Assembly (NCBI GenBank): GCA_963790305.1
Contig: CAWBOC010000005.1
Location: 608,001 to 672,000 of the forward strand
Direction: 5' to 3'
Length of the DNA: 64,000 nt
Origin: an uncultured Gemmatimonadaceae bacterium
GTDB taxonomy: Bacteria > Gemmatimonadota > Gemmatimonadetes > Gemmatimonadales > Gemmatimonadaceae
Shown here: piece by piece, positions 1 to 64,000 of the stretch
How the letters are laid out: every line of letters starts with the position of its first letter
Numbering within the stretch: position 1 is the first letter of the stretch
Notes under the pieces: generated by a model
The model's database searches: none
Told to the model about the DNA's origin: nothing
What the model saw: the letters and a program-made list of their open reading frames with translations, nothing else
Made by a program: the position numbers and the translations under genes

Positions 1-990
1 GGCGCGGTACTGCGCGGTCTGATTGAGCGACGCGAGCGTCCCCGTACCGAGGATGCTGTCGACGACAATGCCGTGCCGTCGCTGGAATGACGCGACCGCG
101 CCTGCGAGCTCGCCTTCATAGATGGCCCGCCCGGTGGAATCGGCGGTGATGTCTCCGCGGTCGATGAAATCCTCGACGGCGAGGCGCTCGCGCAGCGCTC
201 TCAGTCGCTCGACCTGTGCGGTATCACCTGGACGAAGTGACGGGCCCGCGGGAACCTTCGTCCACCCGCCTGCGGCAGCAATCCCGCGATACCGCTTGAG
301 CTGCTCGCGCAGCGAGGTATACTGCTCGTCCTGCGGACGCATCAGGGCGATGGCGCGATCGAGTGGGTTCCCGCGCAGCGTTCGCGCGAGGAGGCTGTCG
401 ACGTCGGCCGTCGACTGCCGAATGCGCCAGTCGGGCGAGACCTTTCCCGGGTCGATCTGCCCCGTGAGCAGGTCTTCGCCGAGCGCCACGTAGATCGAGG
501 TCAGCATGACGTCCGCCTCGGCGAGGTGCTCCACGCGAGGACGACGGTTCTTGTCGATCGGCGCGAGGGCCGCTCGTAGCTCCTCCAAGGGGTACGCGTT
601 GCCGACCAGGCCATGCTCGTGCACGGTCGCCAGCGCGTCCACCAGCTGATCGGCGCGCTCGCTGTCGGCGTCCTCCTCCAACCAGAGCGGGACGTGCTGG
701 TAGTGCTCGTACAGCTTGACGACGCGCGCCCAGTCTCCCTCGTCGAGCCCCTTCGGCCGCTTTCCGGTGGCGACCCGGGCCTCAATCGCCTGTTGGAGCG
801 CGGCGACCGGGATGTTCCGGACCTTGGTCAGCCCACCGGGGCTCCACGTGTCCGCAACCTCGCCCAGGTGGCTCTCGGGGGTCGCGGCGTCGTTGTTCCG
901 GCACCCCGCGCCCAGCGTGACCGTCAGTATGACTATGCCGAGAAGCCCCGCGCGAGGACGCGCCAGGGGCCCGTGCAGCGTATCTTGCAT
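1..990 (-). CDS. L,D-transpeptidase, YcbB/LdtD-like (N-terminal part; runs off left edge)
   Basis: Manual translation from ATG 990: MQDTLHG...LGAGC lipobox, scaffold motifs PLW, L.EHGL, ADVMLT, AAGGWTKVP and PG-binding motif AVASFQRRHGIVVDSILG. Not in the ORF track because it has no stop inside the window. Confidence 0.8.
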   Translation of the reverse strand, partial: MQDTLHGPLARPRAGLLGIVILTVTLGAGCRNNDAATPESHLGEVADTWSPGGLTKVRNIPVAALQQAIEARVATGKRPKGLDEGDWARVVKLYEHYQHVPLWLEEDADSERADQLVDALATVHEHGLVGNAYPLEELRAALAPIDKNRRPRVEHLAEADVMLTSIYVALGEDLLTGQIDPGKVSPDWRIRQSTADVDSLLARTLRGNPLDRAIALMRPQDEQYTSLREQLKRYRGIAAAGGWTKVPAGPSLRPGDTAQVERLRALRERLAVEDFIDRGDITADSTGRAIYEGELAGAVASFQRRHGIVVDSILGTGTLASLNQTAQYRA

Positions 991-1116
991 GTGGAATAAG
1001 TCTCCGTTCGAGTAGCCCTCGGCCCTGACAATGGCAGAAGCAGTGCCACCGCAGAAGACGCCGATTTGCGCCGTGCGGAGCATGTCCAGCCGCCACCACT
1101 AACCGTAGGAGATCCA

Positions 1117-1650
1117 ATGATACGCGTGCGCGCTTCGCTCGTTCCATTCGTCCTCGCCCTGACCGTGTTCACCGTCGCATGCAATGCATCGCGCGACGGC
1201 GATCAGGCGGTGGACACGACCGCCGCCGGGGCGGCCGAGACCACCGCCTCGGCGGGGTCGACCGAGACATCCTCGTCCAGCACGTTTCTCGATCCTAACG
1301 CCGCGACCCGCGAACAGCTTCTTGCACTGCCGGGCATAGATTCCGCGGCCGCCAACGCGTTGGTGCAGGGTCGCCAGTACGACAACATGGTCGCAGTCGA
1401 TCGTGCGCTCGCCAGCCACCTCACCGAGGCGGAACGCGACAGTGTGTACACGAGGCTGTGGAGGCCGATCGATCTCAACACCGCGACCAAGGAGGAGATC
1501 CTCCTGATCCCCGGCGTCGGTGCCCGCATGCAGCACGAGTTCGAGGAATACCGTCCATATAACTCGATCGAGCGGTTCCGTCGCGAGATCGGCAAGTACG
1601 TGGACAGCGCCGAGGTGGCGAGGCTGGAGAGGTACGTCACGATACGGTGA
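1117..1650 (+). CDS. ComEA-like helix-hairpin-helix lipoprotein
   Basis: AGGAG RBS, lipobox TVAC, two HhH repeats (DPNAATREQLLALPGI; IDLNTATKEEILLIPGVG). Confidence 0.8.
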   Translation: MIRVRASLVPFVLALTVFTVACNASRDGDQAVDTTAAGAAETTASAGSTETSSSSTFLDPNAATREQLLALPGIDSAAANALVQGRQYDNMVAVDRALASHLTEAERDSVYTRLWRPIDLNTATKEEILLIPGVGARMQHEFEEYRPYNSIERFRREIGKYVDSAEVARLERYVTIR

Positions 1651-1653
1651 GTG

Positions 1654-1746
1654 ACAGAAATGCGGAATGCGGAATGCGGAGTGCAGGTTGCCGCCGAGTC
1701 GGTTCGCGTTCAATGACCAATTCGCACTCCGCATTCCGCATTCTGT
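1654..1746. repeat. Hairpin element family A (tandem GCGGAAT arms)
   Basis: (ATGCGGA)n, spacer, (TCCGCAT)n inverted; lies just after a stop codon. Confidence 0.85.
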
Positions 1747-1749
1747 AGC

Positions 1750-2364
1750 ATGAACCCCCGCATCCGTCCCTGGCTGCTTCCGGTCGCGGCCACCGCGCTC
1801 GTCCTCGGGATCGGGCTTCAGCAGTGCTCGACGATCGGGGGATTTCTCACCGGTCGGAAGAACACGACGACCGTCACGCACGAGCTCGTCGTCGACCGCG
1901 TGCAGAACGTGGCGAAGCTCGTGTCCGTCGAGGCGACGGTGCGGGACGTCCTCGTGTACCGCAACACATGGTACGGCTCGACCAAGCAGTCGCTGGTGGT
2001 CGTGACGGCGCGGCTGCTGGCCGGGGTCGATCTCAAGTCCGGCGCCGACGTGAAGATCGATGAGGAGGCACGCCGCATCGACATCGCGCTCCCTCACGCG
2101 ACGTTGCTCGCCACCGAGGTGACGGACATCAACACGTACGACGAGCAGCGCGGCTTGTGGAACCCGTTCCGGTCGGAAGATCGCGACCGGATATTCCAGC
2201 TCGCCCGTCAGCAGCTCACTCGCTCGGCCGAGCAGATGCGGTTGACTGCGCGTGCCGAGGCGAGCGCGAAGGAGATGCTGGAGACGATGTTCGGGGTGGA
2301 CGGGTGGGTCGCGGAGGTCACCTTCCGGGATGTGCCAACCGTTAGAACAAGGGACGAGGAATGA
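1750..2364 (+). CDS. DUF4230-domain protein
   Basis: N-terminal TM; motifs AKLVSVE, LLAGVDL, IDIALP. Confidence 0.7.
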   Translation: MNPRIRPWLLPVAATALVLGIGLQQCSTIGGFLTGRKNTTTVTHELVVDRVQNVAKLVSVEATVRDVLVYRNTWYGSTKQSLVVVTARLLAGVDLKSGADVKIDEEARRIDIALPHATLLATEVTDINTYDEQRGLWNPFRSEDRDRIFQLARQQLTRSAEQMRLTARAEASAKEMLETMFGVDGWVAEVTFRDVPTVRTRDEE

Positions 2365-2376
2365 GGAGGAGCGAAA

Positions 2377-2832
2377 ATGAAACCGACAACGCTGTGGCTC
2401 ATGGTCGCACTGGCAGTCGGGTGCGCGAAGTCATCGCCACCAGGCAATGAAACCGCAGCAGCGACGGGCTCCGTGAGCGCAGGCAGCGCCCTCGTTGGAG
2501 CGCGCTGGCGGCTGGTCGAGCTCGAAGGTCAACCGTCGCTCGCGGGCGGAGGTGCTCGCGAGCCGCACCTGATTTTCTCTCGCGACAGCGTCGATCGCGT
2601 CGGCGGCGCGACCGGCTGCAATTCGATGGGAGGCCGCTACGAGGCTGACGGCGAGCGCATCCGTTTCTCCGGTCTCTTCAGCACGAAGATGGCGTGCGTG
2701 GAAGAGGCACGAATGCGCCAGGAGACTCGCTTCGTGGGCGTGCTCGAGCGAGCGGATCGGTACTCGATCAGCGGTGATACGCTGACCCTCAGCGAGGGTG
2801 GGACGGCGGTGGCGAAGTTCGTTAAGACCTGA
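2377..2832 (+). CDS. META-domain (HslJ-like) lipoprotein
   Basis: GAGGAG RBS, lipobox AVGC, WRLVEL, GATGCN, STKMAC. Confidence 0.85.
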   Translation: MKPTTLWLMVALAVGCAKSSPPGNETAAATGSVSAGSALVGARWRLVELEGQPSLAGGGAREPHLIFSRDSVDRVGGATGCNSMGGRYEADGERIRFSGLFSTKMACVEEARMRQETRFVGVLERADRYSISGDTLTLSEGGTAVAKFVKT

Positions 2833-2835
2833 AGG

Positions 2836-2895
2836 GCGAATCGGAATGCGAATGGGATCGGCGTTTCTCCCATTCCGCATTCCGTATTCCGCATT
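2836..2895. repeat. Hairpin element family A
   Basis: GGAATGC.../CATTCCG repeats between convergent stops. Confidence 0.7.
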
Positions 2896-2896
2896 G

Positions 2897-3343
2897 CTAG
2901 ACGAGCCCGTCCATCGCGTCGAAGATCGCAATCCACCCTTCGTTTGTCTCCCTCACCTTCGCTTCCGAGAGCTGCGTGTGCGTGAGCGCGACGTCGGTGC
3001 TGCCGCCGCGCTCGGTGAACTCGATCGTCACGAGTGACGGTGGCTCGTCGTAGCCGCGATCGTTCGTGAAGTGGAAGGTGTGCACGAGCTTTCTGTTCGG
3101 CACGACCTCCTGAAACACGCCATCGAAGTACCAGTTGACGCCGGTCGTGCGATCGTGAATGTGCTGGCGCCACACACCGCCCGTCTGACAGGACAAGTCA
3201 ATGGCGACCGTGTCGAATTCCGGTCCCCAGCTCCACCGTGTCGCCATCGATGGATCGCTCCATGCGCGAAACACCTTGGCGACGGGAGCCTTGAACGTGC
3301 GGCGCACGACGACGGTTGCGCCCGGAGCGGCGGTGGCAGCCAT
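2897..3343 (-). CDS. SRPBCC/AHSA1-domain protein
   Basis: RTFKAPVAKVFRAWSDP, VTIEF, THTQL, GW motifs; follows ArsR gene. Confidence 0.85.
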   Translation of the reverse strand: MAATAAPGATVVVRRTFKAPVAKVFRAWSDPSMATRWSWGPEFDTVAIDLSCQTGGVWRQHIHDRTTGVNWYFDGVFQEVVPNRKLVHTFHFTNDRGYDEPPSLVTIEFTERGGSTDVALTHTQLSEAKVRETNEGWIAIFDAMDGLV

Positions 3344-3346
3344 GAG

Positions 3347-3682
3347 TCAAACCTCCTCTGAAGTGTCCTCGGCGAGCAGCGTGTCGAGCGCGTCGAAACG
3401 CTGATTCCAGAAGTGCCGGCAGCGTGCGATCCATTCGACGGAGCTCTCCAGCGCCTTGGGGCGCAGATAGCAAATGCGTTGGCGCCCCGCGCGGCGGCGG
3501 CCAATGATTCCCGCGCCTTCGAGGGCGTCGAGATGCTTCGTAACCGCGGGCTGCGAGATCGCGAACTCGCGCGCGAGCTCCATCACCGGATGGTCGCCAC
3601 GTGCGAGTCGCTCGACGATGCGTCGGCGCGTGGGATCGGCGAGGGCGTGAAAGGCGAGGTCGAGCCGGGCCGCTTGATTCAT
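3347..3682 (-). CDS. ArsR/SmtB family regulator
   Basis: FHALADPTRRRIV, SQPAVTKHLDALEGAGII. Confidence 0.9.
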   Translation of the reverse strand: MNQAARLDLAFHALADPTRRRIVERLARGDHPVMELAREFAISQPAVTKHLDALEGAGIIGRRRAGRQRICYLRPKALESSVEWIARCRHFWNQRFDALDTLLAEDTSEEV

Positions 3683-3722
3683 AACCGATTAGTTATATAA
3701 AGCCGCGGCGCCCGCCCGTCAA
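3681..3722 (-). promoter_or_regulatory. sigma70 promoter and palindromic ArsR operator
   Basis: Minus strand TTGACG-N17-TATATA; ATAAC-N6-GTTAT palindrome at 3681-3696 overlapping the start codon. Confidence 0.55.
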
Positions 3723-3761
3723 GGCGGAAGACTGTCCGGCCTTCTGCGCCCTCGGTCTCCG

Positions 3762-4745
3762 GTGCATCATCCGATGACGATGCGACGACTTCTCGGTGTG
3801 ATGCTGATCGCGCTCGGCTGCGCCCGCGGCGACGACAGCGGCTCCGCTACGAATGCTCGCGACGAAGGACCGCTCGTCGTTTTCAACGCCGGTAGCCTGG
3901 CGCGGCCGATCCGCGCTGCGCTCGATACTTTCGCCGTGCGCGAGGGCGTGCCGTTCGAGCAGGAGCAGGCGGGAAGTCTCGAGACGGCGCGGAAGGTCAC
4001 GGAGCTTGGACGTGTCCCGGACGTCATCGCCCTCGCCGATTACCAGATCTTTCCCCAGCTGCTGGTCCCGGAGCACACCTCCTGGTATGCGCGGTTTGCG
4101 CGCAACCGGATGGTGCTTGCGCACACCGATCGCTCGCGCCACGCCAATGTCATCACTCCGGCGAACTGGTGGCAGATCGTTCTGCGTCCCGGTGTAGAGA
4201 CGGGACACAGCGACCCCAATCTCGACCCCGCGGGATACCGCTCACTCCTCGTTATGCAGCTGGCCGAGCGATACTATCGCCAGCCGGGGCTCGCCGCTCG
4301 CCTCCGAGGGGCGATTCCGCCGCGCAACGTCCGTCCGAAGGAAATCGATCTCGTGGCGCTGCTCGAGACGGCTGAGCTCGACTATGCGTTCGAGTACGAG
4401 TCGGTTGCGCGTGGCGCGTCACTGGAGTTCGTCCCATTCCCGGACTCCGTCTCGCTCGGCAACATGAGCGACTCCGCTTTCTACGAGACGGCGATGGTGC
4501 GCACCGTAGGGCGCCGGCCGGGCGACAGCCTCACCATGCGCGGGGAGCCAATCGTCTATGCGCTATCGATTCCCCGCGGGGCGCCTCATCCGCGGCTGGC
4601 CGAGCGGTTTGTGATGTTCCTGATGTCCGAAGACGGACGGCGAGTCCTGCGCGCGAACCATCTCGACGCGCTGGACTCCGCCGTAGTCTCGGGCGACAGT
4701 GCCCCGGCCGGGCTCAGCGCGCGGCGAGCTCCGGCCGTCCCGTGA
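3762..4745 (+). CDS. Tungstate/molybdate ABC substrate-binding lipoprotein (WtpA/ModA-like)
   Basis: Lipobox ALGC; NAGSL, GSLETARK, DVIALAD, DPAGYR, DYAFEYES, PIVYALSI. True start may be a few codons downstream. Confidence 0.85.
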   Translation: MHHPMTMRRLLGVMLIALGCARGDDSGSATNARDEGPLVVFNAGSLARPIRAALDTFAVREGVPFEQEQAGSLETARKVTELGRVPDVIALADYQIFPQLLVPEHTSWYARFARNRMVLAHTDRSRHANVITPANWWQIVLRPGVETGHSDPNLDPAGYRSLLVMQLAERYYRQPGLAARLRGAIPPRNVRPKEIDLVALLETAELDYAFEYESVARGASLEFVPFPDSVSLGNMSDSAFYETAMVRTVGRRPGDSLTMRGEPIVYALSIPRGAPHPRLAERFVMFLMSEDGRRVLRANHLDALDSAVVSGDSAPAGLSARRAPAVP

Positions 4746-5595
4746 GCTGTGCGACGAGGTGACGGATCGCGACCTGCCACACGAGCGGCTGACCGGGCAG
4801 GTCCTCGCGTCGCGCGGTGCGCAGACGCTGCACGTCCTCATCGCTGATCAGCTCCTGCCCGCCGATGCTGCTGACGAGCAGCCGCGTGCGCCGTGCCAGA
4901 AGCCCTTCGGCACCGATGCGCACGGCCTTGCCGTCAGGATCGATGAGTGCGCCGGTGAGCTGCAGAACGTTCACTGGCGTCTCGAGCGACGTCAGCCAGG
5001 GGACGTTGACCGAGTAATTGGTACCGAGTAGCACCGCCTTGTCTCCGCGCCAGGATTTCTGCGTCATGCGGTAGTCGCCGATCTCGAGCGTAATAAGAAG
5101 TGCTCGCGACGCACCCGCTGCATTCAGCGCGGACCCCAGCCAGGCGGTCCATTCCCCGGAGGGACGGGCCACAGCCAAACGCATCTTCTTCTCACGATCC
5201 CCGAGCACGCCTTCCTCGGCGGTGGCGCAGTCGGCATCCGGGGCGGTCTCGCAGCTGAACATGACGTCAGGCGACCGGCCTGGTGCGGCGGATGGAGGGG
5301 CCACGCGCACACTGGCGCCTAACGAATCGAGGTAGGTGTTCATCTCGCGCAGGAGGGCGGCGATGGGGCTTCCGCTCTCGTTCGCGGGCTCGAAGATCGG
5401 CTCCTGGGTGGCGCCACGCTGGTAGGCGATGCCCAGGTGGGCGATGCGGCCGGCGGCGGTGACGGGACCGCCGGCGTAGAAGGGAGGATTCTCGAGAAAC
5501 GCGTCGCCGACACCACTGCCTATCGTGGAGCCGGCGCACGCAATGCCGGTCAAGGCGAGCGCCGCTACGGCGCCCGCACGAATCGAGGTAAGCAT
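4714..5595 (-). CDS. Hypothetical lipoprotein
   Basis: MLTSIRAGAVAALALTGIAC signal/lipobox, GC-type codon usage; overlaps the 3' end of the previous gene. Confidence 0.7.
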   Translation of the reverse strand: MLTSIRAGAVAALALTGIACAGSTIGSGVGDAFLENPPFYAGGPVTAAGRIAHLGIAYQRGATQEPIFEPANESGSPIAALLREMNTYLDSLGASVRVAPPSAAPGRSPDVMFSCETAPDADCATAEEGVLGDREKKMRLAVARPSGEWTAWLGSALNAAGASRALLITLEIGDYRMTQKSWRGDKAVLLGTNYSVNVPWLTSLETPVNVLQLTGALIDPDGKAVRIGAEGLLARRTRLLVSSIGGQELISDEDVQRLRTARREDLPGQPLVWQVAIRHLVAQLTGRPELAAR

Positions 5596-5677
5596 AGGAC
5601 AGAGAAAGGATTGAGGCGGAAAGGAAGGGTACGCCCACAAAAAATAGTCAAACGATTCTTCGGCGCGCCAGCGGGCC

Positions 5678-6736
5678 GTGACGCGGCGGCGTCTGAATCG
5701 TGGACAGCGCGTCAGGATCGACGCACCCTCCCCCCGATTCCTGCTCGTGGACATCGGCTTCGAGCTCACCAATCTCTGCAACCTGCACTGCACCCACTGC
5801 ATCCGTGGGTCGCATCAGGCGACCATCGAACGGCTCGATCTGGAGCTGATCCGCCGAGTGCTCGATGAAGCCACGGCGCTCTTCGGGTCGGTCGAGGTCG
5901 TATTCACCGGTGGGGAGCCACTGGCTTCGGAGCTCTTTCCCGCTGTGGTTCGGGAGCTGGCTCAGCGAGGTGTGTCGTACCGGTTCGTCACGAATGGATG
6001 GTTGGTGCCCCGTCATCTGCCGCTGCTTCAGTCGCACAGACCTCGCTTCGTGCGCGTAAGTCTGAGCGGGGGTACCGAGGCCACGCACGACGAGCAGCGC
6101 GGGAAGGGAAGCTTCCGGCGCGCGCTCCTGGGCGCGGCGTCCGTGCTCAGCCGGGGCATGATGGCCGAGCTGTCGCTGCTCCTCACGCGGCGAAGCCGAT
6201 CCGAGATCGGCGAGGCGATCGCCGTCGCCGCTGATCTCCGCGTTCGCGCACTGCACCTCACTCTCATGCAGCCAACGCCGGAGACCGCGGCCGCCGGGCT
6301 GGACCTTTCGCCGGAGGAGTGGCGCGAAATCGCCCGGGAAGTGAACGCGATAGCACCGCACGCGATCGTTCCGGTCGTTCTCGACTACGGCGGTCCGATG
6401 CCGGTGCCGCGCGAGCGTTGCAACACGCTCGCGTCGCGTCAGCTCTACATCGACGCGCGAGGACGGGTGCCTTTCTGCTGTCAGCTGTCCCGTTATGGCA
6501 ACGGCGGGGAGCAGATCGTCGGTGATCTCAGGACGGAGTCACTGGCCGCGATCGCTGCCCGGGCTGCGAGCGCGTACGACGCGTTTCACGGCGAAACCAC
6601 CCGTCTGCACCAGATAGGGAAGCTCGATGCGCTCGATGATTTCCCCTGCATGAGCTGCGCGCGTCGGCATGGACAGACGCGCTTCCTCACCGCGTTCCCG
6701 GGCCACTCCTGGACGCAGATCGCGCACGCGTCATGA
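5678..6736 (+). CDS. Radical SAM protein with SPASM/twitch-like C-terminus
   Basis: CNLHCTHC, FTGGEP, VTNG, HDEQRGKGSF; C-terminal ERC...YIDARGRVPFCC...CMSC. Confidence 0.92.
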   Translation: MTRRRLNRGQRVRIDAPSPRFLLVDIGFELTNLCNLHCTHCIRGSHQATIERLDLELIRRVLDEATALFGSVEVVFTGGEPLASELFPAVVRELAQRGVSYRFVTNGWLVPRHLPLLQSHRPRFVRVSLSGGTEATHDEQRGKGSFRRALLGAASVLSRGMMAELSLLLTRRSRSEIGEAIAVAADLRVRALHLTLMQPTPETAAAGLDLSPEEWREIAREVNAIAPHAIVPVVLDYGGPMPVPRERCNTLASRQLYIDARGRVPFCCQLSRYGNGGEQIVGDLRTESLAAIAARAASAYDAFHGETTRLHQIGKLDALDDFPCMSCARRHGQTRFLTAFPGHSWTQIAHAS

Positions 6737-7495
6737 GCGTCGCGACCCGGCCCTGGGAGTGGGAGGACGTCCGAGCAACCACCGACGAAAACGGCGTGCA
6801 TCTCGCGCACGTCGCGGAGCCGGCGGAGCTCCTGCTGCGCAAAGGGCGCCTGGTGCGAGGAGCGGGGTACGATACGGCTTCGCCAACGGCACGGCGGTCA
6901 CTTGCGCGAGTCGGGGCGATTCTTCGTCTACGCGCGCGGGGCCGCTACCTGGTGCACGCCTCGGCCGTCGTCGATCCGGCCGGGGGCGCGTGGCTCCTCG
7001 CCGGCGACAGCGGCAGCGGCAAGTCCACGCTGGCCTGGGTCCTCGTCAGGCAGGGGTGGTCATTGCTCGGCGACGATGGCGTGCTCATCGAGGATGCCGA
7101 GGGGGGTCTCGTGGCCCGCGCCTGGCGCGATCCTCTGCGTGTGAGCCTCGGCCTCGCCAAGCAGTTTCCTGAGTTGCAGGCGTTGGCGCCGCGCGTCGCC
7201 GCGCGCGATCCGCGCGCTCGCGTACCGGTGGAGCGGGAGGTCGTCCGTCAGGCACCGGTGCGGAGGATTCTCCTTCTCGAGCGTTCGCAGCGCGACCGCG
7301 TGCTTCGAGTGGGCCCCGCCGTCACGCTCGCCTCGCTCGTGCGCCAGTCTCCGTGGGTGCCTCATCGACAATGAGGATGCGCCGCGTCACCTTACCGTGC
7401 TCGCGGCCACCGCGGACTCGGTGCCGGCGTTCCACCTCGCGCACACGGAGTCGCAGCTGGAGCAGTTGCCGCTCACCCTCGCCAGGCTCGCGTAG
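6733..7495 (+). CDS. HPr-kinase-related P-loop protein (frameshift at ~7360)
   Basis: HASAV, GDSGSGKST, LLGDD. An extra C at 7360 shifts the frame; the other frame continues LIDNEDAPRHL...LARLA to TAG 7495. ATGA overlap with the rSAM gene. Confidence 0.8.
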
Positions 7496-7571
7496 GCCAG
7501 CCCGTAGTGACCCCGAAGGGTATCGATTCGTCTAACCCGGATACCGGGCGACGACGCCCGCGAGGGGCACG

Positions 7572-7817
7572 ATGGGAGACATCGAGGACCTACAATCGCA
7601 CGTTAGCGGGTCGAGCGACGTGGGCGCGACACCGCGCTCGCGGCGCCCCTGGGTCGCGCCGACGCTGATGCGCCACGCCTCGCTCACGGCGCTGACGCTT
7701 CAGTATCCGGCGGGCCTCGTCGTGGATCCGAGTACCGGCGAGCTGCTCGATCCCAACAACCCCGCCGATCGCGTCAGGCTGGCCGACATCCCGGGAAGCA
7801 CGGGCTTCTTCCCGTGA
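7572..7817 (+). CDS. Putative RiPP precursor peptide (lasso/RRE-type leader)
   Basis: GAGGGG RBS; WVAPTLMRHASLTALT matches [YW]xxPxLxxxGxxxxxT spacing (Ala at the Gly position); stop overlaps the next start (GTGA). Confidence 0.7.
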   Translation: MGDIEDLQSHVSGSSDVGATPRSRRPWVAPTLMRHASLTALTLQYPAGLVVDPSTGELLDPNNPADRVRLADIPGSTGFFP

Positions 7818-8734
7818 CCTGGCGCGCCGGGCTCGCGCTCGCTGCCGTCCTCATCGCGAGTGGATGCGACGAGACCGGCCCGCTGGACGTCACACTCCCA
7901 GCCGTCGTATTCGTGTCAGGCACGGATCAGGATGCCGAGCTGTTTCTGTGGAGCGCGGACACGGTGACGCGCCTGACGAGCAATGCGTTCGGGGATGAGG
8001 AGCCGCACGTTGCCGCCGGCCGTCTCGTCTTCACGTCGGATCGCGACGGGAATCCCGAGGTGTACTTCTCGGATATGCGCGCCACCGCGCCGCGCCGTCT
8101 GACGACGCACACTGCGACCGATGGTGAGCCCGCACTGCATCCGGCGGGCGACCGCATCGTCTTCATCAGCATGCGCAGCGGTACGCCGCGTCTCTGGACC
8201 ATGGATACCCTCGGCGGATCGCTGGCGCCGCTCGCGACGGGCTCCGCGACTTTCTCTCCGGAGCGCGCACCGGCGTGGAGCCCGCAGGGCGATCGCATCG
8301 CCTTCACCTCGGCGCGAACGGGCACGTCGCAGGTGTTCGTCGTCGACGCGTCGGGAGGCGCTGCGGTGCAGCTGACGAGCGAGGCCGGCGGTGCGTTCGA
8401 TCCCTCCTGGAGTGCGTCAGGGACACAGATCGTCTATGCGACCAGCGCCGGCACGCCGCGCTTGCGGAGCATTCCAGCGACCGGGGGCGCGGCCGCGGAC
8501 TATGCCGTGCTTCCCGACACGGCGTTAGGCGAGCCGTCGTGCGGAGCGCATTACTGCGTCGCCGTGCGCGGTGCCTACGGAGAGGATGGCGACCTCGTCG
8601 CGTACGGGGCGCCGCGGGCAACCGGCGATGGCGTTGGGGTACCACCGATTCCACCTCCGCCGCAAACGACTGGGGTGAGAGTGCTGGTCGAGGGGGCGGG
8701 GAATGCTCGACAGCCGGCCATTGTGCCCGAGTAG
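7814..8734 (+). CDS. TolB-like PD40 beta-propeller lipoprotein
   Basis: Lipobox ASGC; repeated FTSDRDGNPEVY, PAWSPQGDRIAFTS, PSWSASG. Confidence 0.85.
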   Translation: MTWRAGLALAAVLIASGCDETGPLDVTLPAVVFVSGTDQDAELFLWSADTVTRLTSNAFGDEEPHVAAGRLVFTSDRDGNPEVYFSDMRATAPRRLTTHTATDGEPALHPAGDRIVFISMRSGTPRLWTMDTLGGSLAPLATGSATFSPERAPAWSPQGDRIAFTSARTGTSQVFVVDASGGAAVQLTSEAGGAFDPSWSASGTQIVYATSAGTPRLRSIPATGGAAADYAVLPDTALGEPSCGAHYCVAVRGAYGEDGDLVAYGAPRATGDGVGVPPIPPPPQTTGVRVLVEGAGNARQPAIVPE

Positions 8735-8741
8735 GGATTAT

Positions 8742-8881
8742 TCGTCTGAACGGCAAAGACGTCAGATATCAGAATACAGAATTCAGAATTCAGAAACGAC
8801 TACGGGGAGCCAGACTGGCTCCCCGCAGGTTTTGTCTGACATTCTGAATTCTGTATTCTGACGTCTCTGCCGTTCAGACGA
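8742..8881. repeat. Hairpin/MITE-like element family B (CAGAATT arms)
   Basis: TCGTCTGAACGGCA...TGCCGTTCAGACGA termini, CAGAAT(A/T) heptamers, inner GGGGAGCCAG-A-CTGGCTCCCC stem. Confidence 0.9.
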
Positions 8882-8882
8882 C

Positions 8883-9776
8883 TCACTTCGCGACGAGAAT
8901 CAAAAAGCGGGACGTCCCCCAAAACCGCTCGGGATCCGGAATCCGCAGCAGTCCGCGGAACTCCTCTTCATCGCGCTCCATCACCTCGGCGTTGTCGAGG
9001 CTCTGACGGGACACCACGGCGTAGCGCTTGGTCGAGTCCGGCAGCGGAATCTCGCGGATGTCACGGCGGTCGATCGCGGTGAAGAGCTCCGGGTCGAGCG
9101 CGCGCGCGGGCTGGAGCGTGCGTCCAATGTGCGCGATCAGGAAATTCGCGCCGCCCTCGCGCTCGACGATGCCCTTCTCGACCAGCTCATCCTCGGTGCC
9201 AACCACGTAGTAGGCGCGGTAGTACCGCTCGCCCATCACCTTCGTCTCGGTGATCAGGCTGTCCACGCGCAGGTCGAGGGCGGCGATGGTCGCCGCCTGC
9301 TCCTGCACCTTGTTGCCCAGCTCGGCGATGATGCGCTGATCATCCTCGATGCGGAGCTGAAGGGTATCGTTTTTCCCGCGAAGCTCCTGCTCGCGCTTCC
9401 GACTGTCGGCCAGCTCGGCGGCCGTCACGCGGGCGCGCTGCACGAGCGCTTCCACGCGGTCGCTGAGCTCCTTGCGCCGCACGAGCTGCTCTTCGAGCGG
9501 GCTCTCATAGTTGCGCTTCACGCGCTTCTTGGCGGGAAGACCCTTCACCGTGCGGATCTGGCTGTCGATTTTCGTCAGCAGCGAGTCGCTCTCGAAGATC
9601 GCGCGCATCAGCGAATCCTTCTGCGACGATAATGAGGTCGTGAGCGCAAGCTGGCGGTCGGTGATCGCCTGGAGGCTGTCGGCACGGGCGCGCTCTTTCT
9701 TGGTCTCGCAGCCGGCGAGGAGCGCCATCATCACGAACGAGAGGCCGAGAAGGGCAGCGGGATGCGAAGTACGCAT
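8883..9776 (-). CDS. Coiled-coil lipoprotein, Cbp1-like
   Basis: Lipobox LAGC, long heptad region, C-terminal AYYVVGTEDELVEKGIVEREGG...DPERFW. Confidence 0.65.
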   Translation of the reverse strand: MRTSHPAALLGLSFVMMALLAGCETKKERARADSLQAITDRQLALTTSLSSQKDSLMRAIFESDSLLTKIDSQIRTVKGLPAKKRVKRNYESPLEEQLVRRKELSDRVEALVQRARVTAAELADSRKREQELRGKNDTLQLRIEDDQRIIAELGNKVQEQAATIAALDLRVDSLITETKVMGERYYRAYYVVGTEDELVEKGIVEREGGANFLIAHIGRTLQPARALDPELFTAIDRRDIREIPLPDSTKRYAVVSRQSLDNAEVMERDEEEFRGLLRIPDPERFWGTSRFLILVAK

Positions 9777-9953
9777 GACAGGCAGTCTCCGGAAAAGTGC
9801 AGAAGTGACGTGGATCACAGTGCGCGAACCGTAGCGCGCATGGCGACATCACATACGATGGAGGCCGCACGAGGGTCTCAGCGCCGATTCACGCCACGCC
9901 GGAGTCGTGACGCGGAGCACGTTTCGTCCGAGGTATCGACGTACCGGCCGAGC

Positions 9954-10583
9954 TCAGGGCGTGGAGACCTCGAAGCAGCAGCGCGGGTGCTCGCCTCGCT
10001 CACAGCATTCCTCGACCGGGGCTTCCGCGAGATGCGCGACGAGACTTCCCATGGCCCGACACACTTCAGGTCGCCCGTGTACGGCTTCGCCTAGCAAGCA
10101 CCCATAGCCCCGAAGGATGAAGCCCTCATCCCACGGCTCGACCTCGGTGAGCGCGCCGAGATCCTGGAGCAGGGCGGCGACCGCGTCGACGCGCTCGCGC
10201 AGATCGCCTTTGAAGCGCGGCCACTCCGCACCAAGTCGCTGCCCGACGGTGCGCATGAGCTCATCGAGCTCTTCCTTCGACATGCGCTCGCCGAGAACAC
10301 GGAGCAGCTGCGCGACGAATGGCACATACGCGTGCGACAGGGCGGCGTCGGCGCGAGGGACCAGCTCGTAGACCACCGCGGGCCGGGTTCCACTGCGGCG
10401 GAGGCCGCCTTCTCGGACGAGCCCATCGCGTTGCAGCGCCGTCAGATGACCGCGGACGGCGTTGTGGGTCATACCGCACTTCAGCGCGATTTCGTTTGCG
10501 GTCAACGGGGACCGGCGGAGCAGGTCGACGATGAGCCTCCGCGTTCCCTTCGGCGGACTCGGGAGCTCCGGGTGAGGCGCCAT
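9954..10583 (-). CDS. HTH regulator with Cys-rich C-terminal domain (SufR/COG2345-like)
   Basis: THNAVRGHLTALQRDGLV HTH, GTRPAVVYEL; YGC, EVC, ECC, RCCF. Confidence 0.8.
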   Translation of the reverse strand: MAPHPELPSPPKGTRRLIVDLLRRSPLTANEIALKCGMTHNAVRGHLTALQRDGLVREGGLRRSGTRPAVVYELVPRADAALSHAYVPFVAQLLRVLGERMSKEELDELMRTVGQRLGAEWPRFKGDLRERVDAVAALLQDLGALTEVEPWDEGFILRGYGCLLGEAVHGRPEVCRAMGSLVAHLAEAPVEECCERGEHPRCCFEVSTP

Positions 10584-10638
10584 CAACCCTCCAACCTCGT
10601 GCTCTGACAGGTGGGAACGGACCGGGAATAGTGTTTGC

Positions 10639-10657
10639 AGATATTTAATAAATATCT
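10639..10657. promoter_or_regulatory. Palindromic operator candidate
   Basis: AGATATTTA-A-TAAATATCT, an AT-rich 9-1-9 palindrome in the divergent intergenic region. Confidence 0.65.
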
Positions 10658-10785
10658 TCCCAATCTCGGCGCTCTCTGCTTTCGGTTGTCGGCGCGGCGT
10701 CGTGCCTGGGTGAGCCTCATGGTCACTACCGCAATACGACTGCTTCCCGCTTTTCGCTAGGGATCAGGCGTCGGAGGATCCAATC

Positions 10786-12036
10786 ATGATGAGCCCGAAC
10801 AGCACGCGTCCGTCGTTGCAACCCTCTCACCCGCGCGGCAACCGGTGGTGGCCGCTCCCGCTGGCAGTGGGCGTGGCCGCCGCCGCTCTTCTGGTGTCGT
10901 CATGCGATGATGATGGGCCGACCGGTCCGGAGCCGCTCGACCCCGCCCTCGTTGCGCAGGGGAAGACCGTCTTTCGCTTCGACACGTTCGGCGATGAGAC
11001 GTTCTGGACCGATACGCTCCGAATGCATGAGGTGATCCGCACCGGCGTCAGTCCGGCCACGGCACTCTCAGTGGGCTTGAAGGTCGACGTCGACACTCTG
11101 CCGGCACAGGTCCGGGCGGCTCTGCTGGCGGGGGACATCGATCTCGATGACCCGGCGACGACCGTGGCGCTTCTCAAGCTGGGCGCGGTCGTTGGTGTAA
11201 TCGGTCAGGTCGATGCGAGCGACAACCTCACGCGTGTCGGCATCACGTGCGCGCTGTGCCACTCCACGGTGGACAACTCCTTCGCGCCGGGCATCGGGAG
11301 GCGGCTGGACGGGTGGCCCAACCGCGACCTCAACGTAGGTGCGATCGTGGCGCTCTCTCCTGCGCTCACGACGGGCCAGAAAGCGGTCTACAACTCCTGG
11401 GGACCCGGGATGTACGACCCTCGCTTCAACCGCGATGGCCTGAACATCCCGGTGGTATTGCCGCCGGCCTTCGGGCTGCGTGAAGTGCGAAGGGAGCTGT
11501 ACACCGGCGACGATACCGTCTCCTACTGGAACGCGTACGTGGCGATCACGCAAATGCATGGGCACGGCACGTTCAGCGATCCTCGTATCGGCGTCAACGT
11601 TCAGAATCCGCCGGACATGGTGTCGGCGAAGCTCGCCGCGCTTCGTGCGTATCAGTTCAGCCTCGACAAGCCTGCGCCGGTAGCTGCGGAGTTCGACGTG
11701 GCAGCGGCGGCGCGGGGACGAACCGTTTTCGAGGGTCCCGGGCAATGTTCGAGCTGTCACGCCGGAGCGACCTTCACGGACATTAATGACGGAGATCTGC
11801 ACACCGCGGCTGAGGTCGGCCAAGACCCGGCGTACGCCCTGCGCAGCGTGACCGAGAGGTACAGGACGACACCGCTGCGAGGACTCTGGAATCCTCCGCA
11901 ATTGCGGGGGCCATACTTCCACGACGGAAGCGCCGCGACACTGGAAGCGGTCGTGGAACACTACAACGCCCGGCGCAGTCTCGGTCTCACCGCGCAGCAG
12001 AAAACCGATCTCGTGCACTTCCTGAAGTCGATCTAG
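10786..12036 (+). CDS. Di-heme c-type cytochrome lipoprotein (peroxidase-like C-terminus)
   Basis: GGAGG RBS, lipobox VSSC, CALCH and CSSCH, YRTTPLRGL, PYFHDGSAATLEAVVEHY. Confidence 0.8.
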   Translation: MMSPNSTRPSLQPSHPRGNRWWPLPLAVGVAAAALLVSSCDDDGPTGPEPLDPALVAQGKTVFRFDTFGDETFWTDTLRMHEVIRTGVSPATALSVGLKVDVDTLPAQVRAALLAGDIDLDDPATTVALLKLGAVVGVIGQVDASDNLTRVGITCALCHSTVDNSFAPGIGRRLDGWPNRDLNVGAIVALSPALTTGQKAVYNSWGPGMYDPRFNRDGLNIPVVLPPAFGLREVRRELYTGDDTVSYWNAYVAITQMHGHGTFSDPRIGVNVQNPPDMVSAKLAALRAYQFSLDKPAPVAAEFDVAAAARGRTVFEGPGQCSSCHAGATFTDINDGDLHTAAEVGQDPAYALRSVTERYRTTPLRGLWNPPQLRGPYFHDGSAATLEAVVEHYNARRSLGLTAQQKTDLVHFLKSI

Positions 12037-12181
12037 GAGGAGATCGAGACCGCGCAGCCCACGGACGACGTTCGCGGGAAATCTCCGAGCACTTGCCTGT
12101 CGACCGTCGAGTCTCGCCGCAATCTCATTGCGATCTGGATGCGCTGGTGTTGTACTCCAGGCGCTTCTTACTGGAGGTGTC

Positions 12182-13669
12182 ATGCATTATCGCATTCGCG
12201 CCGCGCTGACCGCGACGGCGCTCGTCGTCGTCGCGTGCGAGGAGACAAGCCAGCCTGCCGCAACGGCACCTGAGGTCGCACTGCACCGGCAGGGCAACTC
12301 GTCAGGCACGGAGACCGGCCCGAGCCGGGTCGGCGCACCCATCCCCGTGGCAGTAAAGCTCCTCGCCGAAGGGCTGGCGTCGCCGATCACGATTGTCTCC
12401 GCTGACGACCGCACGGGCCGGCTCTTCATTGTCGACCAGACCGGCACAATCCACATCCTCACTCGACGAGGCGTGCTCCTGCCCACGCCGTTCCTCGACG
12501 TTCGCACGCGAATGGTTCCGCTCATGCCAGGATTCGACGAGCGTGGACTCCTCGGTCTTGCCTTTCACCCTGACTATCGAAAGAACGGTCGCTTCTTCGT
12601 GTATTACAGCGCGCCGTTGCGCGCCGGGGCACCGGCCGGCTTCAACCACACCGCGCGCATCGCCGAGTATCGTGTCTCCGGCAATCCGAACGTGGCCGAT
12701 CCCGCGAGTGAGCGGGTGATCCTCGAGGTCGACAAGCCGCAATTCAACCACAATGGCGGCACGGTCGCGTTCGGAAAGGATGGGTTTCTCTACATCTCGA
12801 TCGGTGACGGCGGCGGCGCGAACAATGTCGGACTCGGCCACGTCGAGGACTGGTATGCCGACAATGGCGGCGGCAACGGCCAGGACACCGAGCAGAACCT
12901 GCTTGGCAACATCCTGCGCATCGACATCGACCGTGGCTCGCCGTACGGGATTCCGCGAAACAACCCGTTCGTCGGAAAGCGCGGGCTCGACGAGATCTAC
13001 GCGTACGGGCTGCGCAATCCGTATCGCATGTCATTCGACCTGAAGCACGGACACCGCCTCTTCGTCGGCGACGCCGGTCAGGGGCTGTGGGAGGAGGTCA
13101 GCATCATCGAGCGCGGTGGCAACTATGGATGGAACGTGCGCGAAGGCACCCACTGCTTCGACGCCGAGAACAACACGGCGTCGCCGCCCGACTGTCCGCG
13201 TGCGGAACAGGCGCCCAGCCCGCATGCCGGTACACCGTTGCGGAACCCGATCATCGAGTATGCCAATTCCGCCAACACCGCGGCGCCAGCCGAGACGCGG
13301 TTGGGCGTAACCGTCATTGGTGGTCACGTCTATCGCGGCCATCGCATCAAGAAGCTCGAAGGCCAGTACGTGTTCGGCGACTTCAGCCGCACGTTCGCCC
13401 CGCCTAACGGCTCACTGCTGAGCGCTTCGGACGAGCGGCACGGGCTGTGGACCATCCGCGAGCTCAGCATTGCCAACCGTCCGAACGGGCGGCTGGGTCA
13501 CTACGTCCTCGGCTTCGGGCAGGACGACCGCGGGGAGGTGTACGTCGGCGTGCGTGACGTGCTCGGGCCGGCTGGCACAACTGGGAAAGTGTACAAGCTG
13601 GTTCCGGTCGATGATGACGACAATGATGATGATGACGACAACTCCGGGCCGGGAGGCGGCGATAACTAG
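12182..13669 (+). CDS. PQQ-dependent sugar dehydrogenase (GSDH family) lipoprotein
   Basis: GGAGGT RBS; ERGLLGLAFHP, NHNGG, GDGG, YAYGLRNPYR, GGNYGW. Confidence 0.9.
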   Translation: MHYRIRAALTATALVVVACEETSQPAATAPEVALHRQGNSSGTETGPSRVGAPIPVAVKLLAEGLASPITIVSADDRTGRLFIVDQTGTIHILTRRGVLLPTPFLDVRTRMVPLMPGFDERGLLGLAFHPDYRKNGRFFVYYSAPLRAGAPAGFNHTARIAEYRVSGNPNVADPASERVILEVDKPQFNHNGGTVAFGKDGFLYISIGDGGGANNVGLGHVEDWYADNGGGNGQDTEQNLLGNILRIDIDRGSPYGIPRNNPFVGKRGLDEIYAYGLRNPYRMSFDLKHGHRLFVGDAGQGLWEEVSIIERGGNYGWNVREGTHCFDAENNTASPPDCPRAEQAPSPHAGTPLRNPIIEYANSANTAAPAETRLGVTVIGGHVYRGHRIKKLEGQYVFGDFSRTFAPPNGSLLSASDERHGLWTIRELSIANRPNGRLGHYVLGFGQDDRGEVYVGVRDVLGPAGTTGKVYKLVPVDDDDNDDDDDNSGPGGGDN

Positions 13670-13691
13670 GTCCTGCGCGCGGGGGCTAAAC

Positions 13692-13782
13692 GCATGACCA
13701 CAGAGGCACTGAGGCACAGAGGACGGCAATCACCAAGCCGGTGGTTGCCGTCCTCTGTGCCTCAGCGCCTCTGTGGTTATGC
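13692..13782. repeat. Hairpin element family E (CACAGAGG arms)
   Basis: GCATGACCACAGAGGCAC...CCTCTGTGGTTATGC; contains the phhA stop codon. Confidence 0.9.
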
Positions 13783-14532
13783 CGTTGCGGTCCGGCGCTG
13801 ACGTACTTCCTCAACCGCCTCGAAGAGCTGATCGAACGAATCGACGACGAACAACACGTTCTGCAGTCGGTCGATGTCGAACGATTGGCTCATCACCGCA
13901 TCGACGTCGAACGGTCGCCGATCGCAATTCGGACCGAGCGCGTTCGCCGCATCGGCGTGCGACGAGATGAGCCCGCTGCCATAGATCCGGGTGCGCCCAC
14001 GTTCGCGAATGAGGCCGAACTCCACGGTGAACCAGAACAGCCGCGCCATGGCCACCGTCTGCTCCTCGGTCTCCGCGTGTGCCGCCAGCGCGCCGAACCT
14101 CTGGAGGAAATCGCCGAACACCGGGTCTGCGTGGAGCGGAACATGGCCGAAGACATTGTGGAAGATGTCCGGCTCCGGCAAGTAGTCGAGCTGCTCTCTC
14201 GGGCGGACCTTGAGCGTGGTCGGGAAGCGACGGCGCTCGAGGCATCGAAAGAACTGCGCTGCCGGGATGAAGCCGCTCACGCCCACGGCGGCCCATCCCG
14301 TACGCGCTGCCAGGCGCACGTTTACGTCCGCGAGATCAGGAACGCGATCCGACGAGAGCCCAATGCGCTCCATTCCGGATAGAAATGCCTCGCTCCCTGT
14401 GTCGACGAGCGTGGCCATCCTCCGCTCGTAGAGCAGTCGCCACACGGCGTGCGCCTCATCGTCGTACAGATCGTAGTCCTGGGCGGTGAATGGGGGCAGC
14501 TCCGCGGCGGGCGCGTCGGATGTGTCGAGCAT
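13777..14532 (-). CDS. phhA: Phenylalanine 4-hydroxylase
   Basis: GAGGA RBS; YLPEPDIFHNVFGHVP (two Fe-binding His), FWFTVEFGL (Fe-binding Glu), YGSGLISS; single-domain bacterial length. Confidence 0.93.
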   Translation of the reverse strand: MLDTSDAPAAELPPFTAQDYDLYDDEAHAVWRLLYERRMATLVDTGSEAFLSGMERIGLSSDRVPDLADVNVRLAARTGWAAVGVSGFIPAAQFFRCLERRRFPTTLKVRPREQLDYLPEPDIFHNVFGHVPLHADPVFGDFLQRFGALAAHAETEEQTVAMARLFWFTVEFGLIRERGRTRIYGSGLISSHADAANALGPNCDRRPFDVDAVMSQSFDIDRLQNVLFVVDSFDQLFEAVEEVRQRRTATA

Positions 14533-14551
14533 GAGTTCCTCGTACTCGGAG

Positions 14552-14588
14552 AAAACAAAAAGCGGCCCGTGGAATCTCCACGGGCCGC
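14552..14588 (-). terminator. Intrinsic terminator in the phhA 5' leader (attenuator)
   Basis: GCGGCCCGTGGA-GAT-TCCACGGGCCGC followed by TTTTTGTTTT, about 20 nt before the phhA start. Confidence 0.9.
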
Positions 14589-14614
14589 GGGCGAAACTGG
14601 CTGATCGCGAGCGC

Positions 14615-14701
14615 TTACACGCGCAAACGCCTGCCACCGCGTTCCGTGGGCCGGGACGCGTAGGGATAGTAGACAGCTGCGCGCAGGAAGGAGCTCACCA
14701 T
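14615..14701 (-). CDS. Putative Tyr-rich leader peptide (28 aa)
   Basis: MVSSFLRAAVYYPYASRPTERGGRRLRV*; codons TAC TAT CCC TAC; below the ORF-track size cutoff. Confidence 0.75.
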   Translation of the reverse strand: MVSSFLRAAVYYPYASRPTERGGRRLRV

Positions 14702-14707
14702 GCCAAC

Positions 14708-14736
14708 AGGGTATACGCCGGCTGTCATGAGGTCAA
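14708..14736 (-). promoter_or_regulatory. sigma70 promoter giving a leaderless leader-peptide mRNA
   Basis: TTGACC-N17-TACCCT-N6-ATG. Confidence 0.65.
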
Positions 14737-14823
14737 GCGGAGCGGCCGCGCAGCGGTTGCGCTTGCCAGCAGGGCGAGCGCGCTCTATTGTCGCCGTCCC
14801 ATTGTCGAAGGCTGAGCCGATCC

Positions 14824-15628
<805 letters not shown>

Positions 15629-15630
<2 letters not shown>

Positions 15631-15711
15631 GTAGTCGAGGGTGTCGAGGTGATCGAGGAGGGCGACGACGTGCCCTGGATCACCTCGACGACCTCGATAC
15701 CCTCGACCTCC
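15629..15711. repeat. Hairpin element family D (nonamer GTCGAGGTG-like arms)
   Basis: Three TCGAGG units at 9-nt period followed by three CCTCGA units. Confidence 0.75.
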
Positions 15712-15763
15712 TTGTGCTTCACCTGCGCGCGCACGAACATGAGGTATCCCGCTGCGAGGCATC

Positions 15764-17623
15764 ATGCAGCCAACGGACGTCGCGGATCCGCGGTACTACC
15801 ATAAGGTCGTAGACTGCCAATGGGGCTGTCCGGCACACACCAACGTGCCGGAATACATTCGCCTCATCGCGCAGGGCCGCTACACCGAGTCGTACCTGGT
15901 CAACCGGGCGTCCAACGTCTTCCCCGGTATCCTTGGCCGCACCTGTGACCGGCCCTGCGAGCCGGCGTGCCGCCGAACCCGCGTCGATGGAAAGCCGGTC
16001 GCGATTTGTCGCTTGAAGCGCGTCGCCGCTGATTTACGCGACGATGTCAGCGACTTCCTGCCGAAGATCCCCGAGCGCAAGAACGGCAAGCGTGTCGCGC
16101 TCGTTGGCTCCGGCCCGGCATCGCTCACCGTGGCGAACGACCTCATGCCCCAGGGCTATGAGTGCGTGATCTTCGAGAAGCTCGGCCGGCCTGGCGGGCT
16201 GATGCGGACGAACATTCCGGCGTTTCGTCTCCCCGCGAGCGTGCTGGATGAGGAAGTCGCGATGATCATCGACATGGGCGTCGATCTGCGACTGAGTACG
16301 CCGGTGGCGAGCATGGGCGGGCTGCTCGCCGAGGCGTACGACGCGGTTTTCGTCGGGAGCGGCGCGCCGAAGGGGAAGGAGCTGGACATTCCCGGCCGGT
16401 GGGACACGAACCGGATCCACATCGGCATCGAGTGGCTCGAGTCCGTCCACTTCGAGCATACCACATCGATCGGTGAGCGGGTGCTCATCATCGGCGTCGG
16501 CAACACCGCGATGGACTGTTGCCGCAGCTCGCGCCGGTTAGGCGGCAGTGACATCAAGGTGATGGCGCGCCGTTCGCGTAAATACTTCAAGGCATCCGCG
16601 TGGGAGCTCGACGACGCGATCGAGGAAGGCGTTGAGATCGTGGAGAACCACGCGCCGAAGCGATTCATCGTGGAGAATGGCCGCCTCGTCGGGATGGAGT
16701 TCGAGCGGCTGCGGTGGACCGACAAGGATGGAAAGCAGCGGAGCGAGGTGATCGACACGGTCACGATCCCGTGCGACGACGTCATCCTCGCCATCGGTCA
16801 GGAGAATGCTTTCCCGTGGATCGAGCGCGACATCGGCATCACGTTCGATGATGCCGGGATGCCGGTCGTCGATCGCATGACGATGCAGTGCAGCCGGCCG
16901 GGCGTGTTCTTTGGTGGCGATGCGGCATGGGGGCCGGAAAACATCATCTGGGCGGTGGAGCACGGACACCAGGCAGCCATCTCGATCCACAATTACTGTC
17001 AGGGACTGCCGATCACCGACCGACCCGCCTACGGGATGAACCTGGTGAGCGCCAAGGTGGGCATGCATGCCTGGCGCTACAGCAACGACTACAGTCCGGC
17101 GCCGCGCGCCGCGATGTCGCACGTCGAGCTGACGCAGCGCTTTCAGAAGCTCAATGTCGAGGTCGAGCTCGGATTCAGCGCCGAGCAGACGGCGCACGAG
17201 GTAGAGCGCTGCCTGAACTGCGATATCCAGACGCACTTCACCGCGCCGTTGTGCATCGAATGCGACGCCTGCATCGACGTGTGTCCGGTGAACTGCCTGA
17301 CGATCACCACCGACGGCCCCGAGGAAGATCTGCGCACCCGGCTGTCTGCCCCGGCGCTCAATCTCCAGCAGGAGATCTACGTGTCGGCCGCCCTGCCGCA
17401 GACGCAGCGCGTGATGGTGAAGGATGAGGACGTGTGCCTCCACTGCGGCTTGTGCGCCGAGCGCTGCCCGACGGCGGCGTGGGATATGCGCGAATTCGAG
17501 CTATTGATTCCGTACGCGGGGAGGATTGCGGAAAGCGGAATGCGGAAGAACGCCACGACCGGTGGCGGAAGCATCCCGGCATCACCCATTCCGCCTTCCG
17601 CATTCAGCGTTCGCTCTCCATGA
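15764..17623 (+). CDS. GltD/SfrB-like NADPH-dependent FAD/Fe-S oxidoreductase with ferredoxin domain
   Basis: CQWGCP, CDRPCEPAC, GSGPAS, GVGNTAMD, CIECDACIDVCP, CLHCGLCAERCP. Confidence 0.9.
   Translation: MQPTDVADPRYYHKVVDCQWGCPAHTNVPEYIRLIAQGRYTESYLVNRASNVFPGILGRTCDRPCEPACRRTRVDGKPVAICRLKRVAADLRDDVSDFLPKIPERKNGKRVALVGSGPASLTVANDLMPQGYECVIFEKLGRPGGLMRTNIPAFRLPASVLDEEVAMIIDMGVDLRLSTPVASMGGLLAEAYDAVFVGSGAPKGKELDIPGRWDTNRIHIGIEWLESVHFEHTTSIGERVLIIGVGNTAMDCCRSSRRLGGSDIKVMARRSRKYFKASAWELDDAIEEGVEIVENHAPKRFIVENGRLVGMEFERLRWTDKDGKQRSEVIDTVTIPCDDVILAIGQENAFPWIERDIGITFDDAGMPVVDRMTMQCSRPGVFFGGDAAWGPENIIWAVEHGHQAAISIHNYCQGLPITDRPAYGMNLVSAKVGMHAWRYSNDYSPAPRAAMSHVELTQRFQKLNVEVELGFSAEQTAHEVERCLNCDIQTHFTAPLCIECDACIDVCPVNCLTITTDGPEEDLRTRLSAPALNLQQEIYVSAALPQTQRVMVKDEDVCLHCGLCAERCPTAAWDMREFELLIPYAGRIAESGMRKNATTGGGSIPASPIPPSAFSVRSP
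17527..17614. repeat. Family A hairpin inside a coding 3' end
   Basis: GCGGAAAGCGGAATGCGGAA ... ATTCCGCCTTCCGCATTCAGC. Confidence 0.7.
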
Positions 17624-19485
17624 CAAACGATTTCGCCTTCAAGATCGGCACGGTCAACGGCACCGGGTCAGCGAGCGCGAACGGGCTGATCATGCAGGCG
17701 ATCTTCCGGATGGGGATTCCCGTCTCGGGGAAAAACGTCTTTCCGTCGAACATTCAGGGGCTGCCGACCTGGTACGAGATCCGGGTCAACCGCGAGGGCT
17801 ACACGGCTCGCGCCCCGCATTTCGATCTCGTCGTCGCACTCAACCCTTCGACGTACCAGCGAGACGTCGCGGAGGTTCGGCAGGGCGGCTTTCTCCTGTA
17901 TGACTCGTCGTGGCCACTCGACCCAACGCTGAGGCGCGAGGACCTGTCACTGTTAGGCATCCCCTTCGGGCGGATGTGCGGCGAGGCGTTCCAGGGTGAT
18001 CGCGAGCGGCAGCTGATGCGCAACATCGCCTACGCCGGGGCGCTGGTCGCGTTCCTCAACATCGACATGGGCGTCGTCGAGGGGATGATCCGCGAGCAGT
18101 TCGGCCGAAAGCCGGCGTTGCTCGAGTCCAACTTCAAGGCGCTGCGGCTCGGGTACGACTTCGCGAAGGCGAACTTTTCCTGTCCGCTGCCCTTCTACCT
18201 CGAGCGGATGGACGCGACCGCCGACTCCATCATCATCGACGGCAACACCGCGGCGGCGCTCGGCTGCCTTTATGCGGGCGCGACCGTCGGCGCATGGTAT
18301 CCGATTACGCCGGCCACATCGCTGATGGAGGCATTCAAGGGATTGTGCGAGCGCTACCGCGTCGACCGAGCCACTGGACGCAAGCGCTTCTGCATTCTGC
18401 AAGCCGAGGACGAGCTCGCCGCAGCCGGGATGGTCGTCGGAGCAGGGTGGGCCGGTGCGCGTGCGTTCACGCCCACCGCGGGGCCGGGAATTTCGCTGAT
18501 GCAGGAGTTCATCGGGCTGGCGTACTACACGGAAATCCCCGCGGTTTTCTTCGACGTCCAGCGCGTCGGTCCGTCAACGGGTATGCCGACCCGGACCCAG
18601 CAGGGAGATCTGCTCTCGCTCGCGTACGCGTCGCATGGGGATACCAAGCATATCGTGCTCTTCCCCGCGCATCCGGAGGAGTGCTTCACCTTCGCGGTCC
18701 AGGCCTTCGACCTCGCGGAACGCTTTCAGACGCCGGTCTTCGTCGCGTCGGATCTCGACATCGGGATGAACGACTGGATGTGTCGACGCCTGACGTGGGA
18801 CGATGGCTATCGCCCCGATCGCGGAAAGGTATTGGGCGCCGAGGAACTCGAGCGGATTGGGAAATTCTCGCGCTACCTGGGGCAGAACGGAGACGCGGTT
18901 GCCGCGCGCACGCTTCCCGGGGTCGACCCGCGTGGTGCGTACTTCACGCGGGGATCCGGGCACGACATCCATGCCGGCTACACCGAGGATGCGGCGGCGT
19001 ACTCCGAGGTCCTCGCGCGGCTCGCGCGCAAGCTCGAGCAGGCGGCCGACGCCGTGCCCGCGCCGGTGATCGACCGGCACAACGGCGCCGCGACCGTCGG
19101 GATCATTACGATCGGCAGTTGTGACGCCGCGGTGCGTGAGGCGGTGGACCGGCTGAGGTCGGACGGCATGGCGATCGACTACATGCGCATTCGCGGGTTC
19201 CCGTTCGGCGGCGACGTCGTGCGTTTTCTTGGGGAGCACGATCGCTTGTTCGTCGTCGAGCAGAATCGCGATGCGCAGCTGCGATCCCTACTCGCGATAG
19301 AGACGGGCAAGGCGCGCGATGAGATGACGCCGATTCTCGATTACGGTGGCGTTCCGCTGAGCGCAGAACCGATCGCGGAAAGAGTGAGAGTCGAATACGG
19401 AATGCGGAATGCGGATCGTGAACGGAAGGCTGCAGGTCTTCATTCGCATTCCGCATTCCGTATTCCGCATTCCAGTCTCCCATGA
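17620..19485 (+). CDS. korA: 2-oxoacid:ferredoxin oxidoreductase alpha subunit
   Basis: NGTGSASAN, YPITP, QAEDELAA, GPGISLM, VQRVGPSTGMPT, VVEQN; ATGA overlaps at both ends. Confidence 0.93.
   Translation: MTNDFAFKIGTVNGTGSASANGLIMQAIFRMGIPVSGKNVFPSNIQGLPTWYEIRVNREGYTARAPHFDLVVALNPSTYQRDVAEVRQGGFLLYDSSWPLDPTLRREDLSLLGIPFGRMCGEAFQGDRERQLMRNIAYAGALVAFLNIDMGVVEGMIREQFGRKPALLESNFKALRLGYDFAKANFSCPLPFYLERMDATADSIIIDGNTAAALGCLYAGATVGAWYPITPATSLMEAFKGLCERYRVDRATGRKRFCILQAEDELAAAGMVVGAGWAGARAFTPTAGPGISLMQEFIGLAYYTEIPAVFFDVQRVGPSTGMPTRTQQGDLLSLAYASHGDTKHIVLFPAHPEECFTFAVQAFDLAERFQTPVFVASDLDIGMNDWMCRRLTWDDGYRPDRGKVLGAEELERIGKFSRYLGQNGDAVAARTLPGVDPRGAYFTRGSGHDIHAGYTEDAAAYSEVLARLARKLEQAADAVPAPVIDRHNGAATVGIITIGSCDAAVREAVDRLRSDGMAIDYMRIRGFPFGGDVVRFLGEHDRLFVVEQNRDAQLRSLLAIETGKARDEMTPILDYGGVPLSAEPIAERVRVEYGMRNADRERKAAGLHSHSAFRIPHSSLP
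19393..19473. repeat. Family A hairpin inside the korA 3' end
   Basis: GAATACGGAATGCGGAATGCGGA ... CATTCCGCATTCCGTATTCCGCATTCC. Confidence 0.85.
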
Positions 19486-20537
19486 CCTCCATTCCCAAAC
19501 CCCCCGTCCGCCACCCCGGCCTCCCGCGCAACGCGCTGGGCCTCACGACTCGCGACTACGAGGGCGGGATGTCGACGCTGTGCGCGGGGTGCGGGCATGA
19601 CTCCATCACCTCGGCGATCATTCAGGCGGTGTGGGAGCTCGATCTGCCGCCGCACCGCGCCGCCAAGCTGAGCGGAATCGGCTGTTCGTCGAAGACCACC
19701 GCGTATTTCATGCGGCAGTCCCATGGGTTCAACGCGGTTCACGGCCGCATGCCCGCCGTCGCCAGCGGGGTTCAGGCGGCGAATCGCGAGCTGGTGTGCA
19801 TCGGCGTGTCCGGCAATGGGGACTCGCTTTCCATAGGACTGGGTCAGCTGTGTCACGCGATCCGGCGCAACATCAACCTGCTCTACGTGCTCGAGAACAA
19901 CGGCGTCTACGGCCTGACGAAGGGGCAGTTTTCGGCCTCGGCCAATGTCGGATCGAAGTCGAAGCGCGGGGAGCCGAACGTACAGCAGCCGATCGATCCG
20001 GTGCTGCTCGCCCTGACGCTGGGCGCGACCTTCGTGGCGCGTGGCTTTTCCGGCGACAAGGCGCAGCTCGTGCCGATCCTCAAGGCCGGGCTCGCCCACC
20101 GCGGCTTCGCGCTCATCAATGTCATCTCACCGTGCGTGACGTTCAACGACCATGAGGCTTCGACGAAGAGCTACCGCTTCACGCGTGGCCATCGGCACGA
20201 GGTCGCGCCGGTGGATTTCATCCCCATGACACGCGAGATCGCGGCGGTGGCCGCGCCGGGCGCGGCGATACGAGTGACAATGCACGATGGGAGCGTGGTT
20301 CGATTCCGCGCCGTGGACGAGAGTTACGATCCCACCAACCGCGACGCGGCCTACGCACACATCCGCCGACTCCAGAGCCAGGGCGAGGTGGTAACGGGGC
20401 TGCTGTACATCGATCAGAGCGCGCCCGACATGCACGCGGTGAGCGCGACGATCGACGAACCACTGACGCGTGTCCCCTACGAGCAGCTGTGTCCCGGGAG
20501 CGCGGCATTGGAGGCGTTGCAGGAAGAATACAGATAG
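19482..20537 (+). CDS. korB: 2-oxoacid:ferredoxin oxidoreductase beta subunit
   Basis: LCAGCGH, SGIGCSS, HGR, TPP motif read as GNGD, YGLTKGQFS, SPCVTFN. Confidence 0.93.
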   Translation: MTSIPKPPVRHPGLPRNALGLTTRDYEGGMSTLCAGCGHDSITSAIIQAVWELDLPPHRAAKLSGIGCSSKTTAYFMRQSHGFNAVHGRMPAVASGVQAANRELVCIGVSGNGDSLSIGLGQLCHAIRRNINLLYVLENNGVYGLTKGQFSASANVGSKSKRGEPNVQQPIDPVLLALTLGATFVARGFSGDKAQLVPILKAGLAHRGFALINVISPCVTFNDHEASTKSYRFTRGHRHEVAPVDFIPMTREIAAVAAPGAAIRVTMHDGSVVRFRAVDESYDPTNRDAAYAHIRRLQSQGEVVTGLLYIDQSAPDMHAVSATIDEPLTRVPYEQLCPGSAALEALQEEYR

Positions 20538-20578
20538 AGGTGGTCGAGGTCGTCGACATCCTTGATGACCTCGACCAC
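20537..20578. repeat. Family D hairpin (short)
   Basis: GTGGTCGAGGTCGTCGA...TTGATGACCTCGACCAC directly after the korB stop. Confidence 0.65.
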
Positions 20579-20614
20579 ATTTCTCACCCATTCCACCGCA
20601 TCTGGAGTCCGTAC

Positions 20615-21796
20615 ATGGTTGCCGTTCGTCGTTTCCTAATGGGAGTCGCCGCGGTTTTTCCGTGCTCGCTCGCTGCCCAAAACACCCCGCCCACCGGCGC
20701 CTTCATCGTGAGGCTCGGCACCGACACCACCGCGGTGGAGCGGTTCACACGATCGGAGAATACCTACCAGATCGAGCAAGCACTGCGCAGCCCGCGGACG
20801 AGCTTCAGGCACACGCACCTCGAGCTCGCGCCGAGTGGGGAGATCGCGACCGTCCATTTGATGTTTCACTCGATCGACCAGCCGAGCGGACCGCTCCTCG
20901 GCAGTACGCAGCTCACGTACGGAAGTAGCGACAGCGCGACGGTCGAGCAGAAGCGCGGCGATTCAGCAAGCACTCGTCGCGTGCCCGCGCGCGGTGGTGC
21001 GATCCCGTCGCTGCCGCAGTCATTTCTTGCCTACGAGCTGGCGGCAATGCGAATGCGCGCGACGAAGGCCGATAGCATGGCGGTGACGCTGGTGAACCCG
21101 AGCGGCGACCCCACAGCGGTGGTCGTCACCCGTGTTGGCGCCGATTCGATGACGTTCCGGCTGCCGTTCCTGACGTATCGCGCACGCGTCAATGCCGCCG
21201 GCCGCATAACGCGCCTCTATCAGCCACGCGGCACGTCGGTGGAGCGTGTTCTCAATGTCGACGTCAACCAAGTCGCGAAGGGGTGGGCAGCGCTCGATGC
21301 GAGCGGCAAGCCCATGGGACCACTCTCGCCCAGAGATTCGGTCTCCGCTCGCGTGGGCGATGCGGCGGTGTCGATTCGCTACGCGCGCCCGAGCAAGCGT
21401 GGCCGAGTGGTATTTGGCGACATCGTTCCCTGGGACTCCGTATGGCGCACCGGCGCGAACGAAGCGACGGTGCTGACCACCGATCGAGATCTCGTCATTG
21501 GCGGCACGATGGTCCCCGCGGGGAGCTACACGCTGTTCACGATTCCATCGCGCAGCGGAACGAGGCTCATCATCAATCGTGAAACCCTGCGCGATGGTGA
21601 GCCGCTCGCCGGTACCGACTACGACGCGTCCAAGGACTTCGCTCGCATCGCGATGAGCACGAAGACGCTCGCGGCGCCCGTGCAGCAGTTCACGATCGCA
21701 ATCACGCCGCGCGGGGCGCGGGAAGGAGTACTCCGCCTGGCGTGGGACCGGCGCGAAATGACCGTGCCGATACAGGTCCGCCGCGTCGCGCCCTGA
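20615..21796 (+). CDS. DUF2911-domain secreted protein
   Basis: Signal peptide; LSPRD, YARPSKRGR, WRTGANEAT, AGSYTLFTIP. Confidence 0.85.
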   Translation: MVAVRRFLMGVAAVFPCSLAAQNTPPTGAFIVRLGTDTTAVERFTRSENTYQIEQALRSPRTSFRHTHLELAPSGEIATVHLMFHSIDQPSGPLLGSTQLTYGSSDSATVEQKRGDSASTRRVPARGGAIPSLPQSFLAYELAAMRMRATKADSMAVTLVNPSGDPTAVVVTRVGADSMTFRLPFLTYRARVNAAGRITRLYQPRGTSVERVLNVDVNQVAKGWAALDASGKPMGPLSPRDSVSARVGDAAVSIRYARPSKRGRVVFGDIVPWDSVWRTGANEATVLTTDRDLVIGGTMVPAGSYTLFTIPSRSGTRLIINRETLRDGEPLAGTDYDASKDFARIAMSTKTLAAPVQQFTIAITPRGAREGVLRLAWDRREMTVPIQVRRVAP

Positions 21797-21814
21797 TCGC
21801 GGCCGGAGGCGTGC

Positions 21815-22817
21815 TCACGTATGGCACGCGCCGGCCGTCGGCGGCTTCTGCCGGGCGGTGGTGCTGCGCTCGAACGTATAGAGGAAGTTCGTGAAGCCGA
21901 CGTCGTAGTCCGAGAGGCCGTTCTGGCCCGTTAGGCGCATCCGCTCATCGTACAGCCGACGCATCACCTCCTCGACCTGACGACTGGCGGCGCTCTGCGC
22001 CGCACCACGCTGCAGGTCGAGAAATTGGGCGCGCAACTCTGGGCGGAGGGTCGAGTGCTCCACGCGGTCTCGAAACGCCAGGCGGTCCTCGCCGACCAGT
22101 GCTCGCCACGTACGGTGGAGCCGCTCGCAGAGCGCTGATTGCATCAGCACGGGGCGCTCCGAAGCCGTGAGCGAAAGATACGCCAACGCCTGCGCCTCCA
22201 GCTCCTTCCAATACCCCTTCCGGTGGCTGAACTCGTGGGCAATGACGTGGGGCTCGAAAACACCGACGTCGCGAAAAACAGTGACGTCCCCCGACACGAA
22301 GTCGCACGCGCCGAGCGCGAATGGGAAGAACAGGCCGACCAGCGAGAAATCGCGCACCTCCGCGCTCGTCTCGACGCGCTGTGCCGTAACCCCCGCGATG
22401 TAGTTCGTCAGAATGGCGGTCGACCTCGACGGCGAGCTCACGACGGGGCATCCGCTCCGCAGTGTATCCGTCGTTGAGGCGCTCGATCAGCAGGCCGACT
22501 TCCTGTTCACGCGTCTCACGCGGCACCGGCGTCAGGTGCCGCACGTCCGCGCCAAACTCCCGGAGGAAATCGATCTTCCGGACTCCGCGACGAGCGGCCC
22601 AATCCTGGAGCGCGCTCGCTGCGTACGCGCCGTACGCAACGGCCTGCACGACGCGCCCAACCGGTGTCGCGCCGAGCAGGAGCCGCGCCGCGAGTGGGAC
22701 AGCAAGCACGACATCGGTTGGCGCAACCGGCCAGTAGGTTGCCGCGTTCGCGATGCGGACTTCATCCGCACCGGTTCGTCCTCCCAGGCTCACGTCGTCG
22801 ACCGGCCGGTCGGGCAT
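21815..22817 (-). CDS. DUF3810-like HExxH protein (frameshift at ~22412)
   Basis: Two overlapping ORFs join as EVDRH-LTNYIAG after removing one T; AHEFSHRKGYWKELEAQ. Confidence 0.65.
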
Positions 22818-22819
22818 CG

Positions 22820-25117
22820 TTACGGCTTCGCTGGCTCTTCCTTTCCCTCCGCCAGCTTCTTCGCTTCCTCTTCCTTTTTTGCCTTCTCCGCCTCGTCCTC
22901 GAGCGTCTTGAGCACGTCGCGCCAGGCGAACTTCCGCCCACTTCCGCGGACGTAGTAATCCATCCACGCCATCTCAGCCGTCGATTTCACCAGCTGATTG
23001 CGCGGATCGGGGATACCGTGACTCTCACCGGGATACACATAGAGCTCGGTCGGCACGCCTAACCGCTTGAGCGCCATGTGGAGCTCCTCGGACTGCGGGC
23101 TCGGGACCCGAGGATCGCCCTTGACGACGTGGATCATCGTCGGCGTCTTCGCGTTCTTGATGTACCGAATGGGTGACTGCGCCCAGTACGCGTCAAAGTC
23201 TTCGTACGGCAGCTTGTCACCGAGGTAGAACTGCCGGTTCCGCTGGACATCGCTCTGTGCATACATCGAGATCCAGTTCGACGTGCCGGCGCCGGAGCTG
23301 ATCGCCTTGAAGCGATCGGTGTGGGTAAGAATCCAGTTCGCCCAGTGCCCGCCGGCGCTCCAGCCGAGCACGCCCATGCGCGTGGAGTCGACGATGCCCT
23401 GCGCGATGAGGTGATCCACGCCGGTCATGATGTCGTCGTAGCCGAGCGGGAAGTAGTTGCCGACGATGTCCGTCTTGTGCGCTTCACCGTAGTTGGTGGA
23501 GCCGCGATAGTTCGGACGCAGCACGGCGTACCCTTCCCCGGCGTAGACCTGCGCGCCATAGCCGCCATTGAAACCGAGGACGTCAGCTGAAGCAGGGCCG
23601 CCGTGGATGGCGACGATGAGCGGGTACCGCTGACCGGCGCGGAACCCGACCGGCTTCACCAGCACACCGGCGACCGTCTTGCCATCGGTCGACTTCCAGG
23701 TGATCTCTTCCTCCTCACCTAACGCGAACTCGCGAACCTGCGGGTTGGCGTCGGTGAGCTGCCGCCAGGAGGCACGCTTCCCGGCCTGCTCCGGCGCTGC
23801 GATCGTGAACAACGTTGCCGGCGTCTTCGGATCGGCATACGTGAGGATCAGGACGCCCGAGTCATCGTCGCGATCGACGAACAGCGATGCCCGCTCGCTG
23901 GTCACTGGACGCACCTGGTCGCGCGCAATGTCGAGCGCCAGGAGCTGGTTCGTCGCGCGAACGCCCTCGTTGAAGTAGATGGTCTTCCCATCGGCGGACC
24001 AGAAGCTCACACCGACATCGCCGTCGAAGGCGCTGCCCAGCTTGCGCCACTGACCGCCACGATCGCTCGTGCGACGAAGGTAGACGCGCTGATTCTTCAT
24101 GTTGTAGCGCGTGAGGTCGTCCGGCGCCGAGAAGGCAACCCATTGCCCATCGGGCGAGAAGCTCGGCAGACTCTCGCCGACCTCGGTGTTGTTCGTCAGG
24201 CGCTCGATCTGCCCCGTCGCGGCCTCGAGCAGGTACTGGTCAGCGTAGATGTTCTGCTCGGTGATGTTTCGCTTGTACCGGTCGCTGGCGGTGCCGCGGA
24301 ACGCGATCCATTTGCCGTCGTTGGAGAGCTCGAACTCGCTGACGGTCATCGTCGTGTCGCGCGTGAGACGCGTGGTCTTCTTCGGGTCGAGGTCCAGCGC
24401 CCAGAGGCTGGAGCGCGGCGTCTCCATGTTCCGAATGGAGACGTTGAATTTCTTCTCGATGCGCAGCTTCTCGTCGGGATCCGTCGTGTCAGCGGTGACG
24501 AAGTAAATGCGGCGGCTGTCCGGCGCCCACTGCCACAGGCCGACGCCGGTCGCCTGCTTCGTCAGCTGATCGGGCTTCGCGGTGTCGACCCCGGCGATCG
24601 GTAGCCGATAGAGCTGCTCCTCACCGGACTTTCCGCTCCGGTAGGCGAGCCACTTTCCGTCCTTGCTGAGCGCGAACGTCGAGACGCCTTCCTTGGCATC
24701 GGTGATCTTCCGTGCCTCGCCGCCATCGGGGCGCATGAGATAGAGCTGATTCTGCGTAGCGCTCGAGGATGGGGCGTCGCGATTGGACGCGAAGACGAAG
24801 AACGACCCATCGCGTGCCCAACGTGGCGACGTCTCGTTCTTATCCTTCGTGAATGTGAGCTGCCGGCTCGACGACGCTCCGCGCTCGAGCGAGACGACGT
24901 GAATGTCCGTCTGTCGCTTCGCCTCCTTCCAGTCCGGAGTCGACACGGTGTAGAGGAGCCACTTGCCGTCGGGACTCGGCGTGGGCGACCCCACCTGCCT
25001 CATGTGCTGCATGTCGAGGAAGGTCAGAGGGCGCTTGGCGGGCGCCGGGGCTTGGGCAGCTGCGGGGGGCGCGAGGAGCGCACCAAGGAGGAGAGCCTGA
25101 AGGGGGCGACAAGTCAT
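22820..25117 (-). CDS. S9 family peptidase (beta-propeller plus alpha/beta hydrolase)
   Basis: Signal peptide, PD40 repeats, IHGGP, NYRGS, GWSAGG, DPRVP, GESHG. Confidence 0.93.
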   Translation of the reverse strand: MTCRPLQALLLGALLAPPAAAQAPAPAKRPLTFLDMQHMRQVGSPTPSPDGKWLLYTVSTPDWKEAKRQTDIHVVSLERGASSSRQLTFTKDKNETSPRWARDGSFFVFASNRDAPSSSATQNQLYLMRPDGGEARKITDAKEGVSTFALSKDGKWLAYRSGKSGEEQLYRLPIAGVDTAKPDQLTKQATGVGLWQWAPDSRRIYFVTADTTDPDEKLRIEKKFNVSIRNMETPRSSLWALDLDPKKTTRLTRDTTMTVSEFELSNDGKWIAFRGTASDRYKRNITEQNIYADQYLLEAATGQIERLTNNTEVGESLPSFSPDGQWVAFSAPDDLTRYNMKNQRVYLRRTSDRGGQWRKLGSAFDGDVGVSFWSADGKTIYFNEGVRATNQLLALDIARDQVRPVTSERASLFVDRDDDSGVLILTYADPKTPATLFTIAAPEQAGKRASWRQLTDANPQVREFALGEEEEITWKSTDGKTVAGVLVKPVGFRAGQRYPLIVAIHGGPASADVLGFNGGYGAQVYAGEGYAVLRPNYRGSTNYGEAHKTDIVGNYFPLGYDDIMTGVDHLIAQGIVDSTRMGVLGWSAGGHWANWILTHTDRFKAISSGAGTSNWISMYAQSDVQRNRQFYLGDKLPYEDFDAYWAQSPIRYIKNAKTPTMIHVVKGDPRVPSPQSEELHMALKRLGVPTELYVYPGESHGIPDPRNQLVKSTAEMAWMDYYVRGSGRKFAWRDVLKTLEDEAEKAKKEEEAKKLAEGKEEPAKP

Positions 25118-25178
25118 GGAGGCAGCCTGTGCGGTGAGCCTCCAAAATGCGTCTTCGCGCTTCGTCCCGCGAGGGCCA

Positions 25179-25282
25179 ACGGCATTAACCACAGAGGCAC
25201 AGAGGGCACGGAGGAACCCCGAACTGCAGGCCCTGCAGTTCGGGGTTCCTCCGTGCCCTCTGTGCCTCTGTGGTTATGCCGT
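25179..25282. repeat. Hairpin element family E
   Basis: ACCACAGAGGCACAGAGGGCACGGAGG, self-complementary core, then the inverted arm. Confidence 0.9.
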
Positions 25283-25304
25283 CAAGGCCCTTGCGCGAGG
25301 AAGC

Positions 25305-26657
25305 CTAACGGTCCTCCCCTCTGAACACCACCCTCCAAATCCTCCCCCCATCGTCGTCCGAGATGTACAACGACCCATCCGGCCCCTCGGCGAGCCCCAT
25401 CGGCCGATGCTCGGCGTCTGCGGGCGGGTTGGTCGAATTCCCAATGAATCCGTCCGCGAACACGTCCCATCCTCCGGCGGGTGCGTGACGTCCGAAGGGA
25501 ACGAACACGACGTTGAATCCCTCGTTGGGCAGCGGCGCGCGGTCGAAGCCGCCGTGGAACGCGACGAACGCCCCCCCTCTGAACCGCGATGGGAACTGCC
25601 TTCCGCCGTAGAAGAGCAGGTCGTTTGGTGCCCAGTGCCCGGGGAATGTCAACAGTGGGGTTTCCTTGTCCGCGCACCGCGGCCCGACGATGGTGCCGTT
25701 ACCGCCGTACTCGGGGGCCAGGAGCTTCAAGCGCTTCTTCCAGTCGTGGTAGCAGTACGGCCAGCCGTTGTCGTCACCGCGGTCGATGCGGATGAACTCC
25801 TCGGACGGCAGGTCGGCGCCATCCTGCGGTGTGTAGAACTGCGGCCAGTGGTCGTTGAGATGGTCGCGACCGTGCTGGACCCCGAACAGAGCCTCACGAC
25901 CCTCGTCCCACCGCAGCGCCTCCATGTTTCGGAGCCCTGTGGCGAAGTGAATCCCGTCGGCCTGTGTCTGTCCGGTGCGCGTCGCGCTGAACCGCCAGAC
26001 ACCGGCACGAATCGGCAGCTCGGGACATGGATCGACGCCGGGCGACTGCGCGACACGGTTCGCCACCTGACAGGAGTTCGACGCCGAGCCAATGTTCACG
26101 TACATGTTGCCGCGATCGTCGAGCTGCATGTTCTTGCGGAAGTGATCGCCGTCGGAGGGCAACCCGCCCACGACGATCTCGGGCGCTCCGCGGGGAAGCA
26201 GGTCGTTGGAATGGAGCCGCCATCTCACGATGCGATCGCGATAGCCGACGTACAGGAACTCCTGCGTGACCACGATGCCGTTCGCGTTCGGCTCGCCGAA
26301 GTATGCCCGCGTTTCAGCGCGTCCGTCTCCGTCGCGGTCGCGCAGCGCGAGCACGCCGCCCCCGTGGGTCGCATCTCCGATGGCGACGTACGCATCGCCC
26401 TTGCGCGTGATGCCGAGATGTCGCGCTCGCCCGACCTGATCGGCGACCACAACGGCGCAGAAGCCGGGCGGCAGCGTGATCCCGCCGTTGCCGGCGTCGC
26501 ACTCGACGCGGGCGTCCGAGTGCCTGAGGGCAACGTCGGTGCTACCGTCCAGCGCTTCTGGTCCCGTGACTCTGTCAGCGCAGGCGACGATCCCAATGCA
26601 CGTCGCGATCGTGGCGAGCGCACGTGTGTGTGAATACCAGCAAGACGTCGTTTGCAT
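25305..26657 (-). CDS. PQQ-dependent sugar/sorbosone dehydrogenase-like lipoprotein
   Basis: GGAGG RBS, lipobox IVAC, LPPGF, NIGSASN, ATGLRN, GWPYC, AFHGG, RPMGLAEGPDGSLYISDD. Confidence 0.88.
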   Translation of the reverse strand: MQTTSCWYSHTRALATIATCIGIVACADRVTGPEALDGSTDVALRHSDARVECDAGNGGITLPPGFCAVVVADQVGRARHLGITRKGDAYVAIGDATHGGGVLALRDRDGDGRAETRAYFGEPNANGIVVTQEFLYVGYRDRIVRWRLHSNDLLPRGAPEIVVGGLPSDGDHFRKNMQLDDRGNMYVNIGSASNSCQVANRVAQSPGVDPCPELPIRAGVWRFSATRTGQTQADGIHFATGLRNMEALRWDEGREALFGVQHGRDHLNDHWPQFYTPQDGADLPSEEFIRIDRGDDNGWPYCYHDWKKRLKLLAPEYGGNGTIVGPRCADKETPLLTFPGHWAPNDLLFYGGRQFPSRFRGGAFVAFHGGFDRAPLPNEGFNVVFVPFGRHAPAGGWDVFADGFIGNSTNPPADAEHRPMGLAEGPDGSLYISDDDGGRIWRVVFRGEDR

Positions 26658-26817
26658 GGATCTCCTCCCTGGTTGGAGCATTCGACGGGGGGAGCGCCTT
26701 CAAGTGCCGTACGATGTCGCATGAGCCGATGTCGGGTTTCGACGCATTCGCGCAGAAGGTGCTGAGACCGCGGCGAGTGGTCATCATCGCGCGGTGACGG
26801 CGAGTGATCCTTCTCAC

Positions 26818-26942
26818 AACGACAAAGAGGGCAGAATTCAGAGCGGCATTGAAGCATCCGCGTCCCCCTTTGAACCTGGATACTTCAATGCCGCTCTGCG
26901 TTCTGAATTTCTGGTATTCTGAATTCTGTCCTCTTTGCCGTT
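26818..26942. repeat. Hairpin element family B
   Basis: AACGACAAAGAGGGCAGAATTCAGA ... TCTGAATTCTGTCCTCTTTGCCGTT with inner GAGCGGCATTGAAG/CTTCAATGCCGCTC stem. Confidence 0.8.
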
Positions 26943-26951
26943 AGGGGGACA

Positions 26952-26978
26952 TTGACATAGCCCCCGGGGGTATACGAT
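26952..26978 (+). promoter_or_regulatory. csoR promoter with CsoR-type operator
   Basis: TTGACA, then ATAGCCCCCGGGGGTAT (C-tract/G-tract pseudo-palindrome), then TACGAT; spacer is only 15 nt. Confidence 0.7.
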
Positions 26979-26986
26979 TTTCAGGA

Positions 26987-27334
26987 ATGCCAACGACCAT
27001 ACGAGAGGAAATCGCCGAGTGCGGCTGCGCCACGCACACTCGGGGACGGAAGGCCGTCGCCGTGGATCCGGACATCAAGGACCGCACGACGAAGCGGCTA
27101 CGGCGTATCGAGGGACAGGTGCGGGGATTACAGAAGATGGTGGACGAGGAGCGCTACTGCGCCGACATCCTCACGCAGATCTCGTCCGTCCACGAAGCGC
27201 TCCGCGGCGTCGCCCGCGAGCTGTTGCGAAACCACTTGAAGCACTGCGCCGCGACCGCCATCCGCGCCGGTGACGCGCAGGCGGATGCGATGTATGACGA
27301 GCTCGTCGAGCTGGTGTATAGGCACGGGCGATAA
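26987..27334 (+). CDS. csoR: CsoR family copper-sensing repressor
   Basis: RLRRIEGQVRG, RYCADIL, NHLKHC (C-H-C ligand set). Confidence 0.9.
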   Translation: MPTTIREEIAECGCATHTRGRKAVAVDPDIKDRTTKRLRRIEGQVRGLQKMVDEERYCADILTQISSVHEALRGVARELLRNHLKHCAATAIRAGDAQADAMYDELVELVYRHGR

Positions 27335-27437
27335 GGCGAATGCGGAATGCGGAATGCGGATTGATGAATTGGGTTGGGCGCCCGGCTCCCAGGCGACCGT
27401 CATGCTCAATCCGTATTCCGCATTCCGCATTCGCCTT
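27333..27437. repeat. Hairpin element family A
   Basis: AAGGCGAATGCGGAATGCGGAATGCGGATTGA ... TCAATCCGTATTCCGCATTCCGCATTCGCCTT fills the gap between convergent stops. Confidence 0.9.
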
Positions 27438-27982
27438 TAGAACGCGTACCCGATCGACAGCCTCACCGTCGGGTAGCCATAGGTCTCATCTTCGTCGTCG
27501 TCCCCTCCGATGGGAAAGAGGCGCTTCGCCCCGACGCCCGTACCAATGAAGAACTGACGGGTGCGTCCCAGCAGCCAGCTATAACCGAGGTCGAGTCCCA
27601 CCGACAGCGCGTCGAACTCGCGCTCGACGAGCGTGCCGTCTCTCCGGTCATCTTCGGCCACGCGTGAATAGCCGAAGGAGATTCCCGCCGCGAACTTCGT
27701 TGGCGCCTCCGCGGAGGGGTAGTAGCGCAGCCTCACGTCAGCGCTGGTGTAGTCGATTTCTTCATCGTCATCGTCGTCCCCGATGCTGATGTTGCCGACC
27801 CCGACCGACCAGCTCGCGGTCGAGCTGAAGGCGCGCTCGTACTCAATGTTGTACCACTGGAACAGAAAGCCGAAGGGGTTGATCGAGAGCACATTGGCCT
27901 GCACGGGCAGGTCGATTGTCTGGGCGCGAGCCGTCGTTGCGGAGAGCGCTGCGGCGAGGAGCACGAACGAAAGGCGTTTCAT
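27437..27982 (-). CDS. Outer-membrane beta-barrel protein (DUF3575-like)
   Basis: Signal peptide, SINPFG, IEYERAF, alternating strands, C-terminal IGYAF. Confidence 0.75.
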   Translation of the reverse strand: MKRLSFVLLAAALSATTARAQTIDLPVQANVLSINPFGFLFQWYNIEYERAFSSTASWSVGVGNISIGDDDDDEEIDYTSADVRLRYYPSAEAPTKFAAGISFGYSRVAEDDRRDGTLVEREFDALSVGLDLGYSWLLGRTRQFFIGTGVGAKRLFPIGGDDDEDETYGYPTVRLSIGYAF

Positions 27983-28272
27983 TGTGGCCTCAGGAAGGGA
28001 AGTGGCGTAGGTAAGGATAGCGCCCCGCCGAGCAAGATCATGGCCTGTCGCATCGCCGGGCGGGGGCGGACTCGGCCAAATGGGAAGCGTTGAGTTTCTT
28101 CAACTTGCGCCTCCAGGGCGGCGGCGCAACGAGCGTGGCTTCGCCGCCATGGCACACCGCGAGGACGTGCCGCTGTCCCGCGAGTTGCACAATCGGGCGA
28201 CCGTCAGCGATTGTAAGTCGAGGCGCGTATCCCATGCGCCTCCCCCAGACCCTTACATCAGACTCATCGACC

Positions 28273-30831
28273 ATGCGTCACCTTGTCGCCTTCGCATCGT
28301 TGGCCGTCGTCGTCGCGGCCGCCGGGTGTCGTCCGTCGCCGTCGCCCACTCCTGCCCGCCGCGCCCCCGAGGGCGGCGCCGAAGCTGGGGCGACACCGGC
28401 CGACAGCGCACAGCCGTCTGGGGGCGCCGCCCGCCCTCCCGTTAGGCCCCAGCCCTATGCGCGCGTCATTACGAGCGACTTTACCACGCGGGCCGGCCTG
28501 TTCAAGGCGCACCGCCGCGGCGACCGACTGCTCTACGAGATTCCACGCGCGGAGCTCGGACGCGACTTCCTGCTGGTCACCCAGATTGCCCGCACCACCC
28601 TCGGCGTTGGCTATGGCGGGCAGGCGGTGAGCAATCGGGTGGTTCGCTGGGAGCGTCGCGACAACAAGGTTCTTCTGCGTACGGCCTCGTTCGACATCAT
28701 GGCCGACACGTCGCTGCCGATCTACCAGGCGGTGCAAGCCGCCAACTACAACCCCATCGTCGCGAGCTTCGACGTGCTCACGTACGGGCCGGACAGTGCT
28801 GCCGTCGTGGACGTGTCGCGATTGTTCACGAACCCGCCGCCGGAGCTTGGACCGGGCCAGCGCTTGCGTGGAGCCGCCGACGCGCAGCGGAGCTTCATCG
28901 AGCGAGTCGCCGCCTTCCCCGAGAACGTCGAGGTCGAGGCGACGCTGACGTACGCAGTTCCCGCACAGCAGCCGGGCCAGGGCACGCCCACACCGACGCC
29001 TGGACCGTTCGGCCAGGGGGGCGCGCAGCCCGGTGCCGCGAGCGTGCTCATGCACTGGAGTATGGTCCGTTTGCCGACGGCCCCAATGAAGCCGCGGCTG
29101 CACGACGAGCGCGTGGGATATTTCAGTATTCGCCAGCAGGACTACGGACGCGCAGACCAGCGTGCCGCGATGCGCCGCTACATCACGCGGTGGCGTCTCG
29201 AGTGCAGCGAGCGTCGCGTCGACTCGCTCTGCTATCCGGTGAAGCCGATCGTTTACTACGTCGACCCGGCGACACCGAGGCAGTGGGTGCCGTATGTGAA
29301 GCGCGGTGTGGAGGACTGGCAGCGTGCATTCGAGGCAGCGGGCTTCAAGGAGGCGATCCTCGCGAAGGAGGCGCCCTCGCCGTCGGAGGACCCGGACTGG
29401 TCGGCGGAGGACGCGCGCTATTCGGTGATTCGCTGGCTGCCGTCGACGATCGAGAACGCGTCGGGCCCGCACATCCACGACCCGCGGACGGGGGAGATCA
29501 TCGAGTCGGACATCCAGTTCTACCACAATGTCCAGCAGCTGCTGACGACCTGGTACTGGGTGCAGGTGGGCCACCTCGACCCTCGCGCGGACCGGCTGCC
29601 GCTGCCCGACACGCTGATGGGACGCCTGCTGCAGTACGTCGTGGCCCACGAAGTCGGCCACACGTTAGGCTATCCGCACAACATGAAGGCGAGCTCGCTG
29701 TATCCCGCCGACAGCGTCCGAAGCCGCAGCTTCGTCGCGCGCTGGGGACACACGCCGACGCTGATGGATTACTCGCGCTTCAACTACGTCGCGCAGCCGG
29801 AGGATTCGATTCCCCTCGGGAATCTCATTCCCGACATCGGACCATACGACAAGTTCGTCACAATGTGGGGATACAAGCCAATCCCCGGCGCGAACACGCC
29901 CGACGACGAGCGCGAGACGCTCGATCGCTGGGCGCGCATGCAGGACACGGTGCCCTGGTTCCGCTTCTCGACGTCGAACTCGGTGGGATCCGACCCAGGG
30001 GAGAACACGGAAGCGGTGGGCGATGCCGACGCCGTACGGTCGACGACGCTCGGCCTGCGCAACATCAAGCGCCTCGTGCCGAAGCTGATCCCCGCCACGC
30101 AGCGCCCGCTGGAAGGATATGCCGATCTCCAGCTGCTCTACGATCGCCTGATCAACCAGTGGGTGCTGGAGCTGGGCCACGTCGCATCGGTCGTCGGCGG
30201 TGCCGATACGCGTGAGAAGACGACCAGCCAGGACGGCGTGCGCTTCACGCCGCTTCCACGAGCGCGACAGCAGGAGGCGGTGCGGTTTCTCAACGAGAAT
30301 GCCTTCCGCACGCCCGCGTACTTCCTCGACGAGCAAATTCTGCGGCGCATCGAGGTGGAAGGCGCGCTGGACCGAATCCGTACCGCGCAAACCCGCGTGC
30401 TCTCCCGTTTACTGGACGACTCACGGATGGACCGCATGATCGAGTTCGAGGCGCTGGCCGCGAACGGGCGGGATGTGTACCCTCTCGCCGACATGCTGGT
30501 GGATGTTCGCCGGGGAATCTGGTCCGAGGTCTCGTCAGGCGCCGAGATCGACGCGGTGCGGAGGAATCTGCAGCGCGCATACCTCGAGCTCTTCGATGCG
30601 AAGCTCAACCCGCCAGCGCCGAGGATCGCCCCCACTGGCCAGGGTGGTCCGGTGGTGATCCTGCCGGGCTCCCGGCAGTCGTCCGACGCGCGCGCTCTCT
30701 TGCGTGGGGAGCTCTCGGCTCTGGACACGCAGATTGCGGGAGTGCTGCCGCGGGTCCGGGATCGGGTGACGAGGTATCATCTCATGGATGTGAGGCATGA
30801 GATTCGGCGGATTCTCGATCCAGAGCGCTAA
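28273..30831 (+). CDS. Zinc-dependent metalloprotease lipoprotein (DUF5118/DUF5117/DUF4953)
   Basis: Lipobox AAGC, DERVGYF, KPIVYY, DPRTGEI, HEVGHTLGYPHNM, TLMDY. Confidence 0.92.
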   Translation: MRHLVAFASLAVVVAAAGCRPSPSPTPARRAPEGGAEAGATPADSAQPSGGAARPPVRPQPYARVITSDFTTRAGLFKAHRRGDRLLYEIPRAELGRDFLLVTQIARTTLGVGYGGQAVSNRVVRWERRDNKVLLRTASFDIMADTSLPIYQAVQAANYNPIVASFDVLTYGPDSAAVVDVSRLFTNPPPELGPGQRLRGAADAQRSFIERVAAFPENVEVEATLTYAVPAQQPGQGTPTPTPGPFGQGGAQPGAASVLMHWSMVRLPTAPMKPRLHDERVGYFSIRQQDYGRADQRAAMRRYITRWRLECSERRVDSLCYPVKPIVYYVDPATPRQWVPYVKRGVEDWQRAFEAAGFKEAILAKEAPSPSEDPDWSAEDARYSVIRWLPSTIENASGPHIHDPRTGEIIESDIQFYHNVQQLLTTWYWVQVGHLDPRADRLPLPDTLMGRLLQYVVAHEVGHTLGYPHNMKASSLYPADSVRSRSFVARWGHTPTLMDYSRFNYVAQPEDSIPLGNLIPDIGPYDKFVTMWGYKPIPGANTPDDERETLDRWARMQDTVPWFRFSTSNSVGSDPGENTEAVGDADAVRSTTLGLRNIKRLVPKLIPATQRPLEGYADLQLLYDRLINQWVLELGHVASVVGGADTREKTTSQDGVRFTPLPRARQQEAVRFLNENAFRTPAYFLDEQILRRIEVEGALDRIRTAQTRVLSRLLDDSRMDRMIEFEALAANGRDVYPLADMLVDVRRGIWSEVSSGAEIDAVRRNLQRAYLELFDAKLNPPAPRIAPTGQGGPVVILPGSRQSSDARALLRGELSALDTQIAGVLPRVRDRVTRYHLMDVRHEIRRILDPER

Positions 30832-30838
30832 GGGCCGA

Positions 30839-30942
30839 ACTGCATCACCACAGAGGCACAGAGGGCACAGAGAATGGCCAACTGCAAAGGCCTTTGCAGT
30901 TGGCCATTCTCTGTGCCCTCTGTGCCTCTGTGGTGATGCAGT
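30839..30942. repeat. Family E element; perfect 104-bp palindrome
   Basis: 52-bp arms are exact reverse complements about 30890/30891. Confidence 0.95.
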
Positions 30943-31394
30943 CATAGCACGACGCGCACAATGCCGTCCCGGAGCAGTTCAGTGTTGAAGTTCATGAGAA
31001 GACCGATCCGAAGTCGCGAGAGCTTGAGGTATGTAATGACCTGAGCTGTGTGAACTGGCGCTAGCCGCTCGATCGCCTTCAGCTCGACGAGAACGCGTTT
31101 CTCGACAACGAGATCAAGCCGATAGCCGGCGTCCACATGAACGCCCTTGTAAACAAGAGGAAGCGCTATCTCGCGCTCCATGCTCAGGCCCCGATGGTGA
31201 AGCTCCCAACACAAGCACTCCCGGTACGCCGACTCGAGCAGCCCTGGCCCGAGCTGCCGATGGACCTCTATCCCCGCGCCGATGATCTGGCCCGTGATGG
31301 AATCCCTCTGTGCGCTCTGTGCCTCTGTGGTTATGCTCTTGGCTCGTGCGTAGAGGACCCCAAGGGTGCTCGCTGGATATCGCGCCACCGTCAT
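30942..31394 (-). CDS. GxxExxY protein (PD-(D/E)XK nuclease superfamily)
   Basis: IIGAGIEVH, GPGLLESAY, YRLDLVVEKRVLVELKA, QVITYL, GLLMNF; start uncertain. Confidence 0.92.
   Translation of the reverse strand: MTVARYPASTLGVLYARAKSITTEAQSAQRDSITGQIIGAGIEVHRQLGPGLLESAYRECLCWELHHRGLSMEREIALPLVYKGVHVDAGYRLDLVVEKRVLVELKAIERLAPVHTAQVITYLKLSRLRIGLLMNFNTELLRDGIVRVVL
31305..31336 (-). repeat. Single family E arm at the 5' end of the GxxExxY gene
   Basis: GCATAACCACAGAGGCACAGAGCGCACAGAGG, read in frame as ITTEAQSAQR. Confidence 0.9.
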
Positions 31395-31424
31395 CAATCC
31401 AACTCACGAGGAATCCACGAGCCT

Positions 31425-32666
31425 ATGAATCGAATCGCGTCGATCCTCATTCTCCTCGTCTCCCTCGCGACCCTCTCCCACGCCCAGGCCACCCGTGCCC
31501 GCGACCTTGGCCTCGACTCCCTCATCGGTGGCGTACCGGGGCCACTCGATGCCATCACTGACGTTGCCGGGGTCGAGGTCGGGCACACCACGCTCATCTC
31601 GGGGAATGGGAAGCTCGTCGTGGGTCGCGGACCGGTGCGCACGGGGGTCACGGTCGTGCATCCACGCGGGCGCGCGAGCAGTGATCCAGTGTTCGGCGCC
31701 TGGTTCACGCTCAACGGGAACGGCGAGATGACGGGCACCACCTGGCTCGAGGAGAGTGGGGTTCTCGAAGGACCCATCGCCATCACCAACACGCACAGCG
31801 TCGGCGTCGTGCGCGACGCGATTCTTCAGTGGCAGGTGAGCCGCCCGGGACTACAGCCTTGGGGCCTGCCGGTGGTGGCCGAGACCTACGATGGTGGGCT
31901 CAATGACATCAACGGGTTTCACGTGAAGCCGGAGCACGTTCTGAGCGCGCTCGACGGGGCGCGCGGTGGTGCGGTGACCGAGGGAAATGTCGGTGGCGGC
32001 ACCGGGATGCGGTGTCACGGATTCAAGGGCGGGATCGGCACCGCATCACGCCGCGTCGATGCGCGCGCGGGTGGATGGACGGTCGGTGTTCTGGTGCAGT
32101 GCAACTACGGCGCTCGGCGCGAGCTCCGCGTGGCCGGCGTGCCGGTTGGGGAGGAGATTACCGATCTCATGTCGTGCATCGCGTCGGCGGACCAAAGCGT
32201 TCGGCCGGCGGTGCCGCGCTGCGAGGCGCGCACGACCGCACCACGCGAGGAGGATGACGGCGCCGGCTCGATCATCATCGTCATCGCCACCGATGCACCA
32301 CTGCTGCCGCACCAGCTCAAGCGGATCGTCACTCGAGCATCGCTGGCGGTGGGACGGATGGGTGGCAAGGGTGAGAACAGCTCGGGCGACATCTTCATCG
32401 CCTTTTCAACCGCCAACCCGCGCACCGCGGCCGATACCGGAATCGTTCCGACCGCGATGCTGCCTAACGCGCGCATCAACCCGCTCTTCTACGCGACCGT
32501 GCAGGCGACGGAGGAGGCCATCCTGAATGCGATGCTGGCCGCCGAGACCATGACGGGAGCAGATGATCTCCGCGTGCATGCCCTGCCGCACGACCGCCTG
32601 CTCGCCGCAATGCGGAAGTATGGCAGGGCGCCACGGCGGCGCTCGGGAACTACCGGCTCACCTTGA
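31425..32666 (+). CDS. dmpA: DmpA/P1 (S58) L-aminopeptidase/D-esterase
   Basis: RARDLG, AITDVAGVEVGH, EGNVGGGTGM, G-SII autocleavage site, SGDIFIAFST. Confidence 0.9.
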   Translation: MNRIASILILLVSLATLSHAQATRARDLGLDSLIGGVPGPLDAITDVAGVEVGHTTLISGNGKLVVGRGPVRTGVTVVHPRGRASSDPVFGAWFTLNGNGEMTGTTWLEESGVLEGPIAITNTHSVGVVRDAILQWQVSRPGLQPWGLPVVAETYDGGLNDINGFHVKPEHVLSALDGARGGAVTEGNVGGGTGMRCHGFKGGIGTASRRVDARAGGWTVGVLVQCNYGARRELRVAGVPVGEEITDLMSCIASADQSVRPAVPRCEARTTAPREEDDGAGSIIIVIATDAPLLPHQLKRIVTRASLAVGRMGGKGENSSGDIFIAFSTANPRTAADTGIVPTAMLPNARINPLFYATVQATEEAILNAMLAAETMTGADDLRVHALPHDRLLAAMRKYGRAPRRRSGTTGSP

Positions 32667-32817
32667 TCGGGATTTCCGCCGTCCACTGTGGAAAGGGCTC
32701 ATACTCCAGCCCTCCGCTACCAGCGGAGCCAAAGCGCGGAGCCGTGAACCAGCCCCACAGAGTGGTGAACCGAGCGCTGATCGCGCGCTTTACCGTGTTC
32801 TTTCGTTGGGATTTCAT
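32650..32817 (-). CDS. Small hypothetical protein (55 aa)
   Basis: GGAGG RBS; MKSQRKNTVKRAISARFTTLWGWFTAPRFGSAGSGGLEYEPFPQWTAEIPIKVSR*. Confidence 0.5.
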   Translation of the reverse strand: MKSQRKNTVKRAISARFTTLWGWFTAPRFGSAGSGGLEYEPFPQWTAEIPIKVSR

Positions 32818-32873
32818 AGTGCCTCCGAGTCGTCCTGTTAGCTAAACGACCGGGAGGCCCCGGGTGTTCCGCG

Positions 32874-34673
32874 TCACCGCATGGGAACAGGGGCACTCGG
32901 TCTCGAGACGCCGCTCTCGTCGAACGACTCGATGGCGACCCAATAGTCCTGGTCGACGGTGAGGGCACGCAGCTCGAGCGTCGTCGGGCGGTCGGCGAAA
33001 ACCTGGTACGTCTGGTAGAGCTTGTTGGGCCGGAGACCCCACAGGATGTTGTAGCCGGTCGCGCCTGGCACTCGTGCCCAACCGATGAACGCGTTACGAC
33101 GATCGGTATCGCGGCGAGCCGTTAGGCCGCGAGGCGTAGCGGGGCCGCGTCCGTCGCCGTTGCCGAAGACGCGGATGTCGCCGATGGCGAGGTTCGCCCC
33201 ACCGACGTAACCATGCTCGTATCGGATGTAGCGTGCGCGCACGGGCGTTGGGAGCTCAATGTACGCGTTCGGCCGGTCGCGCGTCTCCGCGCTCAGGTCG
33301 GCGATCGTCTCCCACGCTCGCCCATCACGCGACGCGCGCATGCGGAATCGCGTGTACACCGTCGAGTCGTTGGCGAAGAGGCCGGCCTGATAGTCGATGT
33401 AGTTCACCTGCACCGCCTTCACCGTGTACTCGCGCTGGAGATCGATCTGGAGCCACTCGCTTGGCGCGGTCGACCGGGCGACCCAGAAGCTCTGGCGGTT
33501 CTCGTCCGTGATGTTCGAGGCAGGGAAGGTGTCGCGCACCGACGAGGCCGTGACCGGCTTGCGATACGACAGCAGCATCCACCCCGTGAACAGCTCGTCC
33601 TTGTTCGTCCACCTTCGCGTTGGCACATAATGAGGAAAGTCGCCGAAGCGCGTGTTGGCGAACATCTGCCCGTCAGCATCGAAGCCGGTGGGGAACATCG
33701 AGACGCGACGCTCGAACGTCCAGTTCACCGCCAGCCATGGCGTGCCTGTATTCCAGAAGTTGCCGTAGTTGTCCTGGAACGTGCTGCCGTGGCCAGCGCC
33801 GGTCATGAAGCCGCCCGGCTTGTACGCGACCGGATTGTAGGGCGCGTACGTGAACGGACCTAACGGGTCGTCGCCGACGTAGGTGCCGTTCGCGTAGACG
33901 TTGTACTCGGTGCCGGGTGCTCCGTACTGGAGGTAGTACTTCCCACCGTACTTCGTCATCCAGGCGCCTTCGAGGTACGGTCGAATGGTGTCGCGGTGAT
34001 CCTGCCCGAACCGTTCCCACCCATGCCGTGCCGGGTCGAGGGTGAAGAGCGGTTTGGGATCGCCGATGAAGGTGAGCCGCCTGCTCTTATCGAGCTCGAT
34101 GGCGTACAGGGGATACACGTTCGACGATCCCCAGTACAGGTACCACTTCTCGGAGTCTGGATCGTGAAAAATCGCGGGGTCCCACGGTCCGGGCGGCACC
34201 GAGCCGGGAGGTCCAGGCGGCGGCTCCCAGCTGGGCATCATCTTCGGAAGCCGAGGGAGCATCCGGTTGTAGAACTCGAGCCGGCCGGTCGCGGGCGCGG
34301 TCGAGAACAGGATGGGTCGCGGCTCGAACATCGACTGCATGAGGTACAGCGTGTCGCGGACCGACAACGCCGCTGGCGCCACCACGTTCTCGAATGGCCA
34401 GCGGCTCGGCGTCACGAAGCGCCAGTGCAGCAGATCCTTCGAGTGCCAGTACCCGTCCGAGACGGTCATGAACAGGAAATACTCCCCGCCATGGTTCACG
34501 ATCACGGGGTCAGCGCCCTGCCGGAAGGAGATGCCCTGATTGTGCTGCTCGAAGTTGTACCGGTAGTCGACGTCGATCGGGTTCGCGTACGTGCGAATGC
34601 CCGCCGTTTGGGCGCGCAGCGGAATCGCCGCGAAAAACAGGCAGACGACTGCAATCTTGTGTCGGAGGCGCAT
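32874..34673 (-). CDS. GH43 glycoside hydrolase with F5/8 type C and FN3-like domains
   Basis: Signal peptide, ADPVIV, WDPAIF, LEGAWM, GAGHGS; EWLQIDL, ARYIR. Confidence 0.88.
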   Translation of the reverse strand: MRLRHKIAVVCLFFAAIPLRAQTAGIRTYANPIDVDYRYNFEQHNQGISFRQGADPVIVNHGGEYFLFMTVSDGYWHSKDLLHWRFVTPSRWPFENVVAPAALSVRDTLYLMQSMFEPRPILFSTAPATGRLEFYNRMLPRLPKMMPSWEPPPGPPGSVPPGPWDPAIFHDPDSEKWYLYWGSSNVYPLYAIELDKSRRLTFIGDPKPLFTLDPARHGWERFGQDHRDTIRPYLEGAWMTKYGGKYYLQYGAPGTEYNVYANGTYVGDDPLGPFTYAPYNPVAYKPGGFMTGAGHGSTFQDNYGNFWNTGTPWLAVNWTFERRVSMFPTGFDADGQMFANTRFGDFPHYVPTRRWTNKDELFTGWMLLSYRKPVTASSVRDTFPASNITDENRQSFWVARSTAPSEWLQIDLQREYTVKAVQVNYIDYQAGLFANDSTVYTRFRMRASRDGRAWETIADLSAETRDRPNAYIELPTPVRARYIRYEHGYVGGANLAIGDIRVFGNGDGRGPATPRGLTARRDTDRRNAFIGWARVPGATGYNILWGLRPNKLYQTYQVFADRPTTLELRALTVDQDYWVAIESFDESGVSRPSAPVPMR

Positions 34674-34810
34674 GTCTTCTGCAAGCAACACGTGGACTAT
34701 TCGCAGACGCGGGTGGACCCTTAGACCCGCCTTAAGACAACGTCCGGGCGGGTGAGGTTGGCAAGATGTCAAGCTGCGCGTTTACAACACGAGGGACGCT
34801 CGGGGGGAGA

Positions 34811-35774
34811 ATGACGCTGATTGGATACCACGCCTCGCACGAGCAGTATCCGCCGAGCGAGCTGCTAGCGTACGTGCGCGCTGCCGACGCCGCGGGCTTC
34901 CAGGGTGTCATGTGCGCCGACCACTTTCATCCATGGTTGGAGGAGAACGGCCACAGCGGGTTCGCGTGGTCGTGGCTCGGCGCTGCGCTCCAGGCGACGT
35001 CGTTCCCGTTCGGCGTGGTGAACGCGCCGGGCGACCGCTATCACCCCGCGATCATCGCGCAGGCCGCCGCAACGCTCGCCGAGATGTTCCCGGGGCGCTT
35101 CTGGATGGCTGCCGGGAGTGGGGAGGCGCTCAACGAGCACATCACCGGCAACCGCTGGCCGCCGAAGCCCGAACGGAATGAGCGCCTCCGGGAGTGCGTC
35201 GACATCATGCGCGCGCTCTGGCGCGGCGAGACAGTCACGCACTACGGGCGTGTCACCGTCGAAGAATGCCTTCCTCTACTCTCGCCCCCAGGAGCCGCCT
35301 CGTCTCGTCGGCGCAGCCATCTCGGAGCCGACCGCGGAATGGCTCGGCGGGTGGGCGGATGGCCTCATCACGACGGGCCGACCGAGGGAGGGGATGGACC
35401 GGATGATCGAAGCGTTCCACCGCGGCGGGGGTGAGGGGAAGCCGATCATCGTGCAGCATGGTTTGTCGTGGGCACCGCGCGAAGCGGACGCGCTCCGGCA
35501 CGCGCACGAGCAGTGGCGCTTCAGCACGCTGGCGGGCGACGTGCTCTGGACGCTTCGGATGCCGGACGAGTTCCGCTCCGCCTCGCAGTTCGTGACGCCC
35601 GACGATGTGGCTCGCACCATTCGCGTTTCCTCGGATGTGGAGCGCCACGTGGCGTGGATCAATGAATACGTTGAAGCCGGTGTAAACGAAGTGTATTGCT
35701 TCAATGTCGGGAAGAATCAGCGGGAGTTCATCGACCTGTTCGGGGGTCGCGCGCTACCGGCGCTGCGACACTGA
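34811..35774 (+). CDS. LLM-class oxidoreductase, G6PDH-like (frameshift at ~35267)
   Basis: IGYHASHEQ, DHFHPW, RYHPAIIAQA, GSGEALNE; extra T in GAAGAA-T-GCC joins the two ORFs. Confidence 0.88.
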
Positions 35775-35858
35775 TCAGGCGCCGAGCAACCATTCACTGC
35801 TTGCTGACATCTAAGAGAGGGCCCGTTGGAAACAACGCGATGCGCCATGACGTAGCGA

Positions 35859-38800
35859 GTGAAGATCGCTGATCCGGCCGAGGTCCCTGTGAGCCGCACC
35901 TGGTCATTCGAGTCAGACCGTCAGAAGAAGGGTGCGCGCCTCACACTGCTTCTCGTCATCGCGCTCGCTGCGCTCGCCGTGTGGAAGCCGACGTGGCAGT
36001 GGTTTCCCATCGGCCTCGTCTTCCTCCTCCTCCTTGCCCTGTGCGTCGCCATCGCTCCGGTCCGACGGCGCTTCTTTCCCGGTCATCCCGTTGTGCCGTG
36101 GAGCCTGCTCGTCGCGACGTCGTGGGTGTTCGTCATCCACAGCTACTACGTCGAGCTGCGCCGGCAGCGCAGTGAGCGCCTCGAGCTGCTTGGTGTTCAG
36201 CTGCCAGGATCGCAAACCCGCGCGCTCACGGTCGGCGTCGACGATTCGCTCGACGTACGCCTCGAGCGCGCGACAGATCCGACGATCCGCTGGCGCCTGG
36301 CGCTTGCGCTCACCCCCGACGGCAAGATCGGCGTCAAGGAAATGCGCGGCATCGACGCGTTGCAGCAGCAGGAGCGGCTGACCTCGCCCGCATCGCGCTT
36401 CTTCGACTGGTTAGGCATCCGGCGGCGCGAATGGCCCCACGTGTGGGGCGCCGAGCTGAGTGAGCGCGCGCCGCAGGTTCGACTCTCGCCGGAGCATCGC
36501 TTCGCGTTCCAGCGGATCGATGGCCGGCCGGTTCTCGTCTGGAATCGCGTGCGACTCCCGCTGCTCCAGGAAGAGAACGGCGATCCGGCGATCGAGGTGC
36601 GAAATCGCCGCATGCTCGCAAGGCTCCGCGGCGGCGTGCGTATCGCGGAGCTTCCATGGCCGATCCTGCCCGATCCGCTCCTGGCACCGCAGCTCGCGGT
36701 CACGCTCGTCTCGCAGCCGCGGGAAAAGCTGGGGTGGACAGACCCGTTCGGGCTCCTTCCTCAATGGGAATTCCGCCTCACGTCCACCCGTAGCGCGCTC
36801 CCAGTGCTCGAGCGCGGCGATTCGCTCCGGGTGCGAGCGGGAGGAGCGCACTGGGTGCTGGCGGTCGACGCCCGCCGTCGCACCGCCTACGGCGCGAGCG
36901 ACATCACCGTCGGGTTCGGTCGCGGACCGAGCCCTCGGCTCGGCTGGCTTCCGGCGAATGAGGTGTGCAGACCGATCGACCGGTGCACGCTCATCAGCAG
37001 CCGGTCGCTTCCGCCGACGATTCCTCACTTCGACATTGCCGGCTTCGGTCTCGATACGTCGCGGTTCTCCTTCCTCGCCCGCGTGTCGGCCGTCGGCGAC
37101 CGATACGTCGTCATCACGCCGGAACGCGAATACGCGGCCGCCACCGGCGAGGAGCTGCTCGTGCCGGCGCGCGCGTCAGGCCGTGATCAGGGGTGGTACC
37201 GCTTCCGCGTCTTCAAGATGGAGAGCGGGGAGCTCGCCTCACTTCTGCTCACCCTCGCTGGTCTGGCGCTCATGATGGCCGGCGCGGGGGTGCTCATCGC
37301 CCGCTCCGGCCGCGTACGAGATCTGCTCGAGCGGGACACGGTAGCGGTGAACGCGGCGTGGGCGATTGCCAGTCTCGCCGTCGTGTTGCTCGGGGTTCGG
37401 CTCGCGCTGGGCTACCGGGTGAGCTATGCCGCCCCGTATCACGCGCGGGGAGCGGATACCGCCGTCGGGCTCTGGGTGGTTCTGATCGTGACGACGACAG
37501 CGCTCCTGCGCTGGGATGCGTGGGGCTCTCGGGTGCTCGACGGCCTCTACCGGCTCGAGCGCAGTATGCGGATCCGCACGCGCGTCACCGCGCTCGCCGT
37601 GGTTCCCCGCGTGCGATGGGCCAGTGTCCTGCCGCGCTCGTCAGGCTCGTGGAAGGGGTGGCTCCCCCTCCTCGCCGGCGTGACACTCGTTATGTACCAG
37701 CGCCCGGGTACCTTTGCTGGAGCTGGTGGCGTCATCTCGCTGACGTTGCTGGCGTGGGTCCTGGTCGAGTATCTCACGGCCCAGCGGAAGACACGCCGGA
37801 CCATCGACACGGCAGGTACGGTGTTGTCGTCCGAGGACCTGGAGTATGACCGGGCCCGGTGGGCGGCGCTCGCGTTGATCACCTTCGGCATTCCGCTCAG
37901 CGTCCTGGTGCGCGATGTCGCGCTCGTCATGACGATCGCGATCACCGCGGTGCTGTTGATCGCGATCGTGGTCACGCAGGTCATCACCCGGCTCGACTCA
38001 CGCGCCCAGGCCGTCTCGTTAGAGGGCGGAGAGGGGACACCGTCCCGGTGGGGCGCGGTCACGATGGTGCTGCTGTTGCTGACGGCGCTCAACCTCGCGA
38101 TGCTCTGGGTCGAGGGCCCGACGCTCCTCTTCGTCGGCGTATTCTTTCTCTTTCTGCTCGCGGTGCGCCTCGGCCATCACCTTGGCGCCTCGCTCACTCG
38201 GCTTCACATCGCGCGCGCGCTCACCGTCGCCAGCGTGCTCCTGGCGGCGATGTTTCTCGTCGTGTCGATCGACTTCGGCCTCGTTCTCGTGGTCGGGCTG
38301 CCGCTGCTCGTAACGCTCCTGCTGTCGGTGGGGATCGATCGCGTCCCGACTCGACTCGCCGTGGTCGCCGGCGGGCTGGCTGTGGTCGGGGGCATTCTCG
38401 CGTGGCCGGCGCTGTCCCCTGACACGGATCGGCTGTCGGCCGAGCAGACGCCTCACGAGACCGACGCGGCGTTCGCATCGCTGGGCGGCCCGCTCCGTCA
38501 CGTGCCGGGCTTCGCCGATCCGGTGAGGCGATCGGTCGTTCGCGGCCTCGCCGCGTTCCATCCCGACCTGCTCGAACGCGTCCTCGCGCGCGCAGGACCA
38601 AGCCCGGCCCGAGAGGAGATCGTGCCAGCGCTGGAACAGGTCTGGGGAGGACGCGCGTATTCGGCCAGCGGCCTCGCCGGACACGGATTGGCCGGGCCAA
38701 CCGTGATCGGTCGTGGCGTGCCGGCCGCCGTGTCGGACGCGGAGAACGCCTTCTCCGTCTACCTCATTGCCGAGCACGGATTCCTGGGAGGTCTGGCGGT

Positions 38801-39116
38801 GCTCGCGGCGTACATCGTCATGGCGATCGTGCCGCTGGTGGTGCTGTGGTCGATCTATCGCGGGTCGCCTGACGTGAACCGCCCCGACGACACCGCGATC
38901 GCCGTGCTCGTCGGCGGCATTCTCCTGATCACGGTTCCCGCGGTCTACGTCGCCGCGTCCAACCTGGCGATGGTGCCGCTCACCGGGCAGAACATGCCCT
39001 TCCTCGGGCTGAATGCATGGAGTGACGTCACGTTCGTGGGCGGAATCATTACCGCCATTCTCGCGGTGCTGCTCGACACGTCGCTCGTCACGGACAATCG
39101 GGAGCGAGTCGCATGA
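35859..39116 (+). CDS. Very large, divergent SEDS (FtsW/RodA-like) membrane protein
   Basis: Many TM segments; DFG, GLAGHG, IAEHGFLG, SNLAMVPLTGQNMPFLG. Confidence 0.75.
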   Translation: MKIADPAEVPVSRTWSFESDRQKKGARLTLLLVIALAALAVWKPTWQWFPIGLVFLLLLALCVAIAPVRRRFFPGHPVVPWSLLVATSWVFVIHSYYVELRRQRSERLELLGVQLPGSQTRALTVGVDDSLDVRLERATDPTIRWRLALALTPDGKIGVKEMRGIDALQQQERLTSPASRFFDWLGIRRREWPHVWGAELSERAPQVRLSPEHRFAFQRIDGRPVLVWNRVRLPLLQEENGDPAIEVRNRRMLARLRGGVRIAELPWPILPDPLLAPQLAVTLVSQPREKLGWTDPFGLLPQWEFRLTSTRSALPVLERGDSLRVRAGGAHWVLAVDARRRTAYGASDITVGFGRGPSPRLGWLPANEVCRPIDRCTLISSRSLPPTIPHFDIAGFGLDTSRFSFLARVSAVGDRYVVITPEREYAAATGEELLVPARASGRDQGWYRFRVFKMESGELASLLLTLAGLALMMAGAGVLIARSGRVRDLLERDTVAVNAAWAIASLAVVLLGVRLALGYRVSYAAPYHARGADTAVGLWVVLIVTTTALLRWDAWGSRVLDGLYRLERSMRIRTRVTALAVVPRVRWASVLPRSSGSWKGWLPLLAGVTLVMYQRPGTFAGAGGVISLTLLAWVLVEYLTAQRKTRRTIDTAGTVLSSEDLEYDRARWAALALITFGIPLSVLVRDVALVMTIAITAVLLIAIVVTQVITRLDSRAQAVSLEGGEGTPSRWGAVTMVLLLLTALNLAMLWVEGPTLLFVGVFFLFLLAVRLGHHLGASLTRLHIARALTVASVLLAAMFLVVSIDFGLVLVVGLPLLVTLLLSVGIDRVPTRLAVVAGGLAVVGGILAWPALSPDTDRLSAEQTPHETDAAFASLGGPLRHVPGFADPVRRSVVRGLAAFHPDLLERVLARAGPSPAREEIVPALEQVWGGRAYSASGLAGHGLAGPTVIGRGVPAAVSDAENAFSVYLIAEHGFLGGLAVLAAYIVMAIVPLVVLWSIYRGSPDVNRPDDTAIAVLVGGILLITVPAVYVAASNLAMVPLTGQNMPFLGLNAWSDVTFVGGIITAILAVLLDTSLVTDNRERVA

Positions 39117-41560
39117 CGCGCCGACTCCGCATCATCTCCCTGCTGATTCCCGCGCTCGTGCTGTGCGGTGTGCTCGCGGCCTTCGGCTTCGTCGTCGTCC
39201 GACTGTACCAGTCGGCGTATGACCAGCGCGCCCGCGGACCACTGCTGTATCGCGCCCTCGAGGAGGAGCTCGCCGCCGGGCTCGAGCCGAGCGATAGCTC
39301 GCTCCGGCGCGCCATCATCGTGAACGAAGACTCCGCGCTGCTTCGGCGGCGCGGGGCGCTCCTGACGATACGCTTCGATACGCTCGCGATCGTGGACACC
39401 GGCCAATCGCCGTCCCTTCGCGAGGGCGGTTTCGTCGCCGATCACGTGCACCGCTACAACACGATCCAGCGCAGGCGCGTGCGCGACGTGCAGGATCGCT
39501 TCACGCGTCGCGCCGCGAGTCTCGGTCCACTGGTGGATCTTCGCGAGAAGGAAAACCCGTCGGTCTTCCGGACGCGCATTCGTTTCATCGACGACTCGTC
39601 AGGCGAGCGCTACCGGAGCACGCTGAGCTCTCGCGCTGCGACGACCGGAATGCGCGTCGCCTCCCCGTTCGAGTCGAGACGAGAGGTGATGATCACTGCT
39701 CGTCGAGCCACTGAGCGCTTTGCGTTTGTCGGGCTGGACACGACGGTCACGCTCACCGGCAAAGGCACGACGCCGGGCGGCCGCCGTGGCTGCACCTTTC
39801 TCGTCCGTGAGGACTCGGCCGGGATTCAGTGTCGGAAGCCGGGGGCCGCGCGCCCGGAAATCCTGATCGCGCTCGATAGTCAGGGGCATCCCGGCTCATT
39901 GCGGATGTTCCGCCGCGACAGCGTCTTTTATGATGGCAAGCTCGTGCCTCACGGACCACGGCTGCCGATTCGCCGCGGTGGACTCTTTCGCTTGCCGTCG
40001 CGCATTCTCGGCCAGCCTGGCGAGCCGATGGCGCTCGAGCAGACCGTGTCCGGCATTCTCGCCGGCACGCAGTGGGTGAACGGGCGCGTCGTGTGGCGAC
40101 AGAATGCGGATTGGGACACGCCGATCGCGCGGCAGCTGGTGTCGGCGAGCGGATTCGGGCTCATGTCGGCGCTCTCGACTCCGCGCATCGTCCCGCTGAG
40201 CCTGGACGAGCAGCTGTCGCGCGAGCTGCAGGCGGAGCTTGAAGCGTTCATCAAGGCGCAGCCGCAGGCACGAGACCTCTCGTTTGCCGTCGGGGTCATC
40301 GCGAATCTGGCGAGTGGCGAGATCCTCGCGGCGCCCGAAGTGAATCATCGCTACGCCGACGCACCCAGCAGCGTGCTCCGCAGCGTCAACGTCGGGTCGG
40401 CGATCAAGCCGCTGCTTGCTGCAGCGACGCTCGTGTCGTTTCCGGAGCTCGCATCGCTTCAGATCCGCAACCCCGGGGGCAGAGTCAGCGAGCTGTGGGG
40501 GTATCCTCTCTCGAGCGACTTCGAGACAGGCAGCCGCTGCGCGGCTGGATGGATCGACCTGCGCCGTTTCCTCGAGTGCTCGAGTAATGTGTACGCGGCG
40601 AGCCTGGTCAGCGCCGGGCTGCAGCCACGGACCAATGGCCACGTGGTGCTCGAGAATCGCTCCGGTGCCGTGTATCGGCTGGGGGCACGAGAGGAATCCG
40701 ATCGCCAACCGCGTCTCCCGCTCGAGCCCGACCTGGCAATTCATCCGGAATCGCTTTTCGCGAGCGTTCTCTCGCACGGGCTCCATGAGCTCTTCGGAAT
40801 CACCACATCGCTCGAGGAAGCCAGCGTCGACCCGGGTGACTCGTCGGTATGGGAAGGATTGAGTGACGCTGCTGGGCATCCGGTACGTGTGCCGAGCGGT
40901 CTCTGGCCTGACCGCGGGCGTGTGGGACTGGCGTATCAGGGACGGCGGTCCACGCTGCGGCGGTTGGCGGCGGTGGCGATCGGCGCCGGGGAAGCGCGAT
41001 TGACGCCGATCGACCTCACGCAGGCGTTTGGACGACTCGTGAGTGATCGCACGCTCGTGCTGCGATTCGTGCCGGCGGACGCCGACACGACGCCGGCGCC
41101 TAACCACGGCCTCAGAGCTCAGCGGTGGTACCCGACGTTCATGGCTGGCTTGCGCGGCGTCGGCGAGACCGGGACCGCCGCGGGAACGGGCACTATCGTG
41201 AGGCGCGTGTTGGGACCGAACGTCGTGTTCTATGGGAAGACGGGCACGCTCAACGCGCCTGCGTCCGCATTGCGGAGATCGCCGGATACGGTCGTAATGG
41301 TCGATCCGGTGGTCGCGACGACGCTCGTGTTCGCGGTTGGCAATGCGCCGAGGAATGGAGGGTCAGCGCTCAGCTGCGGATTCGTGGGCACCGTCTACTT
41401 CCGACTCAATCGCGAAGTCGATCGCGTGGAGCCGCTCGCGACCGCGTTCGCGAACCAGCGGCTGTGGCCCGTGCTGCGAAAGCACTGGAGCCGGCTCGTG
41501 GTGTGTCCCGCCCCCAGACAAAGCCGCTCGTCCAACGCCCGCTTTACCGCCTCGCGGTGA
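39113..41560 (+). CDS. Divergent class B-like penicillin-binding transpeptidase
   Basis: N-terminal TM; GSAIKP (SxxK), SSN (SxN), GKTGT; ATGA overlap with the SEDS gene. Confidence 0.8.
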   Translation: MTRRLRIISLLIPALVLCGVLAAFGFVVVRLYQSAYDQRARGPLLYRALEEELAAGLEPSDSSLRRAIIVNEDSALLRRRGALLTIRFDTLAIVDTGQSPSLREGGFVADHVHRYNTIQRRRVRDVQDRFTRRAASLGPLVDLREKENPSVFRTRIRFIDDSSGERYRSTLSSRAATTGMRVASPFESRREVMITARRATERFAFVGLDTTVTLTGKGTTPGGRRGCTFLVREDSAGIQCRKPGAARPEILIALDSQGHPGSLRMFRRDSVFYDGKLVPHGPRLPIRRGGLFRLPSRILGQPGEPMALEQTVSGILAGTQWVNGRVVWRQNADWDTPIARQLVSASGFGLMSALSTPRIVPLSLDEQLSRELQAELEAFIKAQPQARDLSFAVGVIANLASGEILAAPEVNHRYADAPSSVLRSVNVGSAIKPLLAAATLVSFPELASLQIRNPGGRVSELWGYPLSSDFETGSRCAAGWIDLRRFLECSSNVYAASLVSAGLQPRTNGHVVLENRSGAVYRLGAREESDRQPRLPLEPDLAIHPESLFASVLSHGLHELFGITTSLEEASVDPGDSSVWEGLSDAAGHPVRVPSGLWPDRGRVGLAYQGRRSTLRRLAAVAIGAGEARLTPIDLTQAFGRLVSDRTLVLRFVPADADTTPAPNHGLRAQRWYPTFMAGLRGVGETGTAAGTGTIVRRVLGPNVVFYGKTGTLNAPASALRRSPDTVVMVDPVVATTLVFAVGNAPRNGGSALSCGFVGTVYFRLNREVDRVEPLATAFANQRLWPVLRKHWSRLVVCPAPRQSRSSNARFTASR

Positions 41561-41568
41561 ACCAACGG

Positions 41569-42012
41569 CTAGATCCCGAACTGCCTGAAGTGGTGGTCGG
41601 TGTGCCGGTACCCTAACAGTCCCCACGCCCACCCGGGTAGGCGTCCGAAGAACGGATGCTCCGGCCAGCGAAGATTGCGAGCGCGGTCGCCGAACGTTTC
41701 GATGTTGTCGTGGAGGCGCGCAAGCTCGACCTCCCACTCGTCGGGCGAGCGCGCAAGCAACTCTCGAGGGGTCGGGGCGTTGCGGGGGAAGGGAAGCAGG
41801 CATGCAACGAGATAGTTGATGGGCGGGACCCCGAGCCACGTCCTCCGCCGTCTCGTTATCAACTCGCCATAGCCAAGCGAAAACCCATCGTTCACGTGCG
41901 CAAGCATCTGCCGCACGCTCATGCGCCCCCACCGCGGACGCGCATCGGGGGCAAGTCGGCTCAGCCGAGAGAGCAGAGCGACGCGTGCTTTGGACTGGAA
42001 CAGAGAGCGCAC
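41569..42012 (-). CDS. DinB-like (DUF1569) protein
   Basis: WGRMSVRQMLAH, HPFFGRL, HTDHHFRQFG. Confidence 0.85.
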   Translation of the reverse strand: MRSLFQSKARVALLSRLSRLAPDARPRWGRMSVRQMLAHVNDGFSLGYGELITRRRRTWLGVPPINYLVACLLPFPRNAPTPRELLARSPDEWEVELARLHDNIETFGDRARNLRWPEHPFFGRLPGWAWGLLGYRHTDHHFRQFGI

Positions 42013-42239
42013 GAGTGTATCAGCGAGACGTGACTCGCAGGTGGGTCAGCAACCAATGCAGCATCTCCTCGCGCGAAGCCACGTGTGCTTTGAAGCTAAC
42101 ACTCAGCCGATCGAGTGCCCCGGCGGCGTTGCAGCAAGTCACGTGATCGGCGCACGCCCCCAACGTGCGGCACCACGAAGTGTTGTCGAGGCGGCGGGTA
42201 ACTGACCGAGCCTCGGCGCGTTGTGACCAGGTGAGCATC

Positions 42240-42721
42240 GTGGTCGAGCTTGAGCCCGGTCGATCTCGGCGGTCTCGTGCGAGACGTTGCCCGATCCACC
42301 GGATCACTGGCGATGGCGAAAGGGCTGGCGATCACCAGCGAGATCCCCGAGGGTCACATGCCCATGGTGACCGACGCGACGACGGTGCGGCAAATCCTCG
42401 TCACCTGCTCGAAACGCGATTCGCTACACCGATCGGGGCCGGGTGATACTCCGGGCACGCGTGGACGCGCACACCGTCATCTTCGAGGTGGAGGACACAG
42501 GCATTGGGATCGCGCCCGAACCCATCGGGCCGATCTTCGAGCGGTTCTGGCAAGTCGATCAAACCAATACGAAGCTGCGCGGCGGTACGGGGCTCGGGCT
42601 GGTGGTCACCCGCGACCTGGCGCGCGCGTTAGGCGGTGACGTCGAAGTGGAGAGTGCCCTCGGGCGGGGAAGCCTCTTCCGGGGGCGGCTCTCGCGCGAC
42701 ACCCCCGTTCCCGGCGCTTAG
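42240..42721 (+). pseudogene. Histidine kinase HATPase remnant
   Basis: VDLGGLV, RQILV..NAIRYT (frameshifted), VEDTGIGI, GGTGLGL, GRGSLF; no HisKA region, no start, several indels. Confidence 0.75.
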
Positions 42722-42933
42722 CTCGCGACCTTCGCGACGTTTTCCGCCGCCGGTCCCTTCTGACCCTGCACGAGGTCGAACTCGACGCGCTGTCCCTCAG
42801 CGAGGGACTTGAAGCCACCGCCTTGAATGGCCGAGTGATGGACGAAGCAGTCCTTCTGCGCCTCGCCTTCGGGCGTGATGAAGCCGAAGCCCTTGGCATC
42901 GTTGAACCACTTCACGGTTCCGGTAGTACGCAT
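42718..42933 (-). CDS. cspA: Cold-shock protein
   Basis: [39 protein letters not shown]. Confidence 0.95.
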
Positions 42934-43001
42934 GGAATATCCTCACGGGTGATGTCGGCAGAGCCGTGCCTAACGGCGCCATGGGCACGCCGACCGAGTT
43001 G

Positions 43002-43265
43002 TCAGTCTTCGCGGGGGATCGAGTCGGGAACGACGTCGCGGTCATCGCTCGCTGGCGGAACGCCCCAGAGACGCAGGGGCCCCACTCCACCGGAGCGCTC
43101 GAGGGAGAACGACGTCCAGCCGTTCGTTTCGGCGACGGCGCGATTCGCGGCCAGACGGTCCTGCACTGCTTCGTGTGCGGCCTCACTGCTGCCCGGCGCC
43201 CCGCGGCGCGCGATCGAGTCGAACCGGCTGTACAGCGTTTGAAGCGAAACCATGTGCTGAGACAT
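43002..43265 (-). CDS. Hypothetical protein
   Basis: Plausible ORF between co-oriented genes; start uncertain. Confidence 0.4.
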   Translation of the reverse strand: MSQHMVSLQTLYSRFDSIARRGAPGSSEAAHEAVQDRLAANRAVAETNGWTSFSLERSGGVGPLRLWGVPPASDDRDVVPDSIPRED

Positions 43266-43345
43266 GAGCGGCCTCATGGGGAGAAGGAATTCCAGCTCCA
43301 TCCGGCGCCAGTGGGCGTCGTCCGTGCGCCACGGCATCGCGCTTT

Positions 43346-44473
43346 TCATTGCATTCGTGGTACGTCGGCGCCCGTGCCAGCGACAATCACGAACTCGGCG
43401 CGACGGTTCTGCCACAGACAGGATTCGTGGCGGTCCTCACAGATGGGATGCCAGGAGCTGAATCCCACGGCGTCAATGCGATCGGAGGCAATGCCCCGGG
43501 CGGTCAACCAGCGCTTCGCCGCCTCGGCGCGTGTCCAGGCAAGCGTGGTGTTGCTCGCGCTGGAACCACGAGCGTCCGCCTGTCCCTCGATTCGGATCCG
43601 CAACGCGGGGACTCCGCGGAGCAGGGCGAGCTTCGAGTCCAGCGCCGCAATGGCGTCGGGGCGAATCTCCGCGCTGCCCACGTCGAAGTGGATGGCCATC
43701 CCCATCCGATCGTGCATCTCGATCGGGCGGAGCCCAGCCATGCGGGCGCCATTAAACGCGGCGTCGCGTGTCACGCGGTCGGTTTCGAGCTGCAGGATCG
43801 CGACGGGATTCGACTCTGTCAGACGCGGCATCGGACGGGGATACGCCGGTGCCAACTCCCCGCGGCGGATCGCGACCCGCTCACTGGGCACGCTCGCCGT
43901 CGGACGCATCCAGCTGAGCCCCAGGCGAAATCCCCAGTTGGAATGCCGCCGGAGCGTGTCGCCACCGTTGATGTACTCCCGCGTGCCATCGACTCGCAGC
44001 GCGGTGGAGCGGCCGAATGGGAGGCGCACGCCGGCCGTCAGGCTCGTCCCCCACGCGTCGTACGAGCCGTAGTCGTTATGCACCGCCCCGCCACCCAACA
44101 GCAGCTGGTTCGACCCGATCGGGAAATTGTAGGTGAGGTCGAGGAGGAGCGGCATGATGTTCCTGGCCTCGGATCCGGCGACGCGATCGACCCGCGTGAA
44201 GCCAACGCCGCCTTCAAGCTCCCAACGCGGATGCACGAAATAGCCTAACCGGAGGCCGCCGCCTATTCCTGATTGGAGGTTGGTGGCTGGCGCGAAGTCG
44301 GTAAACCGGCCAAAGGTGTTGAGCTCGAAGGCCCGCACGCCGAACTGCTGGGAGAGGACGGGAAACGCGAGAATGGCCGTGAGAAGGAGCCCGATGCTCG
44401 CGACCTTCAGCAGCAAGGTGAGGATGGCCCTGGCGCCCAATGTCGGTTGATCGTGAACGACCGCGTGATGCAT
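43346..44473 (-). CDS. OmpA family protein (beta-barrel plus PG-binding domain)
   Basis: GAGGAG RBS; barrel strands, IHFDVGS, IEGQADARG, RAEAAK, NRRAEF. Confidence 0.85.
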   Translation of the reverse strand: MHHAVVHDQPTLGARAILTLLLKVASIGLLLTAILAFPVLSQQFGVRAFELNTFGRFTDFAPATNLQSGIGGGLRLGYFVHPRWELEGGVGFTRVDRVAGSEARNIMPLLLDLTYNFPIGSNQLLLGGGAVHNDYGSYDAWGTSLTAGVRLPFGRSTALRVDGTREYINGGDTLRRHSNWGFRLGLSWMRPTASVPSERVAIRRGELAPAYPRPMPRLTESNPVAILQLETDRVTRDAAFNGARMAGLRPIEMHDRMGMAIHFDVGSAEIRPDAIAALDSKLALLRGVPALRIRIEGQADARGSSASNTTLAWTRAEAAKRWLTARGIASDRIDAVGFSSWHPICEDRHESCLWQNRRAEFVIVAGTGADVPRMQ

Positions 44474-44573
44474 GGCTGCTCCTCGGGCGGCAGATGCTGC
44501 GCCGAGGCGACCATTCGGCGGGGACACGTGCGCAGATCCGGGTCGCGTTGTCTGTCCAGCAGTTGCCCAATTG

Positions 44574-44651
44574 AGTATACGGTCTTGTCTGAGAATGTCA
44601 ATGGTATGTTCATGCGAATCGGTTGACATAGGCTGAACAAACACCCATTTT
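44574..44651. promoter_or_regulatory. Divergent promoters with CarH-type TnnACA direct repeats
   Basis: Minus: TGAACATACCA TTGACATTCTC AGACA and TTGACA-N16-TATACT. Plus: TTGACATAGGC TGAACAAACAC. Confidence 0.65.
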
Positions 44652-44658
44652 GATAACC

Positions 44659-45627
44659 ATGACAGGTCTTGCTGAGGTGCAGGTCGGCAGGCACCCGATT
44701 GGGGTAGTCGCCGAGCGAACGGGGCTGTCGCCGGATCTCCTGCGGGTGTGGGAGCGGCGGTATCGCGCGGTCGAGCCATCGCGCGCGGCCGACGGCCAGC
44801 GCCTGTACTCGGACTCCGATGTCGAGCGGCTCAGGTTGCTTCGGCTCGCGACGTTGGCTGGTCGTGGGATCCGGCAGGTCGCGCAGCTCGGAACTGACGA
44901 GCTCACCCAGCTGGTTCGAGAGGACGAAGCGGCGCGCCAGCGTGCGGTGCGAAGGGACGACCGGGCGATTCCCGTGTCGGTGGGAGAGGACGTCGAGCGG
45001 GCACTCGGGCTCGCGCGCGCGGTCGACGCGGTGGCGCTGGACAGTCTCCTCCGCAGGACCGCGGCGGCGTTAGGCGTTCCGATCTTTCTCGACGGGCTCG
45101 TGGCTCCGCTGCTTCGGCGAATGGGCGAAGAGGGGGAGGCGGGCCGCCTGGCTGTGGCGCAGGAGCACCTCGCGACGGCGATCATTCAGCGGGTGCTCGA
45201 GGGGATCATTCACTTCCTCGTGGCGCCGCACGGCGCGCCGAATCTCCTGCTCGCGACGCTAGCCGGCGATCCGCACAAGATGGGAACGCTGCTCTCGGCG
45301 ACCGCCGCCGCCGCCGAGGGGTGGCGCGTCACGTATCTCGGCCCAGACTTGCCGGCGGAGGAGATCGCGACCGCTGCCGTCGCGGCGGGAGCGCGGGTTG
45401 TGGGCGTGAGCATTGCGCGCCTCGCGGAGCGCGACCGGGTGCTCGCCGGACTTCGTACGCTCCGGGCGCGGCTTCCCGCCTCGGTGCCGCTGCTGGCGAG
45501 TGGCGCGGGCGCAGTGGACCTCGTGCCGGAGCTCGACGGTCTGGGGATCCACGTCGTCGCGGATCTCGCCGCGCTTCGCGCCGGCCTGCGGAAGGGAACG
45601 CCCTGGCCTAACGAGGGGCGACGATAG
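44659..45627 (+). CDS. MerR-family B12-binding regulator (CarH/LitR-like)
   Basis: LRVWERRY, GQRLYS, QEHLAT, GDPHKMG, YLGPDLP. Confidence 0.88.
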   Translation: MTGLAEVQVGRHPIGVVAERTGLSPDLLRVWERRYRAVEPSRAADGQRLYSDSDVERLRLLRLATLAGRGIRQVAQLGTDELTQLVREDEAARQRAVRRDDRAIPVSVGEDVERALGLARAVDAVALDSLLRRTAAALGVPIFLDGLVAPLLRRMGEEGEAGRLAVAQEHLATAIIQRVLEGIIHFLVAPHGAPNLLLATLAGDPHKMGTLLSATAAAAEGWRVTYLGPDLPAEEIATAAVAAGARVVGVSIARLAERDRVLAGLRTLRARLPASVPLLASGAGAVDLVPELDGLGIHVVADLAALRAGLRKGTPWPNEGRR

Positions 45628-45656
45628 GCCCTGTCCCGCCGGACGACGATGCACGA

Positions 45657-45686
45657 GACGGCGCGGGGCTTTTGCCCCGCGCCGTC
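45657..45686. terminator. Hairpin between convergent genes
   Basis: GACGGCGCGGGGC-TTTT-GCCCCGCGCCGTC. Confidence 0.6.
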
Positions 45687-45729
45687 CATCTATCCGTGCA
45701 TCGTGACGCGGTGGTCATGCCACCAGCGC

Positions 45730-46251
45730 TTACTTCGCCGCGCGGGTCTTCGCGACCGTGGTCGGCGCGTCCTGTCGGCCCTCGCCGCGACCGTTGGTCA
45801 GCTGGCCGCCGTTCTTGCTGTGGGCGACCGCTTTCACCTGGATCGTCTTGGGCTGGGGCATCGCCGACTTCGGGATACGGACCTGGAGCAGGCCGTTGTC
45901 GACATCTGCCTGGATCTTGTCGATCTCGACACCCTCGGGCAGCTGGAAGCGGCGGGTGAACGTACCATAGCCGCGCTCGACGAGATGATATCGTCCCTCG
46001 TCCTTCCACTCCTCGCTCCGCTCGCCGCGGATCGTCAGGACGCCGTTCTCGGTCGTGACGCCGATGTCACTGGCGTCGCTTCCGGCGATCTCGACCGTGA
46101 AATTCAGCTCGCCATCGGTCTCGCGAATGTCGACGAGCGGGGTCCACTCGCTCTGCTCGGCTTTGCCCTGCGTGATTGCGCCTTCGAAGAGTCGGTAGAG
46201 CTCGCGCTGCAGGCCGAGCGTCGGGGTCGTCATGGCTGGCGTATACAACAT
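45730..46251 (-). CDS. Hsp20 small heat-shock protein
   Basis: WTPLVDIRET, GVLTIRGER, ERGYGTFTRRFQLP, NGLLQVRIPK. Confidence 0.92.
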   Translation of the reverse strand: MLYTPAMTTPTLGLQRELYRLFEGAITQGKAEQSEWTPLVDIRETDGELNFTVEIAGSDASDIGVTTENGVLTIRGERSEEWKDEGRYHLVERGYGTFTRRFQLPEGVEIDKIQADVDNGLLQVRIPKSAMPQPKTIQVKAVAHSKNGGQLTNGRGEGRQDAPTTVAKTRAAK

Positions 46252-46331
46252 GTAGCCTCTTGTATTGCGAGGGCCCTTCCTTCGATTTCGCTGGACAGTC
46301 GGGCCCTGATGGCTCCCAGGTTCGTAATGGG

Positions 46332-46463
46332 AGTATAACAGGCTGTCGGTCGGTTGTCAATGATCTGTCCAAGACAAACAGTTGACAACACAGGCGAACG
46401 TCATAGTCGTCAAGGTGTTGTCCTGGTCAAATGATTGACAGTGGCCCATTTCTGGCATATCCT
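46332..46463. promoter_or_regulatory. Divergent hsp20/fasciclin promoters with 11-bp GACA repeats
   Basis: Minus TTGACA-N17-TATACT with TGTC at 46344/46355/46366; plus GACA at 46373/46384 and TTGACA-N17-TATCCT at 46435-46463. Confidence 0.75.
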
Positions 46464-46540
46464 CAGTGTTGATACGTGCTGGGCGTCGTTTGGAGCCTGT
46501 CGCCCCGCAGACAGCACACGGCTTCGCAGGAGCGACTCAT

Positions 46541-47068
46541 ATGAATGCCCCATACGCCGAGAAGGTCCTTATCTCTCCCCCGACGACTGGTCCGGCCGAG
46601 TCGCAGTCTCCCCGCGATGCACAAAAACGCGCAGACGCGGCGCGTGCACCGCGCTGGGGACCAAAAGCCAACGTGCTCGAGGCGATCGAGTCGGCAGGCG
46701 ACTTCAAGATCCTCTCGCAGGCCCTTCAGGACGCCCACCTCGACGACATCCTGAGTGGGAAAGGCCCGTTCACTCTCTTCGCGCCCACGGATGACGCGTT
46801 CGGGAAGATGCCAAGTGCCGATTTGAGCACCCTGCTTGCCGACTCGGTGAGGCTGCGCTGCGTTCTCAGCCACCACATCGTGGCGTCGAAGGTGAGAGCC
46901 CCCCGCGAGCGCGTGCCGAACACGGCGATGGCCGTTGACGGGCGCAAGCTGACGATGACCGTTCGGCAGGGCTCCTATAAGGTGAACGAAGTGCAGATCG
47001 TGAAGGCCAATCTTCGCGCGTCCAACGGCGTGATTCACGCTCTCGACTCGCTTTTGCAGCCGTCGTGA
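46541..47068 (+). CDS. Fasciclin (FAS1) domain protein
   Basis: AGGAG RBS; GPFTLFAPTDDAF, ASNGVIHALDSLL. Confidence 0.9.
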   Translation: MNAPYAEKVLISPPTTGPAESQSPRDAQKRADAARAPRWGPKANVLEAIESAGDFKILSQALQDAHLDDILSGKGPFTLFAPTDDAFGKMPSADLSTLLADSVRLRCVLSHHIVASKVRAPRERVPNTAMAVDGRKLTMTVRQGSYKVNEVQIVKANLRASNGVIHALDSLLQPS

Positions 47069-47107
47069 GGCTGCCGCGCGGCGGGTAGACTCCGATACAT
47101 TCAGCGC

Positions 47108-47956
47108 GTGCTCCGCCCCGCTCGCGCTCTCGTCGTCGTCGTTGCCCTGCTGTGCTCCGCCACGAGTTGCGTCTCACGGACGCGATCCGAGGCTGACCTT
47201 CAGCGGGCCGACACGATTCGCGTTCTCGTCTACAACATCCATGCGGGGAAGGACGCGCGCGGCGTCGAGAATCTCCAGGGTGTCGTCGCCTTGATTCGCG
47301 AGACGCGAGCGGATGTCGTGCTTCTCCAGGAAGTCGATCGGGGTACGCGCCGATCGGGAGTCGTCGACCAGCCAGCCGTGCTTGCGGTGGGAAGCGGGTT
47401 TCACGTCGCGTTCGGAAGCGCTCTCGATTACGACGGCGGAAAGTATGGCGTCGCGACGTTGTCGCGCTGGCCGATCACGTTCGACACGCTGTACCGGCTC
47501 CCTGTCGATCCGCCGCAGGAGCGTGCGGGCGGCTCGCGCGAGCCGCGGGGGCTGCTGCGAGTGGACGTCCGCTCGCCCTACGGCACGATGACCGTGTTCA
47601 ACACGCACATCGACGCGTCTCGTGAAGACACGTGGCGTCAGCAGGAGGCGCGCGTGATCGTGGCCACCGTCTCAGCCGCGCGGAGCGCGCGTCCTCTCGT
47701 GCTGCTCGGTGGCGACATGAACTCGACGCCGGAGAGCGCGGTTCAGCAGATTCTTCGCGAGCCCGGTCTGCGCGATGCGTTCACCGAATGTGGGCGAGGC
47801 ACTGGACTGACGTATCCGGCGGATTCCGCGGTCAAGCGGATCGACTACCTCTATCTGAGCGGGGCGATGCGATGCGCTCGCGCCGAGGTGCCGGTGACCG
47901 TGGTGTCGGATCATCGGCCGCTCATCGTCGAGGTGCTGGTTCCGCGCAATCAATGA
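47108..47956 (+). CDS. Endonuclease/exonuclease/phosphatase family protein
   Basis: YNIHAG, LQEVD, NTH, GGDMN, RIDY, SDH. Confidence 0.9.
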   Translation: MLRPARALVVVVALLCSATSCVSRTRSEADLQRADTIRVLVYNIHAGKDARGVENLQGVVALIRETRADVVLLQEVDRGTRRSGVVDQPAVLAVGSGFHVAFGSALDYDGGKYGVATLSRWPITFDTLYRLPVDPPQERAGGSREPRGLLRVDVRSPYGTMTVFNTHIDASREDTWRQQEARVIVATVSAARSARPLVLLGGDMNSTPESAVQQILREPGLRDAFTECGRGTGLTYPADSAVKRIDYLYLSGAMRCARAEVPVTVVSDHRPLIVEVLVPRNQ

Positions 47957-47958
47957 AC

Positions 47959-48050
47959 GAACGGCAAAGATGACAGAGCTCAGAATACAGAACTCAGAAT
48001 TCAGAAACGACCACGGGGAGCCACGAACTGGCTCCCCGTTGGTTTGCCGT
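47959..48050. repeat. Family B element, right arm truncated
   Basis: Near-identical left arm and GGGGAGCCA/TGGCTCCCC stem to the 8742 copy. Confidence 0.85.
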
Positions 48051-48071
48051 CCGTCCTAACGGCGACAGCCA

Positions 48072-48332
48072 TCACGATACGGCGGCCAGATTCCGCGGTC
48101 CCCGCGCTCCGGCGAGAATCGCCGCGACCTCACGGAGGAACCCCGCGCGATCCTCGAGCAGCATCACCAATCGCTGCACGATTTGACCGGGGATCGGCTG
48201 TTCGCCGCCATAGTATCGCCACAGCGTCCTCAGGTCGACGCCTAGTGCCTGCGCCAGCTCCTCTGGTGGACAGTGGAGCGCCTGAAGGGCGGCGAAAATC
48301 GGATCATCGGCAAAGTATCTCGAAGCGGACAT
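48072..48332 (-). CDS. Small XRE-like HTH protein
   Basis: EELAQALGVDLRTLWRYYGG..PIP; GAGG RBS. Confidence 0.65.
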   Translation of the reverse strand: MSASRYFADDPIFAALQALHCPPEELAQALGVDLRTLWRYYGGEQPIPGQIVQRLVMLLEDRAGFLREVAAILAGARGPRNLAAVS

Positions 48333-48392
48333 GGTAACCTCGGCCGTATCAGGGCGAAAACGCGCTGGGCGACGGGCGTATCCCCGCGGGGA

Positions 48393-48986
48393 TCAGAAAG
48401 AGAATGAAAAAGCGGTGAAGACCGTGATATCGTTGCGGATCTCTCGATCGGACATTTCGCCAAGAAGACCCTTGAAGCTCGACATGTAGTCACGCGCTTC
48501 GAGGCGCAGACCGAGCGCGCCCATGTGAAGCTGGCCACCGATGGCGCCATACCCCGCGACGTTCGTCTCGGACTTGGAGCTCCAATCGCGGTAGTCGTAG
48601 GTGCGACCTCCGGCGCCGAGCCCGACGAACGGCGACAGCGTCATTCCTCCCGGACCAACATCGAACGACTTCGTGAGCTCGGCACCGATGTCGTACGAGA
48701 ACAGATCGATATCATCACTGAACGGAATGCGTTTGTCGCTGCTCGGCGTCACGCCCACGGTCGCGACGAGTGAGAGGTGCTCAGTGATCGCGTATCCCCC
48801 CTGTATACCGGCCGTGATGGCGTCTCCGAGCAGATCGCGGTGATCGCCGGTGGGGAGGTATGCACCAAGAAACGGGCGCGCCTCGAATCGAGAGCCCGAG
48901 GTCTCCTGAGCAGCCGCCTGGTTCGAGACGGCCGCCCCAAGCAGAGTGGCCGACAACAACATCGTGACGCTCTTGAAACGAATCAT
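48393..48986 (-). CDS. Outer-membrane beta-barrel protein
   Basis: Signal peptide AAA-QE, PFVGLGAG, LRLEARDY, C-terminal Phe. Confidence 0.8.
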   Translation of the reverse strand: MIRFKSVTMLLSATLLGAAVSNQAAAQETSGSRFEARPFLGAYLPTGDHRDLLGDAITAGIQGGYAITEHLSLVATVGVTPSSDKRIPFSDDIDLFSYDIGAELTKSFDVGPGGMTLSPFVGLGAGGRTYDYRDWSSKSETNVAGYGAIGGQLHMGALGLRLEARDYMSSFKGLLGEMSDREIRNDITVFTAFSFSF

Positions 48987-49197
48987 ATGAGTTCTCCCGC
49001 CCCGAAGGCGTGGTGTCGTAGGACCTAACGGCTCGCCGCCGTGGCGAGTCACGCCGGAGTGAAAGGCAACGCGGGGACCATGACGAGACGCTGGTCCGCG
49101 TCGCGCGCAAGCCTGCGTCGCAGAATGAGTTGTGCTCCGTTGACCCGCGGTGATTCGCGAAGGCGGTTCCCGATCACGCCGCGCGATTTCGCGAGAT

Positions 49198-49346
49198 TGC
49201 GACATCTCGCACCGTCTGCAGAAGTGGATCTGGGTCGCTCTATATAGAAAGGAGCGAGATCTCTCCCCGAGCTCTCGCCGGATCCGACGCAGACCGCGAA
49301 ATCCCGCACCAATCGCGAACTCTCGCGGCGATTCGCGAAAAATCAC
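49198..49346. promoter_or_regulatory. Cluster of GCGA-N4-TCGC enhancer-like sites
   Basis: TGCGACATCTCGCA at 49198; variants at 49254, 49296, 49315, 49335. Confidence 0.55.
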
Positions 49347-49428
49347 GCCCGCACGTTCTCGAGTGCAGCGCGCCGCAACTCCAACAGTACGACGCACTTT
49401 GCCCGTCTCACCACGCGCCGCCGGCGTT

Positions 49429-49444
49429 TGGCCCTCGTGATGCT
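49429..49444 (+). promoter_or_regulatory. sigma54 -24/-12 promoter
   Basis: TGGCCCTCGTGATGCT (GG-N10-GC). Confidence 0.6.
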
Positions 49445-49499
49445 TTTGCATGAGCCCGCGGTGACCGAACGGTCACGCGCCACCATCACGGAGGATCAC

Positions 49500-49880
49500 A
49501 TGAACACGCAAGCGCAGGAAACGACGGCGCACCTCCCGGTGGTGCGCAGCGACATACGGCCGACGCCCTTCAAGCCCCCTCGCTACTCGTACGGCTTCGC
49601 CGACCGCGCAGATGCCGCACAGGTCGCCGCGCTGGCGGGCCATTACCCACTTGAGCTGGTGCGGGACAGCCTGAGGCAGGGCAACGACGAGTGGATCATC
49701 GCCCGGCGCGGCGAGGCGATCGTCGCAGCGATTCACGTGCGAGCCGAGCCAGACTGGCGGGCGCACAAGATCCATGGACTCGTCGTCGCCGAACCACACC
49801 AGCGTTGCGGCCTGGAGCGGTATCTCACGCACCTCGCCGAGCTCTGGATTCAATCGATCAATCTTCCGGCCGCGGCCTAA
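49500..49880 (+). CDS. GNAT-like protein
   Basis: GGAGG RBS; IHGLVVAEPHQRCGLERYL resembles acetyl-CoA binding motif A. Confidence 0.6.
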   Translation: MNTQAQETTAHLPVVRSDIRPTPFKPPRYSYGFADRADAAQVAALAGHYPLELVRDSLRQGNDEWIIARRGEAIVAAIHVRAEPDWRAHKIHGLVVAEPHQRCGLERYLTHLAELWIQSINLPAAA

Positions 49881-49937
49881 CCAGTCGCGATCTACAACTA
49901 CCCGAGCGCTCACATGACATCACGCACGGAGGTTCGC

Positions 49938-51083
49938 ATGCTGCCCCGACTCTTTAGTGGATTGAAGGAAGCCGACGCGCGCGCCCTGGCGCTCGCAGCC
50001 CTGTTCTTCTCGGTAGCCGTCGCCGCCGGATGCTCGTCGCACGCGGAAGCGTCGGATGAGCAGCCGGTGACGGCGACCGCCGTCCGTGTTCGCTCCGCGG
50101 CCGCCGTGGAGCGACCGATGCTCGTCAATGCCAGTGGAACCGTCGACGCGAACACGACTGCCGACGTCGCGTTCCAGGTCAGTGGAAAGATCAGCCGCGT
50201 CGCCGTCGAGGAAGGTCAGCTCGTGCGCGCCGGGCAGCTGCTCGCCGCCGTCGATCCGACCGACTATCAGCTGTCGGCGCAGCAGGCCAACGCCAGCGCC
50301 GCTCAGGCGAAGGGCGAGTTCGAGCGCATGCGGCAGCTACATGAGAAGGGAAGCCTTGCCCCGAACGACTTCGCCAAGTTCCAGGCGGCGGCCGAGGTGG
50401 CGACGTCGAATGCGTCGCTGGCGCAGAAACGCCTTGGCGACACGCAACTCACCTCCCCGATCTCCGGCGTCGTCGCGCGACGCGGGGTCGAGCTCGGTGA
50501 GATGGCGTCACCCGGCATGCCGGCCTTTACGATCGTCGCTGTCGATCCGGTCGAGATCCGCGTCGGCATCCCGGAATCGCAGATCGGTCTGATCCGTCGC
50601 GGCGCGACGGCGACCATCGCCGTTCCGGCGCTGCCGGGTCCGATGTACACCGCCCGCGTCACGATGATTGGCGTCTCGGCTGACGCGGCATCGCGCACGT
50701 ATCCGGTGAAGATCGATGTACCGAACCCCGGCCAGAAGCTGCTGCCGGGCATGATCGCCGAAGCTCACATCAGCGGAAATCGCATTACGCGTGCGTTCAC
50801 CGTGCCCGGTGAGGCCGTCGTGCGCGATGCTGAAGGCGCCACGCTCGTGTTCATCTACTTCCCGGCTGAGAAGCGCGTCTACAGCCGCCGCGTTACCGTC
50901 GGTGCGCCAATCGATCGCGAGATCGAGATCACCGATGGCGTCGTGCCAGGCGAGCTCATCGTCATCGCTGGCCAGGACCGCCTCCGCGACGGCGCTGCCG
51001 TCGACGCGACGGTCGAGGAAGCACAGGCTGATTCCACGAAGACCGTCGTCCAGACCACCACCGCCGCAGGATCCGTCAGATGA
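49938..51083 (+). CDS. RND efflux periplasmic adaptor (lipoprotein)
   Basis: GGAGGT RBS, lipobox AAGC, VSGKI..V.VEEGQ.V, SPISGVV, LLPGM. Confidence 0.93.
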   Translation: MLPRLFSGLKEADARALALAALFFSVAVAAGCSSHAEASDEQPVTATAVRVRSAAAVERPMLVNASGTVDANTTADVAFQVSGKISRVAVEEGQLVRAGQLLAAVDPTDYQLSAQQANASAAQAKGEFERMRQLHEKGSLAPNDFAKFQAAAEVATSNASLAQKRLGDTQLTSPISGVVARRGVELGEMASPGMPAFTIVAVDPVEIRVGIPESQIGLIRRGATATIAVPALPGPMYTARVTMIGVSADAASRTYPVKIDVPNPGQKLLPGMIAEAHISGNRITRAFTVPGEAVVRDAEGATLVFIYFPAEKRVYSRRVTVGAPIDREIEITDGVVPGELIVIAGQDRLRDGAAVDATVEEAQADSTKTVVQTTTAAGSVR

Positions 51084-54000
51084 AAATCGTCAAGGATTCA
51101 CTCAAATATCCGGCGGTCACGCTGACGCTGATCGCGATGGTCGTCATCGCGGGCGCGCTGTCGCTGCTCAAGATGCCGCGTCGCGAGGACCCGCAGATCA
51201 CGATTCGTGCGGGCCTGGTGATGGCCTTCTATCCGGGCGCCACCGCCGAGCAGGTAGAGGCGCAGGTCACGCGCAAGATCGAGGAGCGGCTCTTCCGCTT
51301 CTCCGAGGTGAAGAAACGGAAGACCTTCTCCACCAGCCGCGATGGCATTGTCATCGTGCAGCTCGAGCTCGAGGACTGGGTCACGGACCCGGACCTGTTC
51401 TGGTCGAAGCTGCGGCACGACATGAACGAGCTGAAGAGTCGTGAGCTGCCGCAGGAAGTACAGGGAGTCACGGTCGATGGTGACTTCGGCGACACGGTTG
51501 CCCAGCTCATCGCCGTCTCCGGCGAGCGCTACGGCTACCGGGAGCTGAAGGACTACGTTGGCCGGATCGAGGACGCGCTGCGCGCCATTCCCGCCACCTC
51601 GAAGATCAAGCGGTATGGGGAGCAGCGAGAGCAGATCGAGGTCGCGACATCGTTGTCGCGGTTGTCACAGTATTCGCGTCACGCCGACGCAGATCATCTC
51701 GGCGCTTCGGCAACAGAACCTCGTTGAGTACGCGGGCAGCTTCGAGACGGAAGCGGGCGACGTGCCGCTCCAGACGTCGGGCCTGTTCCAGACGGAGGAT
51801 CAGCTGCGAGCGCGTGATGGTGGACGTGTCGAAGACGACGGGGCAGCCGGTGTATCTCGGTGACTTCACCGACGTGCGCCGCCGCTACGAGGATCCCTCG
51901 TCGTTCGTGCGCGTCGACGGCAAAGCCGCCGTCATGCTGTCGGTGGAGATGCAGGAAGGGAACAACATCGTGGAGTTCGGCGCGGCGGTGGAGGAAGCGC
52001 TCGCCGAAGTGAAGCGGACCTTCCCGCCGGATCTCAAGGTCACCCTGGTGGCGGATCAGCCGCGCGTCGTCGAGGAGCGGATCAGTCACTTCAATCGCGA
52101 GTTCGCGATCGCGATCGTGGCGGTCGTGCTCGTCACGATGCTGTTGCTGCCCTGGCGCGTGGCGACGATTGCCGCCGTCGCCATCCCGGTCACGATCGCG
52201 TGCACGTTCGCAGCGCTGGACTGGGTTGGCGTGGAGCTGCACCAGGTGTCGATCGCGGCGCTGATCGTCGTGCTCGGCATGGTCGTCGATGACGCCATCG
52301 TCATCGCCGACAACTACGTGGAGCTGCTCGATCATGGGTTGACGCGCGCCGAAGCGGCGTGGCGCAGCTCGAGCGACCTCGCGGCGCCGGTGCTCGCGGC
52401 AACGCTGACGATCATCGCATCGTTCGTCCCGCTCGCGTGGCTCTCCGGAACAACGGGTGAGTTCATTCGCGCACTGCCAATCACGGTTGCCGTGTCGCTC
52501 CTCTGCTCCTTCGTCGTGGCGATGGTGCTGACGCCGATCCTGGCGTACACCTTCATCAAGACGGGGCTACGGGCGCACCAGCCTGAGGGATACACACCGC
52601 ACGTGCAGCAGCCCCCGCGCACCTGGCTCGGGCGCGTTCGCGCCTTCAGGCCGCTCGACGCGATGGAGCGTGCCTACGACTGGGCGATTCGCATCGCCAT
52701 GCCGCGCAAGCGGCTGACGCTGTTGTCCGGCGTCGCGGCGTTTTTCGCCGGTCTCGTCATGTTGAGCTTCGTCGCCGACCAGTTCTTCCCGTTGGCTGAG
52801 CGCGACCAGTTCGTGATCGACGTCTGGATGAAAGAGGGCACGCGCATTGGTGCCACCGATGCCGCCGTTCGCAGCATCGAGGCGGAGCTCGAGCGCACCC
52901 CGAACGTGACCGAGGTTGCGTCGATCATCGGGGCCGGCGCGCCGCGGTTCTACTATGCGATCTCGCCCGAGATCTCGACGCCGTCGTACGCGCAGATCGT
53001 CGTCAACACGACGTCGCCGGAGATCACGCCGGAGATCGTGAAGGAGCTCAGTCACAAGCTGCCGGCTCTCGCGCCCGAAGCGCACATCATGGTGAAGGAG
53101 CTGCAGCAGGGCGCCACGTCGGCGGCACCCGTCGAAATCCGCATCACCAGCGAGGACATGGGAACGCTCAAGAAGGTGGGCGCCCAGATCCAGACGCTAT
53201 TCTACAACACGCCCGGCACGCGGGACATCACGACCGACTTCCGGAACGACACCTACCGCCTGGCGGTGAAGGTCAATCAGGAAGCGGCCAGTCGTGTCGG
53301 CCTGACGAGCGCCGGTATTTCACGGTTGCTCGCGGGTGGCTTCGAGGGGGCTCCCGTCTCGACGTTCTGGGAAGGAAGCCGCGCCGTGGACATCACCCTT
53401 CGCCTGGGCGAGAGCGAGCGGCAGCGCTTCGACGACATCTCCGCGGCGTACATCACGTCCGAGGTCACGGGCGCCCGCGTTCCGCTCAGTCAGGTGGCGA
53501 CGCTGACGCCGGTGTGGGAGCCAAGCCGGATCGTGCACCGCAACGGGTTGCGCACACTCACGGTTCGCACGTTCGCGCAGGAGGGATTCCTCCCGTCGCA
53601 GGTGCTGGCGACGATCCGCGCCACGACCGATACGCTCACGCTGCCCGAAGGCACGTCGATCGAATACGGTGGCGAGTACGAGAACCAGACGGACACGCAG
53701 GGCGAGATGTACATCGCCCTGATGATAAGCCTTGTCATGATCTTCCTGATTCTGCTGCTGCAGTTCCGGAACATTCGTATTCCGCTGGTCGTGATGGTCT
53801 CCATTCCGCTGGCCGTCGTCGGCGCAGCACTCGGCCTGTTGATGACCGGCAATCCGTTCAGCTTCACCGCGTTCCTCGGAGTGATCGGGCTCATGGGGCT
53901 CGTCGTCCGAAACGCGATCATCCTGGTGGACTACATGAATGAGCAGCTCGCGAAGGGGGTCGAAGTGGAGCAGGCGGCGATCGATGCGGGCCGTCGCCGG

Positions 54001-55614
54001 CTGCGGCCGATCTTCCTGACGACGATGGCCGCCGCCGCCGGCGTGCTGCCGATGATTCTGTCGGGCTCGAGCATGTGGTCGCCGCTCGCCAGCGTGCTGG
54101 CAATGGGACTCATTGTGTCGATGATTTTCACGCTGATCGTGGTGCCCGTGTTGTACGTCGTCGTCGAGGGCCGCCGTCACAAGAAGCCCGCGGCGCCGGC
54201 CCCGGTGAAGGCACCGCTATGGGAAGAGGAAGAAGAGGACGAGAACGCGGCGGTATTCACCGGCGCCCATCCGATGGTCAAGGTGACCCCCGTGCTCGCG
54301 ATCGCGTTAGGGATCGCCTTCTCGGTCTCGACTGCCTCGGCGCAGGAAGCGACCGGTCGCCTGACGCTGGAGGATGCCGTCGCGATTGCGCTTCAAAAGA
54401 ACAGCGGTGTGCGCGTGGCGCGCAGCCGCGCCGAGGAAGCCATGTATCGCACGCAGCAGTCGACACGCTCGATGCTGCCGTCGATCAGCGCGACCTTTCA
54501 GACGACGCAAAGCACCGCCAACGAGCGACTGGAGTTCGCGCGGGGCTCGCTGGGAGTGTTCGACGGGCAGCCGATTCCCAACGAGAACATCGCGATCGAG
54601 CAGGGCGGCAGCAGCTCGAGATACGGGACGCTGACGATCGCACAGCCTATCACGTCGCTGCTGAAGATTCGGGCGGCGCGTGACGTGGCCAAGGCGGAGG
54701 AGCGCTCGTTCACCGCTGAGGCTCGGAAGGCTGAGCTCGACGTCGCACTGGCCGTGGAGAAGGTGTACTACGGCCTGCTCGTGGCGCAGCATCGCCGGCA
54801 GGCGGCGGCGCTGCGAGTTGACGTCACCGAGGACGCGCTTCGTCACCGTGTCCGCAGCGTCGCGAACGGCACGCAGCTCCCCGTCGCGGAGCTCGAGGGA
54901 CGCACCGCGGCGCTGGATGCCCGGCAGAGCTTGCAGGCGGCCGAGGACGAGATTGCCGACTACGCGGCCACGCTCTCCGAGCTGTTAGGCGTGCCGGTCG
55001 ATCCCGCCGTGCAGTTGGTGACACCGGCGCGCGCGAACCTGGCCGACTCGGTCACGGTCGACGGCCTGATCGGACGGGCGATGGTAGACAACCCGGACGT
55101 GGCGGCGGCAGGTGAGATGGTGCGGCAGGCGGAAGGAGGGCTGCGAGCGAAGCGCGCGGCGTATATCCCCGACGTCGCGGTATATGGCACCGAGATGTAT
55201 CAGACAGCGGTGCCGTTGCTGGCCAAGAACAATTTCATGTTCGGGATCAAGGCCGAGTGGACGGTATTCGACTTCGGCAAGCGTGAGGCGAGCGTCGCCG
55301 AGTTGCGCGCGACAAAGCGAACGGCCGAGGAAAATCTGCAGCGCGTGCGGCGCGAGATCGCGACGGACATCGAGCAGGGACAGCGAAAGGTCGAGCGGGC
55401 TCGGCGCAGCGCAGTGCTGGCGGGAGAAGTTTTGACCCTTCGGCGCGAAGCGGCGCGGATCAAGATCGACCAGGTGGCGAGTGGGCTGATACTGGCCACC
55501 GAGGGTGCGGAGGCGGAGGCGGCTGTCGCGAGCGCGCAGGCCGATGCGCTCGCCGCGGAAGTTGGATACCGATTGGCGGTGGCTGAGCTCAAGAGAGCGG
55601 CTGGAATGCGGTAA
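51080..55614 (+). CDS. RND permease fused to TolC-like OMF (frameshifts ~51674, ~51810)
   Basis: PRREDP, GMVVDDAIV, RNAII, RRLRPIFLTT, then in frame LTLEDAVAIAL, WTVFDFG and OMF helices. Two single-base insertions join three ORF-track segments. Confidence 0.88.
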
Positions 55615-55640
55615 AACCCAGGGAGGTGATCACAGGCAGC

Positions 55641-55676
55641 GGGTGGGCGGCTTTCGGGCCGCCCACCCTTCATTTT
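55641..55676 (+). terminator. Intrinsic terminator of the efflux operon
   Basis: GGGTGGGCGGC-TTTCGG-GCCGCCCACCC followed by TTCATTTT. Confidence 0.75.
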
Positions 55677-55728
55677 CCTCTTGCGCGGCCGGAAACGAAT
55701 GCGAAATTGACGGTTACCCCCTCCTGGC

Positions 55729-57425
55729 GTGGCGATCGTGGACATCGATCGCGAGTTCGAGCAGCTTCCCAATCGCCCTCTCAACACCGAGGCGCGCACC
55801 GACCCGCCCAGCGGGGCCGTGCGTGTCCCTGCGCCCCGGGCGGACGCCGGCCCGGAGGGCGAGCCGCGCCTCGACACGTTACGCGCGGTCACGCGACACA
55901 TGGCCACCGCCGATCATCTCGACACCGTCCTCCAGTCGATCGTGACGGCGCTGGTGGAACGGGCCAATGGTCTGTTCTCGCGGCTCTTTTTGTACCTGTA
56001 CGACCACGAATGCGACATCTGCCGGGCGCGCATCAATGCCGGCCAGCAGGTCGCCTCGGACCAACGGTCGCTGCACCTTCTCGCGACGGCGGGACCGAGC
56101 CGCAATCCCAATGGTCCGCGGCATCGAATGCCGCTCGACGGTCCGCGTCTCGCCTCCGAGGTGATGCGAACGGGCACCCCGCTCCATCTGCCCGACGTCC
56201 GCCTCAATGAACGCGCAATGCAGGACTCGGTCATCAGCGAGCTCGTTCGTGACCGCGGAGCCGTGGGGATGGCCGGCTACCCGCTGACGTACCGCGGCGA
56301 GCGACTGGGTGTGGTGGGGTATGTCAGCCGCAACACGATCAGCGTCGAGGCGTTCGAGATGCTCGGCATCTTCGCCGATCAGGCGGCGATGGCGATCAAG
56401 AACGCGTTTCTATTTCGCGAGCTGGAGCGATACAAGGAACGGCTGCAGATCGAGAACGCGTATCTCGCCGAAGAGATTCGCGCCGACCGGGGATTCGAGG
56501 ACCTCGTCGGCGCGAGCCCCGCGCTGAAATCGGTGATTCGGCAGGTCAAGCAGGTGGCGCCCGTCGACACGACCGTTCTCCTGACGGGGGAGACGGGTAC
56601 GGGAAAGGAGCTGGTCGCGCGCGCGATCCACGGGCTGAGCCCGCGAAGCTCGCGGCCCCTCATCAAGATGAATTGCGGCGCCATCCCGCAGGGCCTGGTG
56701 GAGTCGGAGCTGTTCGGACACGAGCGCGGCGCGTTCACCGGAGCGCTGCAGCGCCGAATCGGGCGCTTCGAGCTGGCGGACAAGGGCACGCTGTTCATGG
56801 ACGAGGTGGGTGAGCTTCCACTCGATACGCAGATCAAGCTCCTTCGCGTGCTCCAGGAGCACGAGCTCGAGCGGGTGGGCGGCACTCGCGCCAATCAACG
56901 TCGACGTGCGTCTGGTCGCGGCCACCAACCGCGATCTCGACGCCGAGGTGACCGCCGGCAGGTTCCGCTCGGATCTCTACTTCCGGCTCAACGTCTTTCC
57001 GATTCACATCCCGCCGCTCCGGGAGCGGCCCGAGGACGTCCCACTGCTCGTCAGGCACTTCCTGGCGTACTTCCAGCGCAAGCTCGGGAAGCCGATCCAC
57101 GGACTGACCCCGGCCAGCCTCCCGGAGCTGAAGCGATATGCCTGGCCGGGAAACATCCGCGAGCTCCAGAACGTCGTCGAACGTGCCTGTGTGCTGGCGC
57201 GGACTCCCATCGTCGACGCGGCCGATGCATTGCGAATGTCCGGCGATGACGCTCGTGAGGTGGAGGAGCCGATCGTGACGCTGGAGGAGGCGGAGCGCGC
57301 GCTCGTCAGGCGGGCGCTGGCGGCGACCAATGGAAAGGTCCACGGCGAAGGGGGCGCGGCGGCACTCCTGGGGCTGAACGGGAACACGCTCCGCTCCCGA
57401 ATGCAAAAGCTCGGAATCGGGAAGC

Positions 57426-57436
<11 letters not shown>
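55729..57436 (+). CDS. GAF-AAA+-HTH sigma54 activator, FhlA-like (frameshift ~56890)
   Basis: [22 protein letters not shown]; the other frame continues [25 protein letters not shown]. Confidence 0.9.
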
Positions 57437-59075
<1,639 letters not shown>

Positions 59076-59077
59076 GG

Positions 59078-59160
59078 ACTGCGAGCTGCGAGCTGCGAGC
59101 TGCAAGGGGCAATCGCTTTCGTGGCTTTCCCTGCGGTCTTCGCAGTTCGCAGTTCGCAGT
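59078..59160. repeat. Hairpin element family C (GCGAGCT/TCGCAGT heptamers)
   Basis: (CTGCGAG)x3 ... (TTCGCAG)x3 directly after a stop codon. Confidence 0.8.
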
Positions 59161-59374
59161 TGCTTCTGTCGCCCATCTCACCGCGTCCCATCGTCAGTCC
59201 GCGAAATATCGCAACGACCGCTCTGCCCGCCGAGCACCTCCGCCGCGCGCGCAAGCTCTCAACACGTTGATAGAGCGCGCGTTGCGCGCGCATGCAAAAC
59301 TTCCCGAGAACGGTCTCGGCATTGCCTTCCAGCTTGGCGTTGAACGGCGATGACTTCGTTCCCGGAGAGTTCAG

Positions 59375-61198
59375 ATGGGCTCGTTCCACAACAACTCTGT
59401 CTTCCGCCACGCGACCGCGCTGCTGGCGCTTGGGGTGCGCCTCTATCTCGCGTTCGTCTGGCTTCGCTACGGCATCGGCAAGATCGAGACTGGATGGCTG
59501 ACGTCGAACCCGCTCAAGGGACTCATCGACGTCGTCGCGAAGGGCTACACGAACGCCTGGCTTCCGATCTACGAGCCACTCGCGCGCTGGGCGCTGGCGC
59601 TCGGGCTCGATGGCGCTCTCGCGGTCGCGTTCCCACTGACCGAGCTGGCAATCGGGCTGGCGCTCATCACCGGCGTCGCGCTTCGACCGGCGCTGCTCCT
59701 GGCCACGTTCATCAATCTCAATCTCGTGATGTCCGGACTGGCGCCCTGGGCGTTCGACGGTCGCGTCATCCTCCTGCAGCTCTTCGTGCTCGCGCTGGGC
59801 GCGACCGCGAATCGTTACGGATTGCGCTCAGTCGCGGCGAGGCTGCGTCGCGCTCCGATCGACGACAATTCCGGAGAATCGCGTAAGCACATCGTGATCG
59901 TCGGCGCGGGCTTCGCCGGCATGCAAGCGGCGCGCGTCCTTCGCAACGCGCCCGTCGACGTGACGGTTGTCGACCGGTCGAACCATCACCTGTTTCAGCC
60001 ACTGCTGTACCAGGTCGCAACTGCGATCGTGTCGCCGAGTGACATCGCGGTGCCGATTCGCTCGGCGCTGCGGAAGCAGTGGAATGCGACCACTCTCCTT
60101 GGCCGCGTCACCGACGTTCGGCTCGATGCGCGCACCGTCGTGCTCGAGGGTCGTAAGGAGCTGACGTACGATTTCCTGATCCTCGCCGCGGGCGCTCGTC
60201 ACTCGTACTTTGGGCACGAGGGATGGGAAGCATGCGCGCCCGGACTCAAGAGCCTCGACGATGCGTTGGAGATCCGCCGCCGCCTTCTGCTGGCGTTCGA
60301 GCGCGCGGAAATGACCGACGATGCGGAGACGCGTGCGATGGAGCAGACCATCGTGATCGTCGGCGGCGGTCCCACCGGCGTGGAGCTGGCGGGCGCGATT
60401 CCCGAGATGGTGCAGACGGCGCTCGCGTCCGATTTCCGGCGCGCCGACACCCGTCGCACCAGAATCGTGTTGATCGAGAGGGGACCTCGGCTCCTCCCGA
60501 CGCTGGATCCCAAGCTCTCGGCGCGCGCGCAGAAGGATCTTCAGGCGTTAGGTGTCGAGATTCGGACAGACACGGAGGTCACTCAGATCACGGAAGGCGC
60601 CGTGCACCTGGGCGACGAGCGAATCCCGACGCGGACCGTGATGTGGGCGGCAGGAAACGTGGCGAACCCGTTGGGTCGACTTCTCGATACTCCGGTCGAT
60701 CGCTCCGGTCGCGTCCGCGTCACGCCGTATCTGGCCCTTCCCAACTATCCCGAGGTCTTCGTCGCGGGTGACATGGCGGCCATCGCCAGCGGAGGGGTGT
60801 CGGTGCCGGCGGTCGCGACCGCGGCGAACCAGATGGGACGGACCGCGGCGCGAAACATCCTTGCGACCATCGCGCGCCGTCCGCGCAGACGCTTCGTGTA
60901 CCGAGACAAGGGGAGCCTGGCAATCATCAACCGCCGTGCGGCGGTTGCGCAGATCGGCCGTCTCCGGATTCGCGGCTCACTGGCCTCGGCGCTCTGGGGA
61001 CTCGTGCACCTCGCGCATCTCGTCAGCCATCGCAGTCGTATGCGTGTGTTCGCGGAGTGGGTGTATGCCCACGTGACTCACGATCGCGGCTACCGGCTGA
61101 TCACGGGCACGACTGGCTACCCGCTTCGCGAAGGCGGCCGGCCAATCCACAGCATCGACCACGACGGCGAGCGCGCCGCTGCGCGTCGTGGCGCATGA
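59375..61198 (+). CDS. DoxX/DoxD-like membrane domain fused to type II NADH dehydrogenase
   Basis: RLYLAFVWLRYGIGKI..GW, ELAIGLALITG; then GAGFAG, HLFQPLLYQVAT, GGGPTGVELAG, WAAG, AGD, YRDKGSLA. Confidence 0.88.
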   Translation: MGSFHNNSVFRHATALLALGVRLYLAFVWLRYGIGKIETGWLTSNPLKGLIDVVAKGYTNAWLPIYEPLARWALALGLDGALAVAFPLTELAIGLALITGVALRPALLLATFINLNLVMSGLAPWAFDGRVILLQLFVLALGATANRYGLRSVAARLRRAPIDDNSGESRKHIVIVGAGFAGMQAARVLRNAPVDVTVVDRSNHHLFQPLLYQVATAIVSPSDIAVPIRSALRKQWNATTLLGRVTDVRLDARTVVLEGRKELTYDFLILAAGARHSYFGHEGWEACAPGLKSLDDALEIRRRLLLAFERAEMTDDAETRAMEQTIVIVGGGPTGVELAGAIPEMVQTALASDFRRADTRRTRIVLIERGPRLLPTLDPKLSARAQKDLQALGVEIRTDTEVTQITEGAVHLGDERIPTRTVMWAAGNVANPLGRLLDTPVDRSGRVRVTPYLALPNYPEVFVAGDMAAIASGGVSVPAVATAANQMGRTAARNILATIARRPRRRFVYRDKGSLAIINRRAAVAQIGRLRIRGSLASALWGLVHLAHLVSHRSRMRVFAEWVYAHVTHDRGYRLITGTTGYPLREGGRPIHSIDHDGERAAARRGA

Positions 61199-61242
61199 GA
61201 ATCAGCGGCGCCCAATCACCTGACACACTGAGGACATAGATC

Positions 61243-61737
61243 ATGAAAGCCATATCGCTGCTCGCGCTCGCCGTTGGTGCTACACTGATGGGATGCGCTT
61301 CCACCCAGGTGACCACCGACTGGGACCGCAACACGCAGTTTGCCAGCTATCACACGTATGTCTGGATGGACACGCCGCGCATGCAGGCGATGCAGCAAGC
61401 CACGCTGTTCGATCGCCGGCTCCGCGCCGCGGTCGAGGAGCAGCTCGCGGCGAAGGGAATGCAGAAGTCCGACACCAACGGTGCTGCCGATCTGTTGATC
61501 GTCTATCACGCTGGAGTGCAGGACAAAGTCGATGTGCAGTCGTGGGGCTACTTCGGCCGCCGCGTCGACGTCCGCGAGTACCAACAAGGGATGCTCGTCA
61601 TCGATGTCGTGGATGCCAGGACGAGGTCGCTGGTCTGGCGCGCGACGGCGAAGGACGAGGTCGGGGACGCGGATCCGTCGAGCGAGAAGATTGCGAAGGC
61701 GGTGCAGAAGATGTTCGCGGGCTTTCCGCGGGCGTGA
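61243..61737 (+). CDS. DUF4136 lipoprotein
   Basis: Lipobox LMGC, FASYHTY, YQQGMLVIDVVDA, LVWRA, MFAGFP. Confidence 0.85.
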   Translation: MKAISLLALAVGATLMGCASTQVTTDWDRNTQFASYHTYVWMDTPRMQAMQQATLFDRRLRAAVEEQLAAKGMQKSDTNGAADLLIVYHAGVQDKVDVQSWGYFGRRVDVREYQQGMLVIDVVDARTRSLVWRATAKDEVGDADPSSEKIAKAVQKMFAGFPRA

Positions 61738-61763
61738 GCCTGTTCATCGCGTAACGAGCACTG

Positions 61764-61869
61764 ACTGCATAACCACAGAGGCACAGAGGACACAGAGGAA
61801 ACCCGCATTGCAAGAGCCTTTGCAGTGCGGGTTTCCTCTGTGTGCTCTGTGCCTCTGTGGTCATGCAGT
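61764..61869. repeat. Hairpin element family E
   Basis: ACTGCATAACCACAGAGG...CCTCTGTGGTCATGCAGT; contains the TetR stop codon. Confidence 0.92.
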
Positions 61870-62545
61870 TGGCTCGCGCGCCGCCTCGCGCGGCTCGCGC
61901 ACCGGCCCGATCGCCTCCACCAGACTCTCGATCGTCGCCTGCGCAGCCTGATCGCGGTCATGGCCCGTCACCCCCCCGTAGATCTCCGGCTCCGCGAACC
62001 AGAGCGCATGCGCGGCCACAGTCGCCAGCACTGTTCGGGCTGAAGCGCGCGCATCGTGAGTGCGGAGCTCGCCACGCGCGATGCCGCCCTGAATGATCCG
62101 CTCGAGTGCGCGAAGAGACCGCTCGAGCGTCTCCGTCACCTGGAAGACGGCCAGCTCGGGAAAACGCGGCAGCTCGCCAATCGACAGCCGCAGGACCTGC
62201 GTGAGCGCCGGGCGTCTCCATCATCGCCCAATAGCTGTTCGCGAACTCGCGAATCTGCTCGACAGCGCTGACGGGACCGCCATTCGTGTGCGCCAGCCTT
62301 TCATGAAGCGGCTCCATGCATCCGACCAGCGTGGAGCGCACCACCTCGCGAAAGATCTCATCCTTCGACGCGAAGTGACGCAGCAGCGTCGGCTTGGAGA
62401 TGCCGGCGCGCCGGGCCACCGACTCGAGGCGGGAGCCGGAGTAGCCGTTCTCCGAGAATTCGGCGAGCGCGGCGACGACAATACGCTCGGCGCGATCGTC
62501 GGCTACAGAGGCGCCCGCGGAGGGCGCGAAGTCGGAATCGTTCAC
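61861..62545 (-). CDS. TetR/AcrR regulator (frameshift ~62211)
   Basis: AALAEFSENGY, VARRAGISKPTL..HFASKDEIF; the other frame continues ELPRFPELA, GIARGEL. Confidence 0.85.
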
Positions 62546-62639
62546 AGGAATCTCATTTAGCGTGCGACAACAGAGGTCGCGTGAGCGGCGTGATCGTGAC
62601 GCCATGGCCGCCGGGGACACCGACGACGCGACCATACAA

Positions 62640-62655
62640 AGCAATGCCGTTGCCA
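62640..62655 (-). promoter_or_regulatory. sigma54 -24/-12 promoter upstream of tetR
   Basis: TGGCAACGGCATTGCT; enhancer-like sites at 62756-62769 and 62774-62787. Confidence 0.75.
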
Positions 62656-62800
62656 CACTTGGGTTGAGAGGCGCCCATTCTCGGAACCCGAAGCCGAGTA
62701 GGCACTTACGTGCCTGGTCTCGCATGAGCCCGCGCGACCTGACCTCTTGTGGAATTGCGGCATCTCACGACATTGGGAGATATCGCACTTCCGGTCGCAC

Positions 62801-63988
62801 ACTCGTGCACCCGTCGAGCATGCGGACGCCACCCTCGCGCGCATCTTCCTCCTCCGGGGAGACCAGGATTGCGAGATCTGTCGAGCCCGCATCGAGGCCG
62901 GGCAGCAGACCGCTACGAGTGAGCCTGCGCTGCACCTTGTCGCCGCGGGCGGACTCCATGATGAGATCGGTGGTCTGCTTCATCGCGTGCCGCGCGATTC
63001 CGCGCTCCCCGTCGCCCAGGTCACACGCGAGGGCGTCCCGTACCTGGTCAACGACTGGCGGCAGGACGAGCGCTTCACGCGCGATGCTCGCATCGCCCAA
63101 CTCTGGACGGAGATGGACATTCTCGCCGTCGCCGGGTGTCCGCTGGACTTTCGCGGTGAGCGAATGGGAGCGATCGCATATCTCTGCCGGCGCGAGATCT
63201 CGAAGGAAGAATTCCAGATGCTGGGCATCTTCGCCGATCAGGCCCCGGCTGGCGTCGTGGAATCGGAGCTCTTCGGTCACGAGAAGGGTGCGTTCACCGG
63301 CGCGATTCAGAAGCGCATCGGCCGATTCGAGCTTGCCGACAAGGGCACCCTGTTCATGGATGAGGTGGGAGAGCTCACCCTCGATACGCAGGTGAAGCTG
63401 CTGCGCGTTCTCCAGGAGCAGGAGTTCGAGCGCGTGGGGAGCACGCAGGCGATCAAGGTCGACGTGCGGCTCATCGCGGCGACGAATCGCGATCTCGAGC
63501 GCGAGGTCGCCGAGCAACGCTTCCGGCCCGATCTGTTCTATCGCCTCAACGTCTTTCCGATCCGCGTTCCACCACTCCGCGAGCGGCCGAGTGACATCCC
63601 GGTTCTCGTCCAACACTTCCTCGCGCACTTTCAGCGCAAGCTCGGCAAGCCACTGAAAAGCCTGAAGCCCTCGAGCCTGGAGCAGATGCAGAAGTATCCG
63701 TGGCCGGGGAACATCCGCGAGCTCCAGAACGTGATGGAGCGGGCGTGCGTCCTTGCGCGGACCCCGGAGGTCGAGCTTCCCGACGCGCTGCGCACCTCCG
63801 CGTCGGTGCCGACGCGCTATTTGCGCTTCGCCACGCTCGACGAGAACGAGCGCGCGTGCATTCGCCGCGCGCTGGCGGCGGTCAAAGGCCGCATTCACGG
63901 CTCCCAGGGCGCCGCGGCATTGCTTGGGGTCAATCCCAGCACGCTCCGGTCCCGAATGCAGAAGCTGGGGATCACCAAGGACTCTTAA
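62801..63988 (+). pseudogene. Third GAF-AAA+ sigma54 activator, 5'-truncated and internally deleted
   Basis: FADQA is joined directly to [10 protein letters not shown]; Walker A is missing relative to the paralogs; no clear start. Confidence 0.75.
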
Positions 63989-64000
63989 CGCGAACGAGGA

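Follow-up and report, generated by a model that had tools for sequence, protein, structure and literature searches.

The window, that is, the whole stretch of 64,000 nucleotides analysed here, corresponds to C5:608001-672000 of the genome of an uncultured Gemmatimonadaceae bacterium, and its positions 5678-8734 comprise four co-oriented ORFs on the + strand, referred to below as locus A. The first (5678..6736) codes for a radical SAM (rSAM)/SPASM-type enzyme of 352 aa, the second (6733..7374) for the N-terminal 209 residues of an HprK-like kinase followed by four out-of-frame codons, the third (7572..7817) for an 81-aa precursor peptide, and the fourth (7814..8734) for a PD40 (TolB-like) beta-propeller lipoprotein; the C-terminal 43 codons of the kinase gene lie in the +1 frame at 7364..7498 (codons 7364-7495). 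The overlaps reported in the first-pass annotation are present: an ATGA joins the rSAM and kinase genes, and a GTGA the 81-aa ORF and the PD40 lipoprotein gene. The operon is closed by a bidirectional terminator, a GC-rich hairpin (8803..8825) with T-runs on both strands, located inside an inverted repeat of ca. 140 nt (8741-8882). Profile searches gave no PqqD or Transglut_core3 match inside the window (the matches lie at C5:447.8-448.4k and C9:419.6-420.3k), and Pfam searches of 31 of its 51 predicted ORFs gave no lasso cyclase or ABC exporter, in agreement with the earlier statement that cyclase, peptidase, PqqD, and exporter are all missing here. An RND pump is encoded 40 kb from locus A.

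The rSAM enzyme scores 62.2 bits with Pfam Radical_SAM and 22.1 bits with SPASM (cut-off 21.5), while its best NCBIfam models, MftC, StsB, and ScmF, remain far under their cut-offs. The CxxxCxxC cysteines (C34/C38/C41) and C248, C267, C268, C324, and C327 are invariant across 50 homologues. In the AF2 model (pLDDT 88.4) residues 1-20 are disordered, the radical SAM core begins at about residue 24, and the protein has no RRE domain of its own. Foldseek searches with this model retrieved BlsE, PqqE, SkfB, SuiB, anSME, and CteB, all with a probability of 1.00 and TM values of ~0.5-0.6, the first four being the nearest solved folds. The enzyme thus has the motif, the C-terminal Cys-rich auxiliary-cluster domain, and the fold of SPASM-twitch peptide maturases; the chemistry that it performs is not readable from the sequence, and the modification itself is a prediction.

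The 81-aa ORF (...RRPWVAPTLMRHASLTALT-L-QYPAGLVVDPSTGELLDPNNPADRVRLADIPGSTGFFP) is recognized as a precursor gene by its leader motif, its family of homologues, and its dN/dS ratio. The motif spans W27-T42 (7650-7697), and the predicted core comprises Q44-P81 (7701-7814), with the leader/core junction placed after L43 according to the Thr(-2) rule of lasso B2 proteases. The lasso-leader spacing originally ascribed to this peptide holds for W27, P30, L32, and T42, but A36 occupies the Gly position of the lasso motif. The core contains no Cys, as had been noted, and the peptide ends in GSTGFFP, its Ser (S76) lying six residues from the end. With dN/dS of 0.11-0.49 in 15 pairwise comparisons the ORF is under purifying selection, and 101 metagenomic homologues, mostly of exactly 81 aa, were found, all unnamed.

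Since a strict lasso regex that demanded Gly at position 10 recovered only three peptides, it was replaced by a family-specific one, which detects 66 motif-bearing ORFs in 64 of the 80 rSAM-homologue loci. Across all six reading frames of the 4.3-Mb genome it has a single match, the 81-aa ORF, and in view of these two results the leader match goes beyond chance. The check set in advance, for a conserved precursor at homologous rSAM/kinase loci, therefore found one in most of them, and the original proposal stands in this respect. The family leader reads RRPWxxPx[LV]x[ED]LP[RK]LT[DE]LT or ..xHASLTALT. All 64 short leaders are of the W type, and W, P, and T occur in every one of them; some positions, P included, seem invariant because the regex demanded them, while W/Y/F at position 1 and T/S at position 16 were left free, so that W and T were not imposed. 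Ser or Thr is found among the last seven residues of 60 of the 64 peptides and Phe among the last four of 58, the usual endings being TVF, TCF, FFP, or FCP. The core is Cys-free in 43 peptides, that of the window included, and holds exactly two Cys in the other 21. Literature searches with the literal motifs GGSTVF, LTDLTL, LPRLTDLT, LPKLTDLT, and SLTALT yielded no relevant paper.

Among GTDB species genomes 139 rSAM relatives were found, of which 80 loci were kept; every taxon-named title among the 80 is from Gemmatimonadota, and in a sample of 401 genomes of this phylum 28 carry a homologue. Pfam and tblastn searches revealed a recurring cassette of the order precursor-rSAM-(lipoprotein)-PD40-PqqD-Transglut_core3-kinase-(NTP_transf_5). 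Thirty-one loci extend for 5 kb or more on each side of the rSAM gene; among these, the precursor was found in 26, PD40 in 25, the kinase in 21, PqqD in 18, the B2 protease in 12, and the NTP_transf_5 protein (NTase) in 11. The last two numbers are underestimates inasmuch as a small set of tblastn queries misses some of the divergent B2 and NTase genes; seven of the 31 have neither kinase nor PqqD within reach. All these data come from MAG-type assemblies. As judged from the sequences, the peptide-modifying gene set appears to be known so far only from soil bacteria of the Gemmatimonadota. No description of the cassette was found in the main texts of the openly accessible literature on lasso, radical SAM/SPASM, HPr kinase, Gemmatimonad, and SynChlorMet topics, and the available part of PMC10288494 does not mention it.

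In the genome studied here the cassette is split. Locus B, located ca. 165 kb upstream on the same contig (C5:446,396-449,403), codes for a second lipoprotein, a PqqD-type RRE, a B2-type Cys/His protease, and an NTP_transf_5 protein, with the PqqD and B2 genes at C5:447.7-448.4k. The PqqD protein scores 59.9 bits with Pfam, and the protease passes NCBIfam lasso_biosyn_B2 NF033537 (60.9 bits, cut-off 33), its Cys and His being invariant in 14 sequences. Identity to the cassette-borne copies of sister clades amounts to 42-60% for PqqD, 40-55% for B2, 35-43% for NTase, and 40% for the lipoprotein, and the locus B proteins are orthologues of these copies. The B2 protease is 40% identical over 75 aa to the lasso B2 of the same genome (E 1.5e-5); the PqqD protein gave no match to the lasso B1. 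The second (x484-type) lipoprotein could not be assigned to any family by Pfam, PDB sequence search, or the protein atlas beyond a Gemmatimonadota-only cluster. The partners in trans postulated in the first-pass annotation are thus present as far as the RRE, protease, NTP_transf_5 protein, and lipoprotein are concerned, but a cyclase is not part of the system: tblastn with both halves of this genome's lasso cyclase found none in any of the 80 rSAM loci.

The explanation that we favour, and regard as probable, is that locus A constitutes one half of a two-locus RiPP maturation system derived from paeninodin-type lasso machinery, with an RRE-less rSAM/SPASM enzyme and no cyclase. The data support an undescribed rSAM-modified, probably phosphorylated RiPP with its partners in trans, both modifications being predicted. 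The discrete RRE would bind the W-x-x-P-x-L leader and, in much the way that PqqD serves PqqE, deliver the peptide to the rSAM enzyme for a radical modification of the core, probably a cross-link. The same RRE would also present the peptide to the kinase for phosphorylation of the conserved near-C-terminal Ser (S76 in G-S-T-G-F-F-P), and the NTase may build on the phosphate. The B2 protease would then cut after Thr(-2)-Leu(-1), and the product would join the co-conserved periplasmic beta-propeller lipoproteins.

Paeninodin-type lasso clusters, the one on contig C9 of this genome included, share with the present system the [Y/W]xxPx[L/V]...T(-2) leader, the PqqD-type RRE, the B2 protease, the HprK-like kinase, and NTP_transf_5 (in part after the available portion of PMC13381572). 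The present system differs from them in having no Asn-synthetase-like cyclase, in possessing the rSAM/SPASM enzyme and the beta-propeller lipoproteins, in its W-type rather than the phylum's Y-type leader, and in a core usually devoid of both an Asp/Glu acceptor and a C-terminal Ser. Among published systems the LPP family (linear polyphosphorylated peptides) of Bacillota, which has no cyclase, comes closest (Popov et al., Nat Commun 2026, PMC13381572). According to the part of that article available, paeninodin-type lasso peptides and LPPs are both tailored, in an RRE-dependent manner, by HprK-like kinases and NTP transferases; like the present system, LPP combines an RRE, an HprK-like kinase, and an NTP transferase without a cyclase, and coexists in one genome with a lasso cluster, the leaders of the two differing in W/Y, a split shown to separate the pathways in Bacillota. 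Features given there for LPP only are a SipW-like signal peptidase, an MsbA-like exporter, the absence of an rSAM enzyme, and the leader YxxPxVLxHQxIxFETxxS, a consensus that the leaders of our family do not fit. Compared with LPP as described in that part, the present system has B2 in the peptidase role, adds the rSAM/SPASM enzyme and lipoproteins, belongs to Gemmatimonadota, and shows the opposite assignment of W and Y to the two pathways.

PQQ biosynthesis, too, relies on an RRE-less rSAM/SPASM enzyme that acts on a small peptide with the help of a discrete PqqD chaperone. The window rSAM has PqqE among its closest neighbours in both sequence and fold, and PqqA leaders share the lasso-like motif (PMC13381572, available part); nevertheless, the rSAM scores 42.6 with the PqqE equivalog (cut-off 381), the cores here are not of the PqqA E-x-x-x-Y type, and kinase, B2, and NTase are present in addition. 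The SynChlorMet cassette and the HPr-rel-A system, both uncharacterized and defined bioinformatically in NCBIfam/TIGRFAMs, likewise combine an rSAM/SPASM enzyme, a PqqD-family chaperone, and an HprK-related protein, and their models rank among the best matches of the proteins studied here. The scores fall far under the SynChlorMet cut-offs (ScmF 71.7 vs 400, ScmC 29.7 vs 125, ScmD 27.5 vs 100), ScmE is not reached either, and the PqqD of one cassette locus (L061) just attains the PqqD_rel_X cut-off (35.1 vs 35). The SynChlorMet and HPr-rel-A cassettes are not known to include B2, NTase, or lipoproteins. Mycofactocin was rejected, as TIGR03962 (MftC) gave 73.7 bits against a cut-off of 265 and the peptides end in TVF/TCF/FFP/FCP, not GVY; an MftC-like C-terminal decarboxylation was dropped because 23 of the 64 peptides terminate in a residue other than Phe. 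A sactipeptide or ranthipeptide was discarded as well, the Cys donors being missing from the Cys-free cores.

The PD40 lipoprotein (Pfam PD40 85.1 bits; signal peptide with the lipobox LIASGC) is a conserved cassette member and not a bystander, present in 47 of all 80 loci as well as in most of the well-flanked ones, 26 of which contain some propeller lipoprotein. This bears on a second explanation, in which the system is protein-directed and yields no free natural product: what is matured would be an N-terminal extension of the beta-propeller lipoproteins, or a peptide handed to them, the modified peptide serving as a pro-piece, small subunit, or ligand, and the stand-alone precursors being split-off extensions. 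At one locus (L123) three tandem ORFs of ~800 aa upstream of the rSAM gene each open with leader and core (..RRPW..P..LPKLTELTL-LSPIGGGGGIGGSTVF), and pass directly into a hydrophobic stretch and lipobox (GLLLAAGLLFGVGAC) and a propeller protein. Altogether 22 such fused proteins of 451-833 aa are found in several assemblies; the full regex fits 17 of them, and of the other five, four start within the leader and one carries Ala in place of the motif Pro. Moreover, the precursor stop overlaps the PD40 lipoprotein start in the clade of the window, and in two further loci (L076, L082) the lipoprotein start overlaps the 3' end of the precursor gene. A lasso-type leader, recognized by an RRE and removed by B2, and a short rSAM/kinase-modified core preceding a lipoprotein signal peptide could then constitute an unseen route of lipoprotein maturation, the parts being joined in one polypeptide in about 22 Gemmatimonadales proteins but encoded separately, with translational coupling, in the window, and it is conceivable that the modified piece gates export of the beta-propeller lipoproteins or becomes their cross-linked small subunit or cofactor. 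A precedent is provided by QhpC/QhpD of quinohemoprotein amine dehydrogenase, where a small polypeptide with a leader is cross-linked by an rSAM/SPASM enzyme and, once exported, sits beside a periplasmic beta-propeller subunit; the roles of the QhpC gamma subunit and of PQQ in propeller enzymes are comparable. The likeness is one of described function, and the cross-links in QhpC need Cys, which most cores here do not contain. We consider the protein-directed explanation, in each of these forms, rather unlikely, given that in most loci the precursor has a small gene of its own, immediately preceding that of the rSAM enzyme (41 of the 66 ORFs), that B2 cleavage would leave the signal peptide without a charged N-region, and that the fusions are confined to one sublineage of Gemmatimonadales.

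The HprK-like kinase carries a P-loop, GDSGSGKST, and an LLGDD motif; its Pfam Hpr_kinase_C score of 26.9 bits lies under the cut-off of 33.3, and the NCBIfam matches to HprK_rel_A/B and ScmC are likewise sub-cut-off. It is 84-89% identical to intact orthologues at five other loci (L067-L070 and L038) and 72% to that at L079. The need for repair of this gene, already pointed out in the first-pass annotation, is borne out by the alignment of the window DNA with five relatives, which places a single extra C, found in the window only, near position 7360; the last 43 codons thereby run on in the +1 frame, and in L038 tblastn finds the tail following the N-terminal part without a change of frame. 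Among the contig pieces listed for four sequencing runs none bridges the site, and one contig ends at 7358; the best-matching DNA run shares 0.32 of the sampled words, and there was no RNA run among the matches listed. It could be argued from this frameshift, and from the lack of PqqD, B2, and NTase in the window, that locus A is a decaying remnant which has lost its RRE and protease and makes no product. This is improbable, as the same split layout occurs with an intact kinase in five relatives, locus B is kept on a separate contig in four of five close relatives, and the two loci jointly retain every component of the cassette. The dN/dS values of the precursor point in the same direction, and the kinase tail, although out of frame, retains 79% identity to that of the orthologue (tblastn). 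The assembly has two other frameshift-like breaks, one in the lasso cyclase and one in the RND pump, so that an error of assembly may account for the extra C.

The only cyclase of this genome belongs to the canonical lasso cluster on C9, which has its own Y-type precursors. Genuine cyclase-linked precursors of the phylum are of the Y type (YxKPxLxRFGxxRELT) and most end in Ser. A cyclase match was found in four of the 28 rSAM-positive genomes, and there is no enrichment of co-occurrence, since about 4.3 would be expected from the 62 cyclase-positive genomes among 401. Of the lasso hallmarks, the leader with Thr at -2 and the discrete RRE (B1) with B2 are present, while the cyclase is absent and the ring acceptor is not family-wide: the Asp at core position 9, correctly noted for the window core and nearly invariant in the 16 Gemmatimonadaceae peptides, does not extend to the family, in which Asp/Glu at positions 7-9 occurs in 15 of the 64 cores and 19 are entirely free of acidic residues. 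A true lasso peptide, with a Q1-D9 ring closed in trans by the C9 cyclase and with the rSAM enzyme and kinase as tailoring enzymes, is suggested by the leader spacing, by D9, and by the existence of the C9 cluster, but is very improbable in view of the cyclase-free rSAM loci, the rarity of the cyclase in rSAM-positive genomes, the scarcity of acceptors, the exclusively W-type leaders set against the Y-type ones of the phylum (cf. the W/Y split in Bacillota), and Gln as core residue 1, which is unusual in lasso peptides.

If the two-locus maturation system is what these genes encode, it would be the second case, after LPP of Bacillota, of lasso machinery re-used without a cyclase, and the first with an rSAM/SPASM enzyme in the place of the cyclase; it would also represent a new RiPP family in a poorly studied soil phylum. 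The system offers an independent natural test of the W or Y leader residue as the feature keeping two RRE-dependent pathways apart in one cell. The leader-core fusions to lipoprotein signal peptides raise the possibility of RiPP-type machinery acting on cell-envelope proteins. Finally, a RiPP cluster may be cleanly partitioned into two distant loci, and genome mining based on gene neighbourhood would miss such a system.

Locus A comprises four + strand genes, co-oriented and in part overlapping as the first-pass annotation described them and as the ORF listing bears out. The first (5678-6736) codes for a radical SAM (rSAM) enzyme with Radical_SAM and SPASM matches in Pfam and NCBIfam, and is joined by an ATGA overlap to an HprK-like kinase gene (6733-7374), whose HprK-type matches in both databases are all sub-threshold. 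They are followed by the 81-aa precursor ORF (7572-7817), with no Pfam or NCBIfam match, and, after a GTGA overlap, by a lipoprotein gene (7814-8734) with PD40/TolB-like repeats; a strong bidirectional hairpin (8803-8825) ends the unit. The precursor sequence, ...RRPW27VAPTLMRHASLTALT42-L-Q44YPAGLVVD52...GS76TGFFP, has the same residues as those read in that annotation. The kinase gene retains the motifs GDSGSGKST and LLGDD and is broken as assembled, its final 43 codons lying in the +1 frame; an extra C at ca. 7360 is found in the window only, in an alignment with five relatives. All assemblies are MAG-grade, and that of the window genome (4.3 Mb, 13 contigs) also has a split lasso cyclase and a broken RND pump, the latter a third frameshift-like anomaly that hints at indel errors. 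The pump (51080-55611) is mis-joined in appearance, the AcrB profile being split over a 215-aa ORF and a 1296-aa ORF, which also contains an outer-membrane factor (OEP) domain. In one close relative an in-frame stop interrupts the rSAM orthologue (L067:8001-9008), at codon 253 of the stretch that was aligned, which makes it a pseudogene or else reflects an assembly error.

An inverted repeat of ca. 140 nt with AT-rich arms (cagaatacagaattcagaattcaga), located at 8741-8882 between two convergent genes, encloses the terminator hairpin. The summed contig depth of its left arm (8748-8800) in soil/root metagenomes (runs X1, X2) is very high, 367-974, and the repeat therefore looks like a dispersed REP/MITE-like element. 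The window also comprises two GSDH-family propeller genes of the soluble glucose/sorbosone dehydrogenase type (12128-13666 and 25308-26681). Enzymes of this family are usually PQQ-dependent; a canonical pqq operon was not seen in the genome with a PqqD query, the sole two PqqD matches being of the RiPP type.

Of 401 Gemmatimonadota genomes sampled, 28 have a homologue of the rSAM enzyme, and GTDB species genomes contain 139 related stretches, with titles of related loci naming Gemmatimonadaceae and Gemmatimonadota. Among the 80 loci kept, all taxon-named titles are of Gemmatimonadota (Gemmatimonadales or Longimicrobiales), the others being titled 'bacterium' only. The cassette was defined by Pfam on representative genes together with tblastn of 29 plus 80 loci, queried with proteins from the window and from the loci. 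Its recurrent set consists of the precursor, the rSAM/SPASM enzyme, x484 (a propeller-type lipoprotein without a family name), the PD40 lipoprotein, PqqD (PF05402), Transglut_core3 (PF13471; the B2-type leader protease), the HprK-like kinase and NTP_transf_5 (PF14907; NTase). Many of the 80 loci are truncated by contig ends; their component counts are kinase 43, PD40 47, PqqD 38, B2 25, NTase 20 and x484 43. Of the 31 loci flanked by 5 kb or more on each side, the precursor is present in 26, PD40 in 25, the kinase in 21, PqqD in 18, B2 in 12 and NTase in 11, with neither kinase nor PqqD in seven. Since few queries were used, the counts are lower bounds. In one genus (L040-L043) a divergent three-gene set lies upstream of the precursor-rSAM pair; it comprises an ATPase-like gene, a gene of ca. 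415 aa and, in L042, an 843-aa gene, resembles a MacAB-type exporter by its N-termini as judged by eye, and may be a clade-specific exporter.

In the family regex position 1 may be W, Y or F; its matches number 66 ORFs, spread over 64 of the 80 loci, and exactly one in the window genome. The precursor gene lies directly upstream of the rSAM gene for 41 of the 66 ORFs; in the window clade it is found between the kinase and PD40 genes instead. The 64 short peptides always have W at position 1 and Thr at position 16, neither forced by the regex, with Lys or Arg ahead of the leader motif. Their cores are 13-38 residues long, with a mean Gly content of 28%, and contain no Cys (43/64) or exactly two (21/64); Asp/Glu occupies positions 7-9 in 15, Phe lies within four residues of the C-terminus in 58 and Ser or Thr within seven in 60. 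Four core types occur: the majority type ...QTGSPIGGGGxGGSTVF, ...QMQYPQD..PCSQGFCP, that of the window (QYP..VVDP.TG.LLDPNNP....ADIPGSTGFFP) and Longimicrobium forms, e.g. ..APIDGNCGTGGSTCF. All 16 Gemmatimonadaceae peptides have Q44, Y45 and S76, with D52 almost as constant. With dN/dS of 0.11-0.49 (15 pairs) and 101 unnamed metagenomic homologues, most of exactly 81 aa, the window-type ORF is a real gene.

The window spans positions 608001-672000 of contig C5. Some 165 kb upstream, on the same contig, PqqD and Transglut_core3 genes are located at 447.8-448.4k, in a row that runs from a gene for a 411-aa lipoprotein through PqqD and B2 to NTP_transf_5 (locus B), with an HD protein gene next to it. 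Compared with the cassette-borne genes of sister Gemmatimonadaceae clades, PqqD is 42-60%, B2 40-55% and NTase 35-43% identical, levels matching those of the rSAM enzyme (58-65%) and the kinase (44-59%) against the same loci. The lipoprotein is 40% identical to the product of the L076 gene between precursor and rSAM, and the HD neighbour 59-61% identical to that of the cassette-flanking gene of L077 and L078. The locus B genes are orthologues of the cassette-borne ones, and the ancestral order of the cassette, precursor-lipoprotein-rSAM-kinase-PqqD-B2-NTase-PD40-(HD), has therefore been partitioned into locus A (rSAM-kinase-precursor-PD40) and locus B (lipoprotein-PqqD-B2-NTase) with no component lost. 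Locus A with an intact kinase is common to the five nearest relatives, in four of which locus B is on another contig.

The window genome has a canonical phosphorylated-lasso cluster as well, on contig C9 at about 416-420.3k (L007:4088-8315), with B1 (the lasso RRE), B2, the cyclase, an HprK-like kinase and an ABC transporter, together with two Y-type precursors whose last residue is Ser. Its cyclase is encoded by two overlapping ORFs, the same-genus orthologue being an open frame of 703 aa. In contrast to its comparison with the cassette-borne proteins, the locus B protease shares with this lasso B2 40% identity across 75 aa (E 1.5e-5), and the locus B PqqD gave no match to B1. Cyclases are found in 62 of 401 genomes, a tally including one genome left out of the other counts, and a cyclase match is also present in only four of the 28 rSAM-positive genomes; tblastn found a lasso cyclase in none of the 80 rSAM loci. 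Of the cyclase loci (L151-L180), 29 were read, L176 being excluded, and 25 had regex matches, 29 Y-type and four W-type. The W-type matches, Arg-rich, off-frame ORFs, were judged spurious by eye. The genuine cyclase-linked precursors, also assigned by eye, are all Y-type with a very uniform leader, YxKPx[LV]xRFGxxRELT; most have a C-terminal Ser and a long core (about 17-41 residues).

The CxxxCxxC motif and five further Cys of the rSAM enzyme are all invariant. Its AF2 model is confident (pLDDT 88.4) and the core begins at about residue 24, which leaves no room for a fused RRE, so the enzyme is predicted to lack one. The solved folds nearest to the model are BlsE, PqqE, SkfB, SuiB, anSME and CteB, PqqE being also the nearest PDB sequence; no NCBIfam equivalog cut-off is reached. 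Lasso-type chaperone models are the best matches of the PqqD proteins, and the locus B protease passes the NCBIfam lasso B2 model with its Cys and His kept. The precursor is linked to lipoproteins: in the window clade its stop codon overlaps the start of the PD40 gene, and in L076 and L082 its end is overlapped by a lipoprotein start. At L123:439-7968 (genome G292), the rSAM gene is preceded by three tandem ORFs of ca. 800 aa, each passing from a RiPP-type leader and Gly-rich core (…GGSTVF) through a hydrophobic stretch and a lipobox Cys into a propeller protein with no break; 22 such long fused proteins (P0103-P0124) occur in several Gemmatimonadales assemblies.

The results concern gene content, conservation, orthology and selection; the chemistry that we infer is one in which a discrete RRE would bind the W-type leader, and the core would be acted on by the RRE-less rSAM enzyme, in the PqqE/PqqD fashion, and by the kinase. 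The likeliest phosphate site would be the conserved Ser/Thr of the C-terminal G-S-T-x-F motif, and in the window's branch the candidate sites of the radical chemistry are Q44, Y45 and D52. The phosphate may be extended by the NTase, and the leader would be removed by B2 after Thr(-2)-x(-1), counted back from the predicted core start. The propeller lipoproteins probably play a part in where the peptide ends up.

The nearest published system is that of the linear polyphosphorylated peptides (LPP) of Bacillota, which derives from lasso machinery, lacks a cyclase and employs an RRE, an NTase and an HprK-like kinase (PMC13381572). LPP differ in having a SipW-like peptidase, no rSAM enzyme and a Y-type leader. 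In Bacillota the paeninodin-type lasso peptides that occur alongside them have W-type leaders (PMC13381572), so the W and Y roles are swapped in Gemmatimonadota. The RRE-Finder paper notes that lasso-type discrete RREs are often beside rSAM enzymes, and a description of the cassette was not found in the literature searched. As a variant of RiPP machinery, the cassette is real and conserved and, apparently, undescribed.

Follow-up and report, generated by a model that had tools for sequence, protein, structure and literature searches.

The window, a 64,000-nt stretch from an uncultured Gemmatimonadaceae bacterium (contig CAWBOC010000005.1), contains a small GxxExxY gene set against a hairpin repeat that also occurs nearby in gene-less copies, which raises the question whether the gene moves these repeats, maintains them or merely sits beside them. 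A sequence-only reading had proposed a mobile or repeat-maintaining system. Our data support the repeat-maintaining part of this proposal; the idea of a mobile autonomous gene copy is not supported, since the gene is found at one and the same locus in all seven congeners that yielded the region. This genome seems to have about ten small genes of this kind, every one of which keeps up a repeat family of its own, and over evolution the families appear to have replaced one another at shared positions. A literature search on GxxExxY-hairpin pairs found no paper.

The GxxExxY gene and its protein

The GxxExxY (PDDEXK_3) gene is located at 30942..31334 on the reverse strand and encodes 130 amino acids from a presumed ATA start inside a hairpin arm; the reading frame of the ORF (30942-31397, reverse strand) is open as far as a TTG at 31397. 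The ATG at 31394 is not conserved; three genomes have the in-arm ATA, and G002 has an ATG at the aligned position. In agreement with the gene identity assigned previously, the ORF matches the profiles TIGR04256 (E = 3.8e-44, 149.8 bits, cut-off 35) and PF13366 (E = 2.8e-42, 144.2 bits, cut-off 22), and the family-E arm at the gene start reads in frame as ITTEAQSAQR. The GxxExxY motif of the window protein is GLLESAY. Residues E34, D74, E84, K86 and Q98 are intact and 97–100% conserved over 150 sequences, and these E..D..ExK(..Q) residues we take to be catalytic on the basis of the PD-(D/E)XK motif. The top fold matches of the structure model (pLDDT 94) are mostly members of the PD-(D/E)XK superfamily, but are generic, with a best Z score of 7.8; a Foldseek search of the model gave no match at E ≤0.001, and a sequence search for a solved structural relative gave none (best E 1.1). 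By modeled fold and active-site residues, the protein is a member of the PD-(D/E)XK superfamily with predicted nuclease activity. A defence-system identity for the locus was rejected, the sole match in a PADLOC scan being Cas4b at E = 0.036. For the family PF13366, function is listed as unknown in the accessible part of PMC3424549.

The four GxxExxY paralogs in G000, where scored, share 33–51% identity with the window protein; each clusters with congener orthologs in the tree, and this genome has no recent gene copies elsewhere. Values of dN/dS between 0.07 and 0.19 are RAYT-like. Plasmids carry the gene in 7 of 72,556 records and phages in 0 of 50,697, and 11 pattern matches in viral contigs yielded no confirmed case. 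The GxxExxY gene itself is not moving; it forms single-copy lineages that are inherited vertically.

Family-E hairpins

The four family-E hairpins of the sequence-only reading, at 13692, 25179, 30839 and 61764, were all found and belong to a family of 35. The gene-less copy at 13692..13782 (43-nt arms, 93%) has a PQQ-type dehydrogenase gene (forward strand) on one side and phhA (reverse strand) on the other, and is also present in G008 and G004, in neither of which either flanking gene occurs. A second gene-less copy spans 25186..25276 (45-nt arms, 100%), with pairing that extends to 25179..25283; its slot is occupied by family E in G008 and G004, by other hairpin families in G002 and G006 and by a short hairpin in G003, assignments that partly rest on one flank. 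The copy at 30839..30942 (52-nt arms, 100%, perfect stem) reaches from a Met-zincin gene to the GxxExxY 3' end, where the TGA of the gene shares the last base of the hairpin, and the same slot carries a CACnGAG-type hairpin in 7/7 congeners, with a sequence that is never the same twice. The gene-less copy at 61764..61869 (50-nt arms, 94%) lies between a DUF4136 gene (forward) and tetR (reverse), the latter being frameshifted in the assembly, with TetR_N in 61958-62725 and TetR_C in 61861-62139; no counterpart of this region was found among the five congeners searched. The proposal that the arms supply stop codons applies to phhA, the TAA of which is within the arm at 13692, but not to tetR as a whole, where the TGA in the arm terminates the C-terminal piece only.

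A lone family-E arm at 31305-31336, or 31305..31349 (reverse strand) when counted as the outer flank plus three 8-9-nt units, overlaps the start of the GxxExxY gene. The gene had been described as enclosed by inverted arms, which is correct with respect to the far arm of the downstream hairpin; the near arm and the lone arm form a direct repeat. When folded as RNA, the stems have energies of -89 to -108 kcal/mol. A known RNA family as the identity of the hairpins was rejected, as an Rfam scan of the window returned 0 matches.

Genome-wide, a 17-nt arm word (≤2 mismatches) gave 72 matches, corresponding to 35 hairpins and 2 single arms, in a genome with 355 intergenic hairpins. The arms are built from tandem 8-9-nt units, and the outer ends of the 70 hairpin arms have no common tag. 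The four window copies carry no GTAG/CGTC tag; one outer end among them reads CGTC by chance. The outer GCGCAACGAGCC flank was discarded as a separate repeat (148 matches vs 175 in the reversed control, no enrichment). No two of the 35 hairpins are identical in sequence, and their inner cores are 91% alike from arm to arm within a copy vs 66% from copy to copy, which confirms the earlier description of cores that differ but are self-complementary. A bias for gene 3' ends was likewise confirmed: 48 of the 70 flanking gene ends are 3' ends and 22 are 5' ends, 41 of the 48 facing 3' ends are at most 50 nt from the unit array, and 17/35 copies are placed between convergent genes vs 223/1771, with 4/35 between divergent genes. 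A stop codon is found inside the arm at 6/70 arm ends. The triplet ahead of ACCAC is ATC at 25, ATA at 18 and ATG at 4 of the 70 arm ends, so that the proposed ATGA junction for coupling does not characterize the family.

Association of gene and repeat

Inverted arms enclose the gene at 100 of 145 GxxExxY loci, vs 0/250 and 0/124 controls, where the set of 250 consists of other short genes of the source genome. The tandem-period score, which discriminates poorly in this hairpin-rich genome (65/145 vs 50/250), was left out of the association test. Among GxxExxY genes picked by HMM, 39/67 are enclosed, and in other phyla an arm-gene-inverted-arm layout is seen at 61/78 loci in a sample biased towards arms. 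A tree built without the arm-coded N-terminus (72 rows) contains a 99/98 split that no arm type crosses, with 30 G-type and 4 unlabelled rows on one side and 26 T-type and 12 unlabelled on the other. The arm label changes 30 times on the protein tree of 134 labelled rows, vs a shuffle mean of 67 and minimum of 60, a difference to which kinship contributes. The sequence-only reading had implied a specific gene-repeat association and suggested a check on co-variation of the repeat with protein phylogeny; both are borne out. GxxExxY genes are carried by 12 of the 13 genomes with at least 8 matches to the general arm pattern; 21 of 33 GxxExxY-bearing genomes have fewer than 8 matches, and G032 (97% complete) has 20 arm matches and no GxxExxY gene. 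The gene-adjacent arm word is the commonest among the words listed for G009 and G029, and in G004 the gene start lies in an E arm, yet the hairpin behind the gene belongs to family H.

Sister families with four-helix-bundle genes

The source genome harbors 12 hairpin families, ten of which have one cognate gene each (4 GxxExxY, 6 four-helix-bundle), while H and L lack a cognate gene there. The six four-helix-bundle genes, which the earlier reading had missed along with the replacement of families at slots, belong to PF05635 (23S_rRNA_IVP) and are non-nuclease proteins with no known catalytic site; genes of this kind have the same arm layout as GxxExxY in 32 of 34 cases. Repeat families of this type can therefore do without a nuclease, as the six genes with no known catalytic site have the same layout. 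Sister hairpins in the window include family M (GAATGCG units) at 1658..1743, with more copies at 19393-19472 and 27338-27432, and families N (CAGAATT units; 8742..8881) and J (GTCGAGGT units; 15634..15698); each of the three has its cognate four-helix-bundle gene elsewhere in the genome. Throughout the genus, each genome has a few single-copy GxxExxY and four-helix-bundle lineages, each beside its own array of about three units of 7-10 nt, and the gene-adjacent array recurs in gene-less hairpins, as many as dozens of them, which mostly lie shortly beyond gene 3' ends.

GxxExxY as a common enzyme for the four-helix-bundle families was rejected, as 5/5 tested genomes free of GxxExxY carry arrays, with 20–171 matches to their own array word. 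Because such genomes carry arrays and the layout is shared by four-helix-bundle genes, a family of this type does not depend on its cognate protein being able to cut. The possibility that a RAYT or a reverse transcriptase moves the repeats was also rejected, based on 0 matches to Y1_Tnp (PF01797) and RVT_1 (PF00078) in G000, a count that is not proof of absence in a genome that is 94% complete.

Turnover at conserved slots

Among 29 orthologous slots, 17 have kept their family, 7 hold another family and 5 hold none or other content. One slot is filled by three families among four genomes and stands empty in three others of the set, which provides empty orthologous sites of the kind the earlier reading proposed to look for. 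In 18 orthologous pairs, 71 arm columns are mirrored, 70 are one-sided and 0 shared-asymmetric. A hybrid copy in G006 has left and right arms from different families around one core, and a J arm within a worn E hairpin is likewise found in hybrid form. The slot flanks are about 75-90% identical, and at that identity no clean filled/empty junction or target duplication is readable; in assembled contigs of related strains from four DNA runs, no joint skipping a family-E hairpin is present among the matches listed. Slots persist while their content switches family or vanishes, and within a copy both arms change in concert. The sharing of slots by families could be due to overwriting, or alternatively to a common preference for terminator sites, and the mirrored arm changes could also be caused by selection on the stem.

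Proposed repeat maintenance and alternative explanations

The explanation we favor, with a probability of about 0.5, is a domesticated, vertically inherited and REPIN/RAYT-like repeat-maintenance system that overwrites hairpins in place via nicking and host repair. The GxxExxY protein would recognize the unit array cognate to it once the hairpin is extruded, either as a cruciform or as single-stranded DNA during replication, and the intact PD-(D/E)XK site would nick or cut there. Host recombination or repair may then fill the break with an arm copied from another copy, often into a hairpin or terminator already in place, and fold-back template switching could mirror the new arm onto the opposite side. 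The host would tolerate the hairpins or benefit from them as bidirectional terminators or 3' RNA stems, and the weak in-arm ATA start may keep the nuclease scarce. Only tentatively would we extend this to widespread transposase-free domesticated repeat systems, in which PD-(D/E)XK proteins and Avd-like four-helix bundles read short tandem-unit codes and rival families overwrite each other arm by arm, in hairpin slots that stay fixed, via host repair.

Alternatively, both protein families could be binders that read their cognate arrays, possibly on RNA, and act on stem-ended transcripts through termination, through decay or through RNase III-type processing of the sort that rRNA intervening sequences undergo, with the host alone spreading and mirroring the repeats. 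The 23S_rRNA_IVP genes with the same layout and no need for GxxExxY, the closeness of the facing 3' ends to the arrays, the folding energies of the RNA stems and weak fold matches that include tRNA-splicing endonucleases are consistent with this possibility, which we nevertheless consider doubtful, as it leaves family replacement and hybrid arms unexplained, GxxExxY proteins retain a complete nuclease motif, and 5' ends and divergent genes also border copies. That the arm-gene-arm unit jumps and mobilizes hairpins as its own internal deletions, in the manner of an IS and MITE-type transposon pair, is unlikely and already weakened by the fixed locus with one gene copy per lineage, the near absence of the gene from plasmids and phages, the sequence differences among all family-E copies and the lack of a visible target duplication at flank identities of about 85%; a lone 130-aa PD-(D/E)XK domain is not known to carry out strand transfer. 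The terminal inverted repeats around the gene, also in the arm-biased set from other phyla, and the empty orthologous sites would fit such a pair, as would the multiple transfers listed for PF13366 in the available portion of PMC3424549.

Least probable, and in our view very unlikely, is that some host enzyme is what spreads the hairpins, the small genes being passengers caught between arms. A layout common to two unrelated protein families, gene gain or loss beside hairpins as at the 13692 slot, and the arms of G032 point in this direction, but none of the 250 other short genes is enclosed, arm types keep to their own sides of a deep split in the protein tree, and ten genes correspond to ten different families within one genome.

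Repeat maintenance as proposed here would give a widespread nuclease-fold family a candidate substrate, and hundreds of intergenic hairpins in bacteria without RAYT a candidate origin. Two more protein families, unrelated to RAYTs but with REPIN-like population behavior, would reveal which features are general, and the ten gene-repeat pairs in one genome are a ready cross-specificity panel. If the transposase-free reading is true, GxxExxY proteins constitute a large natural collection of nucleases of 130 aa whose specificity, for sequence plus structure, could be learned.

Comparison with known systems

Archaeal Hjc and Cas4 resemble the GxxExxY protein in being minimal PD-(D/E)XK domains. Hjc cuts four-way DNA, and a cruciform is four-way DNA. 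The fold matches to Hjc (1gef; Z 7.0, rmsd 3.2, 86 residues) and Cas4 (4ic1; Z 7.8, rmsd 3.8, 99 residues) are, however, among matches that all have Z <8 and fall outside the Foldseek threshold, and a common fold does not thereby assign function. ORF-bearing 23S rRNA intervening sequences (S23p/PF05635), as covered in the accessible text of PMC4990558, share with the six sister genes the protein family and the position in a stem loop, but the sister genes lie between protein genes and not in rRNA, and the window GxxExxY gene has an unrelated nuclease fold. TIRtrons, in the part of Di Nocera et al. 2013 (PMC3733652) available to us, likewise have long inverted repeats around a gene, some overlapping the gene ends, and arms that double as a dispersed family; their TIRYTs are tyrosine transposases, whereas here the gene is GxxExxY or four-helix-bundle and the arms consist of tandem units.

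The GxxExxY-hairpin system is not a member of REP/RAYT: its proteins are PD-(D/E)XK or four-helix bundles in place of the Y1/HUH tyrosine transposase (no PF01797 in G000), and its arrays of tandem 7-10-nt units differ from the short palindromic, GTAG/CGTC-tagged REPs. The likeness to REPIN/RAYT systems (Bertels and Rainey 2011, PMC3116915; Bertels et al. 2017, PMC5581495; REPORTH preprint, 10.1101/2024.10.14.618302) extends to a vertically kept, chromosomal single-copy gene, rare on plasmids, with its own repeat alongside, several gene-repeat pairs per genome, and inverted doublets that form hairpins near gene 3' ends, dispersed extragenically and type-matched to the gene. Conserved extragenic slots with mixed types are also common to both, and in the REPIN literature these 'may be overwritten'.

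Family-E hairpins at gene 3′ ends

The four hairpins of family E and the single arm that a sequence-only reading had placed in the window were all recovered, with stems of 43–52 bp, two of the four being perfect. In the genome containing the window (G000; 4.3 Mb, 66% G+C), a 17-nt arm word with ≤2 mismatches gave 72 matches, which resolve into 35 hairpins and two single arms. No two of the 35 hairpins are alike, and the inner core is 91% identical to its own partner arm versus 66% to other copies. With a rough custom gene finder (3826 genes called, the window GxxExxY gene not among them), 17/35 copies fall in gaps between convergent genes, compared with 223 among 1771 gaps at least 90 nt long (p = 2e-7), and 3′ ends make up 48 of the 70 gene ends flanking the hairpins, 41 of the 48 lying ≤50 nt away.

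The suggestion that arms supply stop codons holds for phhA but not for tetR as an intact gene, since the latter is frameshifted in the assembly and only its last piece ends in the arm. A stop codon lies within the arm at 6/70 arm ends and an ATG precedes the array at 4/70, and for this reason the proposed ATGA coupling junction is not a general trait. The tetR frameshift (window 61861–62725) puts TetR_N and TetR_C in different frames; together with one-base frameshifts in several of the small genes of G000 (GxxExxY or four-helix-bundle, the latter a second family described below), it may be an assembly error. The window also holds three similar GAF and sigma-54 activator genes (55729–59075 and 62747–63988); the first and second form a tandem pair 1640 nt apart and are 73–80% alike over blocks of 300 nt, and genes one and three seem to be split into overlapping frames. 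At C3:170760–170850 of G000, a worn family-E hairpin has a family-J arm at its centre and a second J arm outside.

The GxxExxY protein and its enclosing arms

The window gene belongs to GxxExxY/PDDEXK_3. The protein model has a pLDDT of 94, and E34, D74, E84, K86 and Q98, which we take to be the PD-(D/E)XK site, are 97–100% conserved among 150 sequences. A fold search returned generic neighbours only (Cas4, Z 7.8; R.SwaI, 7.7; Hjc, 7.0), and Foldseek gave no match for this protein at E 0.001. The gene had been described as enclosed by inverted arms; the upstream arm is indeed inverted relative to the far arm of the downstream hairpin, but repeats the near arm in direct orientation. The arm probably provides the start, since the ATG at 31394 lacks conservation and the in-arm ATA shared by G000 and the congeners G008 and G004 lines up with an ATG in G002.

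Enclosure was scored from inverted repeats shared by the two 200-nt flanks of a gene (pass, ≥14). Out of 153 GxxExxY loci submitted, 152 had a match and 145 had complete flanks; 100 of the 145 pass, as against 0/250 random short genes of G000 and 0/124 shifted window pairs, which makes the supposed link to the repeat a specific one. These counts include one non-passing locus entered twice (L103 = L014) and one row, L039, from an unpublished genome (G015), on which alone no claim depends. In a multi-phylum set (80 loci, the best 80 of 422) 61/78 loci are enclosed, a set that leans towards arms because the picking patterns included an arm-coded peptide and only the best 80 were taken; in a set picked by HMM (73 of 105 profile matches) the count is 39/67.

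In a set of 61 related genomes, matches to a general arm pattern were found in 22/33 with a GxxExxY gene versus 3/28 without, counts in which kin are non-independent and the gene's own arms are included. A GxxExxY gene is held by 12 of the 13 genomes with ≥8 matches, and 21 of the 33 genomes holding the gene have <8. G032 (97% complete) carries 20 arm matches on several contigs and no profile match to GxxExxY, which suggests orphaned repeats or an unassembled gene. At L018 (G011:C18) and G029:C40:7652–7944, arms form runs with both tail-to-tail and head-to-head joints, resembling BIME or REPIN clusters.

Arm type follows the protein phylogeny, as had been predicted. A 72-row tree built without the arm-coded part has a deep 99/98 split, with 30 G-type and 4 unlabelled rows on one side and 26 T-type and 12 unlabelled rows on the other. 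On a 150-row tree (134 labelled), six arm labels require 30 changes, against a shuffle mean of 67 and minimum of 60, a low count that is partly due to kinship.

A second gene family with its own hairpins

A census with twelve hand-chosen seed words found 355 intergenic hairpins in 12 families in G000. Four families adjoin its four GxxExxY genes, six adjoin its six four-helix-bundle genes (TIGR02436, and PF05635 as well for the single one scanned), and families H and L have no cognate gene there. Arms enclose 32/34 four-helix-bundle loci (35 submitted, the best-scoring ones). Twelve genomes of another family gave no GxxExxY match, and 11 of them have four-helix-bundle genes; the five genomes without GxxExxY that were tested hold 20–171 matches to their own array word. 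G011 and G030 have GxxExxY and arms with no four-helix-bundle match. Because of these five array-carrying genomes and these two, neither gene family requires the other. Neither a RAYT-type nor a reverse-transcriptase gene was found in G000.

A branched two-stem core, GGAAAGG...CTCATCWGATGAG...TTTCC, occurs five times in G000 (C1:154407, C5:490544, C5:607133, C6:372554 and C9:361042), each time inside family-O arms; four congeners carry it at a single slot (L308, L310, L311 and L312) within different arm families. It may represent another unit, either mobile or a structured RNA.

Proposed replacement of hairpins at fixed slots

Congeners supplied 48 family-E hairpins; both flanks placed 33 of them on G000, and the other 15 had no two-flank synteny. 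The 33 correspond to 29 distinct G000 slots, holding E in 17, another family in 7 and none or something else in 5 (one of these uninspected). Another family thus fills 7/12 non-E slots, where hairpin density predicts 18% (p = 0.002); a common preference of the families for terminator sites would produce this excess as well. In the opposite direction, we looked in congeners for 8 of 12 retrieved G000 slots, and for 7 of the 8 some congener has a hairpin of a different family in or next to the slot, in some cases placed by a single flank. The clearest case is C9:326560, with E in G000, a GCGAACT heptamer hairpin in both G008 and G004, and a third type in G002; it is hairpin-free in G001, G003 and G006, so that the empty orthologous sites sought do exist. 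At C10:19197 in G006, left and right arms come from different families with one conserved core between them. In 18 of 21 E–E ortholog pairs, 71 columns are mirrored, 70 one-sided (many at the trimmed hairpin centre) and none shared-asymmetric. No target duplication is readable at slots compared between G000 and congeners.

The PQQ-type dehydrogenase gene (window 12128–13669) and phhA (13777–14637) converge on the hairpin at 13692, which is retained in G008 and G004, where both genes are absent. Gene gain or loss beside hairpins is likewise seen at C9:996675 and C10:452686, and gene turnover may concentrate at hairpins.

We consider it about an even chance (probability roughly 0.5) that hairpins are overwritten in place, driven by an array-reading nicking protein and host repair. 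The population pattern is observed; recognition, cutting and repair are our inference, whereby the GxxExxY protein would recognise its own unit array in an extruded hairpin, which it would then nick, host repair would bring in an arm copied from another hairpin copy, and fold-back copying would mirror the new arm onto the other side. The chief difficulty for this mechanism is that the four-helix-bundle families show the same behaviour although their proteins have no catalytic site that is known; this sustains a less probable reading, in which the protein is instead a binder or acts at the RNA level.

The system had been viewed as mobile or repeat-maintaining; mobility of the gene itself is not supported by our present data. 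It sits at the 3′ end of the neighbouring Met-zincin gene in G000, G001, G002, G003, G004, G006 and G008, the region not being recovered in G005 (89% complete) and G007 (71% complete), and dN/dS against six orthologs is 0.07–0.19. Each of the four G000 paralogs clusters with orthologs from congeners and has its own array. Among 72,556 plasmid records, 7 contain relatives, every one of the seven non-mobilizable and six >400 kb; the count in phage records is 0/50,697. Fixed locus, constraint and scarcity on plasmids and phages are the pattern of RAYTs, not of insertion sequences; a classic IS/MITE pair is a poorer fit and improbable, and that the genes are passengers, likewise fitting poorly, is more doubtful still.

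Comparison with known systems

PF13366 is given as of function unknown in PMC3424549. The gene–repeat pairing is real and specific and apparently unpublished: the literature searched (main texts, with few subscription journals) does not describe GxxExxY with hairpins, though supplementary repeat catalogues such as those of PMC3733652 could list these arms. The closest known systems are REPIN/RAYT (PMC3116915, PMC5581495, 10.1101/2024.10.14.618302) and TIRtrons (PMC3733652), and the REPORTH preprint (10.1101/2024.10.14.618302) describes conserved spaces with a mixture of repeat types, which "may be overwritten". The GxxExxY system works like both, yet belongs to neither, having no Y1 transposase and no tagged REP units; what is new is REPIN/RAYT-type behaviour with unrelated proteins.

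Follow-up and report, generated by a model that had tools for sequence, protein, structure and literature searches.

A predicted tyrosine-codon leader-peptide attenuator upstream of phenylalanine hydroxylase in Gemmatimonadota

What governs the expression of a bacterial phenylalanine hydroxylase gene, phhA, when a promoter, a short tyrosine-containing reading frame and an intrinsic terminator all lie in front of it? The question arises at positions 14533-14736 of the window, a 64,000-nucleotide stretch of an uncultured Gemmatimonadaceae genome. A preliminary description had named here a promoter placed 6 nt ahead of the ATG of a 28-aa YYPY peptide, a 12-bp terminator with a U-tract ahead of the phhA ribosome-binding site, and a leader segment complementary to the region of the terminator 5' arm. 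Reading the sequence, we found all of these elements on the minus strand, in order, at the coordinates listed below. We consider it highly probable that together they form a ribosome-mediated transcription attenuator of the classical leader-peptide type, with charged tRNA-Tyr as its signal and phhA as its target. The gene and its surroundings are as follows.

13777..14532, minus strand: phhA, the gene under the predicted regulation, phenylalanine 4-monooxygenase, 251 aa (profile matches)
14536..14541, minus strand: GAGGAA, likely phhA ribosome-binding site (sequence reading)
14788..15630, plus strand: polyphosphate kinase 2, divergent neighbor, start codon uncertain (PPK2 match 2.8e-75)

The phhA product, whose start codon is the ATG at 14532, matched Biopterin_H (1.6e-42) and passed the cut-off of NCBIfam NF008877 for phenylalanine 4-monooxygenase (296.4 bits, cut-off 247), with a score slightly below the cut-off of TIGR01267 (254.8 bits, cut-off 264.75). 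On the NCBIfam equivalog score, the regulated gene is predicted to be phenylalanine 4-monooxygenase (PhhA). It is monocistronic here, because the next gene converges on it. On the other side, the PPK2 gene is divergent, and the terminator before phhA therefore closes no upstream gene. The GAGGAA motif lies outside the terminator hairpin.

Upstream of the terminator, the following features can be read.

14731..14736, minus strand: -35 hexamer TTGACC (sequence reading; TTGnnn in related leaders)
14708..14713, minus strand: -10 hexamer TACCCT (sequence reading; conserved position)
14615..14701, minus strand: leader ORF of 28 codons plus TAA stop (translation; equivalent ORFs at related loci)
14660..14671, minus strand: regulatory codons TAC TAT CCC TAC for Y11, Y12, P13 and Y14 (sequence reading)

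The promoter is sigma-70-like, with TTGACC and TACCCT separated by a 17-nt spacer and 6 nt between the latter and the ATG at 14701. It was omitted under the strict promoter rule of the consensus scan because TACCCT fits TATAAT at just 3 of 6 positions. The promoter call depends instead on conservation: in 40 of 50 related leaders TTGnnn precedes a -10-like hexamer by 16-19 nt, and the distance from the end of the -10 element to the start codon is 5-10 nt in 40/50 leaders, most commonly 6 or 7 nt. Such spacing suggests that the transcript begins at or beside the leader ATG and that the mRNA would be leaderless.

Read from 14701 to 14615, the leader ORF translates as MVSSFLRAAVYYPYASRPTERGGRRLRV followed by a stop codon, and its tyrosine codons start at 14671 (TAC), 14668 (TAT) and 14662 (TAC). 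With a genomic tyrosine frequency of about 2.0%, three tyrosines in any 4-residue window of a 28-aa peptide are expected to occur approximately 7.5e-4 times. Short frames are nonetheless common at roughly 65% G+C (6 kb here contain 96 ORFs of 20 aa or more), which lends something to the reading that the ORF arose by chance in GC-rich DNA, with the hairpin and T-run serving only for constitutive partial termination or for RNA stabilization. When 670 terminator-like sites across the genome were scanned for a promoter, an immediate ATG, a short ORF and a terminator, the full combination was returned in 13 rows representing 9 sites, among which only the phhA leader and the his leader place an amino-acid run ahead of a biosynthetic gene. 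The decisive support beyond chance comes from conservation in related genomes.

We sampled 61 relatives, which hold 13 orthologous phhA loci, and the leader design is present at 12 of these as well as at 12 of 15 further phhA loci labelled as Gemmatimonadota; it is missing at L010, L063, L068 and L072. It is absent from all 64 phhA loci of other phyla, with 0 matches to model R1, and from 14 paralogous loci, where the same model gave nothing below E = 0.06. A generic scan for short ORFs rich in tyrosine or aromatic residues flagged 4 of the 64 loci from other phyla (L105, L108, L116 and L141); the short ORFs of L116 and L141 overlap sites with a hairpin and a T-stretch, and none of the four resembled the phhA-leader design. 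PhhA is only 56-81% identical across the leader-bearing genera, yet the ORF, the tyrosine cluster, the spacing and the alternative pairing are kept. This conservation, together with the absence of these features from the 64 loci of other phyla scanned likewise, disfavors a chance frame, and on these comparisons we regard that explanation as hardly credible.

The preliminary description had suggested aligning phhA leaders in search of conserved tyrosine codons, and a tyrosine cluster is indeed found in 31/31 of those collected, constant while the N-terminal parts of the peptides vary freely. In these leaders tyrosine accounts for 102 of 852 residues, against a background of about 2%, and phenylalanine for 5 of 852. 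Half of the tyrosine codons are TAT (51/102) as opposed to 27% in the long ORFs of this genome, a rough comparison as the leaders come from many genomes. A copy of the terminator 3' arm, referred to below as segment 2, follows 7-16 nt past the last tyrosine codon in 29/31 leaders, including the window leader, where it begins 9 nt past Y14. The locus L077, labelled as Thermoanaerobaculia, has the tyrosine cluster and terminator and no antiterminator at the usual place. The trp/his/phe-type geometry proposed earlier is thus not only present in the window but conserved, in codon cluster, antiterminator spacing and the pairings described next.

14652..14660, minus strand: segment 1 (CGCGUCCCG), 5' half of the local 1:2 hairpin, beginning within the last tyrosine codon (folding)
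14636..14650, minus strand: segment 2 (CCCACGGAACGCGGU), partner of segment 1 or, as antiterminator, of the terminator 5' arm (duplex energies, pair counts)
14577..14590, minus strand: segment 3, terminator 5' arm (GCGGCCCGUGGA) plus 2 upstream nt that join the antiterminator (scan, folding, pair counts)
14562..14573, minus strand: segment 4, terminator 3' arm (UCCACGGGCCGC) (scan, pair counts)
14552..14561, minus strand: T-run of the intrinsic terminator, TTTTTGTTTT (sequence reading, scan)

The terminator consists of a 5' arm at 14588-14577 (GCGGCCCGTGGA), a GAT loop, a 3' arm at 14573-14562 (TCCACGGGCCGC) and the T-run at 14561-14552. The consensus scan found its stem of 12 pairs, 10 of them G-C, and folding gave it -27.0 kcal/mol. 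The competing antiterminator pairs CCACGG-AA-CGCG (14649-14638) with CGCG-GC-CCGTGG (14589-14578), and RNAduplex gave this 2:3 pairing -24.0 kcal/mol (p = 0.02 against 200 shuffles) compared with -28.3 for the terminator arms. Medians for the 31 phhA leaders are similarly -22.8 kcal/mol for 2:3 and -24.4 for the terminator; the 2:3 pairing beats 95% of dinucleotide shuffles in 20/31 leaders, and 11/31 miss p <= 0.05. The local 1:2 hairpin (14662-14636) reaches -13.3 kcal/mol. As a whole, the window leader folds with z = -3.9 relative to 200 dinucleotide shuffles, none of which folds equally well.

Stem covariation, which the preliminary description had also raised, was assessed by pair counts over 50 aligned leaders. 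The terminator has 95.8% of cells paired and compensatory changes at 8 of 11 pairs, a result reached by 0/500 shuffles, although the structures were derived from one aligned sequence and the sequences are related, so that shuffle counts overstate the support. For the antiterminator, 87.1% of cells are paired against 29-41% in slid controls, with 4 of 10 pairs compensatory, and covariation is modest here because the segments are nearly invariant. The 1:2 helix has 65.9% of cells paired against 31-46% in slid controls; it contains a conserved mismatch in 43/50 sequences, and compensatory pairs are not in excess.

Folding of both states, also suggested earlier, agrees with an attenuator. When positions -15 to +14 around a tyrosine codon were masked as if by a ribosome and the transcript was ended at the terminator 5' arm, the antiterminator was the fold of lowest energy; in free RNA, the leader hairpin forms and the terminator 5' arm stays open. 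In full-length equilibrium folds, however, the terminator wins even with the stalled-ribosome mask, and therefore the switch must be kinetic, as in known attenuators. We assume such kinetic competition as the basis of the proposed switch. A ribosome covers approximately 13-15 nt downstream of its A site, and with this footprint the spacing would put segment 1, and not segment 2, beneath a stalled ribosome.

On this basis, RNA polymerase would begin at or beside the leader ATG, and a ribosome would translate the 28-codon ORF. With plentiful Tyr-tRNA, the ribosome would reach the stop codon between segments 2 and 3, segment 2 would be held by segment 1 or otherwise kept from segment 3, and the 3:4 terminator would form and halt RNA polymerase at the T-run ahead of phhA. 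With scarce Tyr-tRNA, the ribosome would stall at the YYPY codons and cover segment 1, leaving segment 2 to pair with the terminator 5' arm once this is made; no terminator would then form, phhA would be transcribed, and PhhA would convert phenylalanine to tyrosine. The response to tyrosine is what we infer from this arrangement. For 13000-16000, a search of sequencing runs listed 20, all of them DNA metagenomes that match to a small extent, and no RNA run. The stop codon lies 18 nt beyond segment 2, and a terminating ribosome would consequently leave segment 2 uncovered, unlike in the E. coli trp leader. Plentiful tyrosine may thus block antitermination in either of the two ways given above, through capture of segment 2 by segment 1 or its separation from segment 3.

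A different reading would give the peptide itself the regulatory role, for instance through tyrosine-dependent ribosome arrest, as in TnaC with tryptophan, with phhA induced by excess tyrosine, or through action in trans. The sequence Ala-Thr-Arg-x-Thr-Gly-Arg, which recurs after the tyrosine cluster in many leaders, might be taken as an arrest motif, but it coincides with segments 1 and 2, and its residues change where the paired nucleotides do not. At the start of segment 2 (alignment columns 88-90), the encoded residue varies among Thr, Met, Pro, Ala and Ser, and the paired codon positions 2 and 3 are kept, a pattern that points to constraint acting on the RNA and not on the peptide. The same motif also follows the histidine runs of hisG leaders and is hence not specific to tyrosine. 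Induction of a tyrosine-making enzyme by excess tyrosine has no evident logic, and a search of this genome (94% complete) did not find the gene for homogentisate dioxygenase, an enzyme that tyrosine breakdown by the usual route requires. We therefore judge an arrest peptide very unlikely, and return to attenuation by a ribosome stalled at the tyrosine codons as the preferred reading.

The textbook cases of leader-peptide attenuation are those for Trp, Phe, His, Thr, Leu and Ile/Val, and in Firmicutes the T-box riboswitch is the usual RNA control of tyrosine genes. Within 14300-15000, a T-box covariance model gave no match at E <= 10, and an Rfam cmscan at the same threshold returned three chance-level matches and no leader family (Trp_leader, His_leader, Leu_leader, Thr_leader). 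Tyrosine genes are described in the conclusion of PMC1262725 as usually being under TyrR-type proteins or T-boxes. The enterobacterial attenuators of the Yanofsky leader-peptide model (trpL-trpEDCBA, pheL-pheA, hisL, thrL, leuL and ilvL), as outlined in PMC11802643 and PMC1183508, share with the phhA leader a short ORF in which codons for the end-product amino acid are clustered, an intrinsic terminator ahead of the first structural gene, and four segments that pair either as 1:2 (a candidate helix in the phhA leader) together with 3:4 or as 2:3, each arrangement excluding the other. They are induced on shortage of the charged tRNA, as the phhA leader is expected to be. The phhA leader differs from them in its predicted sensing of tyrosine, for which we found no leader-peptide attenuator described, and in its target, a Phe-to-Tyr hydroxylase rather than a chorismate-pathway gene. 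Its ORF lies at the predicted 5' end of the transcript, without a Shine-Dalgarno sequence, and ends in a stop codon placed after segment 2, as opposed to between segments 1 and 2; it also lacks a match to an Rfam leader family and comes from a host of the phylum Gemmatimonadota. The leader may offer a simple, testable regulatory part for this common and little-studied soil phylum.

Several systems from other bacteria come closer in one respect or another. The Tyr/Phe leaders that precede DAHP synthase in relatives have their closest counterpart in the aroR leader peptide of Corynebacterium glutamicum, which lies ahead of the aromatic-pathway gene aroF (DAHP synthase) and is presented in PMC11802643, citing Neshat et al. 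2014, as ribosome-mediated with Phe-Tyr-Phe codons; according to the same text, aroF transcription responds to phenylalanine limitation and is not affected by tyrosine availability. The phhA leader differs from aroR in having tyrosine codons and almost no phenylalanine codons, and in its predicted control of phhA. In mycobacteria, leaderless polycysteine short ORFs have been reported, in the abstract of bioRxiv 10.1101/834739, to act as cysteine-responsive attenuators of downstream operon genes. These resemble the phhA leader in their leaderless mRNA, which here is predicted, and in a first ORF with a codon run for a single amino acid; the amino acid and the phylum are different. The Merino database contains attenuator predictions ahead of tyrA operons in several bacteria (Table 7 of PMC1173090), which similarly place terminator and antiterminator structures upstream of tyrosine-pathway genes. 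As far as the consulted part of that source goes, these are structure predictions without mention of Tyr-codon leader peptides, and none is on phhA or in Gemmatimonadota.

The same enzyme is under quite different control in Pseudomonas aeruginosa, where PhhR, a TyrR-family, sigma-54-dependent activator encoded divergently from phhA, governs the catabolic phhABC genes (PMC1173090), in agreement with what the preliminary description had stated. PhhR represents protein control in a catabolic setting, whereas the phhA leader is a predicted RNA control with a biosynthetic logic. A divergent phhR activator gene was looked for beside phhA and not found, the divergent gene being PPK2. The preliminary description also knew of no Tyr-leader attenuator on phhA, and the literature searched, with most subscription journals and supplements outside its scope, likewise gave no description of a Tyr-codon leader peptide or of a phhA attenuator. 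The mechanism is a textbook one, and its tyrosine version on phhA seems to be unpublished; if true, it would fill the tyrosine gap in the textbook set.

The leader framework is also found on other genes. A leader with a histidine run stands ahead of hisG, including the hisG of this genome, and in relatives leaders with Tyr/Phe runs precede DAHP synthase at 11 loci and leaders with tyrosine runs precede chorismate mutase-tyrA at 2 loci. The genome G096 has a tyrosine leader on its chorismate mutase-tyrA operon as well as one on phhA. The DAHP synthase leaders contain 37 Tyr and 16 Phe among 298 residues. The parts run, in order, from promoter through ATG, codon run and ACGGGCCG to a GGCCCGT hairpin, and the ACGGGCCG and GGCCCGT core is common to the his, aro and phh leaders. 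Elsewhere in this genome, model R1 gave nothing below E = 0.06 at the tyrA, prephenate dehydratase and pterin dehydratase loci, and DAHP synthase, which lies directly behind another gene, has no leader.

A shared core of this kind, in segments unusually conserved in sequence, is what would be expected of a binding site, and since translation of the leader is a prediction, the region could be read as a conserved 5' leader whose terminator is switched by something other than a stalled ribosome, such as a small molecule or a protein that binds the leader RNA, with the tyrosine codons incidental. A shared site would not explain, however, why only the codon run changes with the downstream gene, being Tyr for phhA and tyrA, Tyr/Phe for DAHP synthase and His for hisG. 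Furthermore, a fixed spacing separates the ATG from the -10 element in 40/50 leaders, the frame stays open across the codon run in 50/50 leaders, and the region matches no Rfam family, the best hit (E = 0.15) falling far below its gathering score. We consider this explanation very unlikely. With the ribosome-mediated attenuator as the preferred account of the phhA leader, a wider proposal may be made, tentatively: that a lineage-specific leaderless framework exists in Gemmatimonadota in which the codon run is swapped (His for hisG, Tyr/Phe for DAHP synthase, Tyr for tyrA and phhA), and that PhhA may be the main or only tyrosine source in members without detectable TyrA, converting phenylalanine to tyrosine as in animals under tRNA-Tyr control. 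One framework with differing codon runs would be a clean natural example of a change in attenuator specificity.

The direction of the physiology may be judged from the company that these leaders keep. A biosynthetic logic for phhA gains support from the Tyr-rich leaders before DAHP synthase and chorismate mutase-tyrA, and the composition of the phhA leaders, rich in tyrosine and poor in phenylalanine, fits this logic, as induction of a phenylalanine-consuming enzyme by phenylalanine shortage would be senseless. If true, this would mark a bacterial phenylalanine hydroxylase as biosynthetic rather than catabolic and change the annotation of phhA in Gemmatimonadota. The preliminary description had asked whether the genome lacks tyrA, which is not the case: a TyrA-family gene is present, and PhhA here would thus be an extra tyrosine route and not the sole one. 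Given the retained TyrA-family gene, the need for a second route is not obvious. Among relatives, TyrA was undetected in 5 of 12 leader-bearing genomes by a Pfam PDH_N survey and a lineage profile, and these absence calls are soft, the PDH_N survey having missed a chorismate mutase-prephenate dehydrogenase fusion in G040 that a protein-level scan found, and a control genome without phhA, G038, also showing no full-length TyrA in the lineage-profile survey.

Also in favor of the preferred account, a gene for pterin-4a-carbinolamine dehydratase, which serves cofactor recycling, is present in this genome. Around the unattenuated phhA paralogues, a fumarylacetoacetase guessed upstream of some of them from a C-terminal motif was rejected, as the ORFs gave no Pfam family. 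Just downstream of these paralogues, and likewise in favor of that account, 4-hydroxyphenylpyruvate dioxygenase is encoded in 4 of 14 loci.

Upstream of phhA, on the minus strand of the window, we identified a conserved cis-regulatory element, which is very probably a leader-peptide attenuator that senses tyrosine. The promoter, short open reading frame (ORF), terminator and phhA of the preliminary description were confirmed in all details on that strand:

14736-14731, minus strand: -35 element TTGACC, 17 nt from the -10 element
14713-14708, minus strand: -10 element TACCCT, 6 nt before the leader ATG
14701 (ATG) to stop codon 14617-14615, minus strand: leader ORF, product MVSSFLRAAVYYPYASRPTERGGRRLRV
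14588-14562, minus strand: terminator hairpin GCGGCCCGTGGA-GAT-TCCACGGGCCGC, then TTTTTGTTTT, 26 nt past the leader ORF
14532, minus strand: phhA ATG, preceded by GAGGAA, 3' of the terminator

A consensus scan gives the terminator stem 12 pairs, 10 of them G-C. The 251-aa phhA product matches Biopterin_H (1.6e-42), and its score against the NCBIfam equivalog model of phenylalanine 4-monooxygenase exceeds the cut-off. The other flanking gene, encoding polyphosphate kinase 2 (PPK2), is directed away from phhA, and because the terminator lies in this divergent intergenic region, it ends no upstream gene. Back to back with the leader promoter, a promoter-like site directed toward PPK2 (14763-14791, plus strand; TTGCCA, 17 nt, TATTGT) is overlapped by a 10-bp hairpin (14758-14782).

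The free leader RNA folds into a long hairpin (14701-14598) and the terminator (z = -3.9 against shuffles). Within the long hairpin, segment 1 (CGCGUCCCG), which starts inside the last Tyr codon, pairs with segment 2 (CGG-A-ACGCG) at -13.3 kcal/mol. Segment 2 also complements the terminator 5' arm (segment 3) and two upstream bases; this alternative pairing, already proposed in the preliminary description, forms a duplex of -24.0 kcal/mol, versus -28.3 kcal/mol for the duplex of the terminator arms (3:4). To model a stalled ribosome, each Tyr codon was masked from -15 to +14 and the transcript was cut at the terminator 5' arm; under these conditions the minimum-energy structure was the 2:3 antiterminator. 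Unmasked, the same transcript kept segment 2 in the leader hairpin and left the 5' arm unpaired. Once the transcript held the complete terminator, the terminator won in every fold, so the switch would have to be kinetic, as it is in known attenuators.

The most likely mode of action is that of a classical attenuator, on an mRNA whose translation would begin leaderless. When Tyr-tRNA is low, a ribosome would stall at the YYPY codons and cover segment 1, leaving segment 2 to capture the terminator 5' arm, and phhA would be transcribed. When Tyr-tRNA is high, the ribosome would continue to the stop codon, whose place in this lineage is between segments 2 and 3, and the terminator would form. Without any translation, 1:2 and 3:4 are both expected to form and transcription to stop. 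In this mode of action the leader resembles the trp, phe and his attenuators of enterobacteria, but an Rfam scan of the leader region matched no leader family. The literature, most subscription journals aside, yielded neither a leader with Tyr codons nor a phhA attenuator. The nearest described case is aroR of Corynebacterium, a Phe-Tyr-Phe leader upstream of aroF, which according to a review responds to Phe, not Tyr (PMC11802643). Also described are leaderless short ORFs that serve as cysteine attenuators in mycobacteria (10.1101/834739) and activation of Pseudomonas phhA by PhhR within catabolism (PMC1173090).

Among 61 related genomes, 25 contain a PhhA match, and the loci fall into a close group (13 loci, 56-100% identity to the window protein) and a distant group (14 loci, 41-50%), besides two fragments. 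The design recurs upstream of 12 of the 13 close loci, each with a promoter that stops just short of the ATG, a 23-33-codon ORF containing a Tyr cluster and a terminator whose stem sequence is nearly identical throughout. No leader was found at the remaining close locus, L010, at L028, a partial second copy, or, by eye and by covariance model, at any of the 14 distant loci. In four of these (L014, L017, L020 and L026) a 4-hydroxyphenylpyruvate dioxygenase gene lies directly downstream of phhA, a catabolic arrangement. Both phhA types, the close one and the distant, unattenuated one, occur together in genomes G011 and G048. At close locus L012, tandem GGGACTA-like heptamers lie upstream of the promoter, roughly 150-250 nt before the leader ATG, and a similar run of TAGTCAC units precedes the paralogous phhA of L016.

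The absence of tyrA (prephenate dehydrogenase), considered in the preliminary description, was not found: the window's own genome carries a TyrA-family gene above the Pfam cut-off, matching prephenate dehydrogenase models along its entire length at 1e-36, below equivalog cut-offs. Genes for prephenate dehydratase and pterin-4a-carbinolamine dehydratase are also present; neither homogentisate dioxygenase nor type II DAHP synthase was found in this 94% complete genome. Its sole type I-beta DAHP synthase homologue (G000:C9:178669-179719, plus strand) is split into two reading frames, with a break near 179360. This may be a sequencing or assembly error; alternatively, the first step of aromatic synthesis is broken, in which case Tyr made from imported Phe would matter more. 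Pfam PDH_N detects TyrA in five of 12 leader-bearing relatives; with a lineage-specific profile, built on three TyrA proteins, G034 gave a further full-length match and G005 a doubtful one. Five genomes that are 90-100% complete (G011, G013, G028, G047 and G048) gave weak Rossmann-type matches or none with this profile, absences that are soft because a control genome without phhA also had no clear TyrA.

A covariance model of the leader, R1, was built from the 12 close-relative leaders and run on 151 genomes of the phylum, matching in 23; 29 places were inspected. Eight precede phhA, 11 a DAHP synthase gene (Pfam-confirmed in all 11), two the genes for chorismate mutase and prephenate dehydrogenase, and six hisG (two Pfam-confirmed, four judged from similar N-termini). 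The other two were weak matches and not leaders. Codon runs vary with the gene: Tyr before phhA and tyrA, Tyr and Phe with some Trp before DAHP synthase, and five to seven His before hisG. The DAHP synthases concerned carry a ferredoxin-like domain, and the leaders on these genes and on tyrA operons look like undescribed aromatic attenuators of Gemmatimonadota. Genome G096 has Tyr leaders on both phhA and the chorismate mutase-tyrA operon. The leader loci outside phhA include:

L056, L040, L057, L042, L043, L045, L047-L050 and L053: leaders before DAHP synthase
L039 and L046: leaders with Tyr runs before chorismate mutase and prephenate dehydrogenase
G000:C5:587441-587592 (L032 1501-1652), plus strand: His leader of the own genome, immediately upstream of hisG and hisD and some 20 kb before the window

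This His leader (TTGACG, 17 nt, TACCTT, 6 nt, ATG) shares the promoter-to-ATG spacing of the phhA leader; its 26-codon ORF has five His within eight codons, and its terminator, GGCCCGTCC/GGACGGGCC, is of the same type.

We then counted features in 50 distinct leaders (31 phhA, 11 DAHP synthase, two chorismate mutase-tyrA and six hisG), including L005 and L042 from genomes flagged unpublished, on which no claim depends. In 29 of the 31 phhA leaders, the exceptions being L077 and L076, the best complement to the terminator 5' arm begins 7-16 nt past the last regulatory codon; median energies are -22.8 kcal/mol for 2:3 and -24.4 for the terminator, and 20/31 are better than 95% of shuffles. The phhA leaders hold 102 Tyr and 5 Phe in 852 residues, the DAHP synthase leaders 37 Tyr and 16 Phe in 298 (the sequences being related, a Fisher test of Phe versus Tyr exaggerates the significance), and the hisG leaders 38 His in 155; background Tyr is about 2.0% (long ORFs, own genome). 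A -35/-10 pair ends 5-10 nt before the start codon in 40/50. Three of the other ten, all phhA leaders, start 3-6 nt past a tRNA-Gly(CCC) gene (L038 1649-1721, minus strand; L064 432-504 and L066 434-506, plus strand), and tRNA 3' processing might produce their mRNA 5' ends.

Pairing in the alignment of the 50 leaders (A5), with counts that tilt toward the tested structures because these came from one of the aligned sequences
Terminator (3:4): cells paired 95.8%; slid controls 36-51%; two-sided changes in 8/11 pairs
Antiterminator (2:3): 87.1%; 29-41%; 4/10 pairs
1:2 helix: 65.9%; 31-46%; 4/8 pairs

The 1:2 helix contains a mismatch in 43/50 sequences. Past the codon run, the residues, often Ala-Thr-Arg-x-Thr-Gly-Arg, overlie segments 1 and 2. 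Judged by codon position, the constraint here is on the RNA, because the opening codon of segment 2 encodes different residues (Thr, Met, Pro, Ala, Ser) but keeps its paired second and third positions, and because His runs are trailed by the same residues as Tyr runs.

A scan of named genome records, covering 5/64 parts of the collection, assigns the lineage to Gemmatimonadota: the leader stands at 12 of 15 further phhA loci so labelled, and the other 64 phhA loci in these parts, mainly from Phycisphaerae, other Planctomycetota and Acidobacteriota, gave no R1 match and no convincing Tyr-rich ORF with terminator. One further leader-bearing locus (L077 479-635) lies on a contig labelled Thermoanaerobaculia. 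Its leader is of the Gemmatimonadota type, with a Tyr cluster, the same terminator sequence and no antiterminator at the usual position, and its phhA product is 58% identical; transfer between phyla or mis-binning of the contig could account for this locus. In the own genome, two further plus-strand sites (C9:131860-132007 and C6:45233-45347) have a promoter with a start codon right behind it, along with a short ORF and a terminator; a methylglyoxal synthase-like gene, judged from its N-terminus, follows one of them, and the other has a Trp-rich ORF ahead of an ABC-transporter ATPase.
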